A DNA stretch of 64,000 nucleotides from positions 32,001-96,000 of IMG/VR virus record IMGVR_UViG_3300021399_003927; one strand, written 5' to 3'. The translations under genes and the position numbers were made by a program. The notes under the pieces are model-generated. The model was not told where the DNA came from. It made no database searches and saw nothing but the letters and a program-made list of their open reading frames with translations. The DNA comes from a virus. Lineage: Duplodnaviria > Caudoviricetes. Positions 1 through 64,000 of this stretch are shown here, one piece after another (positions within the stretch are counted from its first letter, which is position 1; every line of letters begins with the position of its first letter).

Positions 1-85
1 TAGTATATGTATTCATATTTTCTAATTTTTTTTTGCAAATATACGATAAACTTACGAAATAGCCAAATATGAAATGTTAAAAATG

Positions 86-607
86 CTAAATAGAGGTTTT
101 ATACTCTGCATAAGATATGAACATTCCCAAAACTATTGCCACAAGCAAAAGTGCTTTTATTGGAAGAATTAATGTTAAATAGCAAAAGAAAATCATCAGT
201 CCAACAGTTGTTGTTATTACACCCCCAACCATTTTGTAGTGAACATCAGTATGCTTTGTTACAATTTCATTAGGATGATTCTTAAAATAGTCTTCGATGA
301 ATATGTCTTCCAACGATTCTTTTGTCACTAGTTCTTTTACATACTTATTTTTTTTTGTCGGCAAACAATGAATAAGTTTTAACCCTTCCATGAACTCAGT
401 AGGAAGTTTTGTTGTTGAAAATTTGACTTTATTCGTCCGTATTATGTAATTATTCCTTACTAGGAAAGAAAGATTATCCTCATGATAGTATTCGTCAAGA
501 CTTTTATATGAAAGCATAAAACTTCCAAACAACTTTCTTTTTTTAAGAGACCCAAAAAAAGAAATGAAATGTTTTAAATATGGACTAGAATGAACTCTTT
601 TTTTCAT
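86..607 (-). CDS. hypothetical membrane protein
   Basis: 173-aa ORF with two hydrophobic C-terminal segments. Confidence 0.6.
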   Translation of the reverse strand: MKKRVHSSPYLKHFISFFGSLKKRKLFGSFMLSYKSLDEYYHEDNLSFLVRNNYIIRTNKVKFSTTKLPTEFMEGLKLIHCLPTKKNKYVKELVTKESLEDIFIEDYFKNHPNEIVTKHTDVHYKMVGGVITTTVGLMIFFCYLTLILPIKALLLVAIVLGMFISYAEYKTSI

Positions 608-828
608 TTATAAAAAAGGTTGTTAAATGGTTTTATAACACGTTTCCAATTAAACAATCTGTTAATGAAGCCTTCACTTTTCAAATCATCAAACAACTCT
701 TTTGCTTCGTTGAACTTTTGCTTGTATATGCTTGTTTGATTTTTCTCTTCAATTAAAGAAGATTCCAAGGACTTAACTTTATCCTTAAGTCCTTGGTACT
801 CTTCCATTGGAATTTCTATACGAGCCAT
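604..828 (-). CDS. hypothetical coiled-coil protein
   Basis: 74-aa ORF overlapping both neighbours. Confidence 0.6.
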   Translation of the reverse strand: MARIEIPMEEYQGLKDKVKSLESSLIEEKNQTSIYKQKFNEAKELFDDLKSEGFINRLFNWKRVIKPFNNLFYK

Positions 829-1391
829 ACTCTTTCTGAATTTTCAATAAAATTAGTAAAGTTATTTGCTGTGTCTTCGGCTATAGCTGGGCTATATTCC
901 TTCATCACTGCGAAATTGACATCAGGTATCGCTTTAACGCCATCTTTCACTGAGTCTGCCACGCAATAGTCATATGCAAGACCGCACACATTAATGACTT
1001 GCGGTTTAATATAGTTGCAAATGTTTACGATGAGGTCGTGAGACTTTTCGTTCTTAAACACAGAATATTCCTCATGCTCTTCATTAAGACCCTTGGTGAC
1101 TATAACATAGTCAGCCTTAATTTCGTTGAGAGCGTCAAGAATCGGCTGATAAATAGCTGCCCCATGAGAGTGCTGAACACAGTGCATTGGCCACATGCCG
1201 CCATTATCCTTAAACGAACAATGTGTAGTAGGATGCCAATCAGCAGTTAGAATGATTTTTTCGTAATCCTTTCCGTGACCTCTGATAAAGTCAGCCAAGT
1301 TATTCATTGCTCTCTCTGCATCATTTACTGGGAGCGTTCCGTTGATGAAATCGTACTGTGCATCAACTATAAGTAAAATCTTTCCGTTCAT
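816..1391 (-). CDS. pncA: nicotinamidase (isochorismatase family)
   Basis: Motifs IVDAQYDF, DWH, WPMHC, K and GLAYDYCV; start moved to MNGK. Confidence 0.9.
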   Translation of the reverse strand: MNGKILLIVDAQYDFINGTLPVNDAERAMNNLADFIRGHGKDYEKIILTADWHPTTHCSFKDNGGMWPMHCVQHSHGAAIYQPILDALNEIKADYVIVTKGLNEEHEEYSVFKNEKSHDLIVNICNYIKPQVINVCGLAYDYCVADSVKDGVKAIPDVNFAVMKEYSPAIAEDTANNFTNFIENSERVWLV

Positions 1392-1666
1392 ATTATTATT
1401 TGTTTTATTTTTCTTATAAATCAATAGAGTCTTCGGTTATGTCATAGGTGACACAACTGTTATGATACTTTTTCACAAATAGGTCGGTGCAATGACCGTC
1501 TTCCTTTTTAGTACCCTTAAATGGGCATTTCTTACATAATGTTCCCATGATTTATTCCTTTTTTGCAAATATATAAAAAATATATTAAATATAAAAATAT
1601 ATTAGTATATAATTTATATTATTTAATATAATTTAATATTATATATTAATTAATTAAGAGTCCAAC

Positions 1667-3076
1667 TCAAGTTGTTAGACTCTTAATTTTATTCTCTACG
1701 ACCTCAAAGCATTCATCTTTCGTAATGTTTGGGTTTTCGAAATAGGCATCTTTGACTGCCTCAAGCAGAACTCCAATTATCGGCCCACCTTTTAATTTAA
1801 ATTCTGCCATAATGTCTTTTCCATTTATAGGCAGTTTGATGTTGGCCATCTTATCAATGTCCTCAAGCTCTTCTATTCTGTTAAGAAGGTCGTACACTTG
1901 TCGTTTTTTCTTGCCGTATGTGGAATGTAGGTTATTGGCGTTCATTAGGTCAACCACTGTTCCGATGTCGTTTCCGCATAGATTCATGAACTTTCTGATT
2001 TTCTTATCTGGAGGTACTACACCATCCGCATAGATTTTGAAAATCCTATGATATTCTATAGCAGTTTGTACACTTTTAATGATGTAGTTTGGAAACTTCA
2101 TCATCTTCAAGTCTGTTGCTGCCACTTCTGCACTAAACTTGTCAGGACTAACTGTTCTCATTCTATCAGTAACAATCTTACCAACGTCATGGAATAACGC
2201 TGCCAATCTGCTTTCAAGGTATGGCTGCGTTTCGTCCAACACATTCATTGTATGGTCAAATGTTGTCACCATTGGGTTTTTAGACTCATACGCAAAGTTA
2301 GTGTCGTATATATCTGGCATTACCTTGTTCAGCACGCCACAGTAATACATTTTCCTTATGCCAACGCTAGGTTTGCTGCATGACAGAATTTTTGAAATTT
2401 CATCACTGATTCGTTCTTGTGATACGATTTCCAACCTATTTACGTTTTTAATCATACCAAGCCATGTGTCCTTATCAATACCCCATCCTAGACGAGTTGA
2501 GAAACGAATGACACGCAATATGCGCAATGGGTCATCGTTAAAAATGATGTCTGGGTCACTTGGTGTTCTAATGACTTGGTTGCACAAGTCATCCAAACCT
2601 TTTTTGTTGAAATCAAAAATCTGTTCTGTGCTGATGTTGTAGTAAAGAGCATTAATTGTCAAATCCCTTCTTGCAGCATCTTCTTCAATTGTTCCAAACG
2701 CAGTATCAGGATTTCTGCTCTCTTTTCTATATTGCTCCTTACGAGTCTGCACACATTCTATTTCAATGTCCTTTAGGTCTTCATCCTTGTACAATTGGAA
2801 CTTGGCTGTACCATAGTTCTCAAATACCACTGGGTTTGTATTGGCCGCATAGCACTGATTACGGATGGCCATAAAGTTAGCAAACAGTATCCCACCGTTG
2901 TGGATTTCTACAACAATATCAATGTCTTTGACTTTTTGTCCTAACAGCAAATCCCTTATACATCCACCAACGTAATACACCTTTCCTTCAAAATGCGTAC
3001 CTTTGATACATTGCTGAATAAGGTTTGTTAACTTTATTATTCTCTCGTCAGCATTCTTAAATAATACTTCGTTCAT
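1667..3076 (-). CDS. cca: CCA tRNA nucleotidyltransferase with HD domain
   Basis: VGGCIRD, DIDI, RRDLTINAL, DDPLRILR, ERI, LFHDVGK; most tRNA genes here lack an encoded CCA. Confidence 0.9.
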   Translation of the reverse strand: MNEVLFKNADERIIKLTNLIQQCIKGTHFEGKVYYVGGCIRDLLLGQKVKDIDIVVEIHNGGILFANFMAIRNQCYAANTNPVVFENYGTAKFQLYKDEDLKDIEIECVQTRKEQYRKESRNPDTAFGTIEEDAARRDLTINALYYNISTEQIFDFNKKGLDDLCNQVIRTPSDPDIIFNDDPLRILRVIRFSTRLGWGIDKDTWLGMIKNVNRLEIVSQERISDEISKILSCSKPSVGIRKMYYCGVLNKVMPDIYDTNFAYESKNPMVTTFDHTMNVLDETQPYLESRLAALFHDVGKIVTDRMRTVSPDKFSAEVAATDLKMMKFPNYIIKSVQTAIEYHRIFKIYADGVVPPDKKIRKFMNLCGNDIGTVVDLMNANNLHSTYGKKKRQVYDLLNRIEELEDIDKMANIKLPINGKDIMAEFKLKGGPIIGVLLEAVKDAYFENPNITKDECFEVVENKIKSLTT

Positions 3077-3309
3077 TGGTAAGTATTTACAAATTCTTCT
3101 ATAACTTTCTGAATCCATTTTCTATTCATGTCCGCCCAATACCGAAAACCTTCATTAGTTTTGTTCCAAGGAATTGAGGCCACTGTAAAAAATGGCTTAT
3201 TAGGGGCTTGTCCAAACTTTCTTAAATAATAACAGTATTTCACGTAACACCCATTCTCTTTTAAGAACTTTGAAAGTTTGGGGCTAATCTGTTTTTCGCT
3301 TTCCATCAA
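3073..3309 (-). CDS. hypothetical protein
   Basis: Short ORF with 4-nt overlaps to its neighbours. Confidence 0.55.
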   Translation of the reverse strand: MMESEKQISPKLSKFLKENGCYVKYCYYLRKFGQAPNKPFFTVASIPWNKTNEGFRYWADMNRKWIQKVIEEFVNTYQ

Positions 3310-4262
3310 TTTACAAACTCTAAAGGATATAAAAATCTTGACAATTCATGGTCATAGTAAAAAACTAGGTCAGAATCGTTTATTTTCATCCCATTGAGTA
3401 GTTTATACACTTGAGGGTAATAAGTGGCAGGAACGCAATGTAAACTGCGTCTACGCCCATTTAGATAATCTTCTTTAATATACGCCACAACCTTTGAGTT
3501 GGATGTATGACGTTTGAACTCCTTATGAGTGAGTTTAAACTTGTTCACTCTGAACATAAAGCCGTCATACTCCTTATCTGCGACTTTAACTCTCTCAAAT
3601 TCTTCCTCAGTTCCATTAAATTTGAGAATAATCTCATCTGTTTTAATGGAAAATAAGGTGAACTTGTCTCTAAGGTCATCGGCAAGCAGCCTAGCAAATT
3701 CATTGCTAATTCTTTTTTCAATTGCAGCAGTCCTTTTACCGTTCAGCTTACCGAATGTCTCTTGCCTAAGTTGCTTGGCCTTTTGGAAATATTCGATGTC
3801 AGTAAATTTGCTTATGAATTCCTCATAAGTTCTAGCATCCTTTACGATTGCTGGATTAGCATACCTCAATGCTTGGAAATTGGCCTTAATCATGTCGTAT
3901 GATATGAAAAAGCATCCGCTTTGCTCTTGAGTATAAAGTTCACGAGAACCTACGATAGGAGCATAGTCTTTAAGGACGTTCTTATCAGCGTTAAACTCCT
4001 TATAGGCTTCTGAGTTTTCAATATATGCCAATACATCTTTCACCACTTTGTTGCGATACTCTAGGAAACTGTTAGGGCTACCGTTGAACTTCTCTTCAAT
4101 TAGATTTAATAGAGAGTTATATTTGGTCAAAGCCCCACGGTCATCTTCAAGGAGTTTCAGAATATCCTCAAAGTATGGCGACTGTACCACTGGAATGGGC
4201 AGACTGAAATCACTTACAAAGCGGCTTCTGAGTTGTTTGATTTCTAATGATGTTTCTACCAT
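3306..4262 (-). CDS. hypothetical protein with polymerase-palm-like motifs
   Basis: ISYDMIKANF and SIKTDEII resemble family B polymerase motifs A and C; promoter directly upstream. Confidence 0.45.
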   Translation of the reverse strand: MVETSLEIKQLRSRFVSDFSLPIPVVQSPYFEDILKLLEDDRGALTKYNSLLNLIEEKFNGSPNSFLEYRNKVVKDVLAYIENSEAYKEFNADKNVLKDYAPIVGSRELYTQEQSGCFFISYDMIKANFQALRYANPAIVKDARTYEEFISKFTDIEYFQKAKQLRQETFGKLNGKRTAAIEKRISNEFARLLADDLRDKFTLFSIKTDEIILKFNGTEEEFERVKVADKEYDGFMFRVNKFKLTHKEFKRHTSNSKVVAYIKEDYLNGRRRSLHCVPATYYPQVYKLLNGMKINDSDLVFYYDHELSRFLYPLEFVN

Positions 4263-4332
4263 AATATATTTTTTTGCAAATATATGAAAAAAACGTGAGA
4301 TACCAAAATATCCCACGTTAAAGTTTATTAAA

Positions 4333-5103
4333 TCAGCCATTATTGATTGAACATTCAAATATTGTGACTAACGCATTTGGGTCTAGGTTCTTTATAAACC
4401 TATCATAAAACGTACTAACCCATTCAGTTTCATCGCCATTAAATGAATCTACGTCAACCCACCCATCTTTGTCAACAAAGGCATAGTTCCAATAAGAGGT
4501 GCTGTAGTTTACATACTCTTCTTCTGATTTGAATTTACGGAAATATGCTTCTTTGTCTTTCATGGCGTTATAGATGGCCTCTTCTTCCGTATTTGAAGGT
4601 GTTTTACCTTCCATAACCATTTCCCAAGCAGCTTCATAGACGCTTGTGTTTGTTCGTGTCATTGATTCCCAATCCACTTCACTTACATGAGCGGAGTAGG
4701 CTTCCATGCCATTTTTCAATAGCAATGGCATAGAGAAATTCCTTCCCACCCTACAAGTGTTGAAATGTGCATTAGGATTTTCGGTTGATAATGCATTTCC
4801 ATCCTCATCGTAATACATTCCATCTGTAAGTTGTCTGTAATACTCGAATGAGGTTTGCTTTTTAAGCTCTTCTAAGCGCGTTTTAAGCGTTTCTTGTGTG
4901 GTTGGTGGTATTCCTATCTTGTCAGCTTCATCAAGCAGTTTCTCAAGCGTTTTAATAGATGCTTGCTGATACTTCTTAGCATCAAGATATTTGTATTTGA
5001 CATATGGTTCGACTTCATAGTCTGCGCCATATTTCTCCATCATTTTCTGCGGCTCTTCTCCTACGGCCATTACAGAAAAAAATCTACTATTCGTCTGCGC
5101 CAT
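4333..5103 (-). CDS. hypothetical protein
   Basis: 256-aa ORF. Confidence 0.7.
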   Translation of the reverse strand: MAQTNSRFFSVMAVGEEPQKMMEKYGADYEVEPYVKYKYLDAKKYQQASIKTLEKLLDEADKIGIPPTTQETLKTRLEELKKQTSFEYYRQLTDGMYYDEDGNALSTENPNAHFNTCRVGRNFSMPLLLKNGMEAYSAHVSEVDWESMTRTNTSVYEAAWEMVMEGKTPSNTEEEAIYNAMKDKEAYFRKFKSEEEYVNYSTSYWNYAFVDKDGWVDVDSFNGDETEWVSTFYDRFIKNLDPNALVTIFECSINNG

Positions 5104-5106
5104 AAA

Positions 5107-6558
5107 TTATCTGTTTGGATGGTTTAGTTCGCCTATATAGTGCGGCATTTCAAAATGTATTTGGCCACCCCTAACTGGTTCATATTCAATACGAGGTTCT
5201 TGAATGTCAACAGCAGCTGTTGCTGCGTCTGCTGCGAATATTTGGTTTAATACCCCACGGTTTTCTTCTCTTCGTGCTACGGCTGCATCCTCTACTTCTT
5301 CACCGTGCAGCAGTGTGTTAATGTAATCCCTAGCCGTTTGTTGGTCAATTCTGCCACCAAATATATCATTAAGGGAATCATCATCGTCATTTGCCACAGC
5401 AACAGCATCTACTCCTTCCATAGGTTCGCCACCTTCTACTTCTTCATCACCTATAAGCTCACCGTTCTCTACATCGTCCTCTTCAACGTCAAAGGCATTT
5501 GGCATTTCACTTCCTATGCTTTCAATTTTTTTAATAAGCTCATCCATCACTTCTTTATTGTAGGAAATTTTGGTTGAAGAATCAAAATTTACTCCAAAAT
5601 TAGCAGACACGCAATCATTGAAAGAATACGTTTCTTGTTTGCCTAGAGATTGAAACAGAATATCATTTACGATATTGTTGTGATTTGCCTTATATTTTGT
5701 GTAAAACCAAGTATATGGTTTTTTGTTTTTGCTAATAATCTTTTCATACACCTTATCCATGAGCCTTCTTTCATTAAGAATGTCCTCAAGGAGTGACTTG
5801 TCTTTCAACGCCCAAGAACTCTTATTGAAGGAGTTCGTGCCAGGAAATGCAAACGATGGACATGTGCTAGACACTATACAAGCGATGTCATAGTCTTCTA
5901 ATATACTGTCAATAGCCTTTTCATTGTAAACAAAGTTTTCATCTTCCCAATACAGTTTCCTACCGATTCTTTCTTGCTGCGCCTTTTTCCATTCCCTATC
6001 CAATGAAATGCTTCCACCCAAACAGAGGCAGTTGAATGATTTAAACTTAACTATTGAATAATCAGGTACTGTCTTCACATTTGACAGATTGATTTCTTCA
6101 TTGTTGAACAAACTAGGGTTGTCGCTGTTTCCTCTGACAAACAGCACATGGCAGTTATTGTCACTTAAAACTGTATTGAAATTGTTAAACTTAGAAATGT
6201 AGAAAGATGTGTCTTTGCTACCCAATCCACAATTTCCGCATACGATTACAATAGTGTCATTTAAGAAACTACGCACACTTGGCCTCATCTTTTTACGCCA
6301 TGCCCTAGAACTGTCAAATGTAGGAGCTTGCAAACCCAAAGGATTGGCAAAAGGATTGGCAACTTGTTCTCTAAGTCTTTCCTCTTCTTTCCTTTTAAGT
6401 CTCTCTTGTCTTTCAGCTTCTTTTGGATGAATTTCTTTTGATACGTTCTGTGTATGAGGCAGTCTTATTATAACGTTTTCGATGAATTTGTCAAGACCAT
6501 TTTCTATACTGCCATAAAGCACACACTTATTAATCGGTTCGTAATCATAAATTTTCAT
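5107..6558 (-). CDS. calcineurin-like metallophosphoesterase fold, degenerate active site, acidic C-terminus
   Basis: YGSIENG, VCGNCG, VRGNSDNP and GGSISLDR align to the GDxHG, GD and GNHD motifs with metal ligands replaced. Confidence 0.6.
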   Translation of the reverse strand: MKIYDYEPINKCVLYGSIENGLDKFIENVIIRLPHTQNVSKEIHPKEAERQERLKRKEEERLREQVANPFANPLGLQAPTFDSSRAWRKKMRPSVRSFLNDTIVIVCGNCGLGSKDTSFYISKFNNFNTVLSDNNCHVLFVRGNSDNPSLFNNEEINLSNVKTVPDYSIVKFKSFNCLCLGGSISLDREWKKAQQERIGRKLYWEDENFVYNEKAIDSILEDYDIACIVSSTCPSFAFPGTNSFNKSSWALKDKSLLEDILNERRLMDKVYEKIISKNKKPYTWFYTKYKANHNNIVNDILFQSLGKQETYSFNDCVSANFGVNFDSSTKISYNKEVMDELIKKIESIGSEMPNAFDVEEDDVENGELIGDEEVEGGEPMEGVDAVAVANDDDDSLNDIFGGRIDQQTARDYINTLLHGEEVEDAAVARREENRGVLNQIFAADAATAAVDIQEPRIEYEPVRGGQIHFEMPHYIGELNHPNR

Positions 6559-6700
6559 ACTTGTTAGGTTTTTTAAAAATTCGACATAATATTTCTTTTT
6601 GCAAAGATATGTTTTTTTTTCTTAATTTCCAAAATTTGAACAATAAAAAATGAGTGATACTTTCAAAATCGCACCACTCATTTCTGTATGTGTATGTAGT

Positions 6701-8743
6701 TTACATTGCCCTAGTAAGCTCGTATTCCAATGAGTCCTCCGTCTCAACCTCAACGTTGTCATTGAAGATGGCTTCGTTAGGCTTGATGTACTCCTTAAGG
6801 TCTATCTTACAAGACTTTGCGAGTTTCTTGTCCTCCTCCCTAACCTTAAGGTCAGGTCTCTGACCAATAATCTTCAATGCCTCAAGGTTGTTATTCACGA
6901 TGCACTGTCCAAGTGCAGCACAACCAAAGTCATTAACGTTGTTGACGTTGACGTTCTTCTTTGCTGCAAGAATTTTCACAACCCACAATTGGCTTGGGAA
7001 TTCACATGCCACGTTAATGGCCGTATCGTGATTAAGGTCAAGCGTATTGAAGTCGAATGTCTTGCTAGAAAGAATTGACTTAATCATGGTAGTAAGCAGT
7101 TTGTTGTCCTCCTTAGAAGTGACAATCTCATCACTGCCATGCAGATAAAGAAGTGACTCAAGAAGTGTCTCACCAAAGCCGTCTTCAATCTTAGAGTTGA
7201 ACTTAGGATGGTTCACAATAACATCGAAGAGCTTATACATCTTGTTGTTGATGGCAGAGAACACAGGAACTCTTGTGTTAAATTCATAGTTAACGTCAAT
7301 GTTGTTGCCCTCTTTATTGATAAGCTCAATTGCACCAAGCTCATCGTTCTCGTCAATCAGCTTGTGGAGCAAGATGGATGGGTCAATGGCCTCACGGTTC
7401 AGATATGCGTCACTTGAAATGCCAATCTTTGACAGATAGCCTTGCTTGGTCAAATCTGTTCCGAATGTTTCATTTGCACGAACCAAAGATAGTGTACCAT
7501 ATTGGTCTTTGCGGTACTGCATTGCAATCATGGACATGTCATCGTTGTAGTTGAGGTTGAAGTCCATGAAGAGATACAACTTATTATTGGTGTCCACAGA
7601 GAAGTTTCCACTCTTGATGAAACTGTGACCCACAAGCTTATCAAATCCATTCTTGTTAAGGATATTGATAATCAAACGACCATCGCCCTCGTATGCAATT
7701 GCATAGTTTGACGGTTCTTTCTTCACCATTTCAAGAATGGATGCAATAGTCCAAGTGAAACCAATGTTCCTAGGCAGACGCATGAACTTGCTAGCCTTAA
7801 CACCAATATTTGCAAGAAGCTTATGGATGTTAAGAGTTTCATTACCTTGCTTGAAATCACTTAGCATGTCTCTGTTGTCGCAAGTCTGAGCAATGATAAT
7901 TCCACTACCACCCTCAACTGTGAATCCAACGTGTGCGAAACAGTCAGTTTCCTTACGGCTGAAATCAAACAAGAAGTATTGGTCACGCTTGCCATCGTAA
8001 CGTGTCACATAATCTGAGAAGAAATGTGACTCACGAGTAATACACCACTGTGTACGGCCACTACCACAAAGCTTGTGGCTAGAATCGAATGACGGAACGC
8101 GAATAATAACAACAGACCCTTCGTTGTACACGATTTCGCAATCGCTAGCATTATGCTCAAGGTAACAAAGCATGTCTTCCTTATCCCATTCATATGTCTC
8201 TTCAAGACAGCTATTGATTGCCGCTAGCAAAGAGTCAGCAGTTTTCAGTGCAGAGCAAGTGCTATAGAACTTGTTCTTGCGACCCATAGGCTTTTTATTG
8301 AAGAGTTTGAACACATTGTACCATTTCTTAATCGTGGCATCGCTGTAAGCTTCAAGAGCCGTATATTCCTTATCAAGGAGTGCCTTGGTAAGAATCTTCC
8401 TTTGGTCAGTGTTAAAGTGCGAAATGATGTTCTTGATTAATGCCAATCTGTCAAGTCCTTCCATTTCCTTTTTCAACTGAGCAATACCTGATTTATTAGA
8501 GTAGGACACAATGTTCTTTTTCGCAAGCTTACTGATGAGGTTCTGATTTTCAGCAATCCAATCGTGAATCTGCTGTAAATCCTCAAAAGTTAATGACTGT
8601 GAGAAAATCATCTTAACAGCCCAATTCTGATAGTTGGTCTGCCCATCGAACATTTCTACTACGCTAATAAACAATTTGTTAGTCTCTGGATTGATTTGAT
8701 ACTTATCAATCAAGGGCTGCATCTGTTTTTTGTTGTAAGTCAT
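6701..8743 (-). CDS. large hypothetical protein with WCI motif and C-terminal ankyrin repeats
   Basis: TQWCIT motif; GETLL, DTAINVA and GCAAL ankyrin-like repeats. Confidence 0.65.
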   Translation of the reverse strand: MTYNKKQMQPLIDKYQINPETNKLFISVVEMFDGQTNYQNWAVKMIFSQSLTFEDLQQIHDWIAENQNLISKLAKKNIVSYSNKSGIAQLKKEMEGLDRLALIKNIISHFNTDQRKILTKALLDKEYTALEAYSDATIKKWYNVFKLFNKKPMGRKNKFYSTCSALKTADSLLAAINSCLEETYEWDKEDMLCYLEHNASDCEIVYNEGSVVIIRVPSFDSSHKLCGSGRTQWCITRESHFFSDYVTRYDGKRDQYFLFDFSRKETDCFAHVGFTVEGGSGIIIAQTCDNRDMLSDFKQGNETLNIHKLLANIGVKASKFMRLPRNIGFTWTIASILEMVKKEPSNYAIAYEGDGRLIINILNKNGFDKLVGHSFIKSGNFSVDTNNKLYLFMDFNLNYNDDMSMIAMQYRKDQYGTLSLVRANETFGTDLTKQGYLSKIGISSDAYLNREAIDPSILLHKLIDENDELGAIELINKEGNNIDVNYEFNTRVPVFSAINNKMYKLFDVIVNHPKFNSKIEDGFGETLLESLLYLHGSDEIVTSKEDNKLLTTMIKSILSSKTFDFNTLDLNHDTAINVACEFPSQLWVVKILAAKKNVNVNNVNDFGCAALGQCIVNNNLEALKIIGQRPDLKVREEDKKLAKSCKIDLKEYIKPNEAIFNDNVEVETEDSLEYELTRAM

Positions 8744-8828
8744 TGATTATTTAATTTATATTATTCAACTTTTTTGTGCAAATATATAGTTAATTTTCAA
8801 AAATGCAAAGTTTTTCGTGTTAACAAAT

Positions 8829-9014
8829 CTAAAAACATGAAAAATATATTGTCCAAGCTATTATAATGACCATCATCATAATGAAGGAATATATTGCACT
8901 ACTCTTTGTTTCGTCTTCACTAAATGCAATTACTCTTACTGCTTTGCTGAATTTATCGTTTATGAAAAACACTGTAAATGCAATTGCAATAAATAAAACT
9001 AAAGCTTTTATCAT
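8829..9014 (-). CDS. small membrane protein
   Basis: Two hydrophobic helices; start at MIKAL. Confidence 0.5.
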   Translation of the reverse strand: MIKALVLFIAIAFTVFFINDKFSKAVRVIAFSEDETKSSAIYSFIMMMVIIIAWTIYFSCF

Positions 9015-9064
9015 TTTATGCCTAATATTATGTGGTGTGCCGTTAAGACACACCACTTATTATT

Positions 9065-11599
9065 TTAATCGTCACCCCTACGCAAATTATAAGGATTCAC
9101 ACCAACAGCAACTAAGTCATTTAACATGGTGGTAGTTACTGTAGCAACGGTAGACCACGTAGTGCGGTTTGACTTAGCAAACTTTTCACTGTCTTTGATT
9201 TGCTCATACAAATCGTTACACAGCTTCTTAGCCCATTCATGCTTATTTGAAATGTTTTTAGTAATTTCCTTAAGTTCCTCATCACCGTACATGACAGAAT
9301 ACCTAATAAAATGGGTAGTTGCATCGTTTCTCTGATTGAAATCAAGCCTGTTAATCATTGCAAGCAAGAATTCTTTAATCACATCGCCAACCAAACTAGA
9401 AGAAAATATGTTCGTGATAACCCTTCCGTAATGTCTAGAATACACTACAGTTGTTTTTTCGTTGGAAACCTCTTTCTCTAACAACATTTTCATTAGTATG
9501 TAGTTTCCCACATAAACAGTAAAGTTTCTGTCTGCTATTGAACGATTATAGAATGCTTCAATGTCTTCTTTCGAAGGTTTCTTAAAGTTGTTGTTCTCAA
9601 ACACCCTTTTGCCATAGTTTTTCATGTTGTTGAACACCATTTTGAACAATTCACTAACATAAGCCTCATCCAAGAATTGTGAAAGTATGTAGCCGTTGTC
9701 ATAGAATATGTCCAAGTAATCAAATGAAAGATAATCATTAACGGACATCTTAATCAAATGATACAAATGGTCATTGTCTATGTAGTTGTTCAACACAATT
9801 TCCATGACATTTTTGTCTTTTTCTAGACAATCTTTAATCATAGGTGTATTGAAATTTAAAAATGCATTCTTGAACTTCCTAGTATTATCATCAGTTCTTC
9901 TGATAATGTCATAAGGCACGCCAAATTCAATAAGCTTTGCATCGAAATTGTTTGAAATAGGTGTAGAGGTCTCATTATACATTGCATTGCAATAATCTTC
10001 ATCAGACCCACCATCGTATATAATAGCAAACTGGAGCTTGTTTGGGTCGTACTGACTCATTGAAAAGTCAATGAAAATGATGTGCTGTTCACCCCAATCG
10101 TCAGAAGAAACATTGTCCATGTAGGCATCACCAAAGAAATACTTGATGTTCTCATCAGTGACAGATAAGACAAGTTTGTCACCATCTGACTTGATAATGT
10201 CTACATTTTCAGCATTGACACATTCATATAGATAATCCATAAGTGCTTCCCTATCCCACTTGTAAAGCGGCTTGTCATAATGGGCAACCAAAGTAATATC
10301 TATATTGCAGTCTTGCATTATCTTATAGATGTTCTTACTAGTGTCAAATCTTGAAAGATAAGACGTGATATACTGCATGGCATTGTTGTCACTAACCATG
10401 AGGTTGTTGTTAACAAAGTCATGGGCTGACGTAATACCTTTATTATATGTGGTAGTGAATCCAACAATAGATAATTTTTCATCCTCAAGCTTTGAGAAGT
10501 CAAATATCATATACTGCGTTGTCTTGCCATGATGGTTTTCAATGTAGTTGTTCCAATATGATTTGTTCTTGGAAATACACCAGTTGGTTGTCTTACCCAA
10601 CTGCTTAATCGTCTCATAGTCAGCCACTTTCACAAGAACGACATTATCACTCTCGTATATGGTTTCATACTTAATACCCTCAACGTTCCTAATGAAGTCC
10701 ATAAATGAATCTTTGTTCCATTCAAAATGAACGCTAGTTATGTGGCGCATTTGCCTCATAAGCTCTTGGAAGTCTTCAATGGTAGAAACCTTTTTGATGA
10801 AGTTAATACGCTTGGTATCAGACAGCTTTGAGAACCTAGCAAGGGTCTTATTGTCAGTTTCAGACAATTCATTAGTCTTTAACAGCTTTTTCTGTGCGGT
10901 GTTGAAAGAGTTAATGGCATCGTTGATGCGCTTTCCGTTCCTAAGTTCAGAAAGCTCCTCCAACAGTTTGGCAATGGCATCAGGAGTTGTGTATGCCGTA
11001 ATACTACCTTTGCTAAGATTTTTGGACAACTGATTGTAATATTCGTTCCAAGTCAGTATGTTCTGGATTGTCCTCATTGAAACGCCATGCTGATAATGGA
11101 GATTAACTGCCCACTGGAAAAAGTTCTTAGAACCATCTGTGTAGATGTAAAGCCTTTTGATTCTTACGTCTTTAGTATTGAAGCCAATCTTATTACTGAG
11201 CGTTTTAATCATCTTGGCATTTTCTTTCAAAAATGCTTCGTAATCCTTGTCAAACGTTTTAGGCAATAAATATATTTCGTTGAAAAATATATTATATTCC
11301 GTAAAATTGTCATGGTCATGTCTAGGTCTGACTTCAAGTATTCTTGAATGCTCAATATCCTTTAGCTCCTTTTTCAGTTCTTTGCTATAACTAGTAATTG
11401 AGGTAAACCCATAGTTGTTTTGGTTATAATAACTGTTGAAGATAAACATACGTTCACCCATAAGGGGATTATCCTTTTCAGTTTTTACAACCTCACAAAT
11501 ATCATAGCCATGCTCGTTGCAACGGACTAATATTTTTTGGAGAGAGGTATCAGCTACCCTCCAAAGATGTCTGATACCTCTAATATTTGTTCCTATCAT
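9065..11599 (-). CDS. large hypothetical protein, paralogue of 6701-8743
   Basis: Shares FNTAQKK, TNWCIS and QYMIFDFS blocks; start reassigned to MIGTN. Confidence 0.7.
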   Translation of the reverse strand: MIGTNIRGIRHLWRVADTSLQKILVRCNEHGYDICEVVKTEKDNPLMGERMFIFNSYYNQNNYGFTSITSYSKELKKELKDIEHSRILEVRPRHDHDNFTEYNIFFNEIYLLPKTFDKDYEAFLKENAKMIKTLSNKIGFNTKDVRIKRLYIYTDGSKNFFQWAVNLHYQHGVSMRTIQNILTWNEYYNQLSKNLSKGSITAYTTPDAIAKLLEELSELRNGKRINDAINSFNTAQKKLLKTNELSETDNKTLARFSKLSDTKRINFIKKVSTIEDFQELMRQMRHITSVHFEWNKDSFMDFIRNVEGIKYETIYESDNVVLVKVADYETIKQLGKTTNWCISKNKSYWNNYIENHHGKTTQYMIFDFSKLEDEKLSIVGFTTTYNKGITSAHDFVNNNLMVSDNNAMQYITSYLSRFDTSKNIYKIMQDCNIDITLVAHYDKPLYKWDREALMDYLYECVNAENVDIIKSDGDKLVLSVTDENIKYFFGDAYMDNVSSDDWGEQHIIFIDFSMSQYDPNKLQFAIIYDGGSDEDYCNAMYNETSTPISNNFDAKLIEFGVPYDIIRRTDDNTRKFKNAFLNFNTPMIKDCLEKDKNVMEIVLNNYIDNDHLYHLIKMSVNDYLSFDYLDIFYDNGYILSQFLDEAYVSELFKMVFNNMKNYGKRVFENNNFKKPSKEDIEAFYNRSIADRNFTVYVGNYILMKMLLEKEVSNEKTTVVYSRHYGRVITNIFSSSLVGDVIKEFLLAMINRLDFNQRNDATTHFIRYSVMYGDEELKEITKNISNKHEWAKKLCNDLYEQIKDSEKFAKSNRTTWSTVATVTTTMLNDLVAVGVNPYNLRRGDD

Positions 11600-11609
11600 A
11601 TCGTAACTG

Positions 11610-13136
11610 TTAGAATTTAATTTCGTTATTGAATTTTTCGCTGATAGCAGCTTCAAATACATCGAACAAAACGTGATTCTGCACGCACAAGTCCTTAACG
11701 GCCTCAAGCACCTCTTCCTTAATCGAGTTGATGTGACCCTCGTAGCGGTTGACGATATACTTAACCGTTTCAAACTTGATTTCGTCCTCTTTCTTAGTGG
11801 TGTGCGTTGTGGTAGTATTGGTGTTCGTGTGCGTTGAACCACCACCATAACCAAAGTAGTTCTTACGAGCGTTGTCACCAAGGCTCTCAAGCTTTGTGAT
11901 GTCATCAACGTCAACACGCTTGTATGTACCATCGTCATTACGCACGTATGTGCCATTGTTACGGCTAGTCCAAGTGTTGCCGCCATGCTTCAAGTAATGC
12001 CTTGTGCAACCAATTGATTCGATAAGGTCAACACCCATACCACATGCTTGGTCCATGTCTTCAATGATGCAGTACTCATTTTCAGAGTGAGCATAATAGC
12101 CACCGTTACCAAAGTTCATGCAGATGACTTCGACTTTCTCACGAATGTTCTTAACGTCCGTGTAAGGCTCTGAGAAGAAACAACCTTTGGTAAGACCCCA
12201 ACGGTCACACACTTCTTTCATGTGCTTCTCGTAGAACTCATAGCTGAACAGTTTAGTACCGCTACAAGCCCATGCAGCGCGATAAAGGTCTGGAGAGTCA
12301 TATCCAATAACATAACCTACATCATTGAACCACTCTTTCCAAAGTTCGTCACTACCATGACATCCTGACTCCTCATCCAAGAAGAAGCAAGCCTTAAGTT
12401 TGTCAAGGTGATTAAACAACGAAAGACAGATACATACACCGCCCTTGTCATCAGCGCCAATACCAATTGAAGAGCCACCGTTTGCATCAACGCTAATCTT
12501 ATGCGAACCATCCTTGGTGCGCTCGGTCTTGAGGTCAAGAGGAACGCCTGCATAGATGTATGGGTCATGCTTGGTCTGAACAGTGTCAAGGTGTGACGTT
12601 ACGCAAGGATAGTATTCACCTTCTGCAAGTTTACCCTTTGTCAGATACACATTACCAAAGTCATCAAACTCATATTTGATGCCGTTCTTTCTAGCCCACA
12701 AGATGATAAATACGACCATTCTGTACTCCAACTTACTGTGAGTAGGAACAGACATACAATCGTACACGAAATCCTTGTCAAGATACAAGAGCTTCATGTC
12801 ATCGTCACGAGGGTTCAAAGGAACTGTAACAGCCTCAGTAGGCTCGGCAGATGTAGGAGGTATTTCAACAGCATCGTCTTCTGTATAATCCTCTACAGTG
12901 GTTTGCGCATTAGTTTCTGCACTATTTTCCACGTTGTTCTCTTTGATTGACTCATTGGTGTTGTCGTTGGCAACATTAGCGTTAGCAACATTAGCGTTTT
13001 CTGCGCTAGTATTCTCTACGTTTTTGTTAGAGTCAGTCTTTGGTTTTTCAACCTCTGCTGATGGCGTCTTAACCACCTCAGTAGGTGTGTTGGCAACAAC
13101 ATTGCCATTCTCATTTAAAATATTTGAGTCAGTCAT
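11610..13136 (-). CDS. M20/M28 zinc peptidase
   Basis: SHLDTV, GADDKGG, DEESG, YYAH. Confidence 0.8.
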   Translation of the reverse strand: MTDSNILNENGNVVANTPTEVVKTPSAEVEKPKTDSNKNVENTSAENANVANANVANDNTNESIKENNVENSAETNAQTTVEDYTEDDAVEIPPTSAEPTEAVTVPLNPRDDDMKLLYLDKDFVYDCMSVPTHSKLEYRMVVFIILWARKNGIKYEFDDFGNVYLTKGKLAEGEYYPCVTSHLDTVQTKHDPYIYAGVPLDLKTERTKDGSHKISVDANGGSSIGIGADDKGGVCICLSLFNHLDKLKACFFLDEESGCHGSDELWKEWFNDVGYVIGYDSPDLYRAAWACSGTKLFSYEFYEKHMKEVCDRWGLTKGCFFSEPYTDVKNIREKVEVICMNFGNGGYYAHSENEYCIIEDMDQACGMGVDLIESIGCTRHYLKHGGNTWTSRNNGTYVRNDDGTYKRVDVDDITKLESLGDNARKNYFGYGGGSTHTNTNTTTTHTTKKEDEIKFETVKYIVNRYEGHINSIKEEVLEAVKDLCVQNHVLFDVFEAAISEKFNNEIKF

Positions 13137-13227
13137 TTCGATTATTGATTTAATTAGTTTTTGCAAAGATATGAAATTTTAATCGGTTAAACAAATAATT
13201 GGTATAAACTTTAACATTAATTAACTA

Positions 13228-13473
13228 TTACTCCACTATTGCACATGCTACCAACGGTGAAACATTGCTTTTAGGGGCAATCTGTATTCTTATTTCGTTT
13301 CTTTTACCTATAGTAACATCTTTCTCATTACAGCCTTGCGTGGTGACATTCATACCAATTTTATAACCCAAAGACTTAATTAAACTTGTCCTTAGTTCAA
13401 TGTTCTTAACATGGTCAACAAAATAGTTGATGTCACGAATATCAATTGCATGGTCTTTTTTAGTTTTAGCCAT
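13228..13473 (-). CDS. hypothetical protein
   Basis: ORF within an operon. Confidence 0.55.
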   Translation of the reverse strand: MAKTKKDHAIDIRDINYFVDHVKNIELRTSLIKSLGYKIGMNVTTQGCNEKDVTIGKRNEIRIQIAPKSNVSPLVACAIVE

Positions 13474-13828
13474 TATTCAAAATTGAGTTTAGCAAGATTT
13501 TCTTGTCTTTAGGCGATAGCTTAAACCATTTGCTTGCGAAATGAGACAACCCAAACTTCTGTTTTATTCGTGTTTTGTCAATATTCGCTAAAGCGTCATA
13601 AGTCCTAATCAATTCTCCTTTGATTAATATGTTCCTCTGTTGTTTCGTGAGGTTAGAAAAATTGTTAGACCAATCGGTACTAGGTAAGTTGTGTTTAACG
13701 AAAATATGCTTGTATTTTAGACTAGAACGCACTTTTTCACTTGGCGTTTTCCTATTCCATCTTTCGCTAGCCTTGTTTGTGATGCTGCGAGTTGATAAAA
13801 TGTTTTCAATATTTTCATTCTCTGCCAT
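13466..13828 (-). CDS. hypothetical basic protein
   Basis: ORF within an operon. Confidence 0.6.
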   Translation of the reverse strand: MAENENIENILSTRSITNKASERWNRKTPSEKVRSSLKYKHIFVKHNLPSTDWSNNFSNLTKQQRNILIKGELIRTYDALANIDKTRIKQKFGLSHFASKWFKLSPKDKKILLNSILNNG

Positions 13829-14353
13829 TTAAATCTTCTTTTTAAGAACTTCAAAATAGAATGATTTCTCCACACCCTCCCATGAACTCACTTGAGCCAT
13901 AGACTTATAATATGAATACCAATCATCCTTTGTGTACTCAGGAAAAAACACATCCCCATCGCTCTCGTCTTTAACGATGGTCAGCCTCATTTCATCAACA
14001 AGGTTCTGTTCCATAAACTGACGATAAATGCTCTCTCCACCTATGACAAACAATTCTTTATCATAGAAAAAAGCCTCACACAGTTGTACCACGTCATTTA
14101 CAGAATGAGTAATGAATACATTCTCATACTCTAGACTTACACCAAACTCTTCATCTGACGTAAGAATGACATTAATTCTATCCTTTAACGGTTCTCCATT
14201 GGGCAAACTTTCATAGGTCTTACGACCCATGATAACAACATTACCAACTGTCATACGCTTGAAGTTAGCAAGGTCATTACCAATGTGGAAAAGAAGCTTG
14301 CCATCCTTCCCCAATGCCCTTTTTTGGTTAATACATGCGATAATTTTAAACAT
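13829..14353 (-). CDS. folA: dihydrofolate reductase
   Basis: VIMGRKTYESL, PLKDRINVIL, VIGGESIY, GDVFFP. Confidence 0.95.
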   Translation of the reverse strand: MFKIIACINQKRALGKDGKLLFHIGNDLANFKRMTVGNVVIMGRKTYESLPNGEPLKDRINVILTSDEEFGVSLEYENVFITHSVNDVVQLCEAFFYDKELFVIGGESIYRQFMEQNLVDEMRLTIVKDESDGDVFFPEYTKDDWYSYYKSMAQVSSWEGVEKSFYFEVLKKKI

Positions 14354-14443
14354 ACTGTTGAAATTTAGTTTTTACTTTGTGCAAAGGTATATAAAAAAAT
14401 TGAGAAATCAAAAAATGATTCCCCAATTTTATATTAAAAAATG

Positions 14444-14740
14444 TTAAAGCGGAACTAATGCTTCCATTAAACTTTTCATAAAGCATGTATTAACCACTTT
14501 TTCTAGTAGATAGTCCTTTATAGTTTCCATTGTAGGATATTTGGCACAAAGACAATCTGGTTTATCACCAATCCACGCAACTTCGGTAAAGTAATGGTGT
14601 ACACCCTCTTCCCCATATTTGAACAACTCTTCATCATCACCGTATCTGTTATAGTATACGGCAACTTTTCCACGATTATAACAATATTTCTTAAGAAGCT
14701 TATCTATGTCTTCGTTTGATAAGTTAATTTTAATTTCCAT
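14444..14740 (-). CDS. hypothetical protein
   Basis: ORF starting MEIKIN. Confidence 0.55.
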   Translation of the reverse strand: MEIKINLSNEDIDKLLKKYCYNRGKVAVYYNRYGDDEELFKYGEEGVHHYFTEVAWIGDKPDCLCAKYPTMETIKDYLLEKVVNTCFMKSLMEALVPL

Positions 14741-15500
14741 CTTTCCAATAGCAATATAAACATTTATTTTCACATCTGTGAGGTTTCACTTTCAATAGTT
14801 CAGATTTATTAGCTGGACAGCCACAACTCTTCCTTTGTTCAGCACTGCCAACCAACGTAATCTCATTTTTAAGCCCTAAGATGTCAATGTCAAGCTGAGA
14901 CACACATGGGATTTCCGTAAATCCTGGTTCTCCACATGCTTCAACTTGGCTATATCCGCATTCTTCTGCGCAATACTTGATAGCTGTCATCCATTTATTC
15001 CTATCTTCCATTGGCGCATGGAAACTACCGTCATATAAAATAGGTATATTTTCTTCTTTAAAACGCTCTTGGACGTGTTTATAGTTGTCCAAGAAGGAAA
15101 TCCTCACCCTACGTATTCCAAAGCCTCTAAAAGCCCTTAAAACGCGCATAGCAGTCTCTACGCCTTTCTGTGTGGGAACAATTGGGTCAACCCTTAACAC
15201 AACGTGGGAAATAGGAAATCCACCTTCAATCAGTTTAACAAACTTATCATGCGTCTCTTCAACTGACGGAACAAACGGTTCAATGCGACTGTGACCCATT
15301 CCAGTGCATGTTAGATGCAATATTACCTTGTCTTGATGCTCTATGAGTTTTTCAATTAACTTATCAGTTAACCTTTTGGTAATAATTATGTTACCTTTAT
15401 AAAGTCTGTCAAAGGCATCTAGGTTATAAGAAATTTCACCACTTTCAGTAGTTCCTATCCTATTTTCTGTGTCTAAAACTAATTTTTTTGTCGAAGCCAT
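14730..15500 (-). CDS. DUF1848-like Fe-S/radical-SAM-related protein
   Basis: LRVDPI, ISFLD, QRKSCGC, CENKCLYCY. Confidence 0.6.
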   Translation of the reverse strand: MASTKKLVLDTENRIGTTESGEISYNLDAFDRLYKGNIIITKRLTDKLIEKLIEHQDKVILHLTCTGMGHSRIEPFVPSVEETHDKFVKLIEGGFPISHVVLRVDPIVPTQKGVETAMRVLRAFRGFGIRRVRISFLDNYKHVQERFKEENIPILYDGSFHAPMEDRNKWMTAIKYCAEECGYSQVEACGEPGFTEIPCVSQLDIDILGLKNEITLVGSAEQRKSCGCPANKSELLKVKPHRCENKCLYCYWKDGN

Positions 15501-16104
15501 GTGATTCTATGTGTTCATCGTTTGTTCTACCATCTACAATTTCTTTATCTCTTAGAGAAGAAATATATTCGTATAAATTATTCCACATTTCTTTTGCATC
15601 AATGAATTTAGGAATATATGTGTTTTTCAGTATAGGGTTTTCAACAATATTTATTGGGTTTTTACTAATAGAAACCTCACCTCTATATCTAGTGTATATA
15701 ACATCAGTGCAAATAGATAGAGGGCAATTGCTTAATTTGTGCTTTTTATCAATTTTCTTTTTTTCTATTAATTGCGGCTCTAATATCAAATTATCATTAT
15801 CATCAAGATACCTCTCAACTTTAAAAAAATAATGATAATATCCACTTTCCACTAGAAAATAAAAAAATCTACCTTCCATGACTGGTACTTTAATTCCGTA
15901 TCCTTTAACTAGTCTACGTTTTATATCATATGTTTTATCTTTTTCTTTTTTGAAAATGTTATCAAGGCCGTGGCCAATATAATAATTATTCAAATCAATT
16001 GGGTATGACTTCCTTCTGTCATAAACCACTAATTCATCAATTCCGTAATAATTCTGGAGATAATCATAATAGTCTTTCTCCCCATGTTTACATATTATTT
16101 TCAT
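15460..16104 (-). CDS. conserved phage hypothetical protein
   Basis: KDYYDY N-terminus; HGFDKKISFR C-terminus shared with 38440-39057. Confidence 0.65.
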   Translation of the reverse strand: MKIICKHGEKDYYDYLQNYYGIDELVVYDRRKSYPIDLNNYYIGHGLDNIFKKEKDKTYDIKRRLVKGYGIKVPVMEGRFFYFLVESGYYHYFFKVERYLDDNDNLILEPQLIEKKKIDKKHKLSNCPLSICTDVIYTRYRGEVSISKNPINIVENPILKNTYIPKFIDAKEMWNNLYEYISSLRDKEIVDGRTNDEHIESHGFDKKISFRHRK

Positions 16105-16205
16105 AATAACAATTATATTTTTAAACGTTAAACGCTAGATGATAGATGTTTTAAGCACCCACCGTCTAGCGTTATTTAAAGTTTTTAATAATCTCTTGTT
16201 AGGGA

Positions 16206-16391
16206 TTATTCAGCAACAACCACTGTATCAGCAGCAGTCTCAACAAGTGAATCAGCTACAACAACAGTCGTATCTGCACCTGCTACTGCTAGACTGTCAG
16301 TTTCGTTTGCTGTAGTTTCGCCATTCTTGCTGTTGCAAGATGCGAAAGTCATGGCCATCATTGCCATGAATAAAAATGCAATCTTTTTCAT
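16206..16391 (-). CDS. small lipoprotein
   Basis: Signal peptide with FASC lipobox. Confidence 0.75.
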   Translation of the reverse strand: MKKIAFLFMAMMAMTFASCNSKNGETTANETDSLAVAGADTTVVVADSLVETAADTVVVAE

Positions 16392-16475
16392 TTTTTTTTT
16401 TAATTTTGTTTGTTTTATAATTGTTATCTTTTTTCGAGTGCAAAGATATAATAAATATTTCTAATTTCCAAATTT

Positions 16476-16949
16476 TTATGAACTTTTTTTCAAAAAACTA
16501 CTATAATAATGTTTTTTATTTGAATATTCTGCTGTAGAAATCTTCCAATTATGAGGATGGTCTGAAAACTTTAACAGCCCTCTTAAACGGCATTTAGCAT
16601 CGTAATAATCATATACCTCATTATACAAATTGGCATGGGTAACTTGGTATTTTCCCCATCGTAGGGCAAGGAAATAGAAAAAATCATATCCTTGTGCGGA
16701 TGCTGACCAACGGACTGCTTTATTGATGGTGTCTACATGCTCGCCTTCTTCGAATTTCTCTAGAATATCATATTTTTCACAAGTTGCAACGTTATGCACT
16801 TCAAGAAAATTGACTAACGCATCAAATAACTGGAGCAGTTGTTTTTTCTTTTCTCCTTTATAGTATGCAGACATAGACATTCGTTTGCGAATTCTTTGTA
16901 TTCGGCTTTCTTCCATTTCAACTTTACATTTTGTAACTTTAAATTTCAT
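16476..16949 (-). CDS. hypothetical protein
   Basis: 157-aa ORF. Confidence 0.55.
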   Translation of the reverse strand: MKFKVTKCKVEMEESRIQRIRKRMSMSAYYKGEKKKQLLQLFDALVNFLEVHNVATCEKYDILEKFEEGEHVDTINKAVRWSASAQGYDFFYFLALRWGKYQVTHANLYNEVYDYYDAKCRLRGLLKFSDHPHNWKISTAEYSNKKHYYSSFLKKSS

Positions 16950-16957
16950 TGGTTAAA

Positions 16958-17545
16958 TTAATTTAAGTTAGAAAAATAAAGGTAAATTTCATTAATGCGA
17001 GTCTTATGATTAAACGCCCATTCATAATTGTCAATGTCATTCACTTTAACCCATTTAATTTCCCCAACTTCTTTACCCTCGTTGTTTTTCTTGGAAAACT
17101 CAAAATCAGTCGTAACCTTGTCTGTAATCCAAACACCAAACCTAAACGTAACATTCTGTCTGTTGGCGGTAACTGGGTCATCCTCATAGTTGATGAACGT
17201 AAGTTGGGATGGGTCAAGTTTAACACCTGTTTCCTCAAAGCACTCACGAACCGCACATTCCTTTGTGGTTTCGTAAAAGTCAAGATAGCCACAAGGACAA
17301 TTCCATATGCCTCTGAAATCAGCAGCCTCTTCACCGCGTTCAGATGCTAGCACGCACCAATCACCATCAGCATCTTTACAGAATACGAAAATGGCTGTTG
17401 CCATAGAACGGCTAAACCAACCAATAAATGCTTGATTCAGAACTTCTCTGATATTTTCCTCTGGAATCGGAAACCCAATGTGGGATTTAACCAATTCGAT
17501 TGTTTTTTCCATGTCCAAACAAGGACGATTTGTCATCTTTTCCAT
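16958..17545 (-). CDS. Nudix hydrolase
   Basis: Nudix box GYLDFYETTKECAVRECFEETG. Confidence 0.9.
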   Translation of the reverse strand: MEKMTNRPCLDMEKTIELVKSHIGFPIPEENIREVLNQAFIGWFSRSMATAIFVFCKDADGDWCVLASERGEEAADFRGIWNCPCGYLDFYETTKECAVRECFEETGVKLDPSQLTFINYEDDPVTANRQNVTFRFGVWITDKVTTDFEFSKKNNEGKEVGEIKWVKVNDIDNYEWAFNHKTRINEIYLYFSNLN

Positions 17546-18006
17546 ATATTTTTAAAACGTTTTTCGTAACTTTTGTTATACCAAGGCTGTTCTACTCTCT
17601 CATGTGGTACTCTATACTTTTTTGACGAATTTGCCCTATTAATTTTCCTAGATAAGCTTAGAGATAACACATTCACCTTATTCATACTCTCATATTCGGC
17701 AAACACAGTTCTCCAAGTAACATTAGAAAAACGATAGCCGTGAATAAGAGCAGGCTGTTTAAAACCGTTTAAATAATTGAATATTTCAAATTTTAAATAA
17801 TTATCATCACAAGAATTTTGTATTTTTTCTAAAATGTATGATTCTTTACACAAATTCAACTTACCATCGTTGTAAACATTTCCAAATCCCCAATATTTTT
17901 TAATATACCAAGAAATAGCACCGATGTCATTCATCCATGAACCATATAACTTCTTTTTAATTAGAAATCTAATCCAATTCTTGTATGCTGTTCCACATTT
18001 TTCCAT
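17533..18006 (-). CDS. hypothetical protein
   Basis: ORF directly after a promoter. Confidence 0.55.
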   Translation of the reverse strand: MEKCGTAYKNWIRFLIKKKLYGSWMNDIGAISWYIKKYWGFGNVYNDGKLNLCKESYILEKIQNSCDDNYLKFEIFNYLNGFKQPALIHGYRFSNVTWRTVFAEYESMNKVNVLSLSLSRKINRANSSKKYRVPHERVEQPWYNKSYEKRFKNIWKR

Positions 18007-18111
18007 TTACGTCATATGTTTTATGCAAATATATGAAAAAAAATTCAAATAACCAAAAAACACAAGTTAAAAAAAATGTAAAAGTTGGGGAATTACCCCC
18101 AACTTTTTAAA

Positions 18112-18495
18112 TTACTTATTAATCTTATCCAAATCAAATCCCCTATTTTGAAGGGTTAAGTTAAGTAGAATCAAATACTTATGGTACTGCTCTTTATTAA
18201 GGACATAGCCCATAAACTTGATGTTCTTCTGAACAGTGCTTGAAACTACCTTGTTACGAGACTCCTCAGTTTCCATAGAGGAAGCGAAGAACATGTCTCT
18301 TTCAAACTCACGTATGATGTTCTCAGTTATTTCCATCTGGTCACCTGACATATCCAACACACATGCCAATCTGCGATGGTTAATATTAAACTCATACTTC
18401 TCAATGTTGTCAACCTTAGTTGCGTTGCTGTCATCAGCAAATGAATAAACGCTCATACTGAGCATCATCACCAAAATTAAAATAAACTTCTTCAT
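18112..18495 (-). CDS. secreted protein, Prevotella-like
   Basis: Sec signal ending SFA; terminator hairpin at 18081-18107. Confidence 0.65.
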   Translation of the reverse strand: MKKFILILVMMLSMSVYSFADDSNATKVDNIEKYEFNINHRRLACVLDMSGDQMEITENIIREFERDMFFASSMETEESRNKVVSSTVQKNIKFMGYVLNKEQYHKYLILLNLTLQNRGFDLDKINK

Positions 18496-19081
18496 AATAA
18501 ATTTCCCTTTTTTTTACACTTACTTTTTAATTATGGAATGTATCGGTACACTTACTTTCTAAACTAAAAACCGATTACATCCCACTGCACTTACTCAATT
18601 TTTCGGCTAGGGTATTAATCCCAAGCTGTTGTCATGCACTTTTAGATTCCTTCATAATAATTTCCCTTTAAATTTAATTTAAGACATAGATGTAAACAAT
18701 ACCATTTCAAGCACCCTAGCCTTGCCAATTAGGTTGTCACAACCTATACCCCATTATTTACTTACTTCAAATAATATATATTATTGTTTTATAAATTATT
18801 AAACATTTCAAAGAGCCATTTTGCTTAAATATCAATTATCTTGACATACGTCAAAACGAACTGTGCACGTACACACCCTTAAAATTTAACATTGCAAAGA
18901 TATAAAAAATAGTTCAAATAGCCAAAATAAATGATTCAAAAGTATCAAATATAACATCAATCTTGATATAAATCATATATACAGTACCATAGCATTAAAA
19001 CAAAAATAGTACTTAATTCTGCGAAAAATAAAATGAGGAACTACATACAATAGTTCCTCATTTTATTTATTAGTTTAAACA

Positions 19082-20803
19082 CTATTTTATAGTGTGTTCA
19101 TGTTCTGTTCCCTCTTGGTAATCATTAATTACTGTGGTGACAGTAATTTCATTTGTCTTAGGTACTTTAGGGTCATCTTCATCTGTTTCTGTTGGGTCAA
19201 TCACTCCATTTCCCTTCCCCTTAATATTGATTATGTAGGTATAGAATTTACCTTCTACCCATTTTACTTCTGAACTAGGTATAAACACTCTGTTATCATA
19301 CTTTGTTACTCCCTTATAAGTATAGCTAAATTTAACTGTATAGCCAACATTTTCAACAGAGTTAGCCGTATATGGGAATGTATACCATGTTGTAGGGGAA
19401 GCTACGCGGTCAGTATAAACATATCCGTTAGGCTTTGTAAATGTCAAGGTTGATTCATTATTGATTTCAGACATTGTAATTCCATCCAATCCTATGGTTG
19501 CAGTAATCTTTGAAGGATATGAAGCTAACACAGCGTCAGTTCCGTCACCAATCTCTGATGTTGCTGGTAGAATTACAATACCTTCCTTGCCAGTTGGTGG
19601 AATTGCTGGTTGATATTCAGTTCCTCCTGTAATAGTAGTAACTGTTAAGGTCATTTGTGTGTTATTTACTAACCAAGCACTCCATCCCTTTTCACTATCA
19701 GTATTATTGATTCTTACGACTCTCCATCCTTCATTATATGCTTTTTGAAAGGTAGTTTTAAGATTATTATCAGCATTTGTCCAGAAAGCATCATTACCAG
19801 ATGCAAAATCAGAAGCAGAAGTGGTAGAAGCTAATTTAATAAAATATACATTTCTTTTAACATTAGTAGTATTATCAGGACTATATTTCCAATCAGTATT
19901 AATAATATTACCATCAGCATCATAATATTCAAACTGAGCATTTACTACATTAGCAATTGCTTGAAGATAACCACCATATGTTGCATTACTACTACCAAAA
20001 AAATTATTAGCTTGTGTCGATGTTAAATTTGCATCAACTGCATATGGCCAACCAACAATATTGCCAGCAACTAGCTCATCAATTACTTTGGATGTACGAG
20101 TCTCTGTGGTCATTGTTCCTGGTGTCGCTGGTACCTCTGGACTACCTTCTGTATAAGGCGTAAAGTCTACAATTTGAGTGTTTGGGTCATCTGATGTGAA
20201 CTTAAGATAAATCTTAACATTTGCATGTTTAAAATTCAAGGTTGCCCCTTCCCCATATTTTGTTTGGGGAACAGTAGTTGCTGCATATAATAACTCTCTG
20301 TCTTCTGCATATGTTCCATTTTGCGCACCAGCTTGTGCAGCTTCATCATCTGTTGTGAAACCCATTGCTTCAACGGTTAATTCACTAGAAGCCTCATCAA
20401 AAGTCTTAGTGGCATCTTGTGGTATAACACCTATAAAATTGTATTCATCAACATCGTTGTCAAAATACTTAAGATTTTCAGTGTAACCCCAAACATTCCC
20501 AGCAAATGTTCCGTGATAATAATCATTGTCTTTACCCATCACAACTGAGTCTTTTGCCCATGCGTATAATGCAAAATCGGTATAAGTTCCACCGTCAATT
20601 GCAGCTCGTGTAATTGCTCCGCTTTGTCCGTTAACATATCCTCCAATGACATACTGCCCATTACCATTCACTTGGTATGGCTGCCAGTAGCTCCAAAATA
20701 AAGGTTGAGGATAGATGACCGTATTATTGTCTATGTCACAACTAGAAAAGAAAGGTAATGACATAAACAAAAAAACTAAAGAATAAAAACAATTTTTTTT
20801 CAT
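19082..20803 (-). CDS. fimbrillin-like lipoprotein
   Basis: FSSC lipobox; LNFKHANVKI and GKFYTYIINI typical of Mfa/fimbrillin proteins. Confidence 0.65.
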   Translation of the reverse strand: MKKNCFYSLVFLFMSLPFFSSCDIDNNTVIYPQPLFWSYWQPYQVNGNGQYVIGGYVNGQSGAITRAAIDGGTYTDFALYAWAKDSVVMGKDNDYYHGTFAGNVWGYTENLKYFDNDVDEYNFIGVIPQDATKTFDEASSELTVEAMGFTTDDEAAQAGAQNGTYAEDRELLYAATTVPQTKYGEGATLNFKHANVKIYLKFTSDDPNTQIVDFTPYTEGSPEVPATPGTMTTETRTSKVIDELVAGNIVGWPYAVDANLTSTQANNFFGSSNATYGGYLQAIANVVNAQFEYYDADGNIINTDWKYSPDNTTNVKRNVYFIKLASTTSASDFASGNDAFWTNADNNLKTTFQKAYNEGWRVVRINNTDSEKGWSAWLVNNTQMTLTVTTITGGTEYQPAIPPTGKEGIVILPATSEIGDGTDAVLASYPSKITATIGLDGITMSEINNESTLTFTKPNGYVYTDRVASPTTWYTFPYTANSVENVGYTVKFSYTYKGVTKYDNRVFIPSSEVKWVEGKFYTYIINIKGKGNGVIDPTETDEDDPKVPKTNEITVTTVINDYQEGTEHEHTIK

Positions 20804-20848
20804 TTTGTGTCTAGATTTAATTTAAATGTTATTTGTAAAAAAAAAACA

Positions 20849-20943
20849 AGGAACAATAATGGTCGGATTCGAACCGACATAAGATTGATTTGCAGTCAAT
20901 TGAGTATACCATTCCTCCACAGAGTAACTTGCTGTATGTTCCT
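20849..20943 (-). ncRNA. CAGCA-scaffold RNA carrying an acceptor-less tRNA-Cys(GCA)
   Basis: GGAACATACAGCAA...TGTTCC enclosing a D arm, ATTGA-CTGCAAA-TCAAT and a T arm. Confidence 0.8.
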
Positions 20944-20946
20944 TTG

Positions 20947-21018
20947 TAGCGAGAGAGAGAATCGAACTCTCACCTAGTGAATATGAGTCACTTGTTCTAG
21001 CCGTTAGACTATCTCGCT
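20947..21018 (-). tRNA. tRNA-Met(CAT)
   Basis: Cloverleaf; AGTGA-CTCATAT-TCACT. Confidence 0.85.
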
Positions 21019-21093
21019 ATGAATTTATTAAATTCTTCTTCTACAAATTTTGGATTATACCTACCCATATCTTTGATGATATATGGAGTGTAC

Positions 21094-21678
21094 TTATCTT
21101 TTGTCTATGAAGTTGAGCATTATAAACCCACCTTCACTTTGATGCTTTTTTATAAAATAAGAGTTTTTCTTTTTCGAAAGAAATGGAAAGATTCGATAAA
21201 TCCAAGAATTTTGGCATCCATTTATGATTTTAGGCATACCATTTACCTTTTCATACTCAAATTGGTATAGCTTCTTTCCATCGAACCTTCTGTAACCACC
21301 AATGTACATTACATTTGGATATACCGTTTCTATTATACGGCAGAAATCAGAAAACTTATACTCTACTCCGCTAGTCTTTTTGTTTAATGATTCCTTTTCT
21401 GTTTCATCCAAAGTGATAAGAACAGTCACATCACCCATTTTATCGAAAAAATCCAAGACCTCATAGAAAGAGAATATCTTATACTGAAATATTCCATTCC
21501 TAATTATGATTCTGTTAAACTCATTTGTATATACTCTAATATCAAAGAGTCTTACGCCATAATTGATGTATTGTTTTTCATATGATATTGTTTGGCATCG
21601 TCCAAACCATTTGACAAACTTAGACCACCACGAAGATGGTCTAAGATATGTCAGAGAATTATTAGAACCTATTAACAT
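21094..21678 (-). CDS. PI-PLC X-domain-like phosphodiesterase (His to Asn)
   Basis: GSNNS and GVRLFDIR; paralogue of 39806-40381. Confidence 0.6.
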   Translation of the reverse strand: MLIGSNNSLTYLRPSSWWSKFVKWFGRCQTISYEKQYINYGVRLFDIRVYTNEFNRIIIRNGIFQYKIFSFYEVLDFFDKMGDVTVLITLDETEKESLNKKTSGVEYKFSDFCRIIETVYPNVMYIGGYRRFDGKKLYQFEYEKVNGMPKIINGCQNSWIYRIFPFLSKKKNSYFIKKHQSEGGFIMLNFIDKR

Positions 21679-21743
21679 CTTATTTACATTTACTATATAT
21701 TATTTCCCTATATATAATAAATATATGAATGCTAACTAATTGT

Positions 21744-23021
21744 TCAATACCAATTTACACTAGTGTCTTGTACGTAGTTGACAAAATCAGGATATATGTC
21801 TCTGATGTCATCCCTTTCATTGCACCACACAAACGTTGGGTCAACTGCAATCTTTGATGCTGGACTGCCAACTTCTGCTTTCAAAGGTACTAACGTGTTC
21901 TGCTTCATTACTGCAATGGTAATATCCCAAGGAGCAACGATGTGGTCGATTTCAAACGTTACTGGTTCCAAACCATTTACACAATTAGCACCATTAGTGT
22001 TAATCATCGTGCCAACAGTGATACCTAATGTTGGGTTTGCTTCTGCAAACAACTCATGTACCTCTCTACCATCAACGTATAGTGGAATAGTACCACCAGC
22101 TGCTAGAATGGTTACTGTAGTTGTGTTAGAACCTTCTGTATATGAAGCATCAAATACTACGTCATTAAAGTCGAAATCTGAGCCGCCATATGCGCTCAAG
22201 TCTTCACAGATGATACGAACAGTATATCTCTCTGGAGGAGTTACACCCTTTCCAGGAACAATCTTGACAATCCAATCGTTATAGATGTAGTCTCTGTCAA
22301 CTTGCTCGTTCTTATTCTGTCCATTAGCTTCAAAATCAAAACCTACATAGTAATTGCCGTTGATTTTTTCCATACGGAAATTGTAGAATACATGGCCATT
22401 GTCCTCAGAAGACTTGAAACCGAATTTGTGGGAGTCGGTGTTCACCATAAGCATTTTACCATCCCATGCGCCACAATTACCATTGTTGAAGTTATTGATG
22501 TGGTCATCGTAAGACTCTCCAATCACAACCTCTTCCTCGTAAGGCCACCAACGTACAACATTGACGTGCTTGTTGGTCACTGTACAAAGCCAATCCATAT
22601 GTTCTGAACCAGTAACTGTTTGATTATCGTGGTTCTTATAGGTAGCTACGCCTTTGTATACTTGCTGAACGAAGAAACAATCCCAATCAACTAAAGAGGT
22701 ATAAGAAGCCTCACCCTTCTTGTTGAAAACTGCTAACACAGCTTCTCTTTCGGCATCAGTAATGGCCGTAGGTACAACATAACCATTTTTTTCCCATTCG
22801 TTTCCTTTAGGGTCTGCTGCACGAGTAGTCATCCAAAATGATGAAGGTAACGTCCTAGAGCCAAATCCCCAATCTTGGTTCTCTGCTGGCTCACCAAAAA
22901 CTTGCTTGAACACTGCATTATAACTATTCTGGACTGCGTCTTCGTAAGACGTTGTAAATACGTCCTTTTCACAAGCAGTGAACGCTATTAATGCTAGTAA
23001 ACTTAAAATAATTTTCTTCAT
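21744..23021 (-). CDS. DUF4842/LruC-like lipoprotein
   Basis: FTAC lipobox; DYIYNDWIV and DFDFNDVVF motifs. Confidence 0.65.
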   Translation of the reverse strand: MKKIILSLLALIAFTACEKDVFTTSYEDAVQNSYNAVFKQVFGEPAENQDWGFGSRTLPSSFWMTTRAADPKGNEWEKNGYVVPTAITDAEREAVLAVFNKKGEASYTSLVDWDCFFVQQVYKGVATYKNHDNQTVTGSEHMDWLCTVTNKHVNVVRWWPYEEEVVIGESYDDHINNFNNGNCGAWDGKMLMVNTDSHKFGFKSSEDNGHVFYNFRMEKINGNYYVGFDFEANGQNKNEQVDRDYIYNDWIVKIVPGKGVTPPERYTVRIICEDLSAYGGSDFDFNDVVFDASYTEGSNTTTVTILAAGGTIPLYVDGREVHELFAEANPTLGITVGTMINTNGANCVNGLEPVTFEIDHIVAPWDITIAVMKQNTLVPLKAEVGSPASKIAVDPTFVWCNERDDIRDIYPDFVNYVQDTSVNWY

Positions 23022-23045
23022 TTTTATTATAACTTTTTTTTATTT

Positions 23046-23297
23046 TCAACCAAACATACTCATAGGGTCTTCATTAACCTTAACAAGCTCAATAGACAAT
23101 TGGAATCGTGGATTTTCATCCTTTTCCTTATACTCTTCTGGATGCTCTTCCATCTGTTTCACTTGCTCTTCAAGCTTTTTAATAGCCTCCTTGAGCATTG
23201 CAACTTTGTCAGTTCCAGGATAGTTTAAACCAAACCTAAACTCTTTTCCTTCCATAAGCAGCATTTTTGCTTGTAACATTTTTGTAAACTTATCCAT
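23046..23297 (-). CDS. hypothetical protein
   Basis: Start probably MDKF because the upstream part overlaps a tRNA-like element. Confidence 0.5.
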   Translation of the reverse strand: MDKFTKMLQAKMLLMEGKEFRFGLNYPGTDKVAMLKEAIKKLEEQVKQMEEHPEEYKEKDENPRFQLSIELVKVNEDPMSMFG

Positions 23298-23313
23298 AAC
23301 CTTAAATAATTTG

Positions 23314-23375
23314 TCAGTGGCGTTGGACTCGAACCAACCATGCTCTAGAATCATCGCACCAAAAATTTACCACTG
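23314..23375 (-). ncRNA. degenerate tRNA-like shell
   Basis: Acceptor CAGTGGT/GCCACTG and T arm GTTGG-TTCGAGT-CCAAC; no D stem. Confidence 0.6.
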
Positions 23376-23873
23376 TTTTGTTAAAAAATGGCTGCTAAGT
23401 TAGCTACTCCTAGCAGCCATAAAGCCCATCATATCCCAATCTCCCTCACGTGCTAGGTAGGTGATATGATATAGTCACGAAAGTTTCCTTTAGTATAAAT
23501 ATAAATAATAATTGATAAATATAATCTATTTTTTCAGAGTTATTTTATTAAATAGATTCATAATTAACTTCCGTAACTTTTTAAGACTTTTTGTTGTATT
23601 CTAATCCGTATTTAAAGAACTTCTCACATAGTATCATCACTTGGTTCTGTGACATAAATGATGGCTCACCTAGTAATTCGATTCTCATCTTCTTACGGAA
23701 AAATTCTAGTGCTTCCTTATCCATCATTGTATTCTTTTTAAATAAGTTATTTTCAATAAGTCATTCTATCTAGGAACTCGTCATCATCTTCTTCTTTTGC
23801 AATTATTCCCATGTCGAAAATGCAACGTTTCCTTTTACCACTTGCTTCACACTTCCCATATAACCGACATTTT

Positions 23874-24185
23874 TCATTGCAAGGTATCATGGTTTAATTC
23901 TTTTAAAGTGTTATTGGTTAAATCTTTACTTTCTTTTCTGAGGGTTTTAATCTTTTTGTGCGCATCATATTGGTCACATCTGTACGTCCACTTTGTAGCC
24001 GTTTTTTTGTACTGTTTGACCTTTGATGATGGGTCAGAATCAAGTTCTTTCCAATTTTTCGCATCCCTATACCCTCTAGGGGCATTTTCATCTTTAACTA
24101 TCCAATAGTACAAGTTTTTGTTAATGCGAGACACATATTTTGTGTGTGACTTCCACATTCTGAACGCTTTGCCTCTTTTTGTCAT
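23874..24185 (-). CDS. hypothetical basic protein
   Basis: 103-aa ORF. Confidence 0.55.
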   Translation of the reverse strand: MTKRGKAFRMWKSHTKYVSRINKNLYYWIVKDENAPRGYRDAKNWKELDSDPSSKVKQYKKTATKWTYRCDQYDAHKKIKTLRKESKDLTNNTLKELNHDTLQ

Positions 24186-24425
24186 AAATATAAATAGTTT
24201 GTAAAGATTGTTTATTCGCTAAACTAATACCGAAATGTTACCAAATGTTCAGTACCATCGTCTAATTTAACACCCCCATCATTAATGGGTCTTCCATTCC
24301 TTATCCATTCCTCATATGTAAATGGCCTCCAATATTCAAAAAATATATCACCATTTGCCCACATATTGAACCCATATACATTGTAATCGTCTTCGTATGG
24401 CCTATTCATATCTTTATATTTTAAG

Positions 24426-24497
24426 TACCCCTAGATGGAATCGAACCATCATCTTAGGTTTAGGAAACCCACGCTCTATCCGTTGAGCTATAGGGGC
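24426..24497 (-). tRNA. tRNA-Arg(CCT)
   Basis: Canonical cloverleaf. Confidence 0.92.
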
Positions 24498-24556
24498 ATT
24501 TGAAAACAATTAAGACTTACCAACCATTCTCCAAATTGATAAGCCTTAAAAGTTAT

Positions 24557-25111
24557 TTAGTGTCTGCCAAGTCTGAATCTACGATTCATAATTACGCTTG
24601 GGTCAGTTTCCTCTACCACTGGCGGAGTCTTCCAAGGCTCGTCACTCTCCGTCTTACGGACGAAGCGTCCATTAACGTCACGTCTTACAAGCTCTGGAGC
24701 ACGCGGTGCTTCACGAGGAGCTTCAAAGCGAGAACAATCTCTACGAACCTCTGGTCTACCACACTGAGACTGTCTTGGCTGCACGCAGCCATTAAGCAGT
24801 TCAGTAACTACACAGAGCAATACTGCTGATGCAATCGGAAGCTCTGGAGTACTGTCAATCAAGTAGACCTCACCACTCCTTACATCGAAAGCAAGGACAG
24901 CGTGTACGCCATTCTGTGCATCACGGCTGATTGCACGTGCCTCTTCGCTACTGAGCTTATACTCGCGGTCAGCGTTAGGCGTGGTGGCGCACTCTACATG
25001 ATTCTCAGAGAGGTGGTAGATTACAAGACGCAGATTTGACTTGTCGCTACACTGTGACAGAATTTCAGCCATAGGGCTGTTGTCAGAATGAAGTTTAATG
25101 TAATTCCACAT
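24557..25111 (-). CDS. hypothetical protein
   Basis: 184-aa ORF with an RDVNGRF motif. Confidence 0.6.
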   Translation of the reverse strand: MWNYIKLHSDNSPMAEILSQCSDKSNLRLVIYHLSENHVECATTPNADREYKLSSEEARAISRDAQNGVHAVLAFDVRSGEVYLIDSTPELPIASAVLLCVVTELLNGCVQPRQSQCGRPEVRRDCSRFEAPREAPRAPELVRRDVNGRFVRKTESDEPWKTPPVVEETDPSVIMNRRFRLGRH

Positions 25112-25206
25112 AAATTTCTCTTGTTAGCTAATTAATACTCGTTTGTTAAAAAAAAAATAGGTGGGTAGCTTGGTGGCCACCCACCTTTAAAAGAGAGATA
25201 CAACGA

Positions 25207-25551
25207 TTACTCTGCGCTAGCAGTCTCCTCATCGTCACCGAAGAACTCGTCAAAGGTTGACTGAGCAATCTTGAGTTCAACGTTCAGCTCGTAGAGACGA
25301 GTCTTAGCGCTCTGCAAGTCAGCAGCCCACTTGGTTGGATTCCAACCCTTCACGCCAGGACGGAGTGAATCAGTGGTGTCTGGAGCGAAGTCGGTCAGAC
25401 CCTGAATCTGCATTTCCACGTTGGTCTTCTCAATCTTGAGCTTGTGGATGATTTCCTCTTGGGCAATCTTTGCCTGAGTGTTAATCTGTGAAGCACGTGC
25501 TGCAAGAGCCTTAGAGTCATTCTGACTCATCATCTGTAAAAACTTTCCCAT
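25207..25551 (-). CDS. hypothetical coiled-coil protein
   Basis: Tandem promoters upstream; terminator at 25148-25186. Confidence 0.7.
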   Translation of the reverse strand: MGKFLQMMSQNDSKALAARASQINTQAKIAQEEIIHKLKIEKTNVEMQIQGLTDFAPDTTDSLRPGVKGWNPTKWAADLQSAKTRLYELNVELKIAQSTFDEFFGDDEETASAE

Positions 25552-25779
25552 TGTTGTTTAGTTTTAAAAGGTTTATAAAATGTGAACTATAAATAATTGT
25601 TTTACAACTTGTTGTTGTCTTTTTTACAATGCAAAGATATATTTTTTTTTCGTAATTTCCAAATTTTTTGGGATTAATTTTTCAAAAAATTTACCTTTGT
25701 TTTTTGATGTTGTTTTCATCGTTTCTTTTTAACAATGCAAAGATATATCTTTTTTTCGTAATTTCCAAATTTTTCAGTG

Positions 25780-26766
25780 TTAATGCTTGTTAAAAGTTTT
25801 GAAAGCCTCATCTGCAAGCTGTGATACTAGGTCTATCTGAGCAGTTGCTAACGCACTTCTGAACATTCTAGGGCTAATGCGCCTTTTAGAGCCTTTCTTG
25901 CCCTTTCTAGAGGCTATTACCTTGTCTACAAGCTCTTTGGAGGGTTTCAACTGTTCTTTCTCTGACGAATAACCAACGTGGGTAAACCCAAGGAAAGAAC
26001 CGCTTTTTTCAATCTTACAAAGCTCAACATGGTTTTCGCCATATTTAAACTCTCCAGTGCGAACTTTAATCTGCTTGATGTACCTAATGGTTGGGTCTTT
26101 AATGCTTGCGCCAATTGCAAACATGGCATCAAAGAAATTGGTCAGCTTTTTACTACCACTAAGACTGTTCTGTGTTAAAGGAGTTCCCAAGTTACGCTTT
26201 GGAGTATGGGAAAGCACAAGAATGCTTATACCATATTTTTTCTTCAATGTACAAAGGTTTTTCATGAGCTTTCCAGCAGTGGTTGCAGTGTCTTTCATGT
26301 TCACCAACCAACTAAGGTTGTCAACAATGATTACCTTTGAGTTGTATTTGTTAATGTTGGCCTCAATACCGCCAATAATAACCTCATCAAAACTTTGCTT
26401 GGAGGCATCACAATAATCTCTTACCTTATCACTATCAAGCTCAACACGAATGAACTTGTCATTGAACTTGAAGGTACTTTTATTCTTTTCGTCAGTATAG
26501 CGGAGTTCAAACTGCTTCTTGCTCAACTCAAAGTCATAATACAAAACAGTTTCATCCTTGCCCAACTTATCAGCAATCATATTGCTCATTTGAACAGCAA
26601 GAATACTCTTACCGACATTAGCATCAGCAAAAAGGCAACATACCTCATTCTCAATCCAAAACTCTTTCCAAAGCTTCTTCGGATTCCTCTGCACTTTTGC
26701 GGCCTCTATTGTTTCGTTGGCCGTCATTGCGCTAAAGATGTCTGTTAAATTTGGTTTGTTTGCCAT
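25780..26766 (-). CDS. RecA-like AAA ATPase
   Basis: Walker A ADANVGKS, DFE, Walker B IIVDN, LSH. Confidence 0.85.
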   Translation of the reverse strand: MANKPNLTDIFSAMTANETIEAAKVQRNPKKLWKEFWIENEVCCLFADANVGKSILAVQMSNMIADKLGKDETVLYYDFELSKKQFELRYTDEKNKSTFKFNDKFIRVELDSDKVRDYCDASKQSFDEVIIGGIEANINKYNSKVIIVDNLSWLVNMKDTATTAGKLMKNLCTLKKKYGISILVLSHTPKRNLGTPLTQNSLSGSKKLTNFFDAMFAIGASIKDPTIRYIKQIKVRTGEFKYGENHVELCKIEKSGSFLGFTHVGYSSEKEQLKPSKELVDKVIASRKGKKGSKRRISPRMFRSALATAQIDLVSQLADEAFKTFNKH

Positions 26767-26801
26767 ATATAAAAATTAAATTGATTTCTAACTTTATTAT
26801 T

Positions 26802-27191
26802 TCATGAATGAAAAAATGATAAAGCTTTATCATTTTTTATTTCCATATTTTTTTCTTCCATATTTCCAGAAATAGTAAAATATCTTTTGACTACATCTAT
26901 ATCTGATAAGGATGGACGAGTGAAACACTCAGTTTTTCCATTATAATATAATATATCCATATTACCAAATTTAGAATGTATTTCTTGTAAGTATTTAATT
27001 AAACTTTCAAGGTCAAAACTTGCGCCATAATTAGTCGTTCTCACCTTTTTCCTCGTATCACGTAATTCATTATAACAAATATTATTTACTAAAAGTGGGG
27101 AAAATGTTTTTTTTCTTTCATTGGCTTCACCAATGGTGATTTTTTCTTTTTTAACCCCATCTATTATAATACTTACAACTTTTTTATCCAT
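26802..27191 (-). CDS. hypothetical protein
   Basis: 129-aa ORF. Confidence 0.55.
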   Translation of the reverse strand: MDKKVVSIIIDGVKKEKITIGEANERKKTFSPLLVNNICYNELRDTRKKVRTTNYGASFDLESLIKYLQEIHSKFGNMDILYYNGKTECFTRPSLSDIDVVKRYFTISGNMEEKNMEIKNDKALSFFHS

Positions 27192-27220
27192 ATTACTATA
27201 TCCATATTAGTAAATGTTTG

Positions 27221-27292
27221 TACCCCCTCAAGGAATCGAACCTTGTTCTCCAGCGTCACGCTATTGTTGTCCTACCATTAGACGAAGGGGGT
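27221..27292 (-). ncRNA. tRNA-like RNA with collapsed anticodon loop
   Basis: Normal acceptor, D and T arms; TAGCG-TGA-CGCTG. Confidence 0.7.
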
Positions 27293-27580
27293 ATAGCGGT
27301 GGATTGATTTTGCTAGCGTTGCTCATTCCACCTAAAGGCAACAGTTGTACTCAACCAACGAGACGGTTTATAGACACCCACATGACTCGAAATCCGACAA
27401 CCCAGTCAGTTGCTTGAGGGCAACCACTCTACAACCTTATGCGTCATACCATTACGCAATAGAAAAGGGAAGGCTGTATACCCTTAGTTCGTTATTTTAC
27501 TTGATACATCATTACTGTACCTCCACCGACAACTACGTCAATGTTAGCACCTTCATATTCTTTTATTTTAAAAATTAAAA

Positions 27581-27895
27581 TCAATAGAAACTGCTTATCT
27601 TTACCTCAAGAGAAGACACAGTATCTGCTGTAGCGGCCTCTTTCTCTACGATGTTGATTTCTGCATAACCACAGTCACCACCTTGAATGAAGATGCTACC
27701 ATCCTTTTTATGTTTAACATTCCTATTCTCCCACTTTCTGCGCTCGTCATCATTGCGGAAAGCGTAGTCATCAAGAATCTTCTCGTAAACTTTTTCCACT
27801 ACAGCTTTTGCTGTTTCTTTACTGTCGCAAGGGATGACTTCAGTTTTTACTGCGTGGTCATCACTGTCGAAAAACATTGTTTCTACTACTACCAT
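27581..27895 (-). CDS. hypothetical protein
   Basis: ORF directly after a promoter. Confidence 0.6.
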   Translation of the reverse strand: MVVVETMFFDSDDHAVKTEVIPCDSKETAKAVVEKVYEKILDDYAFRNDDERRKWENRNVKHKKDGSIFIQGGDCGYAEINIVEKEAATADTVSSLEVKISSFY

Positions 27896-27993
27896 TGTTT
27901 TTTAAAGTTAATAATGTTGTTGTTAAATTTCGGTGCAAATATATGAAAAATAAATGGAATAACCAAATATTTTAGCATTTATTATGCATTTTG

Positions 27994-28068
27994 TAGCAGA
28001 GAGAGGACTCGAACCTCTGACCTCCCCATTATGCGTGGGGTGAGCTGACCCAACTGCTCTACTCTGCA
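27994..28068 (-). tRNA. tRNA-Met(CAT), initiator-like, G33
   Basis: U1:U72 mismatch; loop CGCATAA. Confidence 0.8.
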
Positions 28069-28164
28069 AAACTAAGTATACCTAGAACACCTTTCAACAT
28101 TGATGAACTTCATAACAGTAACGGCCTATTACCGTTATGCTCTATCAACATCTAATCAATGTTG

Positions 28165-28861
28165 TGGGCCTAGAGGGGCTTGAACCCACGACCTTCAGAT
28201 TCATGCTACACTATGTTACCATAGTCAAACAAAGCTTGTAAAACCATTACGACTGCTCTTGGGTCAGCACTTTACGCATCTTACGCTATTTCAGAAGCCT
28301 TCTGAGATTTTACAAATTGCTTTCTATACCCCTCTGTACCTTAGAGTCGTTGACCAGTATAGAAACTTTGTTTGTTGTAGTCTGGAATACATCTTTACCA
28401 TATTGAAATTCTTGCAAGATTATGTTAGGGCTGAAACCTTTTGAGGTAAGACGTATCTATCTCATATATAGCAGTTTCTACACTCTGCTTTAACATAAAT
28501 TTCAACTTAGGTATCTCCTATATACTCTCTACACATTTATGAATGTAGCATACTTAATCATTAACTTTTCTGAAGCGTATTTTCATTCTCATTAGAGATT
28601 TTTTCGCCTCTACATTCAATTTAGCACGGTATAATCCTTACACATTATTGGTTAGTGTTGTGTTAGTTCGCCTCAAGGTAGCACGGATAAATCCGTGTCG
28701 TTCTTCAGGCTACCACTCGTAGGTTTAATGACTAACTCCATTAAAAGGACTTCCACCGTTTTAGGGAGATTCTACATAGGGATTTCTCGCCTATGCACAC
28801 AATTGTGAAACGCTTTTCACATCTATGAGTCTGCTGCTCTAACCAACTGAGCTATAGGCCC
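28165..28861 (-). tRNA. tRNA(CAT), Ile2-like, split by a group I intron
   Basis: 5' exon 28825-28861 and 3' exon 28165-28201 join into a cloverleaf with loop CTCATAA. Confidence 0.88.
28202..28824 (-). mobile_element. group I intron (about 623 nt) after position 36
   Basis: 5' exon ends in U, intron ends in G; P/Q/R/S-like cores AAAACGGTGGAA, ATACCGTGCTAAA, GTAGAGAGTATA, AAGATGTATTCC. Confidence 0.88.
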
Positions 28862-29222
28862 AAATTGCCAAAGGAACTTTCAAGTTAATTCTATCATGTA
28901 TGCTGCGCCTTACGCCTAGACTCTGACGCATTAATTAAATAAGATAAGTACTCCTTCCGTAACAAATCACATACATGAATCCTATGTTAGACTCTCTTTG
29001 GCTATATGGTTTATTCAATAATAATAATAGTCTTCGTCATAAAACTCGTCTTCGTAGTCTTCATCACCATTTTCTATGATGTCCATTACGTCCTCTTCGG
29101 AGATTCCCAACTCATCGGCTATGTCTTCTACTGTATAGCCGTCTTCAATCATGTTGTAAATTTCTTCTTCCATAATAATTTTTTTGCAAATATATGATTT
29201 TTATTTTTAATAACCAAATATT

Positions 29223-29477
29223 TTAAGATTTTTTAATGTTATACAACCAATAATAAATTAAAACAATTATCCCACCAAACAAAAACACGATACCATAAGA
29301 CATAGCCATACAAGCATACACATAAGCAACATCAAGCAAATTCATAAGGCTTTTGGTGAACATTTCCTTAGTTGGCATGCCACTCACATTACTAGGCACT
29401 ATGTTATCTTTGAATATAAGAAAACTAGTTAAACAGAATAATGCGATGAACAATATGATTTTGAATTTATTTTTCAT
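29223..29477 (-). CDS. membrane protein
   Basis: Two hydrophobic segments. Confidence 0.55.
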   Translation of the reverse strand: MKNKFKIILFIALFCLTSFLIFKDNIVPSNVSGMPTKEMFTKSLMNLLDVAYVYACMAMSYGIVFLFGGIIVLIYYWLYNIKKS

Positions 29478-29479
29478 AT

Positions 29480-29854
29480 TTAATAATTTTGTTTACTAGG
29501 TATAACACCTCTGACTCCTCCCCTTGGGTTTTCAACATCACCCTCATATCTAGGAATTATATGTATATGGCAATGATGAATGGTTTGTCCAGCAACCTCT
29601 CCACAGTTAATACCGATATTATAACCTTGGGGATGGTATCTTTCGTCTAATATTTTTTTGACATTCTCTATTGCATAATGCAATGACTCCTTTTGAGAAT
29701 CTGATAAATCAAAATATGTTTCAACGTGTTCCTTTGGTATAATAAGTGTATGACCTTTAGATACTGGATATTCATCTAATACAGCTTTCCATACAGTTCT
29801 GTCGAACAACACATTCTCTTCCTTTTGATTTTCACAAAAAACACACTTATCCAT
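29480..29854 (-). CDS. HIT family hydrolase
   Basis: CVFC, GHTLIIPK, HCHIHIIPR. Confidence 0.92.
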   Translation of the reverse strand: MDKCVFCENQKEENVLFDRTVWKAVLDEYPVSKGHTLIIPKEHVETYFDLSDSQKESLHYAIENVKKILDERYHPQGYNIGINCGEVAGQTIHHCHIHIIPRYEGDVENPRGGVRGVIPSKQNY

Positions 29855-30329
29855 TGTCTCTGATATGTTCCACTGCGCTCGTAAGGGCTACAGCAATTGC
29901 CTTTTCAATATTATTGCTTCTAGAAGAATCAGCTTCAATCTTTACATACTTGAAAGTGACTCTTCCATTTATTTTCTTGCACACACAAATCCATATTGTA
30001 CTATTTTCACTGTCCTTATGGATAAATGCGTCACCAATAACACTAATACATACATCTACGTTAAACATGTAAGATGCATATAATGCAGTTTTCATGGCCA
30101 CTTGAGAACTGTATAAACCATTCGCCTCTATAACATCTTCACCTATTCTCATCAACGTTTTAAGGGCATCGTCATTGAAATAGTTAAGAGTACCCTTATA
30201 AATTGTTGGAACGGCACATACGCTTCCTATGGTTGCTCCAAGCAGTCCACAAGTACAATTCTCAACTGTTGCTATCGTTAGACCTCTGTTGAGGATTTCT
30301 AAGGCTAATTCTTTTAACTCTTTATTCAT
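29847..30329 (-). CDS. CinA-C/PncC-like protein
   Basis: ATVENCTCGL versus the consensus AESCTGG. Confidence 0.7.
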   Translation of the reverse strand: MNKELKELALEILNRGLTIATVENCTCGLLGATIGSVCAVPTIYKGTLNYFNDDALKTLMRIGEDVIEANGLYSSQVAMKTALYASYMFNVDVCISVIGDAFIHKDSENSTIWICVCKKINGRVTFKYVKIEADSSRSNNIEKAIAVALTSAVEHIRDNG

Positions 30330-30678
30330 TGAAATAAACGTTTTTGTCAATATTAAGTTCTCTAAACACGTCCATGATTTTTTTGTTGATGTCTTGTTTC
30401 TGCTTTTTCAGTTTGGTTATGATGTTCTTTAAAGCTTCTTCCTTGTTAAGGAAATATACATCATCTACAGATGATTTTTTCAAATCATAAATAATGAAAT
30501 GGCAACTATCACCCCACCAATCATGCGTTTGCCTACCTAGCTTATCCATGAAAAGGCAAAGTAATCGTCCTTGGCCTTCATCAATAGGCTTAATTCTTTT
30601 GGTTTCAACCTTATTTCCTTTTATCACGTATACTGGATAAATCTCTCCAATAGTTAAATCTTTAAATGTAAGTGTCAT
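30322..30678 (-). CDS. hypothetical protein
   Basis: ORF directly after a promoter. Confidence 0.55.
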   Translation of the reverse strand: MTLTFKDLTIGEIYPVYVIKGNKVETKRIKPIDEGQGRLLCLFMDKLGRQTHDWWGDSCHFIIYDLKKSSVDDVYFLNKEEALKNIITKLKKQKQDINKKIMDVFRELNIDKNVYFNE

Positions 30679-30895
30679 TTCATATACTTTTTATTAAATT
30701 TTTTGCAAATATATGAAAAAAAATTGAGAAAGACAACCATCTTCCTCAACTTTAACAATCTTTAATTTTACATTTGTTCTGTGCTCTGTTTATCTTGTTG
30801 TAAAAGTTAATCCTTTTCAACTTATCAGTAGACTTATTGGCTGTAGCCAAATAAGAATTCTTAGCTTTTTTCTTTTTATTTAAACTAGTCATATT

Positions 30896-31076
30896 GGGAG
30901 TCTGGAGGGAATCGAACCCACATTATGTTTAAACCGACACACTAAATGCGCTTCCCTACTTGTGTTTCACCACGTTTTCGGTGCATCCGCAAAAATACAA
31001 GACCTTAATTCAGATTCTCTATCGGTAATAGCCACTGCATTTGCTACCGCATTGTCCATTTTATGCTACAGACTCC
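30896..31076 (-). ncRNA. tRNA shell with an insert of about 115 nt replacing the anticodon arm
   Basis: GGAGTCTG/CAGACTCC acceptor, GCAT/ATGC D arm, GGG-TTCGATT-CCC T arm. Confidence 0.7.
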
Positions 31077-31085
31077 ATATATTAA

Positions 31086-31565
31086 TTACACATTGTAATC
31101 CGTGAATCTTACTTCTGATTTGTTATATATTTTTGAACTTGATTTATTATATTCATCCTCGTTAACAATTCTACCAAGTAAAGCAAAATATAAAGGATGG
31201 CAAGTAAATTCAGAACCATTGTCATCGAATTTTATTGTAACTTCTTCTGACCACATCTGGTTTCTGTTAATCTCCACTAAATGTTTCTCGTTTGAACATA
31301 CAAGACTGAAACGGCCTCTAGATACTATCTCCCCTAATCTATAGTGTTTGTTGACAAAACACTCTCGATATATCATTGGATTTGTCATATTACTGTTGTA
31401 ATACTTGGTGTCCATTACAAACACTCTGTCTCCAATATTGAAGAAACATTTATATGGAGTTCCATATTTTTCATACGAATTGTGGGAAGGCCATAATACC
31501 ACCATTCCGTCAACTCTTCCTACTTCACAAGTTTCAACCCTTATGAATTTTTTTTGTTTGTTCAT
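31086..31565 (-). CDS. hypothetical protein
   Basis: 159-aa ORF. Confidence 0.55.
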   Translation of the reverse strand: MNKQKKFIRVETCEVGRVDGMVVLWPSHNSYEKYGTPYKCFFNIGDRVFVMDTKYYNSNMTNPMIYRECFVNKHYRLGEIVSRGRFSLVCSNEKHLVEINRNQMWSEEVTIKFDDNGSEFTCHPLYFALLGRIVNEDEYNKSSSKIYNKSEVRFTDYNV

Positions 31566-31756
31566 TTTGTTTGTTTCTTTTTTTTAGTATTAAAAATAGG
31601 TTTGCTTGTACCAACCTTAAAGGTATCCTCTTATCCATCAAGGAACTAGGGCAAGGGGTCAATCCTCGCACAGCATTACTGCTTGCCTACCATTTCTTAC
31701 GTGGTTTGCGCTTGTCTAACTATTTCAGCACCCAATATGGGTGCGCCAAGCCGTAG

Positions 31757-31832
31757 TTGGGAATTCTGGGCTCGAACCAAAACATCCTAGTGAATCAGAC
31801 TAGGCGCATTAACCATTTTTTGCTAATCCCCA
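31757..31832 (-). tRNA. atypical tRNA, anticodon GAT
   Basis: CCTAGT-CTGATTC-ACTAGG, U37, Gln-like acceptor. Confidence 0.6.
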
Positions 31833-31924
31833 ATGGGGCAGACAACCTTATTACTACCATCCTCACATTTAGTCACCCCCCAAACATGAGTTTTATGTCA
31901 ATCTGACAAAGGAAAATGGATGCG

Positions 31925-32009
31925 TGAGCGTAGTGGGATTCGAACCCACGTAGCTTATTGCCATAATAGTTTTAGAGACTATCCTAATAGACCACTCTAG
32001 CATACGCCC
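31925..32009 (-). tRNA. amber suppressor tRNA(CTA), class II body
   Basis: ATAGT-CTCTAAA-ACTAT, long variable arm, A73. Confidence 0.88.
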
Positions 32010-32031
32010 ATATTCTATTTAATCAATTTTT

Positions 32032-32346
32032 TCATTTTTCTAAATTCATTAGTTTTCTGTTCAAAACAAGTAGCATACCCTCGGCTATAAGCTTTTCATC
32101 TGTATGATGCTTTATTACCTCTTTAAGCTTTTTAATAGCTTCTGCCTTGGCCTCTTCCTCACTATCATATACAGTCGCTACATTGACGATATACTCACCA
32201 TTAGCCAAGTTTTTTCCACCAATCTTAAACTTTGGCCTAGTTCTTCTATCATCGATAGGCTTGTCCACTACTGTGCTAGTTTTGACATCGTAGACATCAA
32301 TGTATATGGCAGTATCGCCAACTTTTAAACTAGATGCTTTTTTCAT
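32032..32346 (-). CDS. hypothetical protein
   Basis: ORF directly after a promoter. Confidence 0.55.
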   Translation of the reverse strand: MKKASSLKVGDTAIYIDVYDVKTSTVVDKPIDDRRTRPKFKIGGKNLANGEYIVNVATVYDSEEEAKAEAIKKLKEVIKHHTDEKLIAEGMLLVLNRKLMNLEK

Positions 32347-32446
32347 ATTGCAAATATATGAAAAATAATTTGAATAGCAAAATAATTTAAAAATTTTTAA
32401 TAAAAAAGCACCATAAGCAAGAGCCTACAGTGCTTTTTATATTGTA

Positions 32447-32746
32447 TTAGTCTTTGGTAACAATATCTAAATTTTTAAATAGCTCTTCATGGCCGTGTAC
32501 CGCGATTGCAGTAATTCTACTGTCTAAGTCAGGTTCTCTGAACTCAGAATATTCAACACCTAGAAGGTCTAACTTCCTTCTCCACTTTATTATGTCAGCT
32601 CTTAAGTAAATCAGATATTCGTTATCCCATAGGTGGGTATTTTTATGCTCTAGCATCCATTGCGCTACGGCATGACCCCCTTGTACACAACCATATACTG
32701 GTTTCAACGTCTTATCAATCAAGATATAAAGTTTATTCTTCTCCAT
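32447..32746 (-). CDS. Pth2-like peptidyl-tRNA hydrolase domain protein
   Basis: KLYILI, QGGHAV, FREPDL, TAIA. Confidence 0.65.
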   Translation of the reverse strand: MEKNKLYILIDKTLKPVYGCVQGGHAVAQWMLEHKNTHLWDNEYLIYLRADIIKWRRKLDLLGVEYSEFREPDLDSRITAIAVHGHEELFKNLDIVTKD

Positions 32747-33047
32747 CGGTTGATGCATATTTGTTGTAAGTTGTAATAACACGGTTTTTAAATGCTGGAA
32801 CCACATAGCTTTCGGTCATTTCACCTCCGCTTACTCCCCAACGGCCACTGTATAACATCTTCCAACAACGATGTCTTATTTCATCCTCAAGATACTTGTC
32901 ACGCTCTTCACCTTCGATACGATGCTTAAAAATGTAATAAGCAACATAATCAGAATGGTCTTTATATGCGTCTGACTTAATAAACTCTTTAAACTTAAGA
33001 TACTGTTCCTTAGTGGTGGCTTCGTTTGTAAAATTTTTCTTTTCCAT
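32733..33047 (-). CDS. hypothetical protein
   Basis: Overlaps the Pth2-like gene. Confidence 0.65.
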   Translation of the reverse strand: MEKKNFTNEATTKEQYLKFKEFIKSDAYKDHSDYVAYYIFKHRIEGEERDKYLEDEIRHRCWKMLYSGRWGVSGGEMTESYVVPAFKNRVITTYNKYASTDGEE

Positions 33048-33048
33048 A

Positions 33049-33195
33049 TGATATATTTTTAATTAGTTTGTTATTATTAATGAATTTAAATTACTTCACT
33101 TATATTTCCCATTCAAACTAAAATATATCAGGACCACGAATCTTTTTCAGCTACCAGAATTCGTCAGAAATCTACCAAAAACTGTTCTTTTTCAT
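33049..33195 (-). promoter_or_regulatory. putative leader peptide and translational attenuator
   Basis: MKKNSFW*ISDEFW*LKKIRGPDIF* (all TAG); its 3' end pairs with the start region of the next gene. Confidence 0.6.
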
Positions 33196-33228
33196 AATGT
33201 TAATTAATTTAATTAGTTATTAAAAATC

Positions 33229-33284
33229 GGAAGCTGTTTTCTTCTGCTAAGACGCGCAAAATATTAAGATTGCTGCAAGCTTCC
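33229..33284 (-). ncRNA. CAGCA-scaffold RNA with a small hairpin cargo
   Basis: GGAAGCTTGCAGCAA...GCTTCC. Confidence 0.75.
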
Positions 33285-33290
33285 TAATAG

Positions 33291-33372
33291 TAGCGGAGGA
33301 TGGATTTGCACCAACGAACCGTAAAGGACTAGGTTATGAGCCTAGCGAGTTTGACTACTTCTCTACTCCACT
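33291..33372 (-). tRNA. tRNA-Met(CAT) with extended variable arm
   Basis: CTAGG-CTCATAA-CCTAG. Confidence 0.75.
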
Positions 33373-33676
33373 AGAGTTAAACTTACGGAGGTACTTTCAT
33401 CTGGAATCTCGTTATTCTCAACCGCCAAGATTTCTTTTATCCCATAAGGACTTGACATTGAGCACTTCGGCACACCAATAAGGCTATTACTAAGTGTCCA
33501 CCATTGCGCCTAGATGTAATTACTCACACCCTCAGTAGCTGTTAATTCAGTTAACGTTAGCCCACGCTTGTACCCCTACGCCTCTATCGTAAGTTTATTG
33601 ATTAAGGAATTGGAAACGCTAAAGTCACACTATGAAACTCTCTACCTACTCATCGTAGCATTATCCAAAACCTTAG

Positions 33677-33750
33677 TGGAGCCAGTGGGAGTCGAACCCA
33701 CGACCCCTTGCTTGCAAAGCAAGTGCTCTAGCCAACTGAGCTATGACCCC
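33677..33750 (-). tRNA. tRNA-Ala(TGC)
   Basis: Cloverleaf with G3:U70. Confidence 0.95.
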
Positions 33751-33992
33751 AAAACTTGTGGATTTGAAACAAACTCTCCAACTATTTTAGGCTACCCTTC
33801 CGTATAATGTCCATTCGTCTGTTATAATAGATTGATGAACGAACTCAAGTAGTCAAGGAATCGTTATCTTTGAGAAGAACGGCATAAGAGTCATCACTTT
33901 CTTTCCGAAGTCCGAAAGATATATTCTCTAATGAGAGCAGACCACAAAAACTACTCTGTTCCTTTAAAAACCTAGAATTAGTTAATATCTTG

Positions 33993-34033
33993 TCACCCAT
34001 TATGGAGTCGAACCATAAAATACCACTTGGGCA
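33993..34033 (-). ncRNA. tRNA minihelix-like element
   Basis: Acceptor-like stem plus TATGG-TTCGACT-CCATA only. Confidence 0.5.
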
Positions 34034-34042
34034 TTGGAGAAT

Positions 34043-34369
34043 TTAAAGTATCTCCACAACTTTACCATAGATTTGATTTCTACCTACCCATCCATTCATA
34101 TGACCATGATTGTTACCAATTAGGTACTCACTATCATTCTTAATGGCATGGATTAGATGCAAATAATGATGACCTCTAACCTTACATAATACAATGTCCT
34201 TTTTGTTAAGTTTAGTGTCATCTTTCACAGGTTCGCATATAACTGCTTGCCTTGATTTCAAAATAGGTGTCATAGAATTACCAATTCCAGTCACCTTACA
34301 TGTTTCACCTGCTCTCAGATGGTTGCATGTCTCTTGGTTTTCAAAACCACTATAAGTAAAATCTCTCAT
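34043..34369 (-). CDS. S24/S26 peptidase-like protein
   Basis: GNSMTP and LHLI. Confidence 0.65.
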   Translation of the reverse strand: MRDFTYSGFENQETCNHLRAGETCKVTGIGNSMTPILKSRQAVICEPVKDDTKLNKKDIVLCKVRGHHYLHLIHAIKNDSEYLIGNNHGHMNGWVGRNQIYGKVVEIL

Positions 34370-34388
34370 AATAAAAAAAGTTTACTTG

Positions 34389-34512
34389 CAGGGACTGATG
34401 GACTCGAACCACCATTGTTCATTAACAGTTAAAGGCGTAATCTGTTCCGCAGTCGAGACTACGTTAATTCCTTAAGACGTAACAAACCACTTTACCATTA
34501 AGCTAAATCCCT
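34389..34512 (-). ncRNA. tRNA with an insert of about 50 nt in the anticodon arm
   Basis: Normal acceptor, D and T arms; residual CTGTTAA loop. Confidence 0.65.
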
Positions 34513-34524
34513 ATATAAATATAC

Positions 34525-35315
34525 AAAAGACTGAGAATGTTGTCTTATTGTTGATGCCATCACACAACGGTTGGACGTTGCTCTTCACACGCTGCCTTAC
34601 AGCAGACGTAGACACCATGCACGATGATTTTGCGAAAACCACCCAAAAAACTTACTAGTTTAAACCTCTCGGTGCAGCATCATAGCTTTCAGTTCTTCGC
34701 CAAGCTCTTGCGGATTCATAGGATGCCTCCTATTAACTCAGACGAGTACTTTTACACGCTCATTGAATTCCTTGCGAGTCCTCAATGTCTTCATATTGCA
34801 GAAGAATAAGTGCATTTTAGCTGCCTAGTGTCGCACACTTTTGCTACTCTAAAAACTGTTTGAACCTTATTTCAAATTTTTTAAATTCCGCTGACCTTGG
34901 AAGACGAGGTGCGACCCATCGCATTCGTACCTTTTGAGTACGACCCACGAAATCGCCTTCCTACAAAGACTCACCACAAGTCCAATTGTTGTTATCTGCT
35001 ATCAGCCTTACGGTTCTCACGCCTTTCAGCGCAAGACTAGCGAATAACTAAACCCAACACGCCAACTGGTGATTATTGCATCGAGTTCAGCACAGTAATC
35101 TATTGTGTCACCACTCATCCAAAGACTCCTCACCCTTGGAAGCCTACACCTATGGTGTTACCCACGATGTAGACAGTACCATGCTCTTTTCAGTGAAATG
35201 CCTCAGTCACCCAAGACATCTGCAACGCTACTTGGTCAATTTCACGCCACATTTATCCTATTACTAGATTATCCTTAATGGCTACGAAAGCTAGCAAAAC
35301 CCCTTGCGAGATTCG
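34525..35315 (-). ncRNA. GOLLD-like giant structured RNA (about 790 nt)
   Basis: No credible ORF, GC-enriched, many GNRA hairpins (CTCGCAAGG, GTACTCAAAAGGTAC), located in a phage tRNA cluster; family assignment from recall. Confidence 0.55.
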
Positions 35316-35427
35316 TTGGTAAGAAGAGATTTGCACTCTTGAAGCCTCCGAAGAGGCACATCAAGCACGAACTTGATGCCCATTTGTCTACATCAGTCTC
35401 TCGACTGTTCTCCTCTGGTACTTACCA
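35316..35427 (-). ncRNA. tRNA-shaped RNA with expanded D-loop (copy 1)
   Basis: Acceptor, variable and T arms; D-loop GAGGAGAA-hairpin-ATGTAGACAAAT. Confidence 0.75.
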
Positions 35428-35462
35428 AAAGGTGGTTTTTCAATTTGTCCACCACAAAATAG

Positions 35463-35571
35463 TTGGTAGAGCTAGATTTGCACTAGCGAAGCTACCTAAG
35501 TAGCACAATACTTACCGTATTGCCGATTTGTCTACATCAGCCTTGCGACTGTTCTCCTCTCGTATCTACCA
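35463..35571 (-). ncRNA. tRNA-shaped RNA with expanded D-loop (copy 2)
   Basis: Same D-loop sequence; all stems show compensatory changes. Confidence 0.75.
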
Positions 35572-35577
35572 AATGAG

Positions 35578-35650
35578 TAGCGGCAGAAGGATTTGCACCT
35601 TCGAGACTCTAGGTTATGAGCCTAGCATGATACTACTTCACCATGCCGCA
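35578..35650 (-). tRNA. tRNA-Met(CAT), initiator-like
   Basis: U1:U72; CTAGG-CTCATAA-CCTAG. Confidence 0.8.
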
Positions 35651-35664
35651 ATGTTAAAAAATAA

Positions 35665-35740
35665 GGAAACGTGCTCAGAATGCGACTTTTTGTTTTTTCA
35701 AGAAACATTTACATACTTAAGTTAGTTGCTGTACGTTTCC
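35665..35740 (-). ncRNA. CAGCA-scaffold RNA with Ser(TGA) anticodon hairpin
   Basis: TGTTT-CTTGAAA-AAACA inside GGAAACG/CGTTTCC. Confidence 0.75.
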
Positions 35741-35814
35741 ACTATTCTATGGATTTTATTATCTTTTTTCCAACTGTGCAAAGATATATATTTTTTTTCT
35801 AACTTCCAAATTTT

Positions 35815-36081
35815 TTATGAACTTTTTTCAGCTTTTTTGAAAAATTCTTTCAACTTGGTCAATTCTGCAAGTTGGAAGGTGTATTCATCAGCACTGATTA
35901 TCAATTCATCTTTATCTTCTTCAATGCTAACAATCTGTGCCTTTAGCTTTTCAATAAGGCTTGCTTTTAATGCCTCACGATACTTGACGCTAACTATATT
36001 AGTAGCTTCACCTTTACTGTATCCAGCATCACATAAGTTTTTATACAACTCGTTTCTAAACTCTTTGTCTAATATTTTCAT
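35815..36081 (-). CDS. hypothetical protein
   Basis: ORF directly after a promoter. Confidence 0.6.
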   Translation of the reverse strand: MKILDKEFRNELYKNLCDAGYSKGEATNIVSVKYREALKASLIEKLKAQIVSIEEDKDELIISADEYTFQLAELTKLKEFFKKAEKSS

Positions 36082-36135
36082 AACCGTTTTGTTTTTAACA
36101 GTGCAAAGATATATAAAATATTTGAAACTTCCAAA

Positions 36136-36387
36136 TTATTTATGAACTTTTTTCTTAAAAATCACAATTTCTTTTGATTTTTCCCATATAGCCCATCCCA
36201 TCATCACAAAAAAGGCAAATATCATAAATATTAGCACAAGCCAAGATAATGTACAACATATCAAAGCAGCAATGATGTCAGATAGCCTAATTTCATCAAT
36301 TCGGAGTTTTTCACTTCTATCACATCGTACTAGTAGAACTAATAGAAATGCAACAAAGCACCCAATAAGATAAATTGTCATAACCAT
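36136..36387 (-). CDS. membrane protein
   Basis: Two hydrophobic helices. Confidence 0.55.
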   Translation of the reverse strand: MVMTIYLIGCFVAFLLVLLVRCDRSEKLRIDEIRLSDIIAALICCTLSWLVLIFMIFAFFVMMGWAIWEKSKEIVIFKKKVHK

Positions 36388-36407
36388 TTGTCCATCAATT
36401 TGTTAAG

Positions 36408-36765
36408 TGGAGCTAGAGTGAATCGAACACTCGTCCATACTACCATCCCATAAGAGATTACACAAGCTTTAAAATTGGAAAGTTGACATTGCTGTCCTCA
36501 CCGCCACCTCATTTTGCGAAAACGAGGAAAACTAGGGGGATGACTAGAGTCATCAGTCCACCATTCGGTTTCAAAAAACCGACAAAAAGTTGCATGGATG
36601 TTCTGTTCCTAAGAGCCATGCCTCTCGGCTCACATTACGCTGCTACAGCGTACTCGTAAGCAGGAGAATCAACATTCTCGCCGTTTATATTTTTTTGCTA
36701 TTTCTAGTGTATGCCCACTGCTTGTCTCTTACCAAATGTATAGCTGTCTATACCATTGTAGCCCC
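36408..36765 (-). ncRNA. ssrA: tmRNA
   Basis: GGGGCTA...TAGCTCCA acceptor with G3:U, T arm, tag frame GENVDSPAYEYAVAA*. Confidence 0.93.
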
Positions 36766-36792
36766 ATTATGTCAAAGAACTCTTTCTTATTG

Positions 36793-36869
36793 TCGAGACG
36801 GCAGGAGTTGAACCTGCGTGTGACCTACTACACTTTCTACTCCTTATCAGGGAGAGGTGATACGTCTCG
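36793..36869 (-). ncRNA. D-armless tRNA-like RNA, anticodon GAT
   Basis: CGAGACG/CGTCTCG; CTCC-CTGATAA-GGAG; D-loop-like hairpin in the variable region. Confidence 0.65.
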
Positions 36870-36872
36870 CTG

Positions 36873-37082
36873 TTATAAAAATACTGTTTTAGCCTTGCTT
36901 AAAAATTCATCCACATTACCATTAAAAGTGAAACTATTACCTCCTACTCTAATATAGGTTTTTTCTTCACCATCACGGTTTTTATAGTCATAAATATAAT
37001 TTATATCAGCTTTTCTAAACAAATTTTTATGACCATCTGGATTAGTTATTTCCAAAAACGAATTTGTATAATCGTAATTCAT
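36873..37082 (-). CDS. hypothetical protein
   Basis: 69-aa ORF. Confidence 0.5.
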   Translation of the reverse strand: MNYDYTNSFLEITNPDGHKNLFRKADINYIYDYKNRDGEEKTYIRVGGNSFTFNGNVDEFLSKAKTVFL

Positions 37083-37101
37083 ATTTCTATCTTAAAAAAA
37101 C

Positions 37102-37165
37102 GGAAGCGATTTTCTAGAATTATCAATTAAAAGTTGAGTCCTATTAGAAATTGCTGTAAGCTTCC
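37102..37165 (-). ncRNA. CAGCA-scaffold RNA with Lys(TTT) anticodon hairpin
   Basis: TCAA-CTTTTAA-TTGA inside GGAAGC/GCTTCC. Confidence 0.75.
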
Positions 37166-37166
37166 T

Positions 37167-37245
37167 TGGTGCTTGCGATAGGATTTGAACCTACTGTACC
37201 CCACTATAAGATGGCGTGTGTCTGCCAATATATCACCCCTCAAGC
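37167..37245 (-). tRNA. atypical tRNA, anticodon ambiguous (TAT or TTA)
   Basis: T arm and encoded CCA; irregular anticodon loop TCTTATAG. Confidence 0.5.
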
Positions 37246-37434
37246 ATGTTCGCACTCTGTACTCTTTCAAGCCATCGAGCACTTGTCTTGCATTATCGTA
37301 GTTAAGACCAATATACGGCATTCTTGACCTAAAGTATGCTTACGGTGGAGTTAAATGTGTGTCCTCTGTTTTAAGTCCGCGCAATTTCCCCATAACTCCC
37401 AAGAGACTTATGCGCTTGACTGATACTCAAGTAG

Positions 37435-37510
37435 TTGGAGGTAACGGATTCGAACCGATGACCTTCTGCTTGTAAGGCAGACGCTGCTGAACCAACTGAG
37501 CTAACCTCCA
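37435..37510 (-). tRNA. tRNA-Val(TAC)
   Basis: Cloverleaf. Confidence 0.9.
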
Positions 37511-37771
37511 ATTTGGGAGCGTTTGTTTTATGTGTGACTCGCCCTTTCAACAAGACCTGAGGTTTCCGAAGATTCCACTATTACAGTTCTCTTGTTCCAC
37601 AATCCCTATCGTCTGTTTACTTGTCCATCAGAAACTTATATCCGAAAACTCCACAAACAGCACCAACAATAAATGTAAGCATAATAATTTTTTATTAGTT
37701 AGACATTTGAATTAACAATGCAAAGATATATAAAATATTTGAAACTTCCAAATTTTATTCCTTAAAAAATG

Positions 37772-38443
37772 TTACCATTTGTCTATATTGTCAGCTACCC
37801 ATTGTTTTACTTCTTTCTTTTCGTATTCCTCTTGGATTGCGTCAGCGTCAGCAGCATCAAACTCATCTTCCAATTCACTTTCATCAAACTGAACATGCAA
37901 TCCATATTTTTTCTTATGAGGCTTTTTGCAAGTTTCTTGTTTGCATATTACTGCATTCTTGCCGTCACCCCAACGGTATTGTAGCCACCCTTCGTATTCT
38001 CCAGTGTCAAATAAATATCCTTTTGGAATTTCATCATCACCTCTGAAAAAATCATCAAGCATTTCTAGCCCAATGCGTACAGTTCCGCGCCATGTTTTCA
38101 TAACATTGCGATGATATTGGTAAATACCATCACCGCCTATTTTTAATATCTTGCTTTTTTCAAAATCAAGAACCAAATATCCCCAAAAACGGCTTTCAAT
38201 TTTAAACTCCCAAATTTCTTCATGCCATTTGGAGCGCAAATTAGGAACTTTATATGGCCTTGGCGTGTCCGCATAGACCTCTTCTATGAGGTTAACCTCT
38301 TCCTTCCATTCAGCTTCGGTATCAAATTCTGTCTCAGAATGAGAATATTCCTTCAAATTATACAAATCTTGCATATCCCTAGCTGTAGGGGATTTGCCCC
38401 ACATGGAAAAAATTACCATATATCTTTTTGTATGCTTTTTCAT
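37772..38443 (-). CDS. hypothetical protein
   Basis: 223-aa ORF. Confidence 0.65.
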   Translation of the reverse strand: MKKHTKRYMVIFSMWGKSPTARDMQDLYNLKEYSHSETEFDTEAEWKEEVNLIEEVYADTPRPYKVPNLRSKWHEEIWEFKIESRFWGYLVLDFEKSKILKIGGDGIYQYHRNVMKTWRGTVRIGLEMLDDFFRGDDEIPKGYLFDTGEYEGWLQYRWGDGKNAVICKQETCKKPHKKKYGLHVQFDESELEDEFDAADADAIQEEYEKKEVKQWVADNIDKW

Positions 38444-39057
38444 GATTCTTTTCTTTTTCTAAAAGATGTCTTCAAATCAAAACCGTGAGCTAATATTTTA
38501 CCTTCGTTGGTTTGTGTTTTCACACCCTCTGGAGAACCAAATAAATCACAGAAACAGTCATGTTTAAACACATTTATTTCTTTCTCATCATATTTATTTT
38601 CATGTAAAAAAGCAACGATGTTATTCATCACCTTTTCCAAATCACTAATGAGGTGGTCTTCAATTCCGTTTCCAATCAAATCCCAAGGTCTAATTTCATG
38701 ACCTATTGAAGTGTTATTCCTATTTGTTAAATAACTTATTTCATAGTAGCCACCTTGAAAGTTTATCCTATACACCTTTCTAATGCCTTCCTCTTGGTAT
38801 TTTTTCTTATTGTTTAAAGAACTTTCGCTTTTGTAGTAGTAAAAGCCCAAAGGAGAGAGACATTTCAAATTCCTTCCACCTTTACCTACACGGCTAATAA
38901 CTCTTTCATCACGGACAATTTCTTCTCCCTTTTGAAAGGTAATGGCATTGCTATATATAAATTGAGCATTAATTGTGGGGTTTTCTACTTTCTGTACAAT
39001 AACCTCACATTTACTGAACAATGTTTTCCTTTTTTCTCTTACCTTATTGTCTTTCAT
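38440..39057 (-). CDS. hypothetical protein
   Basis: C-terminal HGFDLKTSFRK. Confidence 0.65.
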   Translation of the reverse strand: MKDNKVREKRKTLFSKCEVIVQKVENPTINAQFIYSNAITFQKGEEIVRDERVISRVGKGGRNLKCLSPLGFYYYKSESSLNNKKKYQEEGIRKVYRINFQGGYYEISYLTNRNNTSIGHEIRPWDLIGNGIEDHLISDLEKVMNNIVAFLHENKYDEKEINVFKHDCFCDLFGSPEGVKTQTNEGKILAHGFDLKTSFRKRKES

Positions 39058-39266
39058 GACACGAAACTTTCAAACCAATTTTTAATAAGTTTTACAGGCC
39101 AAAAGAACATAAGGAAAACTATAAGCAGAATAGCCATAGGCTCTTCAACCTCGTCAATGTCTTTCTCATATTCGTATTCTGGTTTATATTCATCATTCCA
39201 CCACACTAGTGCTAGAACCAAACCTATTATAAAATAAGCTATTAATATAACTTGACCTACACTCAT
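39054..39266 (-). CDS. membrane protein
   Basis: Start MSVGQ; two hydrophobic helices. Confidence 0.55.
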   Translation of the reverse strand: MSVGQVILIAYFIIGLVLALVWWNDEYKPEYEYEKDIDEVEEPMAILLIVFLMFFWPVKLIKNWFESFVS

Positions 39267-39289
39267 AACAATAAAAACTAAATTAACAG

Positions 39290-39374
39290 CTCGCAGGGTG
39301 CGATTCGAACACACGGTAGCGTAAGCTACGACAGTTTTGGAGACTGCTGGGTTAAACCACTCCCCCACCTGCGA
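39290..39374 (-). tRNA. tRNA(CCA) with Ser-like class II body
   Basis: GCAGT-CTCCAAA-ACTGT, long variable arm, G73. Confidence 0.8.
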
Positions 39375-39380
39375 ATGTTG

Positions 39381-39454
39381 TGGACCGTAAGGGATTCGAA
39401 CCCTTCCTATAGGCTTGCAAAGCCCACGTGCTAGCCAACTATCACTAACAGCCC
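39381..39454 (-). tRNA. tRNA-Ala(TGC)
   Basis: G3:U70. Confidence 0.9.
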
Positions 39455-39471
39455 AAATTGCAGTCTATGAT

Positions 39472-39753
39472 TTAGTTCAAATACCCATGTTCAATAAGGT
39501 ATTTTTCACCTTTCTTTGTAGCATGGTACTTTGTTCTTATTATCTCTCCATACCTCTGTCTGTATTCCTTTGTACGATACTTATGCCTATCGGCAACCTT
39601 TTCAATGATAAAGTTTTTCCTAATCAGCATTTCGATTGAAAAACTAATACCATAATCGGAAATCGTCTTCAAATATGGGAGTTGTTCTACCTCACCATAA
39701 GACATCGGCATTGCATGTATGCTAGCTAATATTTTTTCAGTCACTTCTAACAT
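39472..39753 (-). CDS. hypothetical winged-helix-like protein
   Basis: Start MLEVT; YHATKKG. Confidence 0.45.
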   Translation of the reverse strand: MLEVTEKILASIHAMPMSYGEVEQLPYLKTISDYGISFSIEMLIRKNFIIEKVADRHKYRTKEYRQRYGEIIRTKYHATKKGEKYLIEHGYLN

Positions 39754-39805
39754 ATTCTGTAGTTTTTTGCAAATATACGAAAAAAAATTCATATAACAAA
39801 ATCCT

Positions 39806-40381
39806 TTAACGTATATTAACAAAATCTATTGCCAATATGTCTTTATCCGTTCCTTTTTTAAGTGTCTTTTTGTTATTCAATTTGGCAAACAACCAAGGAA
39901 ACCAATCATCAATTATCTTAGGGTCTTGAACTGACGAATATACAGCCTCCTCAGTTGGCTCATACTCATACTTATAGTCAAATTCCCAATTGTAAAGATT
40001 CCTACCACAATAGAATTTTATATTAGGAAACCTAACTTCCATAGCTTGACAGAAATCCTTGAATCTTTCAACGCTTTCTTTAGTATATTGTTTTTTGTTC
40101 CTTGCCTCATGCAACACCCTAACAATACACCCATTATCATTCATGAACTCCAAATGCTTCATTAAAGTCATGTAGTTAATGTCAAATTGAAAGAATCCAT
40201 GAGCAATTACAATTCTGCCCTTTTTGTCGAATCTTATCCTCAAATCAAAACTTCTAACACCATAATCATAATATTGGTGATATATTGAAGCTTTTTGGCA
40301 TCTAGCCATAAATCTAAATGGTCTTAACCACCATTTCTCTGGTCTTAAATATGACCACGAATTGTGAGATTGTAATATCAT
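39806..40381 (-). CDS. PI-PLC X-domain-like phosphodiesterase
   Basis: SHNS, GVRSFDLRI, AHG. Confidence 0.7.
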   Translation of the reverse strand: MILQSHNSWSYLRPEKWWLRPFRFMARCQKASIYHQYYDYGVRSFDLRIRFDKKGRIVIAHGFFQFDINYMTLMKHLEFMNDNGCIVRVLHEARNKKQYTKESVERFKDFCQAMEVRFPNIKFYCGRNLYNWEFDYKYEYEPTEEAVYSSVQDPKIIDDWFPWLFAKLNNKKTLKKGTDKDILAIDFVNIR

Positions 40382-40401
40382 TTGCTTTCCATTTATATTA
40401 G

Positions 40402-40473
40402 AGGCTTCACCCAGAATTGAACTGAGAACTAATCCATACCACAGACTTGTTTTACCATTGCTACTATGAAGCC
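40402..40473 (-). tRNA. tRNA-Thr(GGT), atypical
   Basis: AGTCT-GTGGTAT-GGATT. Confidence 0.65.
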
Positions 40474-40478
40474 ATTTG

Positions 40479-40550
40479 AGCTGGTGATGGGGGTCGAACC
40501 CACAGCCTGATGATTACAAATCACCTGCACAACCATCGTGCTCCACCAGC
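40479..40550 (-). tRNA. tRNA-Thr(TGT)
   Basis: Cloverleaf. Confidence 0.9.
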
Positions 40551-40556
40551 ATGTAA

Positions 40557-40687
40557 GGGTACATAAAACCAACATTTCAACCCCTCCAAGTTTAAATAAA
40601 TATTTGCGGAGGGGGTAGGAATCGAACCTACGTTACACAAATTGACAGTCTGCTTGAAGTGTAAATTTAAACTTGCTGTGTGTACCC
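40557..40687 (-). ncRNA. CAGCA-scaffold RNA with circularly permuted tRNA-Asp(GTC)
   Basis: Anticodon arm, T arm and CCCCTCC come before GGAGGGG and the D-5' strand; opened in the D-loop. Confidence 0.85.
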
Positions 40688-40694
40688 ACTTTTG

Positions 40695-40767
40695 AGCCTT
40701 GTGTCGGAATCGAACCAACGACATTCACGTTACGAAGGTGACGCTCTACCGACTGAGCTAACAAGGC
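40695..40767 (-). tRNA. tRNA-Thr(CGT)
   Basis: Cloverleaf. Confidence 0.9.
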
Positions 40768-41075
40768 ATTAACTTTAATGCGTCACATAAAATAAGACCC
40801 ATATTAATTGTATAAACAACCCTATCAACGCTAATGTCTTCTAAATACCCAAATATATTACCATTCAAATAATATTTTATATCACGTTCTAAATTTGTTG
40901 CTTCTGATTTATGCATTTTACCAACAACACCAAATTCTACTGTAAACGAATCATGCCCACCTTTCGTATTTTCAAGATATACGTGGTCTAAACACTTGAA
41001 TTTAACCACAACACTATCAGTAGTATTAATGTGTCTGTTTTCTGTTTGTACTATTTCATCAAAACTAACTTTTTG

Positions 41076-41147
41076 TTCTCCCAGAGGATTCTGCCACCTC
41101 GACCCCATGTTTAAGAGACACGTGCTCTACTTCTGAGCTATGGGAGA
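41076..41147 (-). tRNA. tRNA-Lys(CTT) with aberrant T-loop
   Basis: CGTGT-CTCTTAA-ACATG. Confidence 0.7.
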
Positions 41148-41154
41148 AAATTAG

Positions 41155-41229
41155 TGCGCCTAGTGGGAGTCGAACCCACGTAGTCACAGATTAAAAGTCT
41201 GGTGCATAAAGCCACTCTGCCATAAGCGC
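41155..41229 (-). tRNA. tRNA-Lys(TTT)
   Basis: Cloverleaf. Confidence 0.9.
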
Positions 41230-41237
41230 AAATATTG

Positions 41238-41310
41238 TGCGCTCAGAGGGATTCGAACCCTCGCCCCACAGGTTAAAAGCCTGTTGCTCTACCAACTGAG
41301 CTATGAGCGC
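41238..41310 (-). tRNA. tRNA-Lys(TTT)
   Basis: Cloverleaf. Confidence 0.92.
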
Positions 41311-41338
41311 AATTTCTACTATTTTACCTATAGTTAAA

Positions 41339-41372
41339 AGAGGCCGCAGCTCTACCGTTAAGCTATAGGAGC
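41339..41372 (-). pseudogene. orphan tRNA 5' half
   Basis: GCTCCTA-TA-GCTT-AACGGTA-GAGC-T-GCGGC-CTCT with no 3' half downstream. Confidence 0.65.
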
Positions 41373-41514
41373 AATTATCTATACCTTATTCATAACGCTC
41401 CTAGTCCAACGGTGTTGGTACTCGACAGAGCGTTACATCTGTTTACGTTTTATGCACTTTATCTTTCTCATACGTTTATTTGTTTTTTTTTTTTAATCTT
41501 CAACTTCTTCTTTT

Positions 41515-41760
41515 TTACTTAATTTTGATTAGTGTGTCGTTTTCATTGGCTCTCCTAATCCACCTCATAAGAAGCACACCCTTCTCTGTAGGCTTGAATG
41601 CAGCAGTCTCACCGACATCATGTTTGTCTGAAAGGTCTATCTCTAACTGATACTTATTGCCATCAACATCAAAGATGTGATAAACTGCAATACCTCCAGA
41701 CATGATATACTGCAACTTAGCGATTCCTTTAACAATCGGTTTAATATCTTGTACTACCAT
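41515..41760 (-). CDS. hypothetical protein
   Basis: 81-aa ORF. Confidence 0.6.
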   Translation of the reverse strand: MVVQDIKPIVKGIAKLQYIMSGGIAVYHIFDVDGNKYQLEIDLSDKHDVGETAAFKPTEKGVLLMRWIRRANENDTLIKIK

Positions 41761-41762
41761 TT

Positions 41763-42071
41763 TTACTTCTTTTTCTTATATTTATTAAGTTCATTTAAGA
41801 ACATTTCCTTAGTGTTTAAATTATCCAATTCATACTCCTTCTTTTTTTCACTGTATGTGTTTAAATCCCACGCGCCTATGACAAAATTAAGTGCTGCCAA
41901 TATGAATTGACCACATAAAGCACAACCTATGGCAACTAAAGTAGCACCTATGGTCATAAACAACCAACCAAGAACAACCTTTTTTTGGTCAATATTCATC
42001 GTAAGAGATAGACCACAAAGGATGAACACTAGACATAATACTGAAAAAATCGAACCAATAATTGAAATCAT
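41763..42071 (-). CDS. membrane protein
   Basis: Hydrophobic helices. Confidence 0.55.
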   Translation of the reverse strand: MISIIGSIFSVLCLVFILCGLSLTMNIDQKKVVLGWLFMTIGATLVAIGCALCGQFILAALNFVIGAWDLNTYSEKKKEYELDNLNTKEMFLNELNKYKKKK

Positions 42072-42093
42072 AACACTTAGTTTTAAAATTATG

Positions 42094-42179
42094 CGGAGGG
42101 GCAGGAATTCGAATCCTATACCCTAATGGGTACGTTCTGATTAGCAGTCAGACCCAGTTCCTTTCTGGTTGCGCCCTCC
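42094..42179 (-). tRNA. tRNA-Ser(GCT)
   Basis: Class II cloverleaf, G73. Confidence 0.85.
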
Positions 42180-42326
42180 TTTATATTTTCTACTATTATA
42201 CGCCACTATTTAAATACTTACATTCCACTATCTCGTACAACTGTAAAGAATACCTTGATAAATGATATATTCCATCGTTGCCTACGATAACTTCTTCAAG
42301 TAATTAGCTTGATGTTTCCTTCAGTA

Positions 42327-42620
42327 TTATAATGTTCCATTAAATTCTATACTTTTAATATTAGCCCTTTCTAGTGTCACATAAAGATTTTCCTTGTGCA
42401 AATGACTTGGCGAACTAATTACCCATCTATGTTGTTCAATTACTAAATCAACTGAATCATTATTGAATTTTGCCTTTATTATTTTATCGTCAGCAAATGA
42501 ATGGCATAACAAATTCCACCTATTATAGAATTCTCCATTAACTTCTACAGATTCAAACAAATCAATTCGATAAGTTTCATTAATTCTTCTCTTCCAGTCA
42601 TTCCAAAATTTTTTAGTCAT
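42327..42620 (-). CDS. hypothetical protein
   Basis: 97-aa ORF. Confidence 0.55.
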   Translation of the reverse strand: MTKKFWNDWKRRINETYRIDLFESVEVNGEFYNRWNLLCHSFADDKIIKAKFNNDSVDLVIEQHRWVISSPSHLHKENLYVTLERANIKSIEFNGTL

Positions 42621-42649
42621 TTTATATCAACCGCCACCAACTATATTTG

Positions 42650-43024
42650 TTACTCCCCTAATGTTGGAAGGGATGCTTTTCTTATCATTGTCGGCATAAG
42701 TGGGTCATCAGTTCTTTCAAACCCAAATTTCTTATAGAAAGCAACCAAACCGCTTACAGTTCTATGATTGATACTTTCATCCACTCTTGGCATAGGTACT
42801 ACGTTTAGACGTAATTCATAACCTTTAAAGTCTTCAATCATCTTGTTCAACATAGAGGTTGCTATACCATTTCCACAAGCTGATAGGTTAGTTATGACAT
42901 ATATAATTTTAGCAACTTTTCCATCGACATATACGCCCAACTTGCCTATTCTGTTGTCGTTATTGTCAAAAGCATTAACATAATAATAGTCTTTGCCTCT
43001 TTTAACTTGTAGTTTATACTCCAT
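42650..43024 (-). CDS. GNAT acetyltransferase
   Basis: CGNGIA and FYKKFGF. Confidence 0.8.
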   Translation of the reverse strand: MEYKLQVKRGKDYYYVNAFDNNDNRIGKLGVYVDGKVAKIIYVITNLSACGNGIATSMLNKMIEDFKGYELRLNVVPMPRVDESINHRTVSGLVAFYKKFGFERTDDPLMPTMIRKASLPTLGE

Positions 43025-43030
43025 AACTAT

Positions 43031-43831
43031 TTAAATATTTTGCAAATTGTTTAATATATGTTCTTTCCAATAATTTCTTCTAGTGCTGTTTTTATTTTTT
43101 GACTTAAATGTGTCTAACTGACTATCACAATTAGGACATATCATCCGCAAATTTTCTCTTTTGTTGTTAGAAGCATCACCATCAATATGGTCTAGTACAA
43201 ATACTAACGGTTTACCATTATGTTCTGGTTTACCTCCACATATTGGGCATATACCACCTTGTTCCTTTAAGAATTCTTTTTTAAAAGCTTTTGGTGTATA
43301 ATTTCCTCTACAGTATTTATTGTTATTTTCTAGAAAATCTTTATAAGATTCTCTATGCCTATGTTCTGCAACACATTTTTCAGAACAATATTTAGCATCT
43401 TTTACTGTAGTTTCAAAATATTTTCCACAAACAACACATTTTTTTGTATATTTAATTAATTTCTTTTCTTTTTTAATGTGTTCTTTTTTCGTTTTCTTTA
43501 ACTTACTAGCAATACCATCATAAACAGATTTATCCCTATGTTCATTGTTATACTTCGCAGCACAAGAACGGCAACAAAATTCCTTACCCCATTTATTAGT
43601 AATTTCTTTTCCGCATTGCTTACAATATTTAATTATTTTTTTCTTTTTATAAGTATCTAAATCAAATCCAACTGACGTTGCAATTTCTTTCAAATATTCA
43701 GAACCTTGTTTATTATCGCTTATTCCGAAATATTCATGTGCTTGATTTTTGCTAGTAAAACTATCAAATTTATCAAAGACCTCTTTCTTTTTTTCTTCTG
43801 TACTAATGTCAATAATCTTTCTTTTCCTCAT
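43031..43831 (-). CDS. HNH endonuclease with Zn-finger repeats
   Basis: CKQCG, CPICG, DHIDGD, NLRMICPNC. Confidence 0.88.
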   Translation of the reverse strand: MRKRKIIDISTEEKKKEVFDKFDSFTSKNQAHEYFGISDNKQGSEYLKEIATSVGFDLDTYKKKKIIKYCKQCGKEITNKWGKEFCCRSCAAKYNNEHRDKSVYDGIASKLKKTKKEHIKKEKKLIKYTKKCVVCGKYFETTVKDAKYCSEKCVAEHRHRESYKDFLENNNKYCRGNYTPKAFKKEFLKEQGGICPICGGKPEHNGKPLVFVLDHIDGDASNNKRENLRMICPNCDSQLDTFKSKNKNSTRRNYWKEHILNNLQNI

Positions 43832-43920
43832 AATTAAATGTATTATATATAATATATAATACTTTTTGCGGAAAAATCAAGGTTTTGACCAAACTTTTTT
43901 TTGTTTTTTTTTTTGAAATG

Positions 43921-44015
43921 CGGTGGGAGTAGGATTCGAACCCACGCTCCGATATATCTCAACCGAACTAAGAGATTTCAAGTCTCCCCCCTTATAACCA
44001 CTTGGGTATCCCACC
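43921..44015 (-). tRNA. tRNA-Ser(TGA)
   Basis: Class II cloverleaf. Confidence 0.9.
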
Positions 44016-44262
44016 AAAATAAAGGAATATACTAGCGAATCGTGTGTTGTATTTCACTCCACGTCTTTGACCACTACCATTTCGTCTACCATACTTTCAC
44101 ATGTTTGGAATAATTAGATAATCAGTAATAACGACTATAGTCTCCTGAAGTTTGTCCATCTAATCCATGTTATTCATACAGCCTACTCTTTCATTTGTAA
44201 TTTAATACAGATGATACTCTATGCATCACGAACTTACTGTTCTTCCGACCTTTATTCCTTTG

Positions 44263-44335
44263 TGGAGCTGAAGAGAATCGAACTCTCCCACGAACCTTGC
44301 AAAAGTCCATCGCCAGCCTTGGAACATGCAACCCC
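44263..44335 (-). tRNA. tRNA-Ala(TGC), atypical D arm
   Basis: G3:U70; loop TTTGCAA. Confidence 0.75.
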
Positions 44336-44474
44336 AAGCAATGCACAGCAGCAGTATCGTTGGCTTAGTGCGTCCTTACGGCTAGGTAAAAACCAATCCA
44401 TCATGGGGGGAACAACCCTAGCCACTCATATGTACATCTTTGAGTGTTGTTTTAGACCCACGTCTGGGTGCGTT

Positions 44475-45545
44475 CTATTTCTTGTCAAATATCACCCCAT
44501 CTGGTAAATCATTGTCTACCACTTTCTTCTCCTTGTAGTAGTCCAAATAGGCATTTCCATCGTCATTGATGATGTATTCGATGCCTCTTGAATATTCATA
44601 GGTAGATGCAACACCTTGCAGCATAAAGAAGAAAAATCCATCCTTATCTACTAGTCGCAACCAATGGGAATCATTTGTATTTTCCTCTTGTATGATTTTG
44701 TACTTGTCCGTTGCCTTTACCTTTTCTATGTATTTGTTGAAAGTTGGGGCAAACTTACCAGTTGCACAATCACCTCTGAAACGAACAGATTCAAACCCTA
44801 TTTTCTTAGCCCATTCGACAAAATTCTCAACGAATGTAGGAAAGTTCTCAATTTCCTTATACACAACACTCACTGCTGATGTTGTTATGTTTCTGTCAAG
44901 AAGCTGTACTATCAAGCTAGTAAGCTCTTCGTCTGTCGGAATTCTCCAAGTGTTAAATATCTCTCTTCGTGCATCTAAATTATAATGATGAATTGAAATA
45001 TTTACATAGTTAACCACGCCAATTAATGAATCTAAAACTTCATTCAGCTTATATCCATTTGTGGTAAGGGTCACTCTGTTAATTTTATCCAACCATTTAG
45101 AGTTTTTTAGCCTCCTTAACACTTTCCTTAACAAGTCTGGATTGAACGTTGGTTCATTTCCAGTTATGTCAAGACTAATTGGCTGTTTGCCGTATACTCT
45201 ATCAACCACATCGCCAAGAGAATCAATAAATCTGCTCAAGAATAAGTCATAGTCATGCTCCATGTTCTTATATCCGTTCATAAAACAAAACTCACACTTT
45301 GCTTGGCAGAAAGATGGGATTATCAACTTAATTGAAACCACATTCTCATAGTCAACTCTTACGTTGTAATTGTCAAGTACCCATAAATGCCATTTTGCAG
45401 CATTCACAACATTTTCATTCTCATGCTTTAGAAGAGATTCAACATAACCTCTGTCCAAGGTAAAATCCTTTTTCAGCTTATGGTATATGTCTGTCCATTT
45501 CTCCCTTTTGTGTTCTAAAATTGTCTTTTTGACATCTTTCCACAT
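44475..45545 (-). CDS. radical SAM protein
   Basis: CQAKCEFC, TGNEPT, TTNG. Confidence 0.88.
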   Translation of the reverse strand: MWKDVKKTILEHKREKWTDIYHKLKKDFTLDRGYVESLLKHENENVVNAAKWHLWVLDNYNVRVDYENVVSIKLIIPSFCQAKCEFCFMNGYKNMEHDYDLFLSRFIDSLGDVVDRVYGKQPISLDITGNEPTFNPDLLRKVLRRLKNSKWLDKINRVTLTTNGYKLNEVLDSLIGVVNYVNISIHHYNLDARREIFNTWRIPTDEELTSLIVQLLDRNITTSAVSVVYKEIENFPTFVENFVEWAKKIGFESVRFRGDCATGKFAPTFNKYIEKVKATDKYKIIQEENTNDSHWLRLVDKDGFFFFMLQGVASTYEYSRGIEYIINDDGNAYLDYYKEKKVVDNDLPDGVIFDKK

Positions 45546-45575
45546 ACTACTGAGTTATTAATTGATGAAACATTG

Positions 45576-45646
45576 CGGAGGTAGAGGGAATCGAACCCAC
45601 ACCTAATGGTTAACAGCCACTTGCTCGACCTTCGAGCTACACCTCC
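45576..45646 (-). tRNA. tRNA-Asn(GTT)
   Basis: Cloverleaf. Confidence 0.85.
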
Positions 45647-45653
45647 AATTTTG

Positions 45654-45731
45654 TGGATGCAATAGGATTCGAACCTATGTTTTTTTACCATTGTATATGG
45701 TCACTCCCCAGAGGAGTCCTTACACGCATCC
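45654..45731 (-). ncRNA. atypical tRNA-like RNA (TAC)
   Basis: Acceptor and T arm intact; non-canonical D arm; ACCA-TATACAA-TGGT. Confidence 0.55.
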
Positions 45732-45949
45732 ATATTTAGTCATTACAAAAATGTACCCAATAGGTATCATCTTTAATATCCTTTAAAACTTTTTTCCTAT
45801 CCCAATTATGTAGTATACATAATTTCCATAACATTTTTTTAGATAAAGGATTTATACACCCAAAAGGTGTAGTTCCAATAAGAGAATTTAACACCTCAAT
45901 ATGCTTTGTGTTACGTATTTTATGCATAGTTATTATAATTTCAATTTTG

Positions 45950-46021
45950 CAGTGACGATGGGATTCGAACCCACGACTTTTGGTTAGACAGACCAACGCT
46001 CTACCACTGAACTACGCCACT
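45950..46021 (-). tRNA. tRNA-Asp(GTC)
   Basis: Loop CTGTCTA (U37). Confidence 0.85.
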
Positions 46022-46039
46022 ATTTGAACTAATTTTTTG

Positions 46040-46112
46040 AGCCGTGTGAGGGATTCGAACCCACGACATTCACATTACAAGGGTGACGCTCTACCAACTG
46101 AGCTAACACGGC
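46040..46112 (-). tRNA. tRNA-Thr(TGT)
   Basis: Cloverleaf. Confidence 0.9.
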
Positions 46113-46194
46113 ATTGTTAAACTAGGTCTGCACTCCCCTCGCATGCTACGTGTCGGAGTTACTTGCATTGCTGCATTTGTTGTTACCTAGTTTG

Positions 46195-46267
46195 TGGGGC
46201 TGGGTGGAGTTGAACCACCGACACGAGGATTTTCAGTCCTCTGCTCTACCACCTGAGCTACAGCCCC
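46195..46267 (-). tRNA. tRNA-Phe(GAA)
   Basis: Cloverleaf. Confidence 0.95.
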
Positions 46268-46414
46268 AATATTCATTTGTCAATTTTATCAAGAATCTCT
46301 TGAGCCAAATTTATCATCTTGCCTAATTTTCCCATTTTTTTTTGCAAATATATGATTTTTTTTTCAAATAGCCAAATTTTTTCTCCACTTTAACATACCT
46401 TAACTATAGGCACA

Positions 46415-46623
46415 TAAAAAAGCTGCTGAATACTTTTTTGAGAGTTCTTCAACAGCTTGGGAAATATATAGTGAAGTAAGTGCCTACATTAAACCTTTCA
46501 TACCTCTATATCACCGTCTAGCTGTTCTAGAACTGCGTCTGAATTAAACACAACTGTATCATTCCATTTACTATTCGCAAATGAATCAGATGTCTTAACG
46601 ATATTTTTAATAGTTGTGTTCAT
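46415..46623 (-). promoter_or_regulatory. 41-aa leader-like ORF followed by an intrinsic terminator
   Basis: ORF 46498-46623; hairpin AAGCTGTTGAA...TTCAGCAGCTT followed by a U-tract. Confidence 0.45.
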
Positions 46624-46707
46624 GATATAAAAGTTTAATTGATTTTTCTATAATTATATATTAACTCTCAAAAAGTTCTATTTTTTTGTAATTTTTTTTG
46701 TATTTTT

Positions 46708-47139
46708 TTAATTTAAGTAGTTTTCATACTTTTTGCACTTTTCTTTCACCTCATTAAAATACTGCATGGCAGCTTCATTTGAAGTAAATCTTTTATGTAC
46801 ATTGTTGTTATAATCAGAACAATACACATCGACCTCTGCTTTAAAATATACGGTGTCATTCTTTAGGAAATAATGATGCCATCCATACTTACTTTCAGCA
46901 GCATCTTTCAATTTTGCAAAACGGCACATACGGCCACTTGCTTTGTATAAGTTATGTTTCGCATGAAGTGGAATAAGAGGTATTATCCCCCAAAGTTTCC
47001 AAAAATAAATTTTTCCCTTCGGTACTGCTACCTCCATTTTTTCACCTTCTTGTACTGGAGTAAACTCTATGCTTTTAATACTTCTGTAAAAAGCTCCACC
47101 TTCTAATCTAATAGGTGCGTATGTTTCATTATTGTCCAT
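46708..47139 (-). CDS. hypothetical protein
   Basis: ORF directly after a promoter. Confidence 0.6.
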   Translation of the reverse strand: MDNNETYAPIRLEGGAFYRSIKSIEFTPVQEGEKMEVAVPKGKIYFWKLWGIIPLIPLHAKHNLYKASGRMCRFAKLKDAAESKYGWHHYFLKNDTVYFKAEVDVYCSDYNNNVHKRFTSNEAAMQYFNEVKEKCKKYENYLN

Positions 47140-47262
47140 TGTTAATATGGTTATTTAAAAATTTCACAATGCAAAGATATAAAAAATATCTTTAATTCCC
47201 AAATTTTTTCAGAAGTTTTTAAAAAAAAATTCAAAAAATTCAAGTATTTGAACTATTTTTTG

Positions 47263-47350
47263 TATAGGGGGTGGGAGTCGAACCCACAACTATCTTTCGA
47301 TAGACTGGTTTCGTAGACCAGGACGGTCATCCATTACGTTTTACCCCTAC
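47263..47350 (-). tRNA. tRNA-Arg(ACG) with long variable arm
   Basis: CTGGT-CTACGAA-ACCAG; CTATC-GAAA-GATAG arm. Confidence 0.75.
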
Positions 47351-47356
47351 ATAAAA

Positions 47357-47515
47357 AGGAACGACCAATTTTATGTCTTGGCTCGACATTCGCTCTTACT
47401 TAAGGAGCATAGGTAAGTGCCTCGCAATGATGATTTAACGCTTCTCTTACCCTTGTCTAGTCTGAATTAAAAAATGTTGTTCGTGTAAATTTTAATCAAA
47501 CTGCTGTACGTTCCT
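47357..47515 (-). ncRNA. CAGCA-scaffold RNA with multi-hairpin cargo
   Basis: GGAACGTACAGCAG...CGTTCC. Confidence 0.7.
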
Positions 47516-47558
47516 ACTGACACGCAGCTAGGCGCAACTGGGCTTCCTAGATACGATG

Positions 47559-48093
47559 TACATCCGCTGGGACTCGAACCCAGAACCTACGGCTTCGTAC
47601 TACTCTATGTTACCATAGCCAAACTTAACAATAACGTATATACGAGGCACATGTCCCCATGCATCCAACCGATGATGCGTTAAATTTGTTGTAGTCTGGA
47701 ATACATCTTTACCATATTGAAATTCTTGCGCAAGTTGAGCGTGCTTTATACGTTTACACTACTATACACGGTTGAGTATCTTATTGCCTCTCAATTTCAA
47801 CTTAGGTATCTCCTATATACTCTCTACACATTTATGAGAATCTTTCACTATCCATCTTCTTCCATTTTATTGATGGCTCTTCTCAATTTAGCACGGTATA
47901 ATCCTTACACATTATTGGTTAGTGTGTTTTTCATAAGCGATTGGGCATCTTTGTGTTCCAATGTAACTTCAACTTATTACTCTAACTTAAAAGAACTTCC
48001 ACCGTTTTAGGGAGATTCTACTATGGGATTTCTCGCCATAGCATCCAATTTTACATAGAAGGCCGTTGCTCTAATCCATTGAGCTACGGATGC
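47559..48093 (-). tRNA. tRNA-Arg(TCT) split by a group I intron
   Basis: Exons 48057-48093 and 47559-47595. Confidence 0.9.
47596..48056 (-). mobile_element. group I intron (about 461 nt) after position 36
   Basis: Core shared with the 28202 intron; IGS ATTGGA. Confidence 0.9.
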
Positions 48094-48460
48094 ATTTACA
48101 TTAACTCAATGTTGGGTCATTTTTGGGGTCGTAGTCATCGTGCAAAAAAGGCTCTGTTGGTGGAACTTCTACTGCATTGCGAAATTCATACACCATTATG
48201 CCTATAAATGCTACTAAAAACGCCAATACGATTATTCCAATTATTCTCATTTTTATTTATTTCTTTTTTTAGAATATTCTTCCAACTCTTCTTTAAAGGA
48301 TTTCATTTTTTCCTTTTTACTTGGACGTTTCTTAGGGGAAAAACAAACTAGCATAATAAGCATGTATCCCCATATAAACAAAAATAAAATAAATAGTAAC
48401 CTTCCCATAACATTTTCTATTTACGTTGCAAATATATGAAAAAAAATTGAAATAGCCAAA

Positions 48461-49483
48461 TTATTTTGACCTTTTTAACTTATTTCTATACCAATTTTTC
48501 AAAATATCATAAATTCCTTTATTTCTTTTAACAAATATATCACCTTGTGGAATCTCCTTTGATGAATATTTTTTGAAACTACCTCTAGCAGTACCATTTT
48601 CCTCATTCCATCTTCCAATGACCCTTCTCATTTTCTTAATCAAATAAGAAATGTTGGCATCGCATAATTTAAAATAGTTTTTTGGTTCATCTATTCTCCT
48701 AATAGATGCATCAATATATTCTTTTGTGTTATCTTTTGTGTAATAATCATCTTTTGAAACATACACTCGTTTCAACAATTTGTAGTCTTTAATTGTACCA
48801 GATAGCATTTTATAGGTCTTAGTGTCTCTGATGTCATTTTCATATTGTGACTCCATATACATTTCTTGAACCCACGCATCTATTTCGTCTCTATCTAATC
48901 TATAATATATCCAAGGTATCGTATAATCTACAATTTGTTTAATAGGGGTATTTGCGGCTGAATTAAAACCAAATTTGTTTTCTATTTCTCTTTGCGCCTT
49001 TGAATACTGGGGTGTGATATTAGTACCACCTCTTCTATATGACTGATAAGCATGTTTTATTTCGTGATTAATTGTAGATACAATATAGTTTTTTTCCCTA
49101 TGAGGTATAGCATCTGTCATTGCCCACACAAACGAAAATGTTATCACTCTATTACTAGGAGAAAAGTTATTTTTCAAATAGCCATTACTAGAAATAAAAT
49201 CCATAACGTCATCAAACGTTTCATTCTGTGGGTTATAATAATACAAATTGACAGTAATTCCATTTAAAAAAGACAATGTTTGAATATTATCAATATCTAA
49301 ATTAAATGTTTTACCATATATTTTTTTATCACCAATCTGGAACGTTTGGCTTCTATATTCTCTATGATGTTCATATATCAAATTAAAAATGGCTATAGAT
49401 ATTTGCATAATATCATTTGACACGCCACCATATTCTAATATTACTTCTTTTACTATGGATTCTATGAGATTATTTTTAATCAT
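48461..49483 (-). CDS. hypothetical HExxH protein
   Basis: HEIKH followed by a downstream E. Confidence 0.6.
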   Translation of the reverse strand: MIKNNLIESIVKEVILEYGGVSNDIMQISIAIFNLIYEHHREYRSQTFQIGDKKIYGKTFNLDIDNIQTLSFLNGITVNLYYYNPQNETFDDVMDFISSNGYLKNNFSPSNRVITFSFVWAMTDAIPHREKNYIVSTINHEIKHAYQSYRRGGTNITPQYSKAQREIENKFGFNSAANTPIKQIVDYTIPWIYYRLDRDEIDAWVQEMYMESQYENDIRDTKTYKMLSGTIKDYKLLKRVYVSKDDYYTKDNTKEYIDASIRRIDEPKNYFKLCDANISYLIKKMRRVIGRWNEENGTARGSFKKYSSKEIPQGDIFVKRNKGIYDILKNWYRNKLKRSK

Positions 49484-49865
49484 AACAAAAATGACATCTA
49501 TTATTTTAATTTATAATAAATATCATTTTAAACTAAAAATAACTGAATGTGTTGTTACACCAAAGACAACGTATATACTTTACGCCTCACGATTCACGTT
49601 TACAATTCGACCAAGAATCCAGCAGCGGCTTTAAAGGTTCTCCAACTTGACTTCACGAGCCTCATTCGGTCTTATATTTCAGATTCTCAGACTTCGACCT
49701 CTCGTCTCTCGCCTATTAGGGATTTGCAACTCCCAAGTTATTTGGATGCACCTAGGGTTTTTATACGAGGTGTAAACCCATAAAACATACTACCTCACCA
49801 CTTACTGAGTACTGTCACTCCTTAGAAGATGGACACTACCAATCCTACTTTTTCAGTTATCTATG

Positions 49866-49953
49866 TAGGGTAGAAGGGATTCGAACCCCCACAAACCTCT
49901 CGGTTTCCACATCCTAAGTGTGGTGCGTCTCAACCTAATTGCGCCACTACCCC
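49866..49953 (-). tRNA. tRNA-Leu(TAG)
   Basis: Class II cloverleaf. Confidence 0.9.
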
Positions 49954-49966
49954 ATAATAAAAACTC

Positions 49967-50093
49967 GGAAACAATTGTTTTTAGACTGCCGTGTTTAGCC
50001 ACTCCACCAACTTTCATCTAAGAAAGTGTGGGATTCGAACCCACGAAATCAATTACGATTAGCTGTTTTGAACAAATATTGCTGTTTGTTTCC
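49967..50093 (-). ncRNA. CAGCA-scaffold RNA with permuted class II (Ser/Leu-like) tRNA
   Basis: Variable arm, T arm and ACTTTC come before GAAAGT, D arm and GCAGTCT; opened in the anticodon loop. Confidence 0.8.
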
Positions 50094-50121
50094 TTTATAA
50101 AAAAAAGCGATTGAATAATTG

Positions 50122-50195
50122 TAGGGGCGATGGATAATGCTCCCACTATCTCATGCTTATAAGGCATGTGCTTTTACTGTCTAAGCTACACCCCA
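50122..50195 (-). tRNA. tRNA-Ile(TAT)
   Basis: CATGC-CTTATAA-GCATG; aberrant T-loop. Confidence 0.7.
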
Positions 50196-50389
50196 ATCTT
50201 CCAATATGGATAATTCCTCTTTTCAGATTCTGGCGTATCTGTTAATTCATACCTTGCGCCACAGTAAGGACAATGGGCATAAGTCACCATTGCATCGTCT
50301 TCTTCACTCAAATCTTCTCCGTTGATTTCACTGAGCATAAAGTTTCCCTCTAGAATTAGGTCATGCTCACAACGCATACATTTTTCCAT
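50186..50389 (-). CDS. small Zn-ribbon protein
   Basis: CMRC and CPYC. Confidence 0.6.
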   Translation of the reverse strand: MEKCMRCEHDLILEGNFMLSEINGEDLSEEDDAMVTYAHCPYCGARYELTDTPESEKRNYPYWKIGV

Positions 50390-50407
50390 ATTGAATTAGT
50401 TTTATTG

Positions 50408-50479
50408 AGCAGTGTAGGAGATTCGAACTCCCTCCTTGACCTTGGCAAGGTTATATGCTACCATTAACACCAACACTGC
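50408..50479 (-). tRNA. tRNA-Gly(GCC)
   Basis: Cloverleaf, U73. Confidence 0.9.
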
Positions 50480-50648
50480 AAAGTCAGTTTTTATAACCGT
50501 AAAACTGAAAAACTTCCTCCACCTACGATGAGGCAATAGTTTGAATTCCTTCAGGGACTACTGACGTTACGTTGAGCCTCAAATCTCTTTTGATGGTCTT
50601 TTTTAACGTGCAGATAATCTAGCAAGTAGTATGTACACGATATTTTAA

Positions 50649-50794
50649 GGAAACGTTTGTTGTTTATTTTAAGTGCTCTAGCCGACTGAGCTACCACGCT
50701 ATGTTATTATAATTTAGCAGCGTGGGCAGGACTCGAACCTGCGACCCCTAGCTTGTAATGCTTTTTTAAACGATATACATTGCTGTACGTTTCC
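50649..50794 (-). ncRNA. CAGCA-scaffold RNA with permuted tRNA (TAC)
   Basis: AGC-ATTACAA-GCT, T arm and CCACGCT come before AGCGTGG and the D arm. Confidence 0.85.
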
Positions 50795-50800
50795 ACGTTG

Positions 50801-51358
50801 AGCGAGTGAACGGAATCGAACCGTCATATTCAGCTTGCTTACCACACTATGTTACCATAGCCAAACAAATGCTTCCCTTTCAAGGCATATTTAACTCTTC
50901 TAAGCTCATTTGTCTGTTGTAGTCTGGAATACATCTTTACCATATTGAAATTCTTGCAAGATATATTTGAACATTCTTCCTCTTCTTTTTCCCAATAGGC
51001 TCTATATATTACGCAAAGAGTTGTACGCTATTATCCTCTTGGCAAGTTCAAATATAAATTTCAACTTAGGTATCTCCTATATACTCTCTACACATTTATG
51101 AGAATAAACTATTGGTTAAATAGACTTACTTACAAGGTTTTTCCTTTTCTTGTACCTATTATTCTCAATTTAGCACGGTATTATCCTTCCCCATTATTGT
51201 TTAGGAGGCACTGATAGTCTTATACAGTACGATTTATTATTATACTACTCGTAAGGACTTCCACCGTTTTAGGGAGATTCTACTATGGGATTTCTCGCCA
51301 TAGCACTTCATTTTCAGTCCTTTGGAGGGCTGACATTCTACCATTGAACTACACTCGC
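50801..51358 (-). tRNA. tRNA-Gly(TCC) split by a group I intron
   Basis: Exons 51325-51358 and 50801-50837; loop CCTC|CAA. Confidence 0.85.
50838..51324 (-). mobile_element. group I intron (about 487 nt) at position 35/36
   Basis: Shared core; IGS ATGAAG. Confidence 0.85.
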
Positions 51359-51565
51359 TTGGTGAACTAACTTAGTGATGTTCCACAAATGTATTTTATG
51401 AACACATATATTTAATGAAAAGACAAGAACATCTAGTTTGGTATTAGTTCGTGAGCTGTTTACTTTTCGCAGCAACCGTTTATCTAACTACCTACTTTGC
51501 AGAAATGAGGAGAATGTAGACATTTGATAGTCGATAAACTTGCGGTTTTAACGATTCACCGCCAA
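51359..51565 (-). ncRNA. structured RNA displaying the target of the tRNA-shaped RNAs
   Basis: GTTTATC-GACTATC/GGTAGTT-A-GATAAAC stem whose loop contains TGTCTACATTCTCCTC. Confidence 0.5.
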
Positions 51566-51597
51566 CGCCTTATTTTTTAGTATTCTCCTAAAACTCT

Positions 51598-52620
51598 TTA
51601 CTGAACAGTAGTTGGCTTAACGATTGCCAAACGGTTAAGCTTAACACCCTCACCTACGGCCTTATTAACTCTCACACCACGAGCCTTAAGGTACTCTGCA
51701 ACAGCATCTGCTCTGCGCTGTGAAAGCTCCTTGTTATAAGCTTCACTACCCTCTGGTGATGCATATCCGAACACGTCAACGATACCATCTTGTCCGATTG
51801 TGTTAAGAACTGCCTTTGCATCACTTGTAAGCTCTGCGCTATTGAAAGCGAACTCAACCGTCCACTCATTAGTCTTTTCAACAACACGGAAGATAGGTTT
51901 CTCAACAACAACTTGCGTTACAACCGTATCAACTGGATGTAGTCTCTGACACTCATCAAGAGCACCATTGAGTCGGCTAATCTCAGCATTCATTGCGCCA
52001 ATGTCATAAGTCTTGAAGTGATGAGTACCGTTGCTAGTCTTGAAGTGGTATACATAACTTACGTTAAGTGCCAACTGTGAACCACGCTTATCAAACTGAA
52101 TATCACCAAACTTGTGGAGATTCCAATAGATTGCTGGAGTCAAGACCAACGAATGAGCCTTTTTCTTACCAATGTTCCAAGCAAAGTCAAGACCTGTCTT
52201 AGAACTTAGATAGTTGTTACTTGTGTTCCATGTATGAAGCCAACCGATACCTGCAATTGCACTAACTTCAAACTTCCTAGGAGTACCTTGGTATCCACCA
52301 AATACATTTGACAAATTGAGTGCGCCATTAAGACCTACGTTTGTTGCCTTTACTGATGTCTTGATGTCAGTGAAATGGTTGTCATTCAAAAATGCCAAAC
52401 CTTCTACTTGGAAACCGAATGCTGGAGTGAAATCCTTAGTGAACTTAAGACCAACATTTGTGTTGAGAGGGAAAACTGAGTTGAAGTCAAGCGGAGTTGA
52501 AACGCCACCAGTGATACCGATGCCAATGTTATCAAGTGCTGAACTGTTCTCAGTTGCAATCTGTGCCTTTGCACCAACTACGGCACTAAAAAGTGCCAAC
52601 ATTAAAATTAATTTTCTCAT
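51598..52620 (-). CDS. ompA: OmpA family outer membrane protein
   Basis: Signal peptide, beta-barrel, GYASPEG, NKELSQRRA. Confidence 0.88.
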   Translation of the reverse strand: MRKLILMLALFSAVVGAKAQIATENSSALDNIGIGITGGVSTPLDFNSVFPLNTNVGLKFTKDFTPAFGFQVEGLAFLNDNHFTDIKTSVKATNVGLNGALNLSNVFGGYQGTPRKFEVSAIAGIGWLHTWNTSNNYLSSKTGLDFAWNIGKKKAHSLVLTPAIYWNLHKFGDIQFDKRGSQLALNVSYVYHFKTSNGTHHFKTYDIGAMNAEISRLNGALDECQRLHPVDTVVTQVVVEKPIFRVVEKTNEWTVEFAFNSAELTSDAKAVLNTIGQDGIVDVFGYASPEGSEAYNKELSQRRADAVAEYLKARGVRVNKAVGEGVKLNRLAIVKPTTVQ

Positions 52621-52699
52621 AACTTTTTTTAATTGTGCTATTTTTTAATAATGTTATTTCAAATGCAAAAATATACAAAAAAATTGTAAATCCCAAATT

Positions 52700-53005
52700 T
52701 TAGAATGGTAATTTATCAATTTTCTTTAATTTCCATTTGTATGTATACGTTCTAACCCCATTGTTCTTAACCATTTTATATGTTGGAGTGCTCACATAAA
52801 AACTTTTTCTTGTGAACGCTTTTATTATCAACGTAAATGCATCAGAACAATAAGGATAACTAGATGTTTCTATTGTAACCTCTATTTCATCACCGACATT
52901 TTTGACGTCATATTCATCAATGCTGTCTTGAATTTCCTTAATGAAGAAATAGCAATACCTTGGAAAATCAATATGCTCTTTTGTTATTTTTTGATATTCG
53001 CCCAT
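52700..53005 (-). CDS. hypothetical protein
   Basis: 101-aa ORF. Confidence 0.55.
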   Translation of the reverse strand: MGEYQKITKEHIDFPRYCYFFIKEIQDSIDEYDVKNVGDEIEVTIETSSYPYCSDAFTLIIKAFTRKSFYVSTPTYKMVKNNGVRTYTYKWKLKKIDKLPF

Positions 53006-53025
53006 AACATTTAATTAAAAAAAAC

Positions 53026-53139
53026 GGATACTTTTGTTTTAACCAATACCTCCGAAGAGGCTTTCTTCCTATTTTTGACGGAAAAATTTGGATTCGAACC
53101 AAAAAGCTGTAACAAAAGTCACACTTGCTGTTAGTATCC
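53026..53139 (-). ncRNA. CAGCA-scaffold RNA with permuted T-arm/acceptor cargo
   Basis: TTTGG-TTCGAAT-CCAAA-TTTTTCC comes before GGAAGAA. Confidence 0.75.
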
Positions 53140-53143
53140 TAGG

Positions 53144-53276
53144 TTGATGGTATGGGATTCGAACCCATGTTGCCGATAGGCTGCGCTCCTACAAAATCAT
53201 TCGCCCATTCATAGGATTCACTACTCTCTAGTTTCTTTTAGTGCCGCCTTGCGCAATCCTCTTACTGAACCATCAA
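53144..53276 (-). ncRNA. tRNA shell with an insert of about 95 nt
   Basis: TGATGGT/ACCATCA plus ATGGG-TTCGAAT-CCCAT. Confidence 0.6.
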
Positions 53277-53280
53277 TTTG

Positions 53281-53353
53281 TCTAGGTGACCAGACTCGAA
53301 CTGACAACCTCAGCATCCCAAATGCCGTGCGCTACCTATTGCGCCACACCTAG
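53281..53353 (-). tRNA. tRNA-Pro(TGG)
   Basis: Cloverleaf. Confidence 0.9.
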
Positions 53354-53454
53354 ATAAAACGATGCAAGTGATAAACCTCGCAGTTTTTTTATTTAACGTG
53401 GAGAACCTTGGATACTTCCTGCGTTACCAAACTCCATTCCTACCTTATGGTTTC

Positions 53455-53589
53455 GGAAACATTTTTTTGCTTTCTCTACCAACTGAGCTACCTCCCCAAG
53501 TTATCTGATTTTGTGGGGAGGGTGAGACTCGAACTCACGACCCTTTGATTATCAGTCAAATGCTTGCGTAATACTTGCTGTATGTTTCC
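53455..53589 (-). ncRNA. CAGCA-scaffold RNA with permuted tRNA-Ile(GAT)
   Basis: TTTGA-CTGATAA-TCAAA, T arm and CCTCCCC come before GGGGAGG and the D arm. Confidence 0.88.
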
Positions 53590-53649
53590 TTATGTTTTGC
53601 AAAGATATACAAAATATTTTTTATTTCCAAATTTTCAAAGAACTTTTTT

Positions 53650-53832
53650 TCAATCCACCTCTATTTTGTTTCCGCAACTTGGACAAGTGATAAACTTACC
53701 AATATAGGTTTCTCCAGCATATGACTGAACACCATAGGAACACTCTTTTTCTTCAATGTCAGATGCACTATATTCCAAATAAGAACAGCATTTTGAACAT
53801 TTAACTATATTTCCTTCTAATTTTTTTACCAT
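53650..53832 (-). CDS. small Zn-ribbon protein
   Basis: CSKC and CPSC. Confidence 0.55.
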   Translation of the reverse strand: MVKKLEGNIVKCSKCCSYLEYSASDIEEKECSYGVQSYAGETYIGKFITCPSCGNKIEVD

Positions 53833-54021
53833 TTTTTTTTTGACGTTAAAATCCCATTTCTTCTTTGGTAGGTTCTTCTGAACCGCCTATTCTTATACCT
53901 TCTGCCAATAGTTTCAGCATTTCCCTATCTTTTTCGTTTGGAAATCTTTTTTCTGCCATTCGATAAAATTTTCTTTTTTTCATATTTGGGTGTACGACAG
54001 GATTCAAACCTGCGTATACAT

Positions 54022-54432
54022 TTATTCTATTAATTTAATTTTACTTCTATGAAATCTCTTACTATTTTTATTTAAACTGCCAAAATTTTCTGTTAAACAA
54101 TGGCAGTTGGGGCATAATAATTGAAGGTTTTCTAATTTATTATTTGTACAGTCCCCATCAATGTGATGAACCTCTAATGGAATGTTGTGTGTTATTGGGT
54201 GTTCTTCTCCCCAACCGCATTTTTCGCATTTATTATTATGCAACTCCATTAAATATTTTTTTATAAATGTTGGTATTTGATGTCCACCTTTCACAAAATT
54301 TTCTCCACTTAACCATCTTTGAATTAACTCATTATATCTATATTCAGCTGAACATTTATGACAACAAAATTTATTGTTTCTTTGTTCGTATGTTAATTCT
54401 TTACCACAGTTAGTACATATATGCTTTTTTTT
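54022..54432 (-). pseudogene. 5'-truncated HNH endonuclease
   Basis: Frame stays open up to tRNA-His (KHICTNCGK...) with no ATG; HHIDGD, NLQLLCPNCH. Confidence 0.7.
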
Positions 54433-54435
54433 TAG

Positions 54436-54508
54436 GGTGAAAGGAGAATTTCGAAATCTCGCCCTCTTGGTTCACAGCCAAGCGCTCTTCCTCTGAGCTA
54501 CAATCACC
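54436..54508 (-). tRNA. tRNA-His(GTG)
   Basis: G-1, C73. Confidence 0.85.
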
Positions 54509-54699
54509 ATATTTGAACAGTAGTATATACCATTACGAGCATATACCATTACTAGTTACTATCAATTACCTCAACATATCGTTATCATTTTTACAGTACT
54601 ACTATTATATGACTATTGTTTGCCTACTTCTTATCAAGTCTGTTCTTCTATGTAGACTTCCGAGCATTGTCCAAAGCGGTGACTACAATCCCCCAATGC

Positions 54700-54785
54700 G
54701 TAGGCTGTATGGGACTCGAACCCATCGTTCTGTATGGTCTTCGTGCGCCTAACCGACTAGCGTTTCCCTACCACATTGACAGCCC
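54700..54785 (-). ncRNA. tRNA shell with rearranged core
   Basis: GGGCTGT/ACAGCCT, T arm, nested D-like hairpin. Confidence 0.55.
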
Positions 54786-54797
54786 ATGTTAAAAAAC

Positions 54798-54910
54798 GGA
54801 ATCCTTTAAACTAAGGTAGGTAGGGAGTCGAACCCTAATCTCTTGGTAAAATCCAAGGCTCTACCATTGAGCTACCCATCTGGAGTTTTTACCTTATGCT
54901 GCAAGATTCC
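54798..54910 (-). ncRNA. CAGCA-scaffold RNA with degenerate full tRNA
   Basis: GGAATCTTGCAGCA...GATTCC; 6-nt anticodon loop. Confidence 0.75.
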
Positions 54911-54914
54911 TTTG

Positions 54915-54997
54915 TCAGGTGGGTAGGATTCAAACCTACGAACTTCTGCTATATCAACACGGCTATATTTGCAGAACAATGATGCCGTTTCCACCTG
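54915..54997 (-). ncRNA. D-armless pseudoknotted tRNA-like RNA
   Basis: CAGGTGG/CCACCTG, T arm, ACGGC/GCCGT. Confidence 0.55.
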
Positions 54998-55002
54998 TTT
55001 TG

Positions 55003-55075
55003 TCTAGATGAAAGGACTCGAACCTTCGACCCCAGCATCCCAAATGCCGCGTTCTACCTACTGAACTACACCTAG
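55003..55075 (-). tRNA. tRNA-Pro(TGG)
   Basis: Cloverleaf. Confidence 0.9.
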
Positions 55076-55084
55076 ATAGTTTTG

Positions 55085-55178
55085 TCGAGGGGGTGTGACT
55101 TGAACACACTTACTGCGAGTCCACTACGACAATTTGTTAATGCAGGGCGGTTTTACAGACCGCTGCCGTTACCCCTCG
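55085..55178 (-). ncRNA. D-armless tRNA-like RNA, anticodon GTA
   Basis: CGAGGGG/CCCCTCG; GCGGT-CTGTAAA-ACCGC; large variable arm. Confidence 0.7.
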
Positions 55179-55410
55179 AATTAAGCATAGGTTTCTCAAC
55201 CACAATCCTTTCGAATTGACCACAGTGGTGAACTGTGTATGCTTTTATGTTTATTTAATTTTGGTAACGATATACCTGTTGGCTATATCTTTAAATTATT
55301 TTTATTAGAAAGTCAGTGGCGAGAGCATCGCCTGGTAAAATATTCACATACTCCACCAAGCTAAGTTGGATAAAATATATTAGAGTATGCTCTGCCACCG
55401 ACTATAGTAA

Positions 55411-55471
55411 GTGGTGCTTGCTGTTACACGCAATTTAAGAGAATGACTGCTTCCAAGCCAACTCACACCAC
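55411..55471 (-). ncRNA. 23S rRNA H43-H44 (uL11/GTPase centre) mimic
   Basis: GTTGGCTTGGAAGCAGTCATTC-TCTTAAA-TTGCGTGTAACAGC closed by GTGGTGT/GCACCAC. Confidence 0.75.
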
Positions 55472-55626
55472 ATATGGTTTAACCAAATAAGATTCAGAAG
55501 AACGACTTACTGCATGAACAGACCTATGAATATCAGAGACAAAACTACCCATCTTGATATACGGTATGAACTTTTGTTCTTCCTTTCTTGATTTATTCAA
55601 CTTCATATCTCAATCTTGTTTATTCG

Positions 55627-55956
55627 TTATAAAGTATGTTTCATCCACACATAATCAGCATCTTCATCATCGTAACAGAAATCACTATATCCGTGATTAG
55701 CATACCAATCGTGTACCCAAGATGATTTTAGCACCTTCAGACATATTACAGTATAATTGTACTTCTTGACTTCTTTATCAGCAAGTTCAAGTATTCTGTT
55801 ACCAAGTCCACGACCTCTTGCTGATTGCTCTACCTTTACGTTTGATAGATACATAGTATTCTTATCATCATTATAGGCATATAGAGCAAACCTACAGCAA
55901 TCATTCTTGTAATGATAAACTACACCCCAATCTGTTGTTTCTTTCGTGATGTTCAT
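55627..55956 (-). CDS. GNAT acetyltransferase
   Basis: RGRGLG and WYANHGY. Confidence 0.85.
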   Translation of the reverse strand: MNITKETTDWGVVYHYKNDCCRFALYAYNDDKNTMYLSNVKVEQSARGRGLGNRILELADKEVKKYNYTVICLKVLKSSWVHDWYANHGYSDFCYDDEDADYVWMKHTL

Positions 55957-56508
55957 ACCTTATTTATTATACCCACGCTGCTGCTTCTCTTGCATCAGCA
56001 CGGTAGTTCTCACTGTCTACTGCGTCCTTAATGGCACGTTGAATTTCTTCATCGTTCTGTATCAGTTCTAATAATTCTTCTCTTGTCATAGTAACAAATA
56101 TTAATAAGGTGGATATAACGAACTAACAATAATATTCTCTGAGAATTCTGTAGCAAGTTCTTGCAATATCTCTGCTGCATACTTATCACCACGCATCAAT
56201 CCGTGCTTAGAAAGCGTATTCTTGATGTCATTTTTAATTTCTGGTTTCAATAAATCTTGTATCATATTTATCATACATTATAATGAAAGTCTTTGCATTT
56301 CATCTTAGACAAAATTAAACTTGATTTGGTTTCACGCTCAAGTTTTTTAAGTCTCTCGTTCATTGCAATTGTCTCTTCTGTAATTTCTTTCTTATCCATA
56401 TCTCAATCCTCCTTTACTTTACTGTGTTGACCTAATTTGTAGCCAATAAGGAACGTGAACAAACACGCTAATAAAAATTGAATAAATGTACTCATATTTC
56501 AATCTCAT

Positions 56509-57108
56509 TTATATGCCTAATGCTGTTTTATACTCTTTTGTCAAATCGTCACCGTAGATACTATTCCACCTCATATAGTGTTTACTGTAAATGGTCTGTT
56601 TCGTTGTATCGAAATCCATATTATTAGGACTCAAGTACAGAAGATTAGAATCGTATGATGATGCCTTGCTCGTTCTGTTCTGTAAGCATACATTAAGCAT
56701 CACATACTTGTATGGCTCACTGAACCTCTTGAAGCCAAACATCTGATATAATCTGCACAACCCCTCTGACTCAGCCTCTACAACAACTGGACGTTTGAAT
56801 TGTTTCAATATGTCTATCACCCTATTCATTACCTCTTTGGATGAACGTCTATGGGCTGTATCAATGATGAAATAATCAACTACTACGAACTCATTGAGTT
56901 TTACACCTGATAGCATACCTATCAACTCACCGTCATCTTCAATCTTGTAGACGAAGTAATCTTCTCCGCTATACAGTTTACTATAGTTCTCAGTGTAATA
57001 GACAAACTCATTGCTTGAGACTATTTCGTGAGGTTTGAAATATTCTCGCATCAATGCTTGAACCTTTGCCAAGTCATCTATGTTCTTCGTGCGCTGGATG
57101 TTTATCAT
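56509..57108 (-). CDS. GNAT-like protein
   Basis: DYFIID, VEAE, LYQMFGF. Confidence 0.6.
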   Translation of the reverse strand: MINIQRTKNIDDLAKVQALMREYFKPHEIVSSNEFVYYTENYSKLYSGEDYFVYKIEDDGELIGMLSGVKLNEFVVVDYFIIDTAHRRSSKEVMNRVIDILKQFKRPVVVEAESEGLCRLYQMFGFKRFSEPYKYVMLNVCLQNRTSKASSYDSNLLYLSPNNMDFDTTKQTIYSKHYMRWNSIYGDDLTKEYKTALGI

Positions 57109-57337
57109 ACGCTACCCCTTTCATATTTTCTCAATTCATTTACGAAGTCATAGACACCTACGACAACTATAAGTATTAGTCCAAATAGATTTGATGCCAT
57201 ACGCTATTTATTTACCTACATTCAAGATTTCTTTAATACCTTTCAGTATATTGAAGCCTACATAGCACAAATATCCTGCTACTGATACAACTATAATTAA
57301 CCCAATTGCTATCAGTATAAGTGTAATCGTATTCATA

Positions 57338-58078
57338 TCAACTCTCCTTTATTGCAGATTCTTTTTCTACGGCATCTATAGTTGATGTAACCTCTTTCAA
57401 ACAACTAAAGAAGCCACTCCACCACATACCATAACCCTTAGAATGTAATGGGTACTCTTCTTCTTCGTGTTCAAGAACATACTTAGCCTTCACAATTAGA
57501 GGCAGCAGAGTAGCACCATCAGTCTTCTCGCACTTGACAGCAATCACCTTGCCACCACGCTGAACCATACCGAACACAGGTGTCTTGGTCTTGGTTGAAC
57601 GACCTTGAGTTCCTGGTGTGCGTCTGCTCTTGTGCTTGTTATTCTCTCTACCACCGATGTAAGCCTCGTCACACTCAACATCACCCTCAAGGGCGATAGT
57701 GTCATCTTGTGCGAACAGAGTTCTAATCTTCTGTAGGATGAACCAAGCGGTCTTCTGAGTCACGTCAATGTCTCTTGCAAGCTGATGGCTGCTGATACCC
57801 TTCTTGTGAGAAGAAATCAGATACATCGCCATAAACCACTTGCGAAGGTCAATCTTGGTGTTATTGAATATTGTACCAACCTTCTCACTAAAGTTCTTGT
57901 GACAGTTGGAACAACAGAAACGACCATCGGCTCTCTTGTGGCAATGGTGCTGACCGCAGTGAGGGCATACGACATCATCACCCCAACGAGACTCAACGAG
58001 GGCTTGTTGGCATTTTTCCTCAGTGTTAAAGTAGGTAGCCACTGAGTACAGCGAATTGAATTTACTGAAATTAATCAT
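57338..58078 (-). pseudogene. IS1595 transposase, C-terminally truncated and fused
   Basis: Zn ribbon CPHCG, HTH, ECDEAYIGG, KTPVFGMVQR; remaining DDE residues absent. Confidence 0.85.
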
Positions 58079-58383
58079 AATGTCTCTAATATATTTTATC
58101 CGTATCTTATTTATCTGTGTGCAAAGATACGAAAAATATTTGAGAAAAACAAATTTTTCAGCAACTATTTTCAGTCTGTACCTCATTTTTAGCTTATTTT
58201 ATATCTTTTTGTAGCCAACAAGTATATCGTTACCTTAATTTTTCTATTTCATTTATTTATTATCGTCATAACAACACGGATATGGACATTTCACCCTTAA
58301 TGCTCTATCACGCCCATCACAAGGGTTACAAGAGCATGCGTCACAACGTTTCTTCCATCTTTCATTATATTCATCCATAATAC

Positions 58384-58821
58384 TCATTTAAACTTCCCTA
58401 ATCTAATACCTTCTACAAGGTAGTTATACAATATCTCCCAATCTGTTTCTGCCTCAAACCCAAACTTGTCATCAATACCTACGTTGAAATATGTTTTCTC
58501 ATCGAAACAAGACAACGATGTATTTTCCGTTTCAGTGTTTCGGTTAATATAATCAAACCGAATGCCATTAGCTTTAAAATATCCAATATACTCATCTATT
58601 ATGCTTTTATAAGTTGATGTCCATAGTATGAGAGAAATCTGCTGTGCATGACTCATAATGTCCAATGCTTCTTTTGCAAAAGGATACCACTTATACTCTT
58701 CTTTCTCGTGATAGCAAGCCTCAAATACAGTGTCGTGAATATCCACAAGCACGTATATTTTCTCCCAATTACGGTCTTTCATTCGTTTGAAAGCACTATC
58801 GAAACTTTTTTCTATACTCAT
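58384..58821 (-). CDS. HAD-superfamily protein
   Basis: VDIHDT, LWTS, IDDK. Confidence 0.7.
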   Translation of the reverse strand: MSIEKSFDSAFKRMKDRNWEKIYVLVDIHDTVFEACYHEKEEYKWYPFAKEALDIMSHAQQISLILWTSTYKSIIDEYIGYFKANGIRFDYINRNTETENTSLSCFDEKTYFNVGIDDKFGFEAETDWEILYNYLVEGIRLGKFK

Positions 58822-59109
58822 AATATAATTTCATTTTAGAAAAGATTCCTACATCTGTCATAGAGCAATTAACTCAAAGGCAAATAGACTTCATATTCGA
58901 TGTAGAATTACTTCTACAAGTTTTCAATCCATCACCACTTTTATTTACCTCGAAGTGCAGATTCTCACTGCTTTTCCCTTTCACAGTCTCCATCTGGTTG
59001 CTTTACCAATCACACTGACCTCAATCACATGTTTGCCACTACAAGGTCTTCCAACTGTCAATTCAGTATCCCCATTGAAATAAATTATTTCGCCCTCGGA
59101 ATCTTTTTT

Positions 59110-59252
59110 TGCTACATCGGTGGGATTCGAACCCAACGTAGAAACTAAAGCGTTTCGAGTCATGTCTAACGTGGGTATCATTGTTTAAGGTCTCTGCTAG
59201 CAACGACCCCCTCATTTCATTGACTGTATCTCTCATTTGTCCCAGATGTGGC
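59110..59252 (-). ncRNA. tRNA shell with an insert of about 110 nt
   Basis: GCCACATC/GATGTAGC plus GGG-TTCGAAT-CCC. Confidence 0.55.
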
Positions 59253-59311
59253 ATTAAGACTTGCAATTTTCTTAAATAATCCATACCCATTCCTCTGATA
59301 CGATGTAGTTG

Positions 59312-59384
59312 TTGGGATTAAGGGAATCGAACCCCTACAGACCAAGAGTCAGAGTCTTGCGTACTACCATTATACTAAACCCCA
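59312..59384 (-). tRNA. tRNA-Gln(CTG)
   Basis: Cloverleaf. Confidence 0.9.
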
Positions 59385-59391
59385 AAGTAAA

Positions 59392-59467
59392 GGGAACATT
59401 TTTAACCGTATTCTTAAAACCCAAATTTAATTACTTGTTAATTCAATAATACTTGCTGTAAGTTCCC
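59392..59467 (-). ncRNA. CAGCA-scaffold RNA with Pro(TGG) anticodon hairpin
   Basis: TTAAA-TTTGGGT-TTTAA inside GGGAAC/GTTCCC. Confidence 0.75.
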
Positions 59468-59472
59468 ACTTG

Positions 59473-59544
59473 TAGCGCATAGCGGAGTCGGACCGCTCTT
59501 CCCAGAATGAAAATCTGATGTACTAACCGATATACGAATGCGCC
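59473..59544 (-). tRNA. tRNA-Glu(TTC)
   Basis: Cloverleaf. Confidence 0.85.
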
Positions 59545-59621
59545 ATTAAAGAAAGATGCTGTGTTGGAGGCGTGAATCTCTCGCCCACTTTTCGAACTAC
59601 ACCTTTTCTAACATCTTTTTG

Positions 59622-59694
59622 TATTGGGTACGAGGCTCGAACTCGTAGTCTTCACAGTGAGAGTGTGATGCCTTACCAATTTGGCCAACCCAAC
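59622..59694 (-). tRNA. tRNA-Glu(CTC)
   Basis: Cloverleaf. Confidence 0.88.
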
Positions 59695-60036
59695 ATAGTG
59701 TTTTTGTTTTCACGTTGCAAATATATGAAAAAAAATCGGAATATCCAAATTTTTAGCCAATTTTTAACGTATTTAAACAATTTAAGGTGGATAATCCGTA
59801 GACTACCCACCTATACATTATATTTTGCCGATGTAAGAAGAAATCTTGTTTAAATATAATAATAAAATGATTGAGTCTACACTTAACATATGGACATGCC
59901 ACCTAGTCTTGGGTATTCATATCCAAGCTCTCTAGGCTGTTCTATATGTAGACTAAAAGTAATCATATTATTATTAACTGTTTATTATAAATATAATGTA
60001 TTTCAAAAAAAATTAAATGGAAAATGAAAAATATTT

Positions 60037-60465
60037 TTATTCCCCATTATGTTCTTCCCAAGAGGCTCTTATTTCGTCAGTAACCTGTTGGTATATGTCC
60101 GTGCCCTTTGCAAGGCCATAGACTTTCTTTGTCCATCCGAAAACGGACGTTCCAGTGCTACCAATTTTAAACCAAAGTTCATGATTGTGACTTGAACTTG
60201 ATATTTCCCACACTTGGTGCACCATAGGATATTCGTTGCCGTATCCGTCATCAATAAGGCAGAATACACAATCGCCTCTTTGAACGTCATGTGGAACACA
60301 AGGTTTAATCTTGCAGTATTCCATGTGGTTAATCAACGGACGAAGTGATGTTCCAGCTTCCCAATGATATACGGTTTCACCATTTTTAAGGGCTTCTTCG
60401 ATTTCCTTATAATCTTGAACTACCCTTATTCCGTCTATTTCTTTTGGCTCATTTACTATTCTCAT
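60037..60465 (-). CDS. S24/S26 peptidase-like protein
   Basis: GTSLRP and MVHQV; paralogue of 34043-34369. Confidence 0.55.
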   Translation of the reverse strand: MRIVNEPKEIDGIRVVQDYKEIEEALKNGETVYHWEAGTSLRPLINHMEYCKIKPCVPHDVQRGDCVFCLIDDGYGNEYPMVHQVWEISSSSHNHELWFKIGSTGTSVFGWTKKVYGLAKGTDIYQQVTDEIRASWEEHNGE

Positions 60466-61925
60466 AGCATTTCAAATAAATTATAAAGTTTGTTTGTATC
60501 ATCATCAATTGTAATTTTTCTATTCTTTTTTACGCCACTGAGTTTACACATTGTGTTCAAGTCTTCTTTCATAATTGCGATAGAAGAATTAAGAGACTTC
60601 ACATAGTTGCTCAGAGAGTTTACCATCATGTCAACTGATGCCACACTACCATTGAAATTCATTCGTGGCAAAGAAGGAATTGTGGGCATTTTAATGTTGT
60701 AGTTTTTCATTCTGAAAACTGCTGCTTCTGCCCTTTTCCTTTGTTCTTTGATTCTTTTTTCCTCTGCTTCTATTATTTTACGTTTTTCTTCCTCTTCTCT
60801 TCTAGCCCTTTCAGCAGCTTCTTTAGCTTTCCTTTCCTTTTCAGCTTCGTACTCTTCAATGGTAATTGCACCTAGTTCATCCCAACTAATTGTGAAATAC
60901 TCATTTGGGTTAACACCATCGAAATAAGCCCTATCAACGCCAAAACATCTATCAATTGAGTCTTCTACACCTTCTTTCGTTAGTTTGATTAAGATGTAAA
61001 TAGTATCCTCAGATGATATGAAATTGCCATGATTGAACAGAATACCTTTTGGATAAACAATCTGAATATCCAAATTTGTTTTATCTTTGGTGATATAACC
61101 GTTGCCATATACTAGTGGTTCAATCGTCTGAATCCTTACACTCTTCTCAAACTGCTTTTCGGTGATAAGATGACCACTAGGAGTTAGGACATACCCATCA
61201 AAGTAATCCTTAAACCCATCAAGTCTTATAAGTATGTTTCTAACGGTGTTATCAATGTCTGACAATGGAGTAGTACCTAAGTTGTTCTTATCAAATGGTA
61301 TAATGTCTTTAACCCTTTTCCAAGCTAGTTTCTTAGGAAAAAGCTGCAAACCAGTCTGATATTCAATTCCAAGCTGTGCACAGTCATTTTTAGATAATGT
61401 GAATATTAATCCTTTTTCTCCACCTACTTGTTTTACGATGACAGAATCAACTTTAACTCCATGAAACTCATCAACTATACCAACAAGTTCATAGACTTTC
61501 TCTTCCATCTTAAACCCATCGCAAGCTACACCCCTTAAAGCATACTTCTCACCTTCAATAAACTTAGGTATCATATGCTTTGGTTCACTTACCACGCTCA
61601 TGTCGGTAAAGTCAACAGCTTCAAACAACTCTTTAGGCTGAGAAAATAGCTTCTCAACCTTTGGTGTGCTGCGTTTGCGAGGGTAGCCCATAGCTTCCCA
61701 AGCAGCGTTGTTAATTTCGTCTATTAGCATTAAACTTCTTGCACTTTTATATAAAGCCATTTCACTAGTGTCTATCATCATAGACAACGGAAAAATAATA
61801 CCGCTATCTGTGTCTAATAAAAGATTATTACCTTGTATGTCTGTTACTATCTTAACAGCACCTAACCCACTAGGGAGTTTAACCCTAGTGGGAGGCGGTA
61901 TTCTAGATGGAATTATTTTTGCCAT
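60462..61925 (-). CDS. hypothetical protein with coiled coil
   Basis: 487-aa ORF abutting telA. Confidence 0.7.
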   Translation of the reverse strand: MAKIIPSRIPPPTRVKLPSGLGAVKIVTDIQGNNLLLDTDSGIIFPLSMMIDTSEMALYKSARSLMLIDEINNAAWEAMGYPRKRSTPKVEKLFSQPKELFEAVDFTDMSVVSEPKHMIPKFIEGEKYALRGVACDGFKMEEKVYELVGIVDEFHGVKVDSVIVKQVGGEKGLIFTLSKNDCAQLGIEYQTGLQLFPKKLAWKRVKDIIPFDKNNLGTTPLSDIDNTVRNILIRLDGFKDYFDGYVLTPSGHLITEKQFEKSVRIQTIEPLVYGNGYITKDKTNLDIQIVYPKGILFNHGNFISSEDTIYILIKLTKEGVEDSIDRCFGVDRAYFDGVNPNEYFTISWDELGAITIEEYEAEKERKAKEAAERARREEEEKRKIIEAEEKRIKEQRKRAEAAVFRMKNYNIKMPTIPSLPRMNFNGSVASVDMMVNSLSNYVKSLNSSIAIMKEDLNTMCKLSGVKKNRKITIDDDTNKLYNLFEML

Positions 61926-63229
61926 TACTTCTCAAGAATTCTTATGCCATCATTTTGAAGTTCCTTGGCAATAACACGCTGTGTCGATTCAGCAACACCA
62001 AGTGCTGTCTGAGACATCTGTTTCTCCAATTTGGCAATTTCAGCCTCAGCAGCAGCACGCTTCTGAGCACCCTCTTGCTGTGCTTTCTGAACACCTTCAA
62101 CCGTAGCTAACAAATCTGTCGTAGTCTTACGAAGCGTTTCAATGTCAATGACAGTGCGCTGATTCTGCTTTGCAACTTCAATTGCTTGAGTCTTCATCAT
62201 TTCAGAATTCTTCTTGAAGATTTCATTGGTTGCATTTGCAACCTTACTACTAACTTCAAGGCTTTGCTTCTGATTATACAAAGCCACTGCAAGTGAAAGC
62301 TGATTCTTCCAAAGAGGAATTGTCATGGCAATCTGAGACTCTGTATTGTTGGCATCCATGATATTGGTGCGCTGAATAATGCGAATCTGCGTGAGAGACT
62401 GCTTAAACGCATAGCGAAGCATTGTAAGGTCTGTGAGACGCTTATCCAAAGAATTTTTGTACTCTTCGATGTCGCTAATCTGATAGTCCTCATACTCACT
62501 TGCCCTAGACTTCATGTCTTCAATCAGTGTTCCAAGCTCATCGGACTTAATCTTACCTGCAATGATAAGGTCTTCAAGTTGGCCTACATAATCACAGTTG
62601 TTTTCAAACTGCTTCTGCAAAAGGTTGTTGTCACGAATTGCAATCTGACGAGTGGCCTCAAGCTTATTGACAATACCATCAATGTTCTTCTGAATGGTGT
62701 TGTACTTGGCTTTAATCTGTTCAACAGATACCACAAGTTTGCGCAGCATAGGAATCTTACGCAAAAACCTCTTCATCTTACTAGGTGCTTCAAGGTCATC
62801 AATGTTGACTTCATGCAATTCACCCAAAAGATTGGAAATAAGCTCTGCTGATTCGATGCTTGTACGAGAGTCCATCTGCTGAGACAAGAAATCATTGGAA
62901 TACGTGTCCATAGCCCTCTGTAGGTCAGAACCATAGCTAGAGATACTTGTCAAGTCCTTTTCGTCAAGAACTTTTGCAATTTCAGCATAATAAGCTTTCT
63001 TTTGAGCTGGCAAGTTTTCCGTGTTAATCGTACCATCATCAGATACTCTCTTCTGAGGCAGATTTCCACTAATGTTCTCACCATTAAGCTCTGCTTCTGC
63101 TTCTTCCACAATGGTTTCAGCTACTTTCTTAGCCTTACGTCTTGACACAGTTTTCTTAGGAGCTACATCTGTTACTTCGTAGTCCTTCACATCAACTACA
63201 GTTTCTACTGTTTTAGCCTTAGTTGCCAT
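61925..63229 (-). CDS. telA: TelA-like toxic anion resistance protein
   Basis: QIRIIQ and TIPLWKNQ. Confidence 0.8.
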   Translation of the reverse strand: MATKAKTVETVVDVKDYEVTDVAPKKTVSRRKAKKVAETIVEEAEAELNGENISGNLPQKRVSDDGTINTENLPAQKKAYYAEIAKVLDEKDLTSISSYGSDLQRAMDTYSNDFLSQQMDSRTSIESAELISNLLGELHEVNIDDLEAPSKMKRFLRKIPMLRKLVVSVEQIKAKYNTIQKNIDGIVNKLEATRQIAIRDNNLLQKQFENNCDYVGQLEDLIIAGKIKSDELGTLIEDMKSRASEYEDYQISDIEEYKNSLDKRLTDLTMLRYAFKQSLTQIRIIQRTNIMDANNTESQIAMTIPLWKNQLSLAVALYNQKQSLEVSSKVANATNEIFKKNSEMMKTQAIEVAKQNQRTVIDIETLRKTTTDLLATVEGVQKAQQEGAQKRAAAEAEIAKLEKQMSQTALGVAESTQRVIAKELQNDGIRILEK

Positions 63230-63264
63230 ATTATTCTAAAAATTAAAGTTATTATTCAACATTT

Positions 63265-63299
63265 TTGCAAATATATGAAAAATAAATGAAATAGCCAAA
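63265..63299 (-). promoter_or_regulatory. Bacteroidota sigma-70 promoter (representative of about 28 copies)
   Basis: TTTGG...TAnnTTTGCA; also near 35, 4275, 6600, 14380, 16440, 18025, 25630, 25737, 27935, 30705, 32350, 36103, 37720, 39770, 46345, 47170, 48428, 53600, 59717. Confidence 0.85.
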
Positions 63300-63370
63300 A
63301 TTTAAGCGTTAAAAAATATGAATTCATAAAAAACTACCCATCATTAAAGGTGGGCAGTATTAAATGTTAA

Positions 63371-63799
63371 TTAAAATGGTAAATCATCAGCTTCGTTTGT
63401 CTCATTTTTTGCAGTGGCTGCTGCAACTGCTGGTTCCTTTTTCTTGAAAGTTCCTGTTTCAGCAACTGCTTCATTAGACTGAGTACCACCGCTATTGCTT
63501 GATACGAAATCAACTCGGTCTGCAAACACTGAAACGTCTATTGCAGACTCTCCGCTCTTAGCCTTGTACAAAGAATACTTAGGCGTACCATTAATGATTA
63601 CTTGGCTACCCTTTTTCAAGTGCTCTGCCATTTTAACAGCTCTCTCACCACCCCATAGGACACTAATCCATGTGGTAAGATTCTCTCCACCAATGAAGTC
63701 ATTGCTAGCGACTCTCATTGTTAAAAACTGTTTTCCATTTTTTGAAGTCTTGAGTTCAGAATCAGCCCCAAGTCTTCCGATTACTTGTAAATATTGCAT
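63371..63799 (-). CDS. ssb: single-stranded DNA-binding protein
   Basis: IGRLGAD, LKKGSQV, C-terminal DDLPF. Confidence 0.92.
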   Translation of the reverse strand: MQYLQVIGRLGADSELKTSKNGKQFLTMRVASNDFIGGENLTTWISVLWGGERAVKMAEHLKKGSQVIINGTPKYSLYKAKSGESAIDVSVFADRVDFVSSNSGGTQSNEAVAETGTFKKKEPAVAAATAKNETNEADDLPF

Positions 63800-63806
63800 G
63801 TTTTAA

Positions 63807-63998
63807 TTAGTTTTTTAAATATAACACTAAAAATTTATTATCTTCTGTAAAAGCCCAACCTTGTTTTTTCAATGTTTCCAATTCACTTGATGGAAAATCC
63901 GATTCAAGTAACTCATTAACATTTATTTCGTAATAATAATCAAGAGTTTGAAAATCCATTTGCAAATTGACATTCACAAATTTATAAATGTTAACCAA
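63807..63998 (-). CDS. hypothetical protein (may extend beyond the window)
   Basis: ORF at the window edge. Confidence 0.45.
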   Translation of the reverse strand: MVNIYKFVNVNLQMDFQTLDYYYEINVNELLESDFPSSELETLKKQGWAFTEDNKFLVLYLKN

Positions 63999-64000
63999 TT

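Follow-up and report, generated by a model that had tools for sequence, protein, structure and literature searches.

Subgroup IC3 of the group I introns comprises compact, tRNA-type members, in which the GNRA loop of L2 docks in a receptor in P8 and that of L9 docks in P5. That GNRA receptors occur in IC3 introns is confirmed by Geary (2008, PMC2275092). Among bacteria, group I introns in the anticodon loops of chromosomal tRNA genes were surveyed with the Rfam model RF00028 (Intron_gpI), which found all phase I introns at scores of at least 18 bits, and whose seed is without any bacterial intron (Williams, 2020). In the huge gut phages called Lak megaphages, highly conserved introns in tRNA genes, including tRNA-Tyr(GTA), were tested against Rfam for possible classification and are called "enigmatic" in the abstract (Devoto, 2019; PMC6784885, available part). 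For crAss-like and Jug phages, the available parts of two papers describe introns in the MCP, PolB, primase, terL and nrdD genes, recognized via endonuclease domains or subtype models (Yutin, 2021, PMC7886860; PMC12880540); the word tRNA has no occurrence in the main text of the Jug paper (PMC12880540). Archaeal and eukaryotic BHB introns likewise lie in or beside the anticodon loop of tRNAs.

We analysed a window, i.e. the whole stretch of 64,000 nucleotides (positions 32,001 to 96,000) taken from a 129,491-bp virus record (IMGVR_UViG_3300021399_003927), in which a tRNA array of a large gut phage, a jumbo phage, contains the genes for tRNA(CAU), tRNA-Arg(UCU) and tRNA-Gly(UCC), each interrupted in the anticodon loop and all on the minus strand. 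The inserts are very probably three members of one phage-borne, ORF-less family of self-splicing group I (IC3-like) introns. The genes are laid out as follows.

28825-28861, minus strand: copy 1 5' exon, tRNA(CAU), 37 nt, ending in CUCAU (ARAGORN with introns, junction test)
28202-28824, minus strand: copy 1 intron, 623 nt, ORF-less, terminal G at 28202 (ARAGORN with introns, ORF scan, junction test)
28164-28201, minus strand: copy 1 3' exon, tRNA(CAU), 38 nt, starting with AAUCUGA (ARAGORN with introns)
48057-48093, minus strand: copy 2 5' exon, tRNA-Arg(UCU), 37 nt, ending in CUUCU (ARAGORN with introns, junction test)
47596-48056, minus strand: copy 2 intron, 461 nt, ORF-less, terminal G at 47596 (ARAGORN with introns, ORF scan, junction test)
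47558-47595, minus strand: copy 2 3' exon, tRNA-Arg(UCU), 38 nt (ARAGORN with introns)
51325-51358, minus strand: copy 3 5' exon, tRNA-Gly(UCC), 34 nt, ending in CCUC (C33; C at -1) (junction test, sequence)
50838-51324, minus strand: copy 3 intron, 487 nt, ORF-less, terminal G at 50838 (junction test, ORF scan, sequence)
50800-50837, minus strand: copy 3 3' exon, tRNA-Gly(UCC), 38 nt, starting with CAAGCUGA (junction test, sequence)

With introns allowed, ARAGORN reported tRNA(CAU) at c[28164,28861] with an intron of 623 nt and the junction ctcat^aatct (the caret marks the splice site), and tRNA-Arg(UCU) at c[47558,48093] with an intron of 461 nt and the junction cttct^aagcc. The third gene appeared in this mode only as an implausible 95-nt tRNA-Trp, which we rejected; when every 5' junction was tried against the fixed terminal G, only CCUC^CAA yielded a normal 72-nt tRNA-Gly(UCC), with G1-C72, C2-G71, G3-C70 and U73. 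All three exon pairs, joined in silico, fold as canonical cloverleaves. An earlier note on this DNA had described group I-type introns in these three tRNAs, ORF-less and with near-identical cores, spanning 28202-51324. This description is supported, and the span runs exactly from the last base of the copy 1 intron to the first base of the copy 3 intron. The cores of the three copies are 89-94% identical over 213 core columns and the peripheral extensions are unrelated (identity 0.30-0.62). Coding-strand ORFs of at least 60 aa, as expected of an intron-borne endonuclease, were found in 0/3 window introns. As BLAST query against the whole record, copy 2 matched only the other two copies (E 2e-35 and 6e-30). 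Since the split genes are the window's sole tRNAs for Arg(UCU) and Gly(UCC), these two tRNAs would be producible solely via intron splicing.

None of the three split genes was listed in the window by default ARAGORN or by the Rfam tRNA model at its gathering score, so that the earlier expectation that tRNA finders miss such genes holds for both. The group I model check that had been proposed did not turn out in favour of the assignment: RF00028, with E up to 10, gave no match in the window or the whole record (7 candidates scored), nor in eight related loci, the crAss ones included. This lends something to the view that the family only resembles group I ribozymes or forms a new class, and that proteins or another chemistry remove it, which we nevertheless consider very improbable. 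The RF00028 seed is devoid of bacterial introns (see above), and four large peripheral insertions can defeat a covariance model. Moreover, the P1-P10 order and topology, the P3/P7 pseudoknot, the P7 G-C pair with its bulged A and the A-rich J3/4 are all present and covarying, and terminal G, U-G wobble and P10 occur as well. BHB introns, by comparison, are short, devoid of a ribozyme core and spliced by proteins, for which both an endonuclease and a ligase are required, whereas the window introns have a full core, a guide and a terminal G. The structural elements are given for copy 2.

48020-48042, minus strand: P2 hairpin with GAAA tetraloop (equivalents at 28774-28796 in copy 1 and 51282-51304 in copy 3)
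47808-47824, minus strand: P7 5' strand G[A]GAGTA (47818-47824), then P3 3' strand GGAGAT (47808-47813), from the structure alignment
47712-47806, minus strand: P8 with CCUAAG...UAUGG motif and variable extension, from the structure alignment
47599-47695, minus strand: P9 three-way junction (P9 ACTAC/GTAGT, variable P9a, P9b hairpin with GUAA loop)

The pseudoknot partners lie at 48011-48016 (P3 5' strand) and 47698-47703 (P7 3' strand, TATTCC), and the P9b hairpin stops 3 nt ahead of the terminal G. With P1 and its internal guide, P10, P2-P9, the P3/P7 pseudoknot and the terminal G, the elements show the full group I anatomy. In the family alignment (27 sequences, 66 pairs), 95.3% of the cells are paired, compared with 36.2-45.2% in controls in which the partners were slid by 1-3 columns. 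Changes on both sides occur in 30 of the 66 pairs (shuffle mean 13.3), and 0/500 shuffles reached any of the five measures. Compensatory changes are present in all helices except P3, which is uninformative because it never varies, and the two receptor pairs; in P2, seven of nine pairs change on both sides. The P7 variant GAGTA/TATTC, read correctly in the earlier note, is replaced in relatives by GACUA/UAGUC, GAACA/UGUUC and GACUG/CAGUC. In P7, which reads G[A]GAGUA/UAUUCC, 25/27 sequences retain the G-C pair of columns 665/925 and 26/27 the outer G-C pair, with the bulged A adjoining; from Tetrahymena and Azoarcus work, we take the G-C pair beside the bulged nucleotide to be the guanosine-binding site. 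The GAAA loop on P2, the CCUAAG...UAUGG motif in P8, presumably the sequence of the 11-nt GAAA-tetraloop receptor, and the GUAA loop of P9b are present and conserved, in introns far larger than known IC3 members. We take this set, GAAA loop on P2, receptor-like motif in P8 and GNRA loop on P9, as hallmarks of IC3.

The anticodon-loop position, the very short P1 of 3 bp and presumably the same three motifs are shared with the bacterial tRNA introns, with the same chemistry implied; copy 1 occupies the Ile2.5Ug position, copy 2 Arg.5Ug, and relatives Leu.3Ug (Williams, 2020). However, the window family resides in phage tRNA arrays and not in bacterial chromosomes (a search of 185,579 species, each represented by a single genome, gave only one match, a MAG contig), its members are about twice as long (461-623 nt), with insertions in P5, P6, P8 and P9, it is invisible to RF00028, and a single near-identical core is found in nine or more tRNA/site settings and in a protein gene. 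To the Lak introns the family can be likened by description only, since in both cases the tRNA genes of very large gut phages are interrupted by introns; unlike the Lak genomes (~26% GC), the window has a GC content of 36% and no sign of stop-codon recoding (PMC6784885, available part).

The internal guides of the introns lie 2 nt ahead of P2. They had been read before as ATT-GTG, ATT-GGA and ATG-AAG, fitted to each exon pair, and these readings are right as written.

28798-28803, minus strand: copy 1 guide, P10 part ATT (28801-28803) and P1 part GTG (28798-28800); 3/3 pairs with CAU^ and 3/3 with ^AAU
48044-48049, minus strand: copy 2 guide, P10 part ATT and P1 part GGA; 3/3 pairs with UCU^ and 2/3 with ^AAG
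51306-51311, minus strand: copy 3 guide, P10 part ATG and P1 part AAG; G-C, A-U, then A facing C(-1); P10 2/3 with ^CAA

Across the family, six guide triplets (GGA, GAG, GGT, GTG, GCA, AAG) are matched to six exon triplets. In tallies over 25 tRNA-hosted and 30 complete copies, with L037 corrected from the junction test, guide triplet and exon form all three pairs (3/3) in 23/25 tRNA-hosted copies. U precedes the junction in 24/25, facing G as a wobble in copies 1 and 2 and failing in copy 3. The adjoining P10 guide base forms a pair with the base that opens the 3' exon, again in 24/25; with L014, L016 and L032 included, it tracks that base through A, U, C and G. The terminal G (omega G) ends 30/30 complete copies, and its alignment column is invariant (27/27). 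We infer from these features that the introns are catalytic and spliced in vivo: the transcribed intron would fold into P1-P10, the 3-nt guide would pair with the final three bases of the 5' exon, exogenous guanosine bound in P7 would attack after position -1, the neighbouring guide bases would pair with the first 3' exon bases as P10, and the terminal G would then take the same pocket, so that the exons could be ligated into a normal 7-nt anticodon loop.

The same guide rule holds for a protein gene. The same core block (91-94% identity over ~50 nt) splits the primase of the crAss-like phages IAS virus and cr116_1, likewise gut phages of Bacteroidota-type bacteria, with the guide GAG and the junction CUU^AAA; applied as an independent test, the rule joins the two annotated primase fragments of each in frame into 340 aa, at a codon boundary and without internal stop. 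Unlike the window introns, the crAss and Lys(UUU) copies are enlarged by a further insertion that separates P3 from P4.

Copy 3 is the exception to the rule. It has C instead of U at -1, facing A, P1 thus pairs in only 2/3 positions and the tRNA carries C33; the imperfect P1 was unflagged in the earlier note. At the same place, the Leu.3Cg type of Williams has a Watson-Crick C-G pair. Copy 3 is furthermore a singleton in the viral collection, where a second Gly-type copy gave 0 matches, and 0/26 matches of a further search were family members. These peculiarities fit the idea that some or all copies, copy 3 above all, are dead introns and their host tRNA genes pseudogenes kept only by recent insertion. 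Decayed relatives do exist, having lost exons or carrying a mutated terminal G and guide (L021, L024, L025) or being without a 5' half (L028, L035, L049), hence not every copy need be active. For the window copies we nonetheless judge this unlikely: the core blocks are up to 98.6% identical to relatives, all core helices of the three copies are intact, the exons still give canonical cloverleaves, and the P10 guide base of copy 3, a G, fits the unusual C that opens its 3' exon, which speaks for adaptation to the site. A C-A pair is also reported, in Tetrahymena intron work, to be able to adopt the shape of a U-G wobble. Copy 3 provides a naturally occurring test case for a C-A pair at a 5' splice site.

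Parts of copies 2 and 3 recur without any difference in RNA-library contigs from two studies. In one X1 contig, the last 6 bases of the copy 1 intron run straight into its first 24 (place 50844), a head-to-tail junction of the kind that a circle of the full-length intron would have; the match was made at 90% likeness, and DNA may be present in the library. A spliced-exon joint for the three genes was absent among the joints listed for the RNA libraries.

The earlier suggestion of a spread within the genome is unsupported, because the three copies have only the conserved core in common and their periphery matches introns of other phages. The P6 extension of copy 1 is 100% identical to that of an Arg(UCU) site-3 intron on a different contig (L027), the P6 and P9 extensions of copy 2 are 95% and 100% identical to those of a Tyr(GUA) intron (L049), and the P6 extension of copy 3 is 100% identical to that of a Leu(UAA) site-2 intron (L008). 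With such matches at different tRNA sites, the sequences point to a pool of introns that phages share and that recombines, rather than to recent duplication within this genome.

Reverse splicing, also proposed earlier, is a plausible route of spread. In its favour, CUU^ is matched by one and the same guide triplet, GAG, in the primase gene and in four tRNAs that differ from each other; against it count the HNH homing endonuclease of one relative and the outcome that no reverse transcriptase was found in the 129-kb record (44% complete). It is quite possible, if short of an even chance, that the family instead reaches new tRNA sites via DNA, by HNH homing (intron-encoded or free-standing) and intron recombination. 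The intron of a Leu(UAA) relative (L031) holds a 171-aa ORF of the I-HmuI-like HNH type with NUMOD4, HNH_3 and NUMOD1 all above Pfam cut-offs, peripheral modules are shuffled among introns of different sites, and a reverse transcriptase was not seen in the incomplete record. The array of the window has two HNH-like ORFs, the only ones, 2.8-3.7 kb off and one of them below the Pfam cut-off; the earlier suggestions that the introns protect the genes against neighbouring HNH nucleases or control tRNA maturation are speculative.

43031-43831, minus strand: free-standing ORF, 266 aa, weak HNH_3 profile match (22.5 bits, cut-off 24.8), the nearer of the two
~54124-54171: second HNH motif, in an HNH-like ORF of the array

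However, the window introns and most relatives are ORF-less, and the five site-3 hosts have only CUU^ in common, followed by AAAA, CUAA, UUAA, GAAA and AAAA, so that recognition by a 3-nt RNA guide fits better than a long DNA site. The bolder reading, a still-active RNA-guided transposition in which an ORF-less ribozyme reverse-splices via its 3-nt guide and persists as circles, which might also explain the megaphage tRNA introns, is possible but doubtful. If it were true, a GAG guide could enter any C32-U33-U34 anticodon loop (Leu UAA, Arg UCU, Lys UUU, Ser UGA) and, outside tRNAs, a CUU of primase mRNA, and single guide changes would open UCU^, CAU^, ACU^, UGU^ and even CUC^, the last through a naturally occurring C-A wobble where cleavage takes place.

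Genes of this kind are missed by default tRNA finders, which affects phage tRNA counts, codon-usage arguments and analyses of stop recoding, and Rfam-based group I surveys miss the entire family. Natural reverse splicing of group I introns has long been argued mostly from rDNA phylogenies. The near-fixed core with six 3-nt guides at no fewer than nine tRNA sites and one protein gene is a natural series on target change, which could test whether reverse splicing retargets group I introns in nature. The family is moreover a testable candidate for the "enigmatic" tRNA introns of huge gut phages.

Repeat finding (families D9, D11-D14) detected a long element in three copies at approximately 28.2-28.8, 47.6-48.1 and 50.8-51.3 kb, and a BLAST search with copy 2 against the whole record returned the other two copies only (E values of 2e-35 and 6e-30). 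Taken together, ARAGORN with introns allowed, a junction test for copy 3 and an ORF scan agree with the earlier note that three ORF-less introns interrupt tRNA(CAU), tRNA-Arg(UCU) and tRNA-Gly(UCC); no ORF of at least 60 aa was found on the coding strand inside any of the three. The proposed interval, 28202-51324, begins at the terminal G of copy 1, ends at the first base of copy 3 and thereby matches the intron coordinates:

c[28164,28861], minus strand: tRNA(CAU), interrupted between positions 37 and 38 by a 623-nt intron, 5' exon ending ctcat, 3' exon starting aatct (ARAGORN, introns allowed)
c[47558,48093], minus strand: tRNA-Arg(UCU) with a 461-nt intron, likewise between positions 37 and 38, 5' exon ending cttct, 3' exon starting aagcc (ARAGORN, introns allowed)
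28202-28824, minus strand: intron, copy 1
47596-48056, minus strand: intron, copy 2
50838-51324, minus strand: intron, copy 3

For copy 3, the 3' end was fixed at the conserved terminal G and every 5' junction was tried, of which only that joining CCUC to CAA gave a normal tRNA, a Gly(UCC) of 72 nt. Its acceptor stem carries G1-C72, C2-G71, G3-C70 and U73, which we take to be the bacterial Gly identity set. The 95-nt tRNA-Trp suggested by ARAGORN for this place was rejected, since it has a fake variable arm in comparison to the normal tRNA-Gly of the junction test. As had been expected, tRNA finders miss all three genes, which are absent from default ARAGORN and from Rfam tRNA matches at gathering score. 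A search of viral contigs with the 5' exons of the tRNA-Arg and tRNA-Gly, meant to reveal alleles without the intron or otherwise different, gave 0 matches each. ARAGORN with introns allowed proposed four further split tRNAs in the window, none with the intron core, and three of these were discarded: those at 24425- and 41237- overlap intact tRNAs in their coordinates, the 'intron' of 53079-53814 visibly contains other tRNAs, and the fourth lies at 23313-23729.

The conserved 5' part of the introns consists of a 3-nt internal guide sequence, 2 nt, P2 with a GAAA loop, P3 (ATCTCC), an A-rich J3/4, P4 (ACGGT/ACCGT) and P5, followed by a hairpin with a conserved 11-nt loop, P6, the P7 strand G[A]GAGTA and, directly thereafter, the 3' strand of P3 (GGAGAT). 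The 3' part contains P8 with CCUAAG...UAUGG, the P7 3' strand TATTCC, a P9 three-way junction with a GUAA hairpin, 3 nt and the terminal G, and large variable insertions occur in P5, P6, P8 and P9. Because the order of the blocks and the crossing of P3 and P7 are those of group I, we identify this as a group I core. The structure was examined for covariation in an alignment of 27 full-length members, i.e. the window copies, 22 viral-contig loci and the IAS virus, over 66 pairs in 13 helices with P7 treated as a pseudoknot. Standard pairs occupied 95.3% of the cells, an absolute figure that flatters the structure because it was drawn by eye from the same, related sequences; with partners slid by 1-3 columns the value fell to 36.2-45.2%. 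Changes on both sides were found in 30 of the 66 pairs against a shuffle mean of 13.3, and none of 500 shuffles equalled any of five measures. Stronger evidence comes from the comparison with slid partners and from the pairs that change on both sides. Compensatory changes occur in P2 (7/9 pairs), P6 (4/6) and P7 (3/6), and also in P4, P5, the P5 hairpin, P8, P9, P9a and P9b, while P3 is invariant and hence uninformative in this respect. The check with group I models (cmsearch) proposed in the earlier note gave a different outcome: the Rfam model RF00028 matched nothing, at gathering threshold or at E up to 10, in the window, copy 2, the whole record and eight related loci. It is the anatomy, the covariation and the splice-site rules, rather than the model, that point to group I membership. 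Features regarded as hallmarks of IC3 would allow a tentative assignment to that subgroup, and copies 1 and 2 occupy two classical bacterial tRNA intron positions.

Relatives were gathered by two conserved 20-23-mers plus one more query taken from a different block, which resulted in 45 viral-contig loci on contigs of 5-401 kb. The block searches gave 50 instances of the 5' block, 30 of which also possess the 3' block, and all of these 30 copies end with the terminal G. The junction test assigned 25/30 to a tRNA; the others are L015, L028, L035 and the second copies of L018 and L049.

Intron sites of the 25 tRNA-assigned copies, and of copies assigned by hand beyond the 25
tRNA-Arg(UCU), after position 36: 8 copies
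tRNA-Arg(UCU), after U34: 3 copies
tRNA-Leu(UAA), after U34: 8 copies
tRNA-Leu(UAA), after U33: 2 copies
tRNA(CAU), after position 36: 2 copies
tRNA-Tyr(GUA), after U35: 1 copy
tRNA-Gly(UCC), after C35: 1 copy
tRNA-Ser(UGA), after U34: L014, by hand
tRNA-Lys(UUU), after U34: L016 and L032, by hand

The guide pairs at all three bases with the end of the 5' exon (P1) in 23/25 copies, the exceptions being copy 3 and L048, and U stands at -1 in 24/25. The guides GGA, GAG, GGU, GUG, GCA and AAG face the exon triplets UCU, CUU, ACU, CAU, UGU and CUC, respectively. Moreover, the base 5' of the guide triplet pairs with the first 3' exon base (P10) in 24/25 copies and changes along with it through all four possibilities (U opposite A, A opposite U, G opposite C and C opposite G). 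Such a pattern is the behaviour that would be expected of P1 and P10, and this family-wide pairing bears out the guides read in the earlier note for the three window copies.

The rules could also be applied to a protein gene. A BLAST search of GenBank phages located the block spanning J6/7, P7 and the P3 3' strand with 91-94% identity in the crAss-like phages IAS virus and cr116_1; in the latter it falls into the gap that separates two fragments annotated as primase. Removal of 569 nt from cr116_1 by the family rule (guide GAG with exon end CUU, terminal G, P10 guide UUU against AAA) joined the primase in silico into a 340-aa frame with the junction at a codon boundary and no internal stops. 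In the IAS virus, the primase frame is likewise open across the predicted junction.

Copy 3 deserves separate consideration. Its P1 comprises G-C, A-U and then A opposite C(-1), a C-A pair that can mimic wobble geometry, and in P10 its guide base G matches the C with which the 3' exon unusually begins. The predicted mature loop, CCUCCAA, would contain C33, while U33 is near-universal in tRNAs; C33 is also present in L048, a Leu(UAA) copy. A second Gly-type copy was searched for in the viral collection, where an exact 21-mer gave 0 matches and a 15-mer gave 26, 0/26 being family members. Williams (2020) described a bacterial type in which C(-1) forms a Watson-Crick C-G pair, and called for testing. 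That copy 3 is dead, i.e. no longer splicing, appears to us rather unlikely, if by a distance that still leaves it a serious alternative to an active intron.

Parts of the window occur in 17 RNA runs from ruminant or other animal gut samples, and the RNA contigs of four runs were placed on 47500-51400 at 90% likeness. Contigs of the runs X1 and X3, from two studies, agreed base for base with parts of copies 2 and 3. Among the joints listed for the contigs of the four runs, none crosses the intron of copy 2 or copy 3, and splicing in vivo is a prediction here. One X1 contig, at place 50844, was placed on the P9b region of copy 3, yet it carries copy 1 bases. It runs on for 66 letters, of which the 30 shown consist, in RNA sense, of the final 6 bases of the copy 1 intron with its initial 24 directly attached, marking both predicted ends exactly. 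Such a head-to-tail junction is what a full-length circle of the copy 1 intron would give, a hint from a single contig of a library that may contain DNA. Several 'goes back' joints of run X4 resemble circle junctions of relatives and are weaker, having short sides and 90% likeness. The joint from 49890 to 48056, with 11 letters between, resembles a ligated Arg(UCU) tRNA from a relative, but was not counted, because an intron-less gene is an equally possible source.

Several relatives deviate from the standard form. L019, L020, L029 and L030 possess the core from P2 to the P7 3' strand (TACTC, a perfect complement) without P9, a conserved element upstream and, 3-6 nt after P7, a tRNA-like element that possesses an acceptor arm, a T arm and an odd anticodon region and is not called by ARAGORN; they may represent a derived ribozyme or a remnant. 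L028, L035 and the second copy of L049 have the guide GGA and, over the bases shown, the 3' exon of copy 2, with the 5' half of the tRNA cut to an acceptor stem of ~7 nt, the same state in three contigs. Decayed copies are seen in L021 (~9025-9400), L024 (~1180-1770) and L025 (~4074-4440): L024 now has the guide AAA and A in place of the terminal G, and L021 keeps the 5' two thirds of the intron adjoining an intact tRNA-Ser(UGA). Among 185,579 prokaryote species, one genome each, the degenerate core matched only positions 587-615 of L053, a MAG contig labelled Clostridium sp., which may belong to a phage and have been binned with a bacterium.

The virus record (129,491 bp; 44% complete as estimated by CheckV) harbours in the window, which has a GC content of 36%, a dense minus-strand tRNA array with 32 ARAGORN genes, including a tmRNA and a suppressor tRNA(CUA):

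36405-36765, minus strand: tmRNA, tag GENVDSPAYEYAVAA (ARAGORN/Rfam)
31924-32009, minus strand: suppressor tRNA(CUA) (ARAGORN/Rfam)
29847-30350, minus strand: CinA-like protein gene within the array
44475-45545, minus strand: radical SAM enzyme gene within the array
51598-52620, minus strand: OmpA-family protein gene with a beta-barrel hint, within the array
27926-48477, plus strand: ~59-nt repeat motif around TTGCAAATATATGA, 10 copies (repeat finding, family D1)
34528-34961, minus strand: full-length, sub-threshold match to the GOLLD RNA model inside the array (73.7 bits, the gathering score being 150; E 1.3e-17); the RNA is probably GOLLD-like and divergent
34389-34512, minus strand: Rfam tRNA match (38.8 bits) spanning 124 nt and adjoining the GOLLD-like RNA, which looks like a tRNA with an anticodon-region insertion of ~50 nt not of the group I family
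50642-50770, minus strand: sub-threshold Y RNA-like (YrlA) match (41 against 69 bits, E 4.9e-6), directly 3' of the split tRNA-Gly
49577-49849, minus strand: region just downstream of tRNA-Leu(UAG), covered by RNA-library contigs from all four runs, with no Rfam match, possibly an unannotated small RNA

Despite the suppressor tRNA(CUA), minus-strand ORFs of at least 150 aa differ little in number, with 33 under code 11 and 35 with TAG read as sense. The D1 repeat copies stand ahead of gene groups in the array, and their reverse complement resembles what we take to be a Bacteroidota-type -7 promoter element.

The review of Hausner et al. (PMC3984707) states that phage group I introns tend toward protein genes. 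Devoto et al. (2019; PMC6784885) described the tRNA introns of Lak megaphages as 'enigmatic' and, 'to our knowledge', as the first to be reported from tRNAs of phages, and their methods describe testing the intron sequences against Rfam for possible classification. In literature searches on phage tRNA introns and IC3 tetraloop receptors, no publication came to light in which phage tRNA introns are described or classified as group I, the unclassified ones of Devoto et al. being the only report, and no paper on the J6/7-P7 sequence motif. The observation of the earlier note was right in detail. Judged from sequence, the family appears to consist of real, well-supported group I introns of an already known kind, and what would be new is the family itself and its host setting.

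The proposed spread within the genome is not supported. Over 213 columns, the cores of copies 1-3 are 89-94% identical, while their four peripheral modules are unrelated (0.30-0.62, the level of arbitrary members). The P6 extension of copy 1 is 100% identical to that of the intron after U34 (site 3) of tRNA-Arg(UCU) in L027, copy 2 shares its P6 and P9 extensions with the Tyr(GUA) intron L049 at 95% and 100% identity, and the P6 extension of copy 3 is 100% identical to that of the intron after U33 (site 2) of tRNA-Leu(UAA) in L008. The window copies are therefore not recent duplicates of each other but share modules with introns in other contigs. The further idea that the introns shield the tRNA genes from neighbouring HNH nucleases is not supported by what can be computed. 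Regarding the way to new sites, reverse splicing is suggested by the five hosts of the GAG guide (Leu, Arg, Lys and Ser tRNAs and the primase), which share only CUU before the insertion and differ after it, a difference that recognition of a long DNA site would not allow, and by the absence of an ORF from nearly all copies; however, a reverse transcriptase (PF00078) was not found in the 44%-complete record. A DNA route, by HNH homing and recombination, seems comparably likely, given that module exchange by recombination is clear, that the array contains two HNH-like ORFs (43031-43831, below the Pfam cut-off, and a motif near 54124-54171), and that the relative L031 encodes an I-HmuI-like endonuclease with NUMOD4, HNH_3 and NUMOD1 all above cut-off:

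L031, 4275-4790, plus strand: HNH ORF of 171 aa inside a 1109-nt Leu(UAA) intron, after the P7 3' strand

Hence, because the peripheral modules match introns elsewhere, we regard the family as a recombining pool across many phages and sites, in which reverse splicing and the DNA route may well act together.

What the first reader, a model, noticed from the sequence alone, without database searches (positions are those of the whole stretch)
36793..55178. D-armless tRNA-like RNAs with a displaced D-loop and a pseudoknot
Seen: 36793 (GAU) and 55085 (GUA) both start with CGAG and replace the D arm with an 8-nt connector that can pair with the enlarged variable-arm loop (ACCT/AGGT; ACGGCA/TGTCGT). 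That loop carries a D-loop-like AGTAGG or AGTGG. 54915 shows a related ACGGC/GCCGT pairing. Inference: an alternative topology that rebuilds the L-shape.
Basis: partly seen in the sequence, partly recalled or inferred. Interest (0 to 1): 0.7.

Follow-up and report, generated by a model that had tools for sequence, protein, structure and literature searches.

The report
Phage tRNAs with a transposed D-arm
Two of these phage RNAs are real-looking isoleucine and tyrosine tRNAs whose D-arm has been cut up and moved behind the anticodon arm, a rewired tRNA architecture that is widespread in phages, missed by gene finders and apparently undescribed.

Summary
All three elements exist on the minus strand of a tRNA-rich jumbo-phage fragment. 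None has a D hairpin between positions 9 and 26.

The Ile(GAU) element (36793-36869) and the Tyr(GUA) element (55085-55178) belong to large, conserved, apparently phage-restricted families. In these, the strand after U8-A9 pairs with a strand 3' of the anticodon arm, and that strand is followed by a D-loop-like A-R-N-N-G-G segment.

Covariation support:
- Ile family: the helix is paired in 222 of 222 cells, with all four Watson-Crick pairs at its middle position.
- Arg family (same scaffold): 156 of 156 cells paired, with no helix position fixed by the search.
- Tyr family: both helices of a true pseudoknot covary across 42 sequences.

U8, A14, G18-G19, the T-loop and a 15-48-type pair are kept. 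The base after GG is A in 52 of 52 Arg members and U in 74 of 74 Ile members. Rewired and canonical genes with the same anticodon almost never share a tRNA array.

The Ile pairing (ACCT/AGGT) and its variable-arm hairpin are not conserved. The third element (54915-54997) has no anticodon arm and is a tRNA-like RNA of unknown role.

No expression or charging data could be obtained.

The parts
36793..36869 (-). Rewired tRNA-Ile(GAU), 77 nt. In RNA order: acceptor 5' strand 36869-36863; U8 A9 36862-36861; D-stem 3'-strand equivalent UCAC 36860-36857; C 36856; anticodon arm 36855-36839 (anticodon 36848-36846); AGAAA 36838-36834; D-stem 5'-strand equivalent GUGU 36833-36830; D-loop-like AGUAGGUC 36829-36822; ACAC 36821-36818 (the last C is the 48-equivalent); T arm 36817-36801; acceptor 3' strand 36800-36794; A73 36793.
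   Evidence: Sequence. Rfam tRNA match at 32.3 bits with the D arm deleted. Family alignment A1 of 74 sequences and pair counts. RNAalifold independently predicts the 11-13 x 37-39 helix.
36857..36859 (-). CAC, the 5' strand of the conserved 3-bp helix (alignment A1 columns 11-13).
   Evidence: Paired with columns 37-39 in 74 of 74 sequences. Middle pair: CG 40, UA 21, GC 7, AU 6. This pair has the highest mutual information in the alignment, 1.61 bits.
36831..36833 (-). GUG, the 3' strand of the conserved 3-bp helix (alignment A1 columns 37-39), followed by U and the D-loop-like segment.
   Evidence: In the Arg family all three pairs vary and stay complementary (156 of 156 cells).
55085..55178 (-). 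Rewired, pseudoknotted tRNA-Tyr(GUA), 94 nt. In RNA order: acceptor 5' strand 55178-55172; U8 A9 55171-55170; S1 5' strand ACGGCA 55169-55164; anticodon arm 55163-55147 (anticodon 55156-55154); C 55146; variable-stem 5' strand CUGC 55145-55142; linker 55141-55132; S1 3' strand UGUCGU 55131-55126; D-loop-like AGUGGACUC 55125-55117; variable-stem 3' strand GCAG 55116-55113; UAA 55112-55110; T arm 55109-55093; acceptor 3' strand 55092-55086; A73 55085.
   Evidence: Sequence. Weak Rfam tRNA-Sec match with the D arm deleted. Family alignment A4 of 42 sequences and pair counts for both pseudoknot helices. The MFE fold finds S1.
54915..54997 (-). tRNA-like RNA without an anticodon arm, 83 nt. In RNA order: acceptor 5' strand 54997-54991; AA; ACGGC 54988-54984; UCUGC 54975-54971; GCCGU 54963-54959; GCAGA 54949-54945; T arm 54939-54923 (loop UUUGAAU); acceptor 3' strand 54922-54916; A 54915.
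   Evidence: Sequence. There are 3 distinct homologues, all in close relatives of this phage, with compensatory changes in the acceptor and T stems. From the CUGC strand onward it aligns to the Tyr type. No Rfam match up to E = 10.

Best explanation
The Ile(GAU) and Tyr(GUA) elements are functional elongator tRNAs of a phage-restricted structural class. In this class, canonical segment 10-21 (the D-stem 5' strand plus the D-loop) has been moved from its place after A9 into the variable region, behind the anticodon arm.

What the rewiring does (shown by covariation):
- The strand left after U8-A9 plays the part of D-stem strand 22-25 and runs straight into the anticodon stem.
- Its partner arrives after the anticodon arm and is followed by A14, R15, G18 and G19 equivalents.
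- In the Ile and Arg families this gives a three-way junction with a long D-plus-anticodon arm.
- In the Tyr family the moved segment sits inside the loop of the long variable arm, which makes a true pseudoknot.

What follows (inferred, not shown):
- Each of the three new backbone joins (9 to 22, 45 to 10, 21 to 48) links residues that are already tertiary neighbours in a canonical tRNA, so the L-shape and its elbow can be rebuilt.
- The RNAs would then be processed, charged by IleRS or TyrRS and used on the ribosome like ordinary tRNAs. Charging would mostly be by the host enzymes. This phage clade also carries its own TyrRS.
- The selective reason for the rewiring is not shown. My leading guess is escape from host enzymes that recognise or cut the canonical D-arm side of tRNAs.

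The third element (54915) is a relative of the Tyr type that lacks the anticodon arm, and it is probably not a decoder.
For: 1. Helix in the Ile family.
- Columns 11-13 pair with columns 37-39 in 222 of 222 cells of 74 distinct sequences. The middle pair is CG 40, UA 21, GC 7, AU 6.
- This pair has the top mutual information in the alignment.
- RNAalifold predicts the helix without being told.

2. Same scaffold with Arg anticodons.
- A scan that left all six helix positions free gave 52 distinct members: ACG 37, TCT 9, TCG 4, CCT 2.
- 156 of 156 helix cells are paired. Pair types are AU30/CG15/GC6/UA1, CG41/UA5/AU3/GC3 and CG43/GC3/UA3/AU2/UG1.
- The only two chance matches to that pattern are not complementary.

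3. Tyr family, 42 distinct sequences.
- The five inner S1 pairs are formed in 42 of 42. Pair 12-51 is GC31/AU10/CG1. Pair 13-50 shows six pair types.
- The variable stem is 99.4% paired, with UA33/CG9 and GC31/CG9/AU1 at two of its pairs.

4. The tertiary core is retained.
- U8, the A14 equivalent, GG and the T-loop U-C are invariant in all 74 Ile sequences.
- The 15-48-type pair is AU 39, GC 23, other 12. This holds within both the GAU and UAU subgroups.

5. Isotype signatures.
- The base after GG is A in 52 of 52 Arg members and U in 74 of 74 Ile members. A20 is the classical ArgRS identity element; this is recalled knowledge.
- The discriminator is A in 74 of 74 Ile and 41 of 42 Tyr members.

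6. Complementary distribution in 106 distinct arrays with at least 15 ARAGORN tRNAs.
- A canonical gene with the same anticodon is present in 0 of 32 arrays with rewired GAU, against 62 of 74 without.
- For UAU the figures are 0 of 28 against 45 of 78. For ACG they are 0 of 23 against 19 of 83.
- Canonical Tyr is present in 3 of 30 arrays that hold a rewired Tyr.

7. Position in arrays. In the cultured crAss-like phage Kehishuvirus 'tikkala' the gene fills the gap between tRNA-Trp and tRNA-Met in a dense array.

8. No dedicated synthetase in most carriers.
- IleRS and ArgRS families were found in 0 of 5 records searched.
- The TyrRS family was found in 6 of 41 records that carry a rewired Tyr, and in 2 of the 13 that are at least 90% complete.
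Against: - There is no direct evidence of transcription, processing, charging or use in translation.
- The Ile/Arg helix is only 3 Watson-Crick pairs plus a U-U.
- For the window's own Ile sequence, the minimum-energy fold prefers the local GUGU/ACAC hairpin.
- The 15-48-type position is not a standard pair in 12 of 74 Ile members, 8 of them G-G.
- Replacement of the canonical gene is not universal. This window also has a canonical tRNA-Ile(GAU) at 31756-31832, and Streptomyces phage Mildred21 has annotated canonical Ile(gat) and Ile(tat) as well as the rewired gene.
- The arrays counted are partial loci from related phages, so they are not independent.
- Most rows of A1 came from a pattern that fixed four of the six helix positions. 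The Arg set does not have this problem.
- The three-dimensional argument rests on recalled tRNA tertiary contacts. No model was built.
- 54915 does not fit a decoding role.
Confidence: 0.8

Rival explanations
1. They are tRNA-like RNAs that are not used for decoding. Possible roles are decoys or competitive substrates for host tRNA-binding enzymes or nucleases, primers, or regulatory RNAs. On this view the anticodon-like loop is kept for recognition by such partners.
For:
- The window phage and Mildred21 already carry canonical Ile(GAU) genes, so the rewired copy is redundant there.
- 54915, a relative of the Tyr type, has no anticodon arm at all, yet keeps covarying acceptor and T stems.
Against: - Anticodons are confined to coherent isotype sets: NAU in the Ile family, only NCG and NCU in 52 of 52 members of the other family, and GUA in the Tyr family.
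- Isotype-specific features track the anticodon: A or U after GG, and A73.
- Rewired genes stand in for the canonical gene of the same anticodon in arrays: 0 of 32, 0 of 28 and 0 of 23. They are the only Tyr gene in 27 of 30 arrays.
Confidence: 0.1
2. They are D-armless tRNAs of the mitochondrial kind. On this view the D arm is simply lost, the connector is flexible, and no rebuilt core or elbow exists. The apparent D-loop is a leftover.
For: - There is no hairpin between positions 9 and 26.
- Rfam aligns the elements with the D arm deleted.
- An engineered D-armless tRNA-His works in E. coli translation (PMC11551756, passages read).
Against: - The connector is paired in every family member, with compensatory changes.
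- GG, the A14 equivalent, U8 and T-loop U55-C56 are invariant, and the 15-48-type positions covary.
- Total length stays at 76-78 nt, as in a full-size tRNA.
Confidence: 0.05
3. They are decaying tRNA pseudogenes or assembly artefacts, and the pairings are chance.
For: - ARAGORN does not call them.
- The Tyr element scores below every Rfam cut-off.
Against:
- It is also in independently sequenced cultured phages.
- All stems show covariation far above the shuffled and slid controls: 0 of 500 shuffles reach the observed covariation score.
Confidence: 0.01
4. One reading: a variable-arm hairpin (GUGU/ACAC) whose loop pairs with the connector (ACCU/AGGU) to form a pseudoknot.
For: - Both pairings are possible in the window's own sequence.
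- The hairpin is part of its minimum-energy fold.
Against: - Across 74 family members the hairpin's second pair forms in 6.
- The outer pseudoknot pairs form in 13 and 14. The two inner C-G pairs never vary, so they say nothing either way.
- The varying connector base covaries perfectly with a different partner.
Confidence: 0.03

Closest known systems
Canonical bacterial and phage tRNA-Ile, tRNA-Arg and class II tRNA-Tyr
   Same: - 7-bp acceptor stem.
- 5-bp T stem with a T-loop of the usual consensus.
- 5-bp anticodon stem with a 7-nt loop (U33, purine 37).
- U8, A14, G18-G19 and a 15-48-type pair.
- Normal overall length, at least for the Ile and Arg types (76-78 nt); the Tyr members are 90-95 nt and I did not measure canonical lengths.
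- Location inside phage tRNA arrays.
- The Tyr type keeps a base-paired variable stem.
   Different: - The order of segments along the chain is 8-9, then 22-45, then 10-21, then 48, instead of 8-9, 10-21, 22-45, 48.
- There is no D hairpin.
- The D-stem equivalent encloses the whole anticodon arm.
- In the Tyr type the moved segment lies in the variable-arm loop and creates a pseudoknot.
- ARAGORN misses them, and Rfam's tRNA model scores them near or below threshold.
Metazoan mitochondrial D-armless tRNAs (for example mt tRNA-Ser(AGY)) and the engineered 'mini HisT'
   Same: A short stretch stands between the acceptor and anticodon stems instead of a D hairpin. The anticodon-side helix can be read as extended.
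   Different: - Those tRNAs lose the D-loop and the D/T elbow, and fold into a Y or boomerang shape (PMC11551756, passages read; PMC7609411, passages read).
- The phage tRNAs keep a D-loop equivalent, GG, and the T-loop partners.
- They are full length, and they act in a bacterial rather than an organellar setting.
- PMC11551756 states that natural armless tRNAs exist exclusively in mitochondria and that all known bacterial tRNAs are canonical.
Circularly permuted tRNA genes of the red alga Cyanidioschyzon merolae
   Same: Segments of a tRNA are encoded in a non-canonical order, and a duplication-plus-deletion origin is plausible.
   Different: - There the whole gene is permuted, with the 3' half before the 5' half, and processing restores a canonical mature tRNA (PMC3978253; only the search listing and the start of the abstract were seen).
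- Here the 5' and 3' ends are in the normal places. Only the internal block 10-45 is permuted, so the mature RNA itself must carry the new topology.
Allo-tRNAs and tRNA-Sec (8/4 and 9/3 acceptor/T configurations)
   Same: They are natural non-canonical cloverleaf variants found in bacteria and their phages by metagenome mining. They have long variable arms.
   Different: Those differ in helix lengths but keep the order of the arms (PMC5389517, only the start of the abstract seen). The elements here keep the 7/5 helix lengths and change the order.

Membership tests
tRNA (Rfam RF00005; canonical cloverleaf) | Score at or above the curated gathering threshold of the tRNA covariance model | tested here: inconclusive
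   The Ile element scores 32.3 bits against a cut-off of 29. The Tyr element has no match at threshold, and its best hit is tRNA-Sec at 24.5 bits against 47. 54915 has no match up to E = 10.
tRNA (Rfam RF00005; canonical cloverleaf) | 7-bp acceptor stem, and a 5-bp T stem with a 7-nt T-loop carrying U54-U55-C56 and A58 | tested here: met
   Both stems covary in the Ile, Arg and Tyr families. The T-loop U-C is invariant. 54915 has U in place of C56.
tRNA (Rfam RF00005; canonical cloverleaf) | Anticodon arm: 5-bp stem and 7-nt loop with U33 and purine 37 | tested here: met
   This is met for Ile and Tyr, and the stems covary. In the Ile and Arg types the first stem position is a conserved U-U. 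It is not met for 54915.
tRNA (Rfam RF00005; canonical cloverleaf) | D arm: a local hairpin between positions 9 and 26 | tested here: not met
   Only 4-6 nt lie between A9 and the anticodon stem. The D-stem equivalent is formed with a strand 3' of the anticodon arm.
tRNA (functional definition) | Aminoacylation by a cognate synthetase and delivery to the ribosome | not testable with these tools
   Only indirect evidence is available: the isotype-specific base after GG, A73, and the complementary distribution with canonical genes.
Mitochondrial-type D-armless tRNA | D arm replaced by an unpaired connector, with loss of the D-loop/T-loop elbow contacts | tested here: not met
   The connector is paired in 74 of 74, 52 of 52 and 42 of 42 members. 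GG and T-loop U55-C56 are invariant in the Ile and Arg families; in the Tyr family the first G and U55-C56 are invariant and the second G is kept in at least 90%.
Class II (long variable arm) tRNA, for the Tyr element | Base-paired variable stem between the anticodon and T arms, closed by a short loop | tested here: inconclusive
   The stem is present and covaries (UA33/CG9 and GC31/CG9/AU1). Its loop, however, is about 25 nt and holds the S1 strand and the D-loop-like segment.
Permuted tRNA gene (red-algal type) | 3' half encoded upstream of the 5' half, with termini joined in a processed intermediate | tested here: not met
   The acceptor 5' and 3' strands are in the normal order, at the two ends of each element.
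tmRNA tRNA-like domain or Y-RNA-like (YrlA) tRNA-like module, for 54915 | Match to the Rfam family models | tested here: not met
   No match covers 54915-54997 up to E = 10. A YrlA hit at E = 0.87 lies elsewhere, at 55051-55109.

The most novel reading that the evidence does not exclude
A natural, phage-restricted class of tRNAs works in ordinary bacterial translation with a permuted core, and with a pseudoknot in tRNA-Tyr. The new topology is selected because it hides these tRNAs from host enzymes that recognise or cleave the canonical D-arm side of tRNA-Ile, tRNA-Arg and tRNA-Tyr, that is, from anti-phage tRNA nucleases. In this phage clade, a phage TyrRS encoded about 11.6 kb beyond the window's end would give the rewired tRNA-Tyr a private charging route.
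Probability: 0.3. Interest if true: 0.95.

Novelty: new variant of a known kind. Interest (0 to 1): 0.88.

Why it matters
If these RNAs are charged and used, the cloverleaf's order of arms is not a requirement of bacterial translation. RNase P, CCA addition, IleRS, ArgRS, TyrRS, EF-Tu and the ribosome would all accept a tRNA whose D segment has been moved behind the anticodon arm. That contradicts the statement in print that all known bacterial tRNAs are canonical (PMC11551756).

It also means phage tRNA sets are systematically under-annotated. Ile, Arg and Tyr look 'missing' from many arrays. In GenBank phage records the genes I checked are unannotated (Mildred21, LilMartin, 'tikkala') or mislabelled: a tRNA-Phe(gaa) label in Mildred21 and a tRNA-Leu label in EGole.

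Cultured hosts exist (Streptomyces, Bacteroides cellulosilyticus), so the question can be tested directly. The scaffold could also serve as a naturally evolved orthogonal tRNA frame.

Tried and rejected
1. Expression. The look-up of sequencing runs listed 20 runs holding parts of window 45301-55300, 6 of them on record as RNA. No reads were laid, so nothing can be said about expression or habitat.

3. ARAGORN in metazoan-mitochondrial mode gives a 65-nt call at the Ile locus that does not use the real acceptor or T arm. I discarded it.

5. A home-made scan for the rewired layout ran over all 291 sequences then held, 2.8 Mb in total. It found convincing members only with Ile, Arg and Tyr anticodons. 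The other hits looked like canonical tRNAs or chance, and I did not follow them.

6. 54915. A pattern scan found 8 stretches. Only 3 distinct true relatives emerged, all in close kin of this phage. That is too few to test its internal pairings. A small hairpin around CUGCA is not kept in one of the three.

7. Dedicated synthetases. IleRS and ArgRS families were absent from the 5 records searched.

8. Literature. Seven full-text searches found no description of such tRNAs. The library lacks most subscription journals, and supplements were not consulted.

9. No three-dimensional modelling of RNA was possible with the tools.

10. Two rows of alignment A5 were mis-trimmed because I gave approximate coordinates. 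I used that alignment only qualitatively.

Full report
**Setting**

The window is bases 32001-96000 of a 129,491-base IMG/VR virus record, estimated 44% complete. ARAGORN finds 31 tRNA genes and a tmRNA in the window, all on the minus strand. Rfam's tRNA model adds a few more. The three elements of the finding lie on that same strand, inside this tRNA-rich region. The Ile element sits 27 nt upstream of the tmRNA. The Tyr element and 54915 flank a tRNA-Pro.

**Observation**

Read on the minus strand, 36793-36869 and 55085-55178 each have these features:
- a 7-bp acceptor stem and a standard T arm;
- an anticodon hairpin, with loops CUGAUAA and CUGUAAA;
- an 8-nt stretch, beginning UA, where the D arm should be;
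- a downstream segment that looks like a D-loop (AGUAGG, AGUGG).

Rfam aligns the first element to the tRNA model at 32.3 bits (cut-off 29). The 15 D-arm positions are replaced by 4 nt, and there is an 18-nt insertion in the variable region. The second element reaches only 24.5 bits, against tRNA-Sec. ARAGORN finds neither, even at a relaxed threshold. So the elements are there as described.

**Homologues**

Relatives of the phage were found through neighbouring proteins. They carry homologues of all three elements.

Pattern scans of IMG/VR then showed that the Ile and Tyr types are large families:
- 81 stretches of the Tyr type.

A scan that excluded Ile anticodons and left the helix positions free gave 79 more stretches. 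Of those that passed a check on the acceptor and T stems, all 52 distinct sequences carry Arg anticodons: ACG 37, TCT 9, TCG 4, CCT 2.

The Ile type also occurs in cultured phages:
- dozens of Streptomyces phages of the genus Samistivirus;
- the crAss-like Kehishuvirus 'tikkala' of Bacteroides cellulosilyticus, where it lies between tRNA-Trp and tRNA-Met in a dense array.

The gene is unannotated in the records I opened. One record labels it tRNA-Leu. In Mildred21 a rewired Arg(TCG) is annotated as tRNA-Phe(gaa), and a rewired Arg(ACG) is unannotated.

A scan of one genome for each of 185,579 prokaryote species found only 15 stretches. All are in contigs titled as MAGs, and 11 of the 15 are loci with 5 to 23 tRNA genes in 8 kb or less.

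**Secondary structure of the Ile and Arg types**

In the alignment of 74 distinct Ile-type sequences, the three bases after U8-A9-U pair with three bases 3' of the anticodon arm. All 222 cells are paired. The middle pair is CG 40, UA 21, GC 7, AU 6. This pair has the highest mutual information of any column pair, 1.61 bits. RNAalifold predicts the helix on its own.

Most rows of that alignment came from a pattern that fixed the two outer pairs, so the Arg set is the cleaner test. There, none of the six positions was fixed. All 156 cells are paired, and each pair shows four or five pair types. The two chance matches to that pattern are not complementary.

The alternatives fail:
- The local hairpin that the window's own sequence can form (GUGU/ACAC), which is also its minimum-energy fold, has its second pair formed in only 6 of 74 members.

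**Secondary structure of the Tyr type**

Counts come from 42 distinct sequences. Of these, 38 came from a pattern that fixed neither strand of either helix.
- The connector ACGGC pairs with GYCGU in 42 of 42 at each of five positions. Pair 12-51 is GC31/AU10/CG1, and pair 13-50 shows six pair types.
- A sixth, outer pair forms in 28 of 42.
- The variable stem CUGC/GCAG is 99.4% paired, with UA33/CG9 and GC31/CG9/AU1 at two of its pairs.

**What the topology amounts to**

In both types the strand that follows A9 leads directly into the anticodon stem. It therefore occupies the place of canonical strand 22-25. Its partner follows the anticodon arm and is itself followed by the equivalents of A14, R15, G18 and G19. 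It therefore corresponds to canonical 10-13 plus the D-loop.

The chain order is thus 8-9, 22-45, 10-21, 48, which is a circular permutation of the block 10-45. In the Tyr type the moved block sits in the variable-arm loop.

From recalled knowledge of tRNA tertiary structure, each new join connects residues that are already neighbours:
- 9 with 23-12;
- 45 with 10-25;
- 21 with the 8-14 layer, next to 15-48.

This is inference, and no model was built.

The sequence data agree with a preserved core:
- U8, the A14 equivalent, GG and T-loop U55-C56 are invariant in the Ile family.
- The 15-48-type positions are AU 39, GC 23, other 12, and the association holds inside both the GAU and UAU subgroups.
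- The conserved G-A-A-A between the anticodon stem and the short helix may play the part of the variable-loop triples. This is speculation.

**Are they working tRNAs?**

Evidence for:
- Anticodons form coherent isotype sets.
- The discriminator is A in 74 of 74 Ile and 41 of 42 Tyr members.
- The base after GG is A in 52 of 52 Arg members and U in 74 of 74 Ile members. A20 is the classical ArgRS identity element (recalled).
- Among 106 distinct arrays with at least 15 ARAGORN tRNAs, a canonical gene with the same anticodon accompanies a rewired one in 0 of 32 (GAU), 0 of 28 (UAU) and 0 of 23 (ACG) arrays. In arrays without the rewired gene the figures are 62 of 74, 45 of 78 and 19 of 83.
- Canonical Tyr is present in only 3 of 30 arrays that hold a rewired Tyr.

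Evidence against, or limits:
- These arrays are partial loci from related phages, so they are not independent.
- The window phage has a canonical Ile(GAU) at 31756-31832 as well, and so does Mildred21.
- There is no expression or charging evidence.

**Who charges them**

No IleRS or ArgRS family gene was found in the five records searched.

A full-length bacterial-type TyrRS is encoded in this phage outside the window, at G000:C1:107573-108469. It scores 373 bits on TIGR00234 against a cut-off of 113.8. ARAGORN finds no canonical tRNA-Tyr in the 129 kb held.

The TyrRS family is present in only 6 of 41 records that carry a rewired Tyr, and in 2 of the 13 that are at least 90% complete. In most phages, therefore, the host enzymes would have to do the charging.

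**The third element**

54915-54997 has covarying acceptor and T stems, and from the CUGC strand onward it aligns to the Tyr type.

It differs from the Tyr type in three ways:
- only 7 nt stand where the anticodon arm should be;
- there is no GG;
- the T-loop has U in place of C56.

Only three distinct sequences exist, all in close relatives. I read it as a non-decoding tRNA-like RNA derived from the Tyr type. Its function is unknown.

**Comparison with what is known, and novelty**

By acceptor, T and anticodon arms these are tRNAs. They fail the defining D-hairpin feature of the cloverleaf.

They differ from each of the closest known cases:
- They are not mitochondrial-type armless tRNAs, because the connector is paired and the elbow nucleotides are kept.
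- They are not gene-level permuted tRNAs of the red-algal kind, because the termini are in the normal order.
- They are not allo-tRNAs, because the helix lengths are normal.

Seven full-text searches found no description of such tRNAs. A 2020 review of non-canonical tRNAs does not mention phages, viruses or permutation. A 2024 paper states that all known bacterial tRNAs are canonical and that natural armless tRNAs are exclusively mitochondrial. The library is incomplete, so earlier description elsewhere cannot be excluded.

**Verdict**

It is a widespread, phage-restricted, rewired tRNA architecture for Ile, Arg and Tyr, proven at the level of secondary structure by covariation. Function in translation is strongly suggested but not shown.

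Noticed in passing
G000:C1:107573-108469, minus strand (about 11.6 kb beyond the window's end): The phage encodes a full-length bacterial-type tyrosyl-tRNA synthetase of 424 aa (TIGR00234, 373 bits). The only tRNA-Tyr gene seen in the 129 kb held is the rewired one. Four close relatives (G004, G006, G010, G015) carry the same gene; two other records (G034, G038) have weaker hits to the same family.
   Followed up: partly
window 31924-32009, minus strand: ARAGORN and Rfam call an 86-nt tRNA with anticodon CUA, which ARAGORN labels 'Pyl'. This is an amber-suppressor-type tRNA and may mean the phage reads TAG as a sense codon.
   Followed up: no
window 34389-34512, minus strand: Rfam matches the tRNA model end to end (38.8 bits) over 124 nt. 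ARAGORN does not call it. It may be a tRNA gene with a roughly 50-nt insertion or intron.
   Followed up: no
window 23314-23375, 27221-27291, 33993-34073, 44263-44335, 45654-45731, 50718-50848, 53144-53275, 54701-54785 (all minus strand): These are further candidates with a complementary 7-bp acceptor pair and a T arm that ARAGORN does not call (my own heuristic). Several have odd bodies, for example 45654-45731, which has no D hairpin but has a downstream hairpin. The phage seems to hold a wider collection of non-canonical tRNA-like genes.
   Followed up: no
window 54813-54881, minus strand: ARAGORN reports a 69-nt 'tRNA-???' with a two-base anticodon (tt). Rfam's tRNA model scores it at 45.9 bits.
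   Followed up: no
L284 (Streptomyces phage Mildred21, MF155946.1) 36368-36443, 39858-39934 and 31380-31454: A rewired Arg(TCG) is annotated as tRNA-Phe(gaa). A rewired Arg(ACG) is unannotated, at record positions 94857-94933. A 'tRNA-OTHER' looks like a more divergent rewired Arg(TCT). The same phage encodes a tRNA nucleotidyltransferase right next to its rewired Ile gene, and also a Ro-like protein, an RNA ligase and a polynucleotide kinase.
   Followed up: partly
window 36405-36765, minus strand: A phage tmRNA (tag peptide GENVDSPAYEYAVAA) lies 27 nt downstream of the rewired tRNA-Ile, probably in the same transcript.
   Followed up: no
L080:634-709 (IMG/VR contig): This is a rewired Arg(ACG) with the same CAC/GUG helix but without the conserved CUCU and GAAAG core motifs. 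More divergent subtypes of the architecture therefore exist beyond what my patterns could catch.
   Followed up: no
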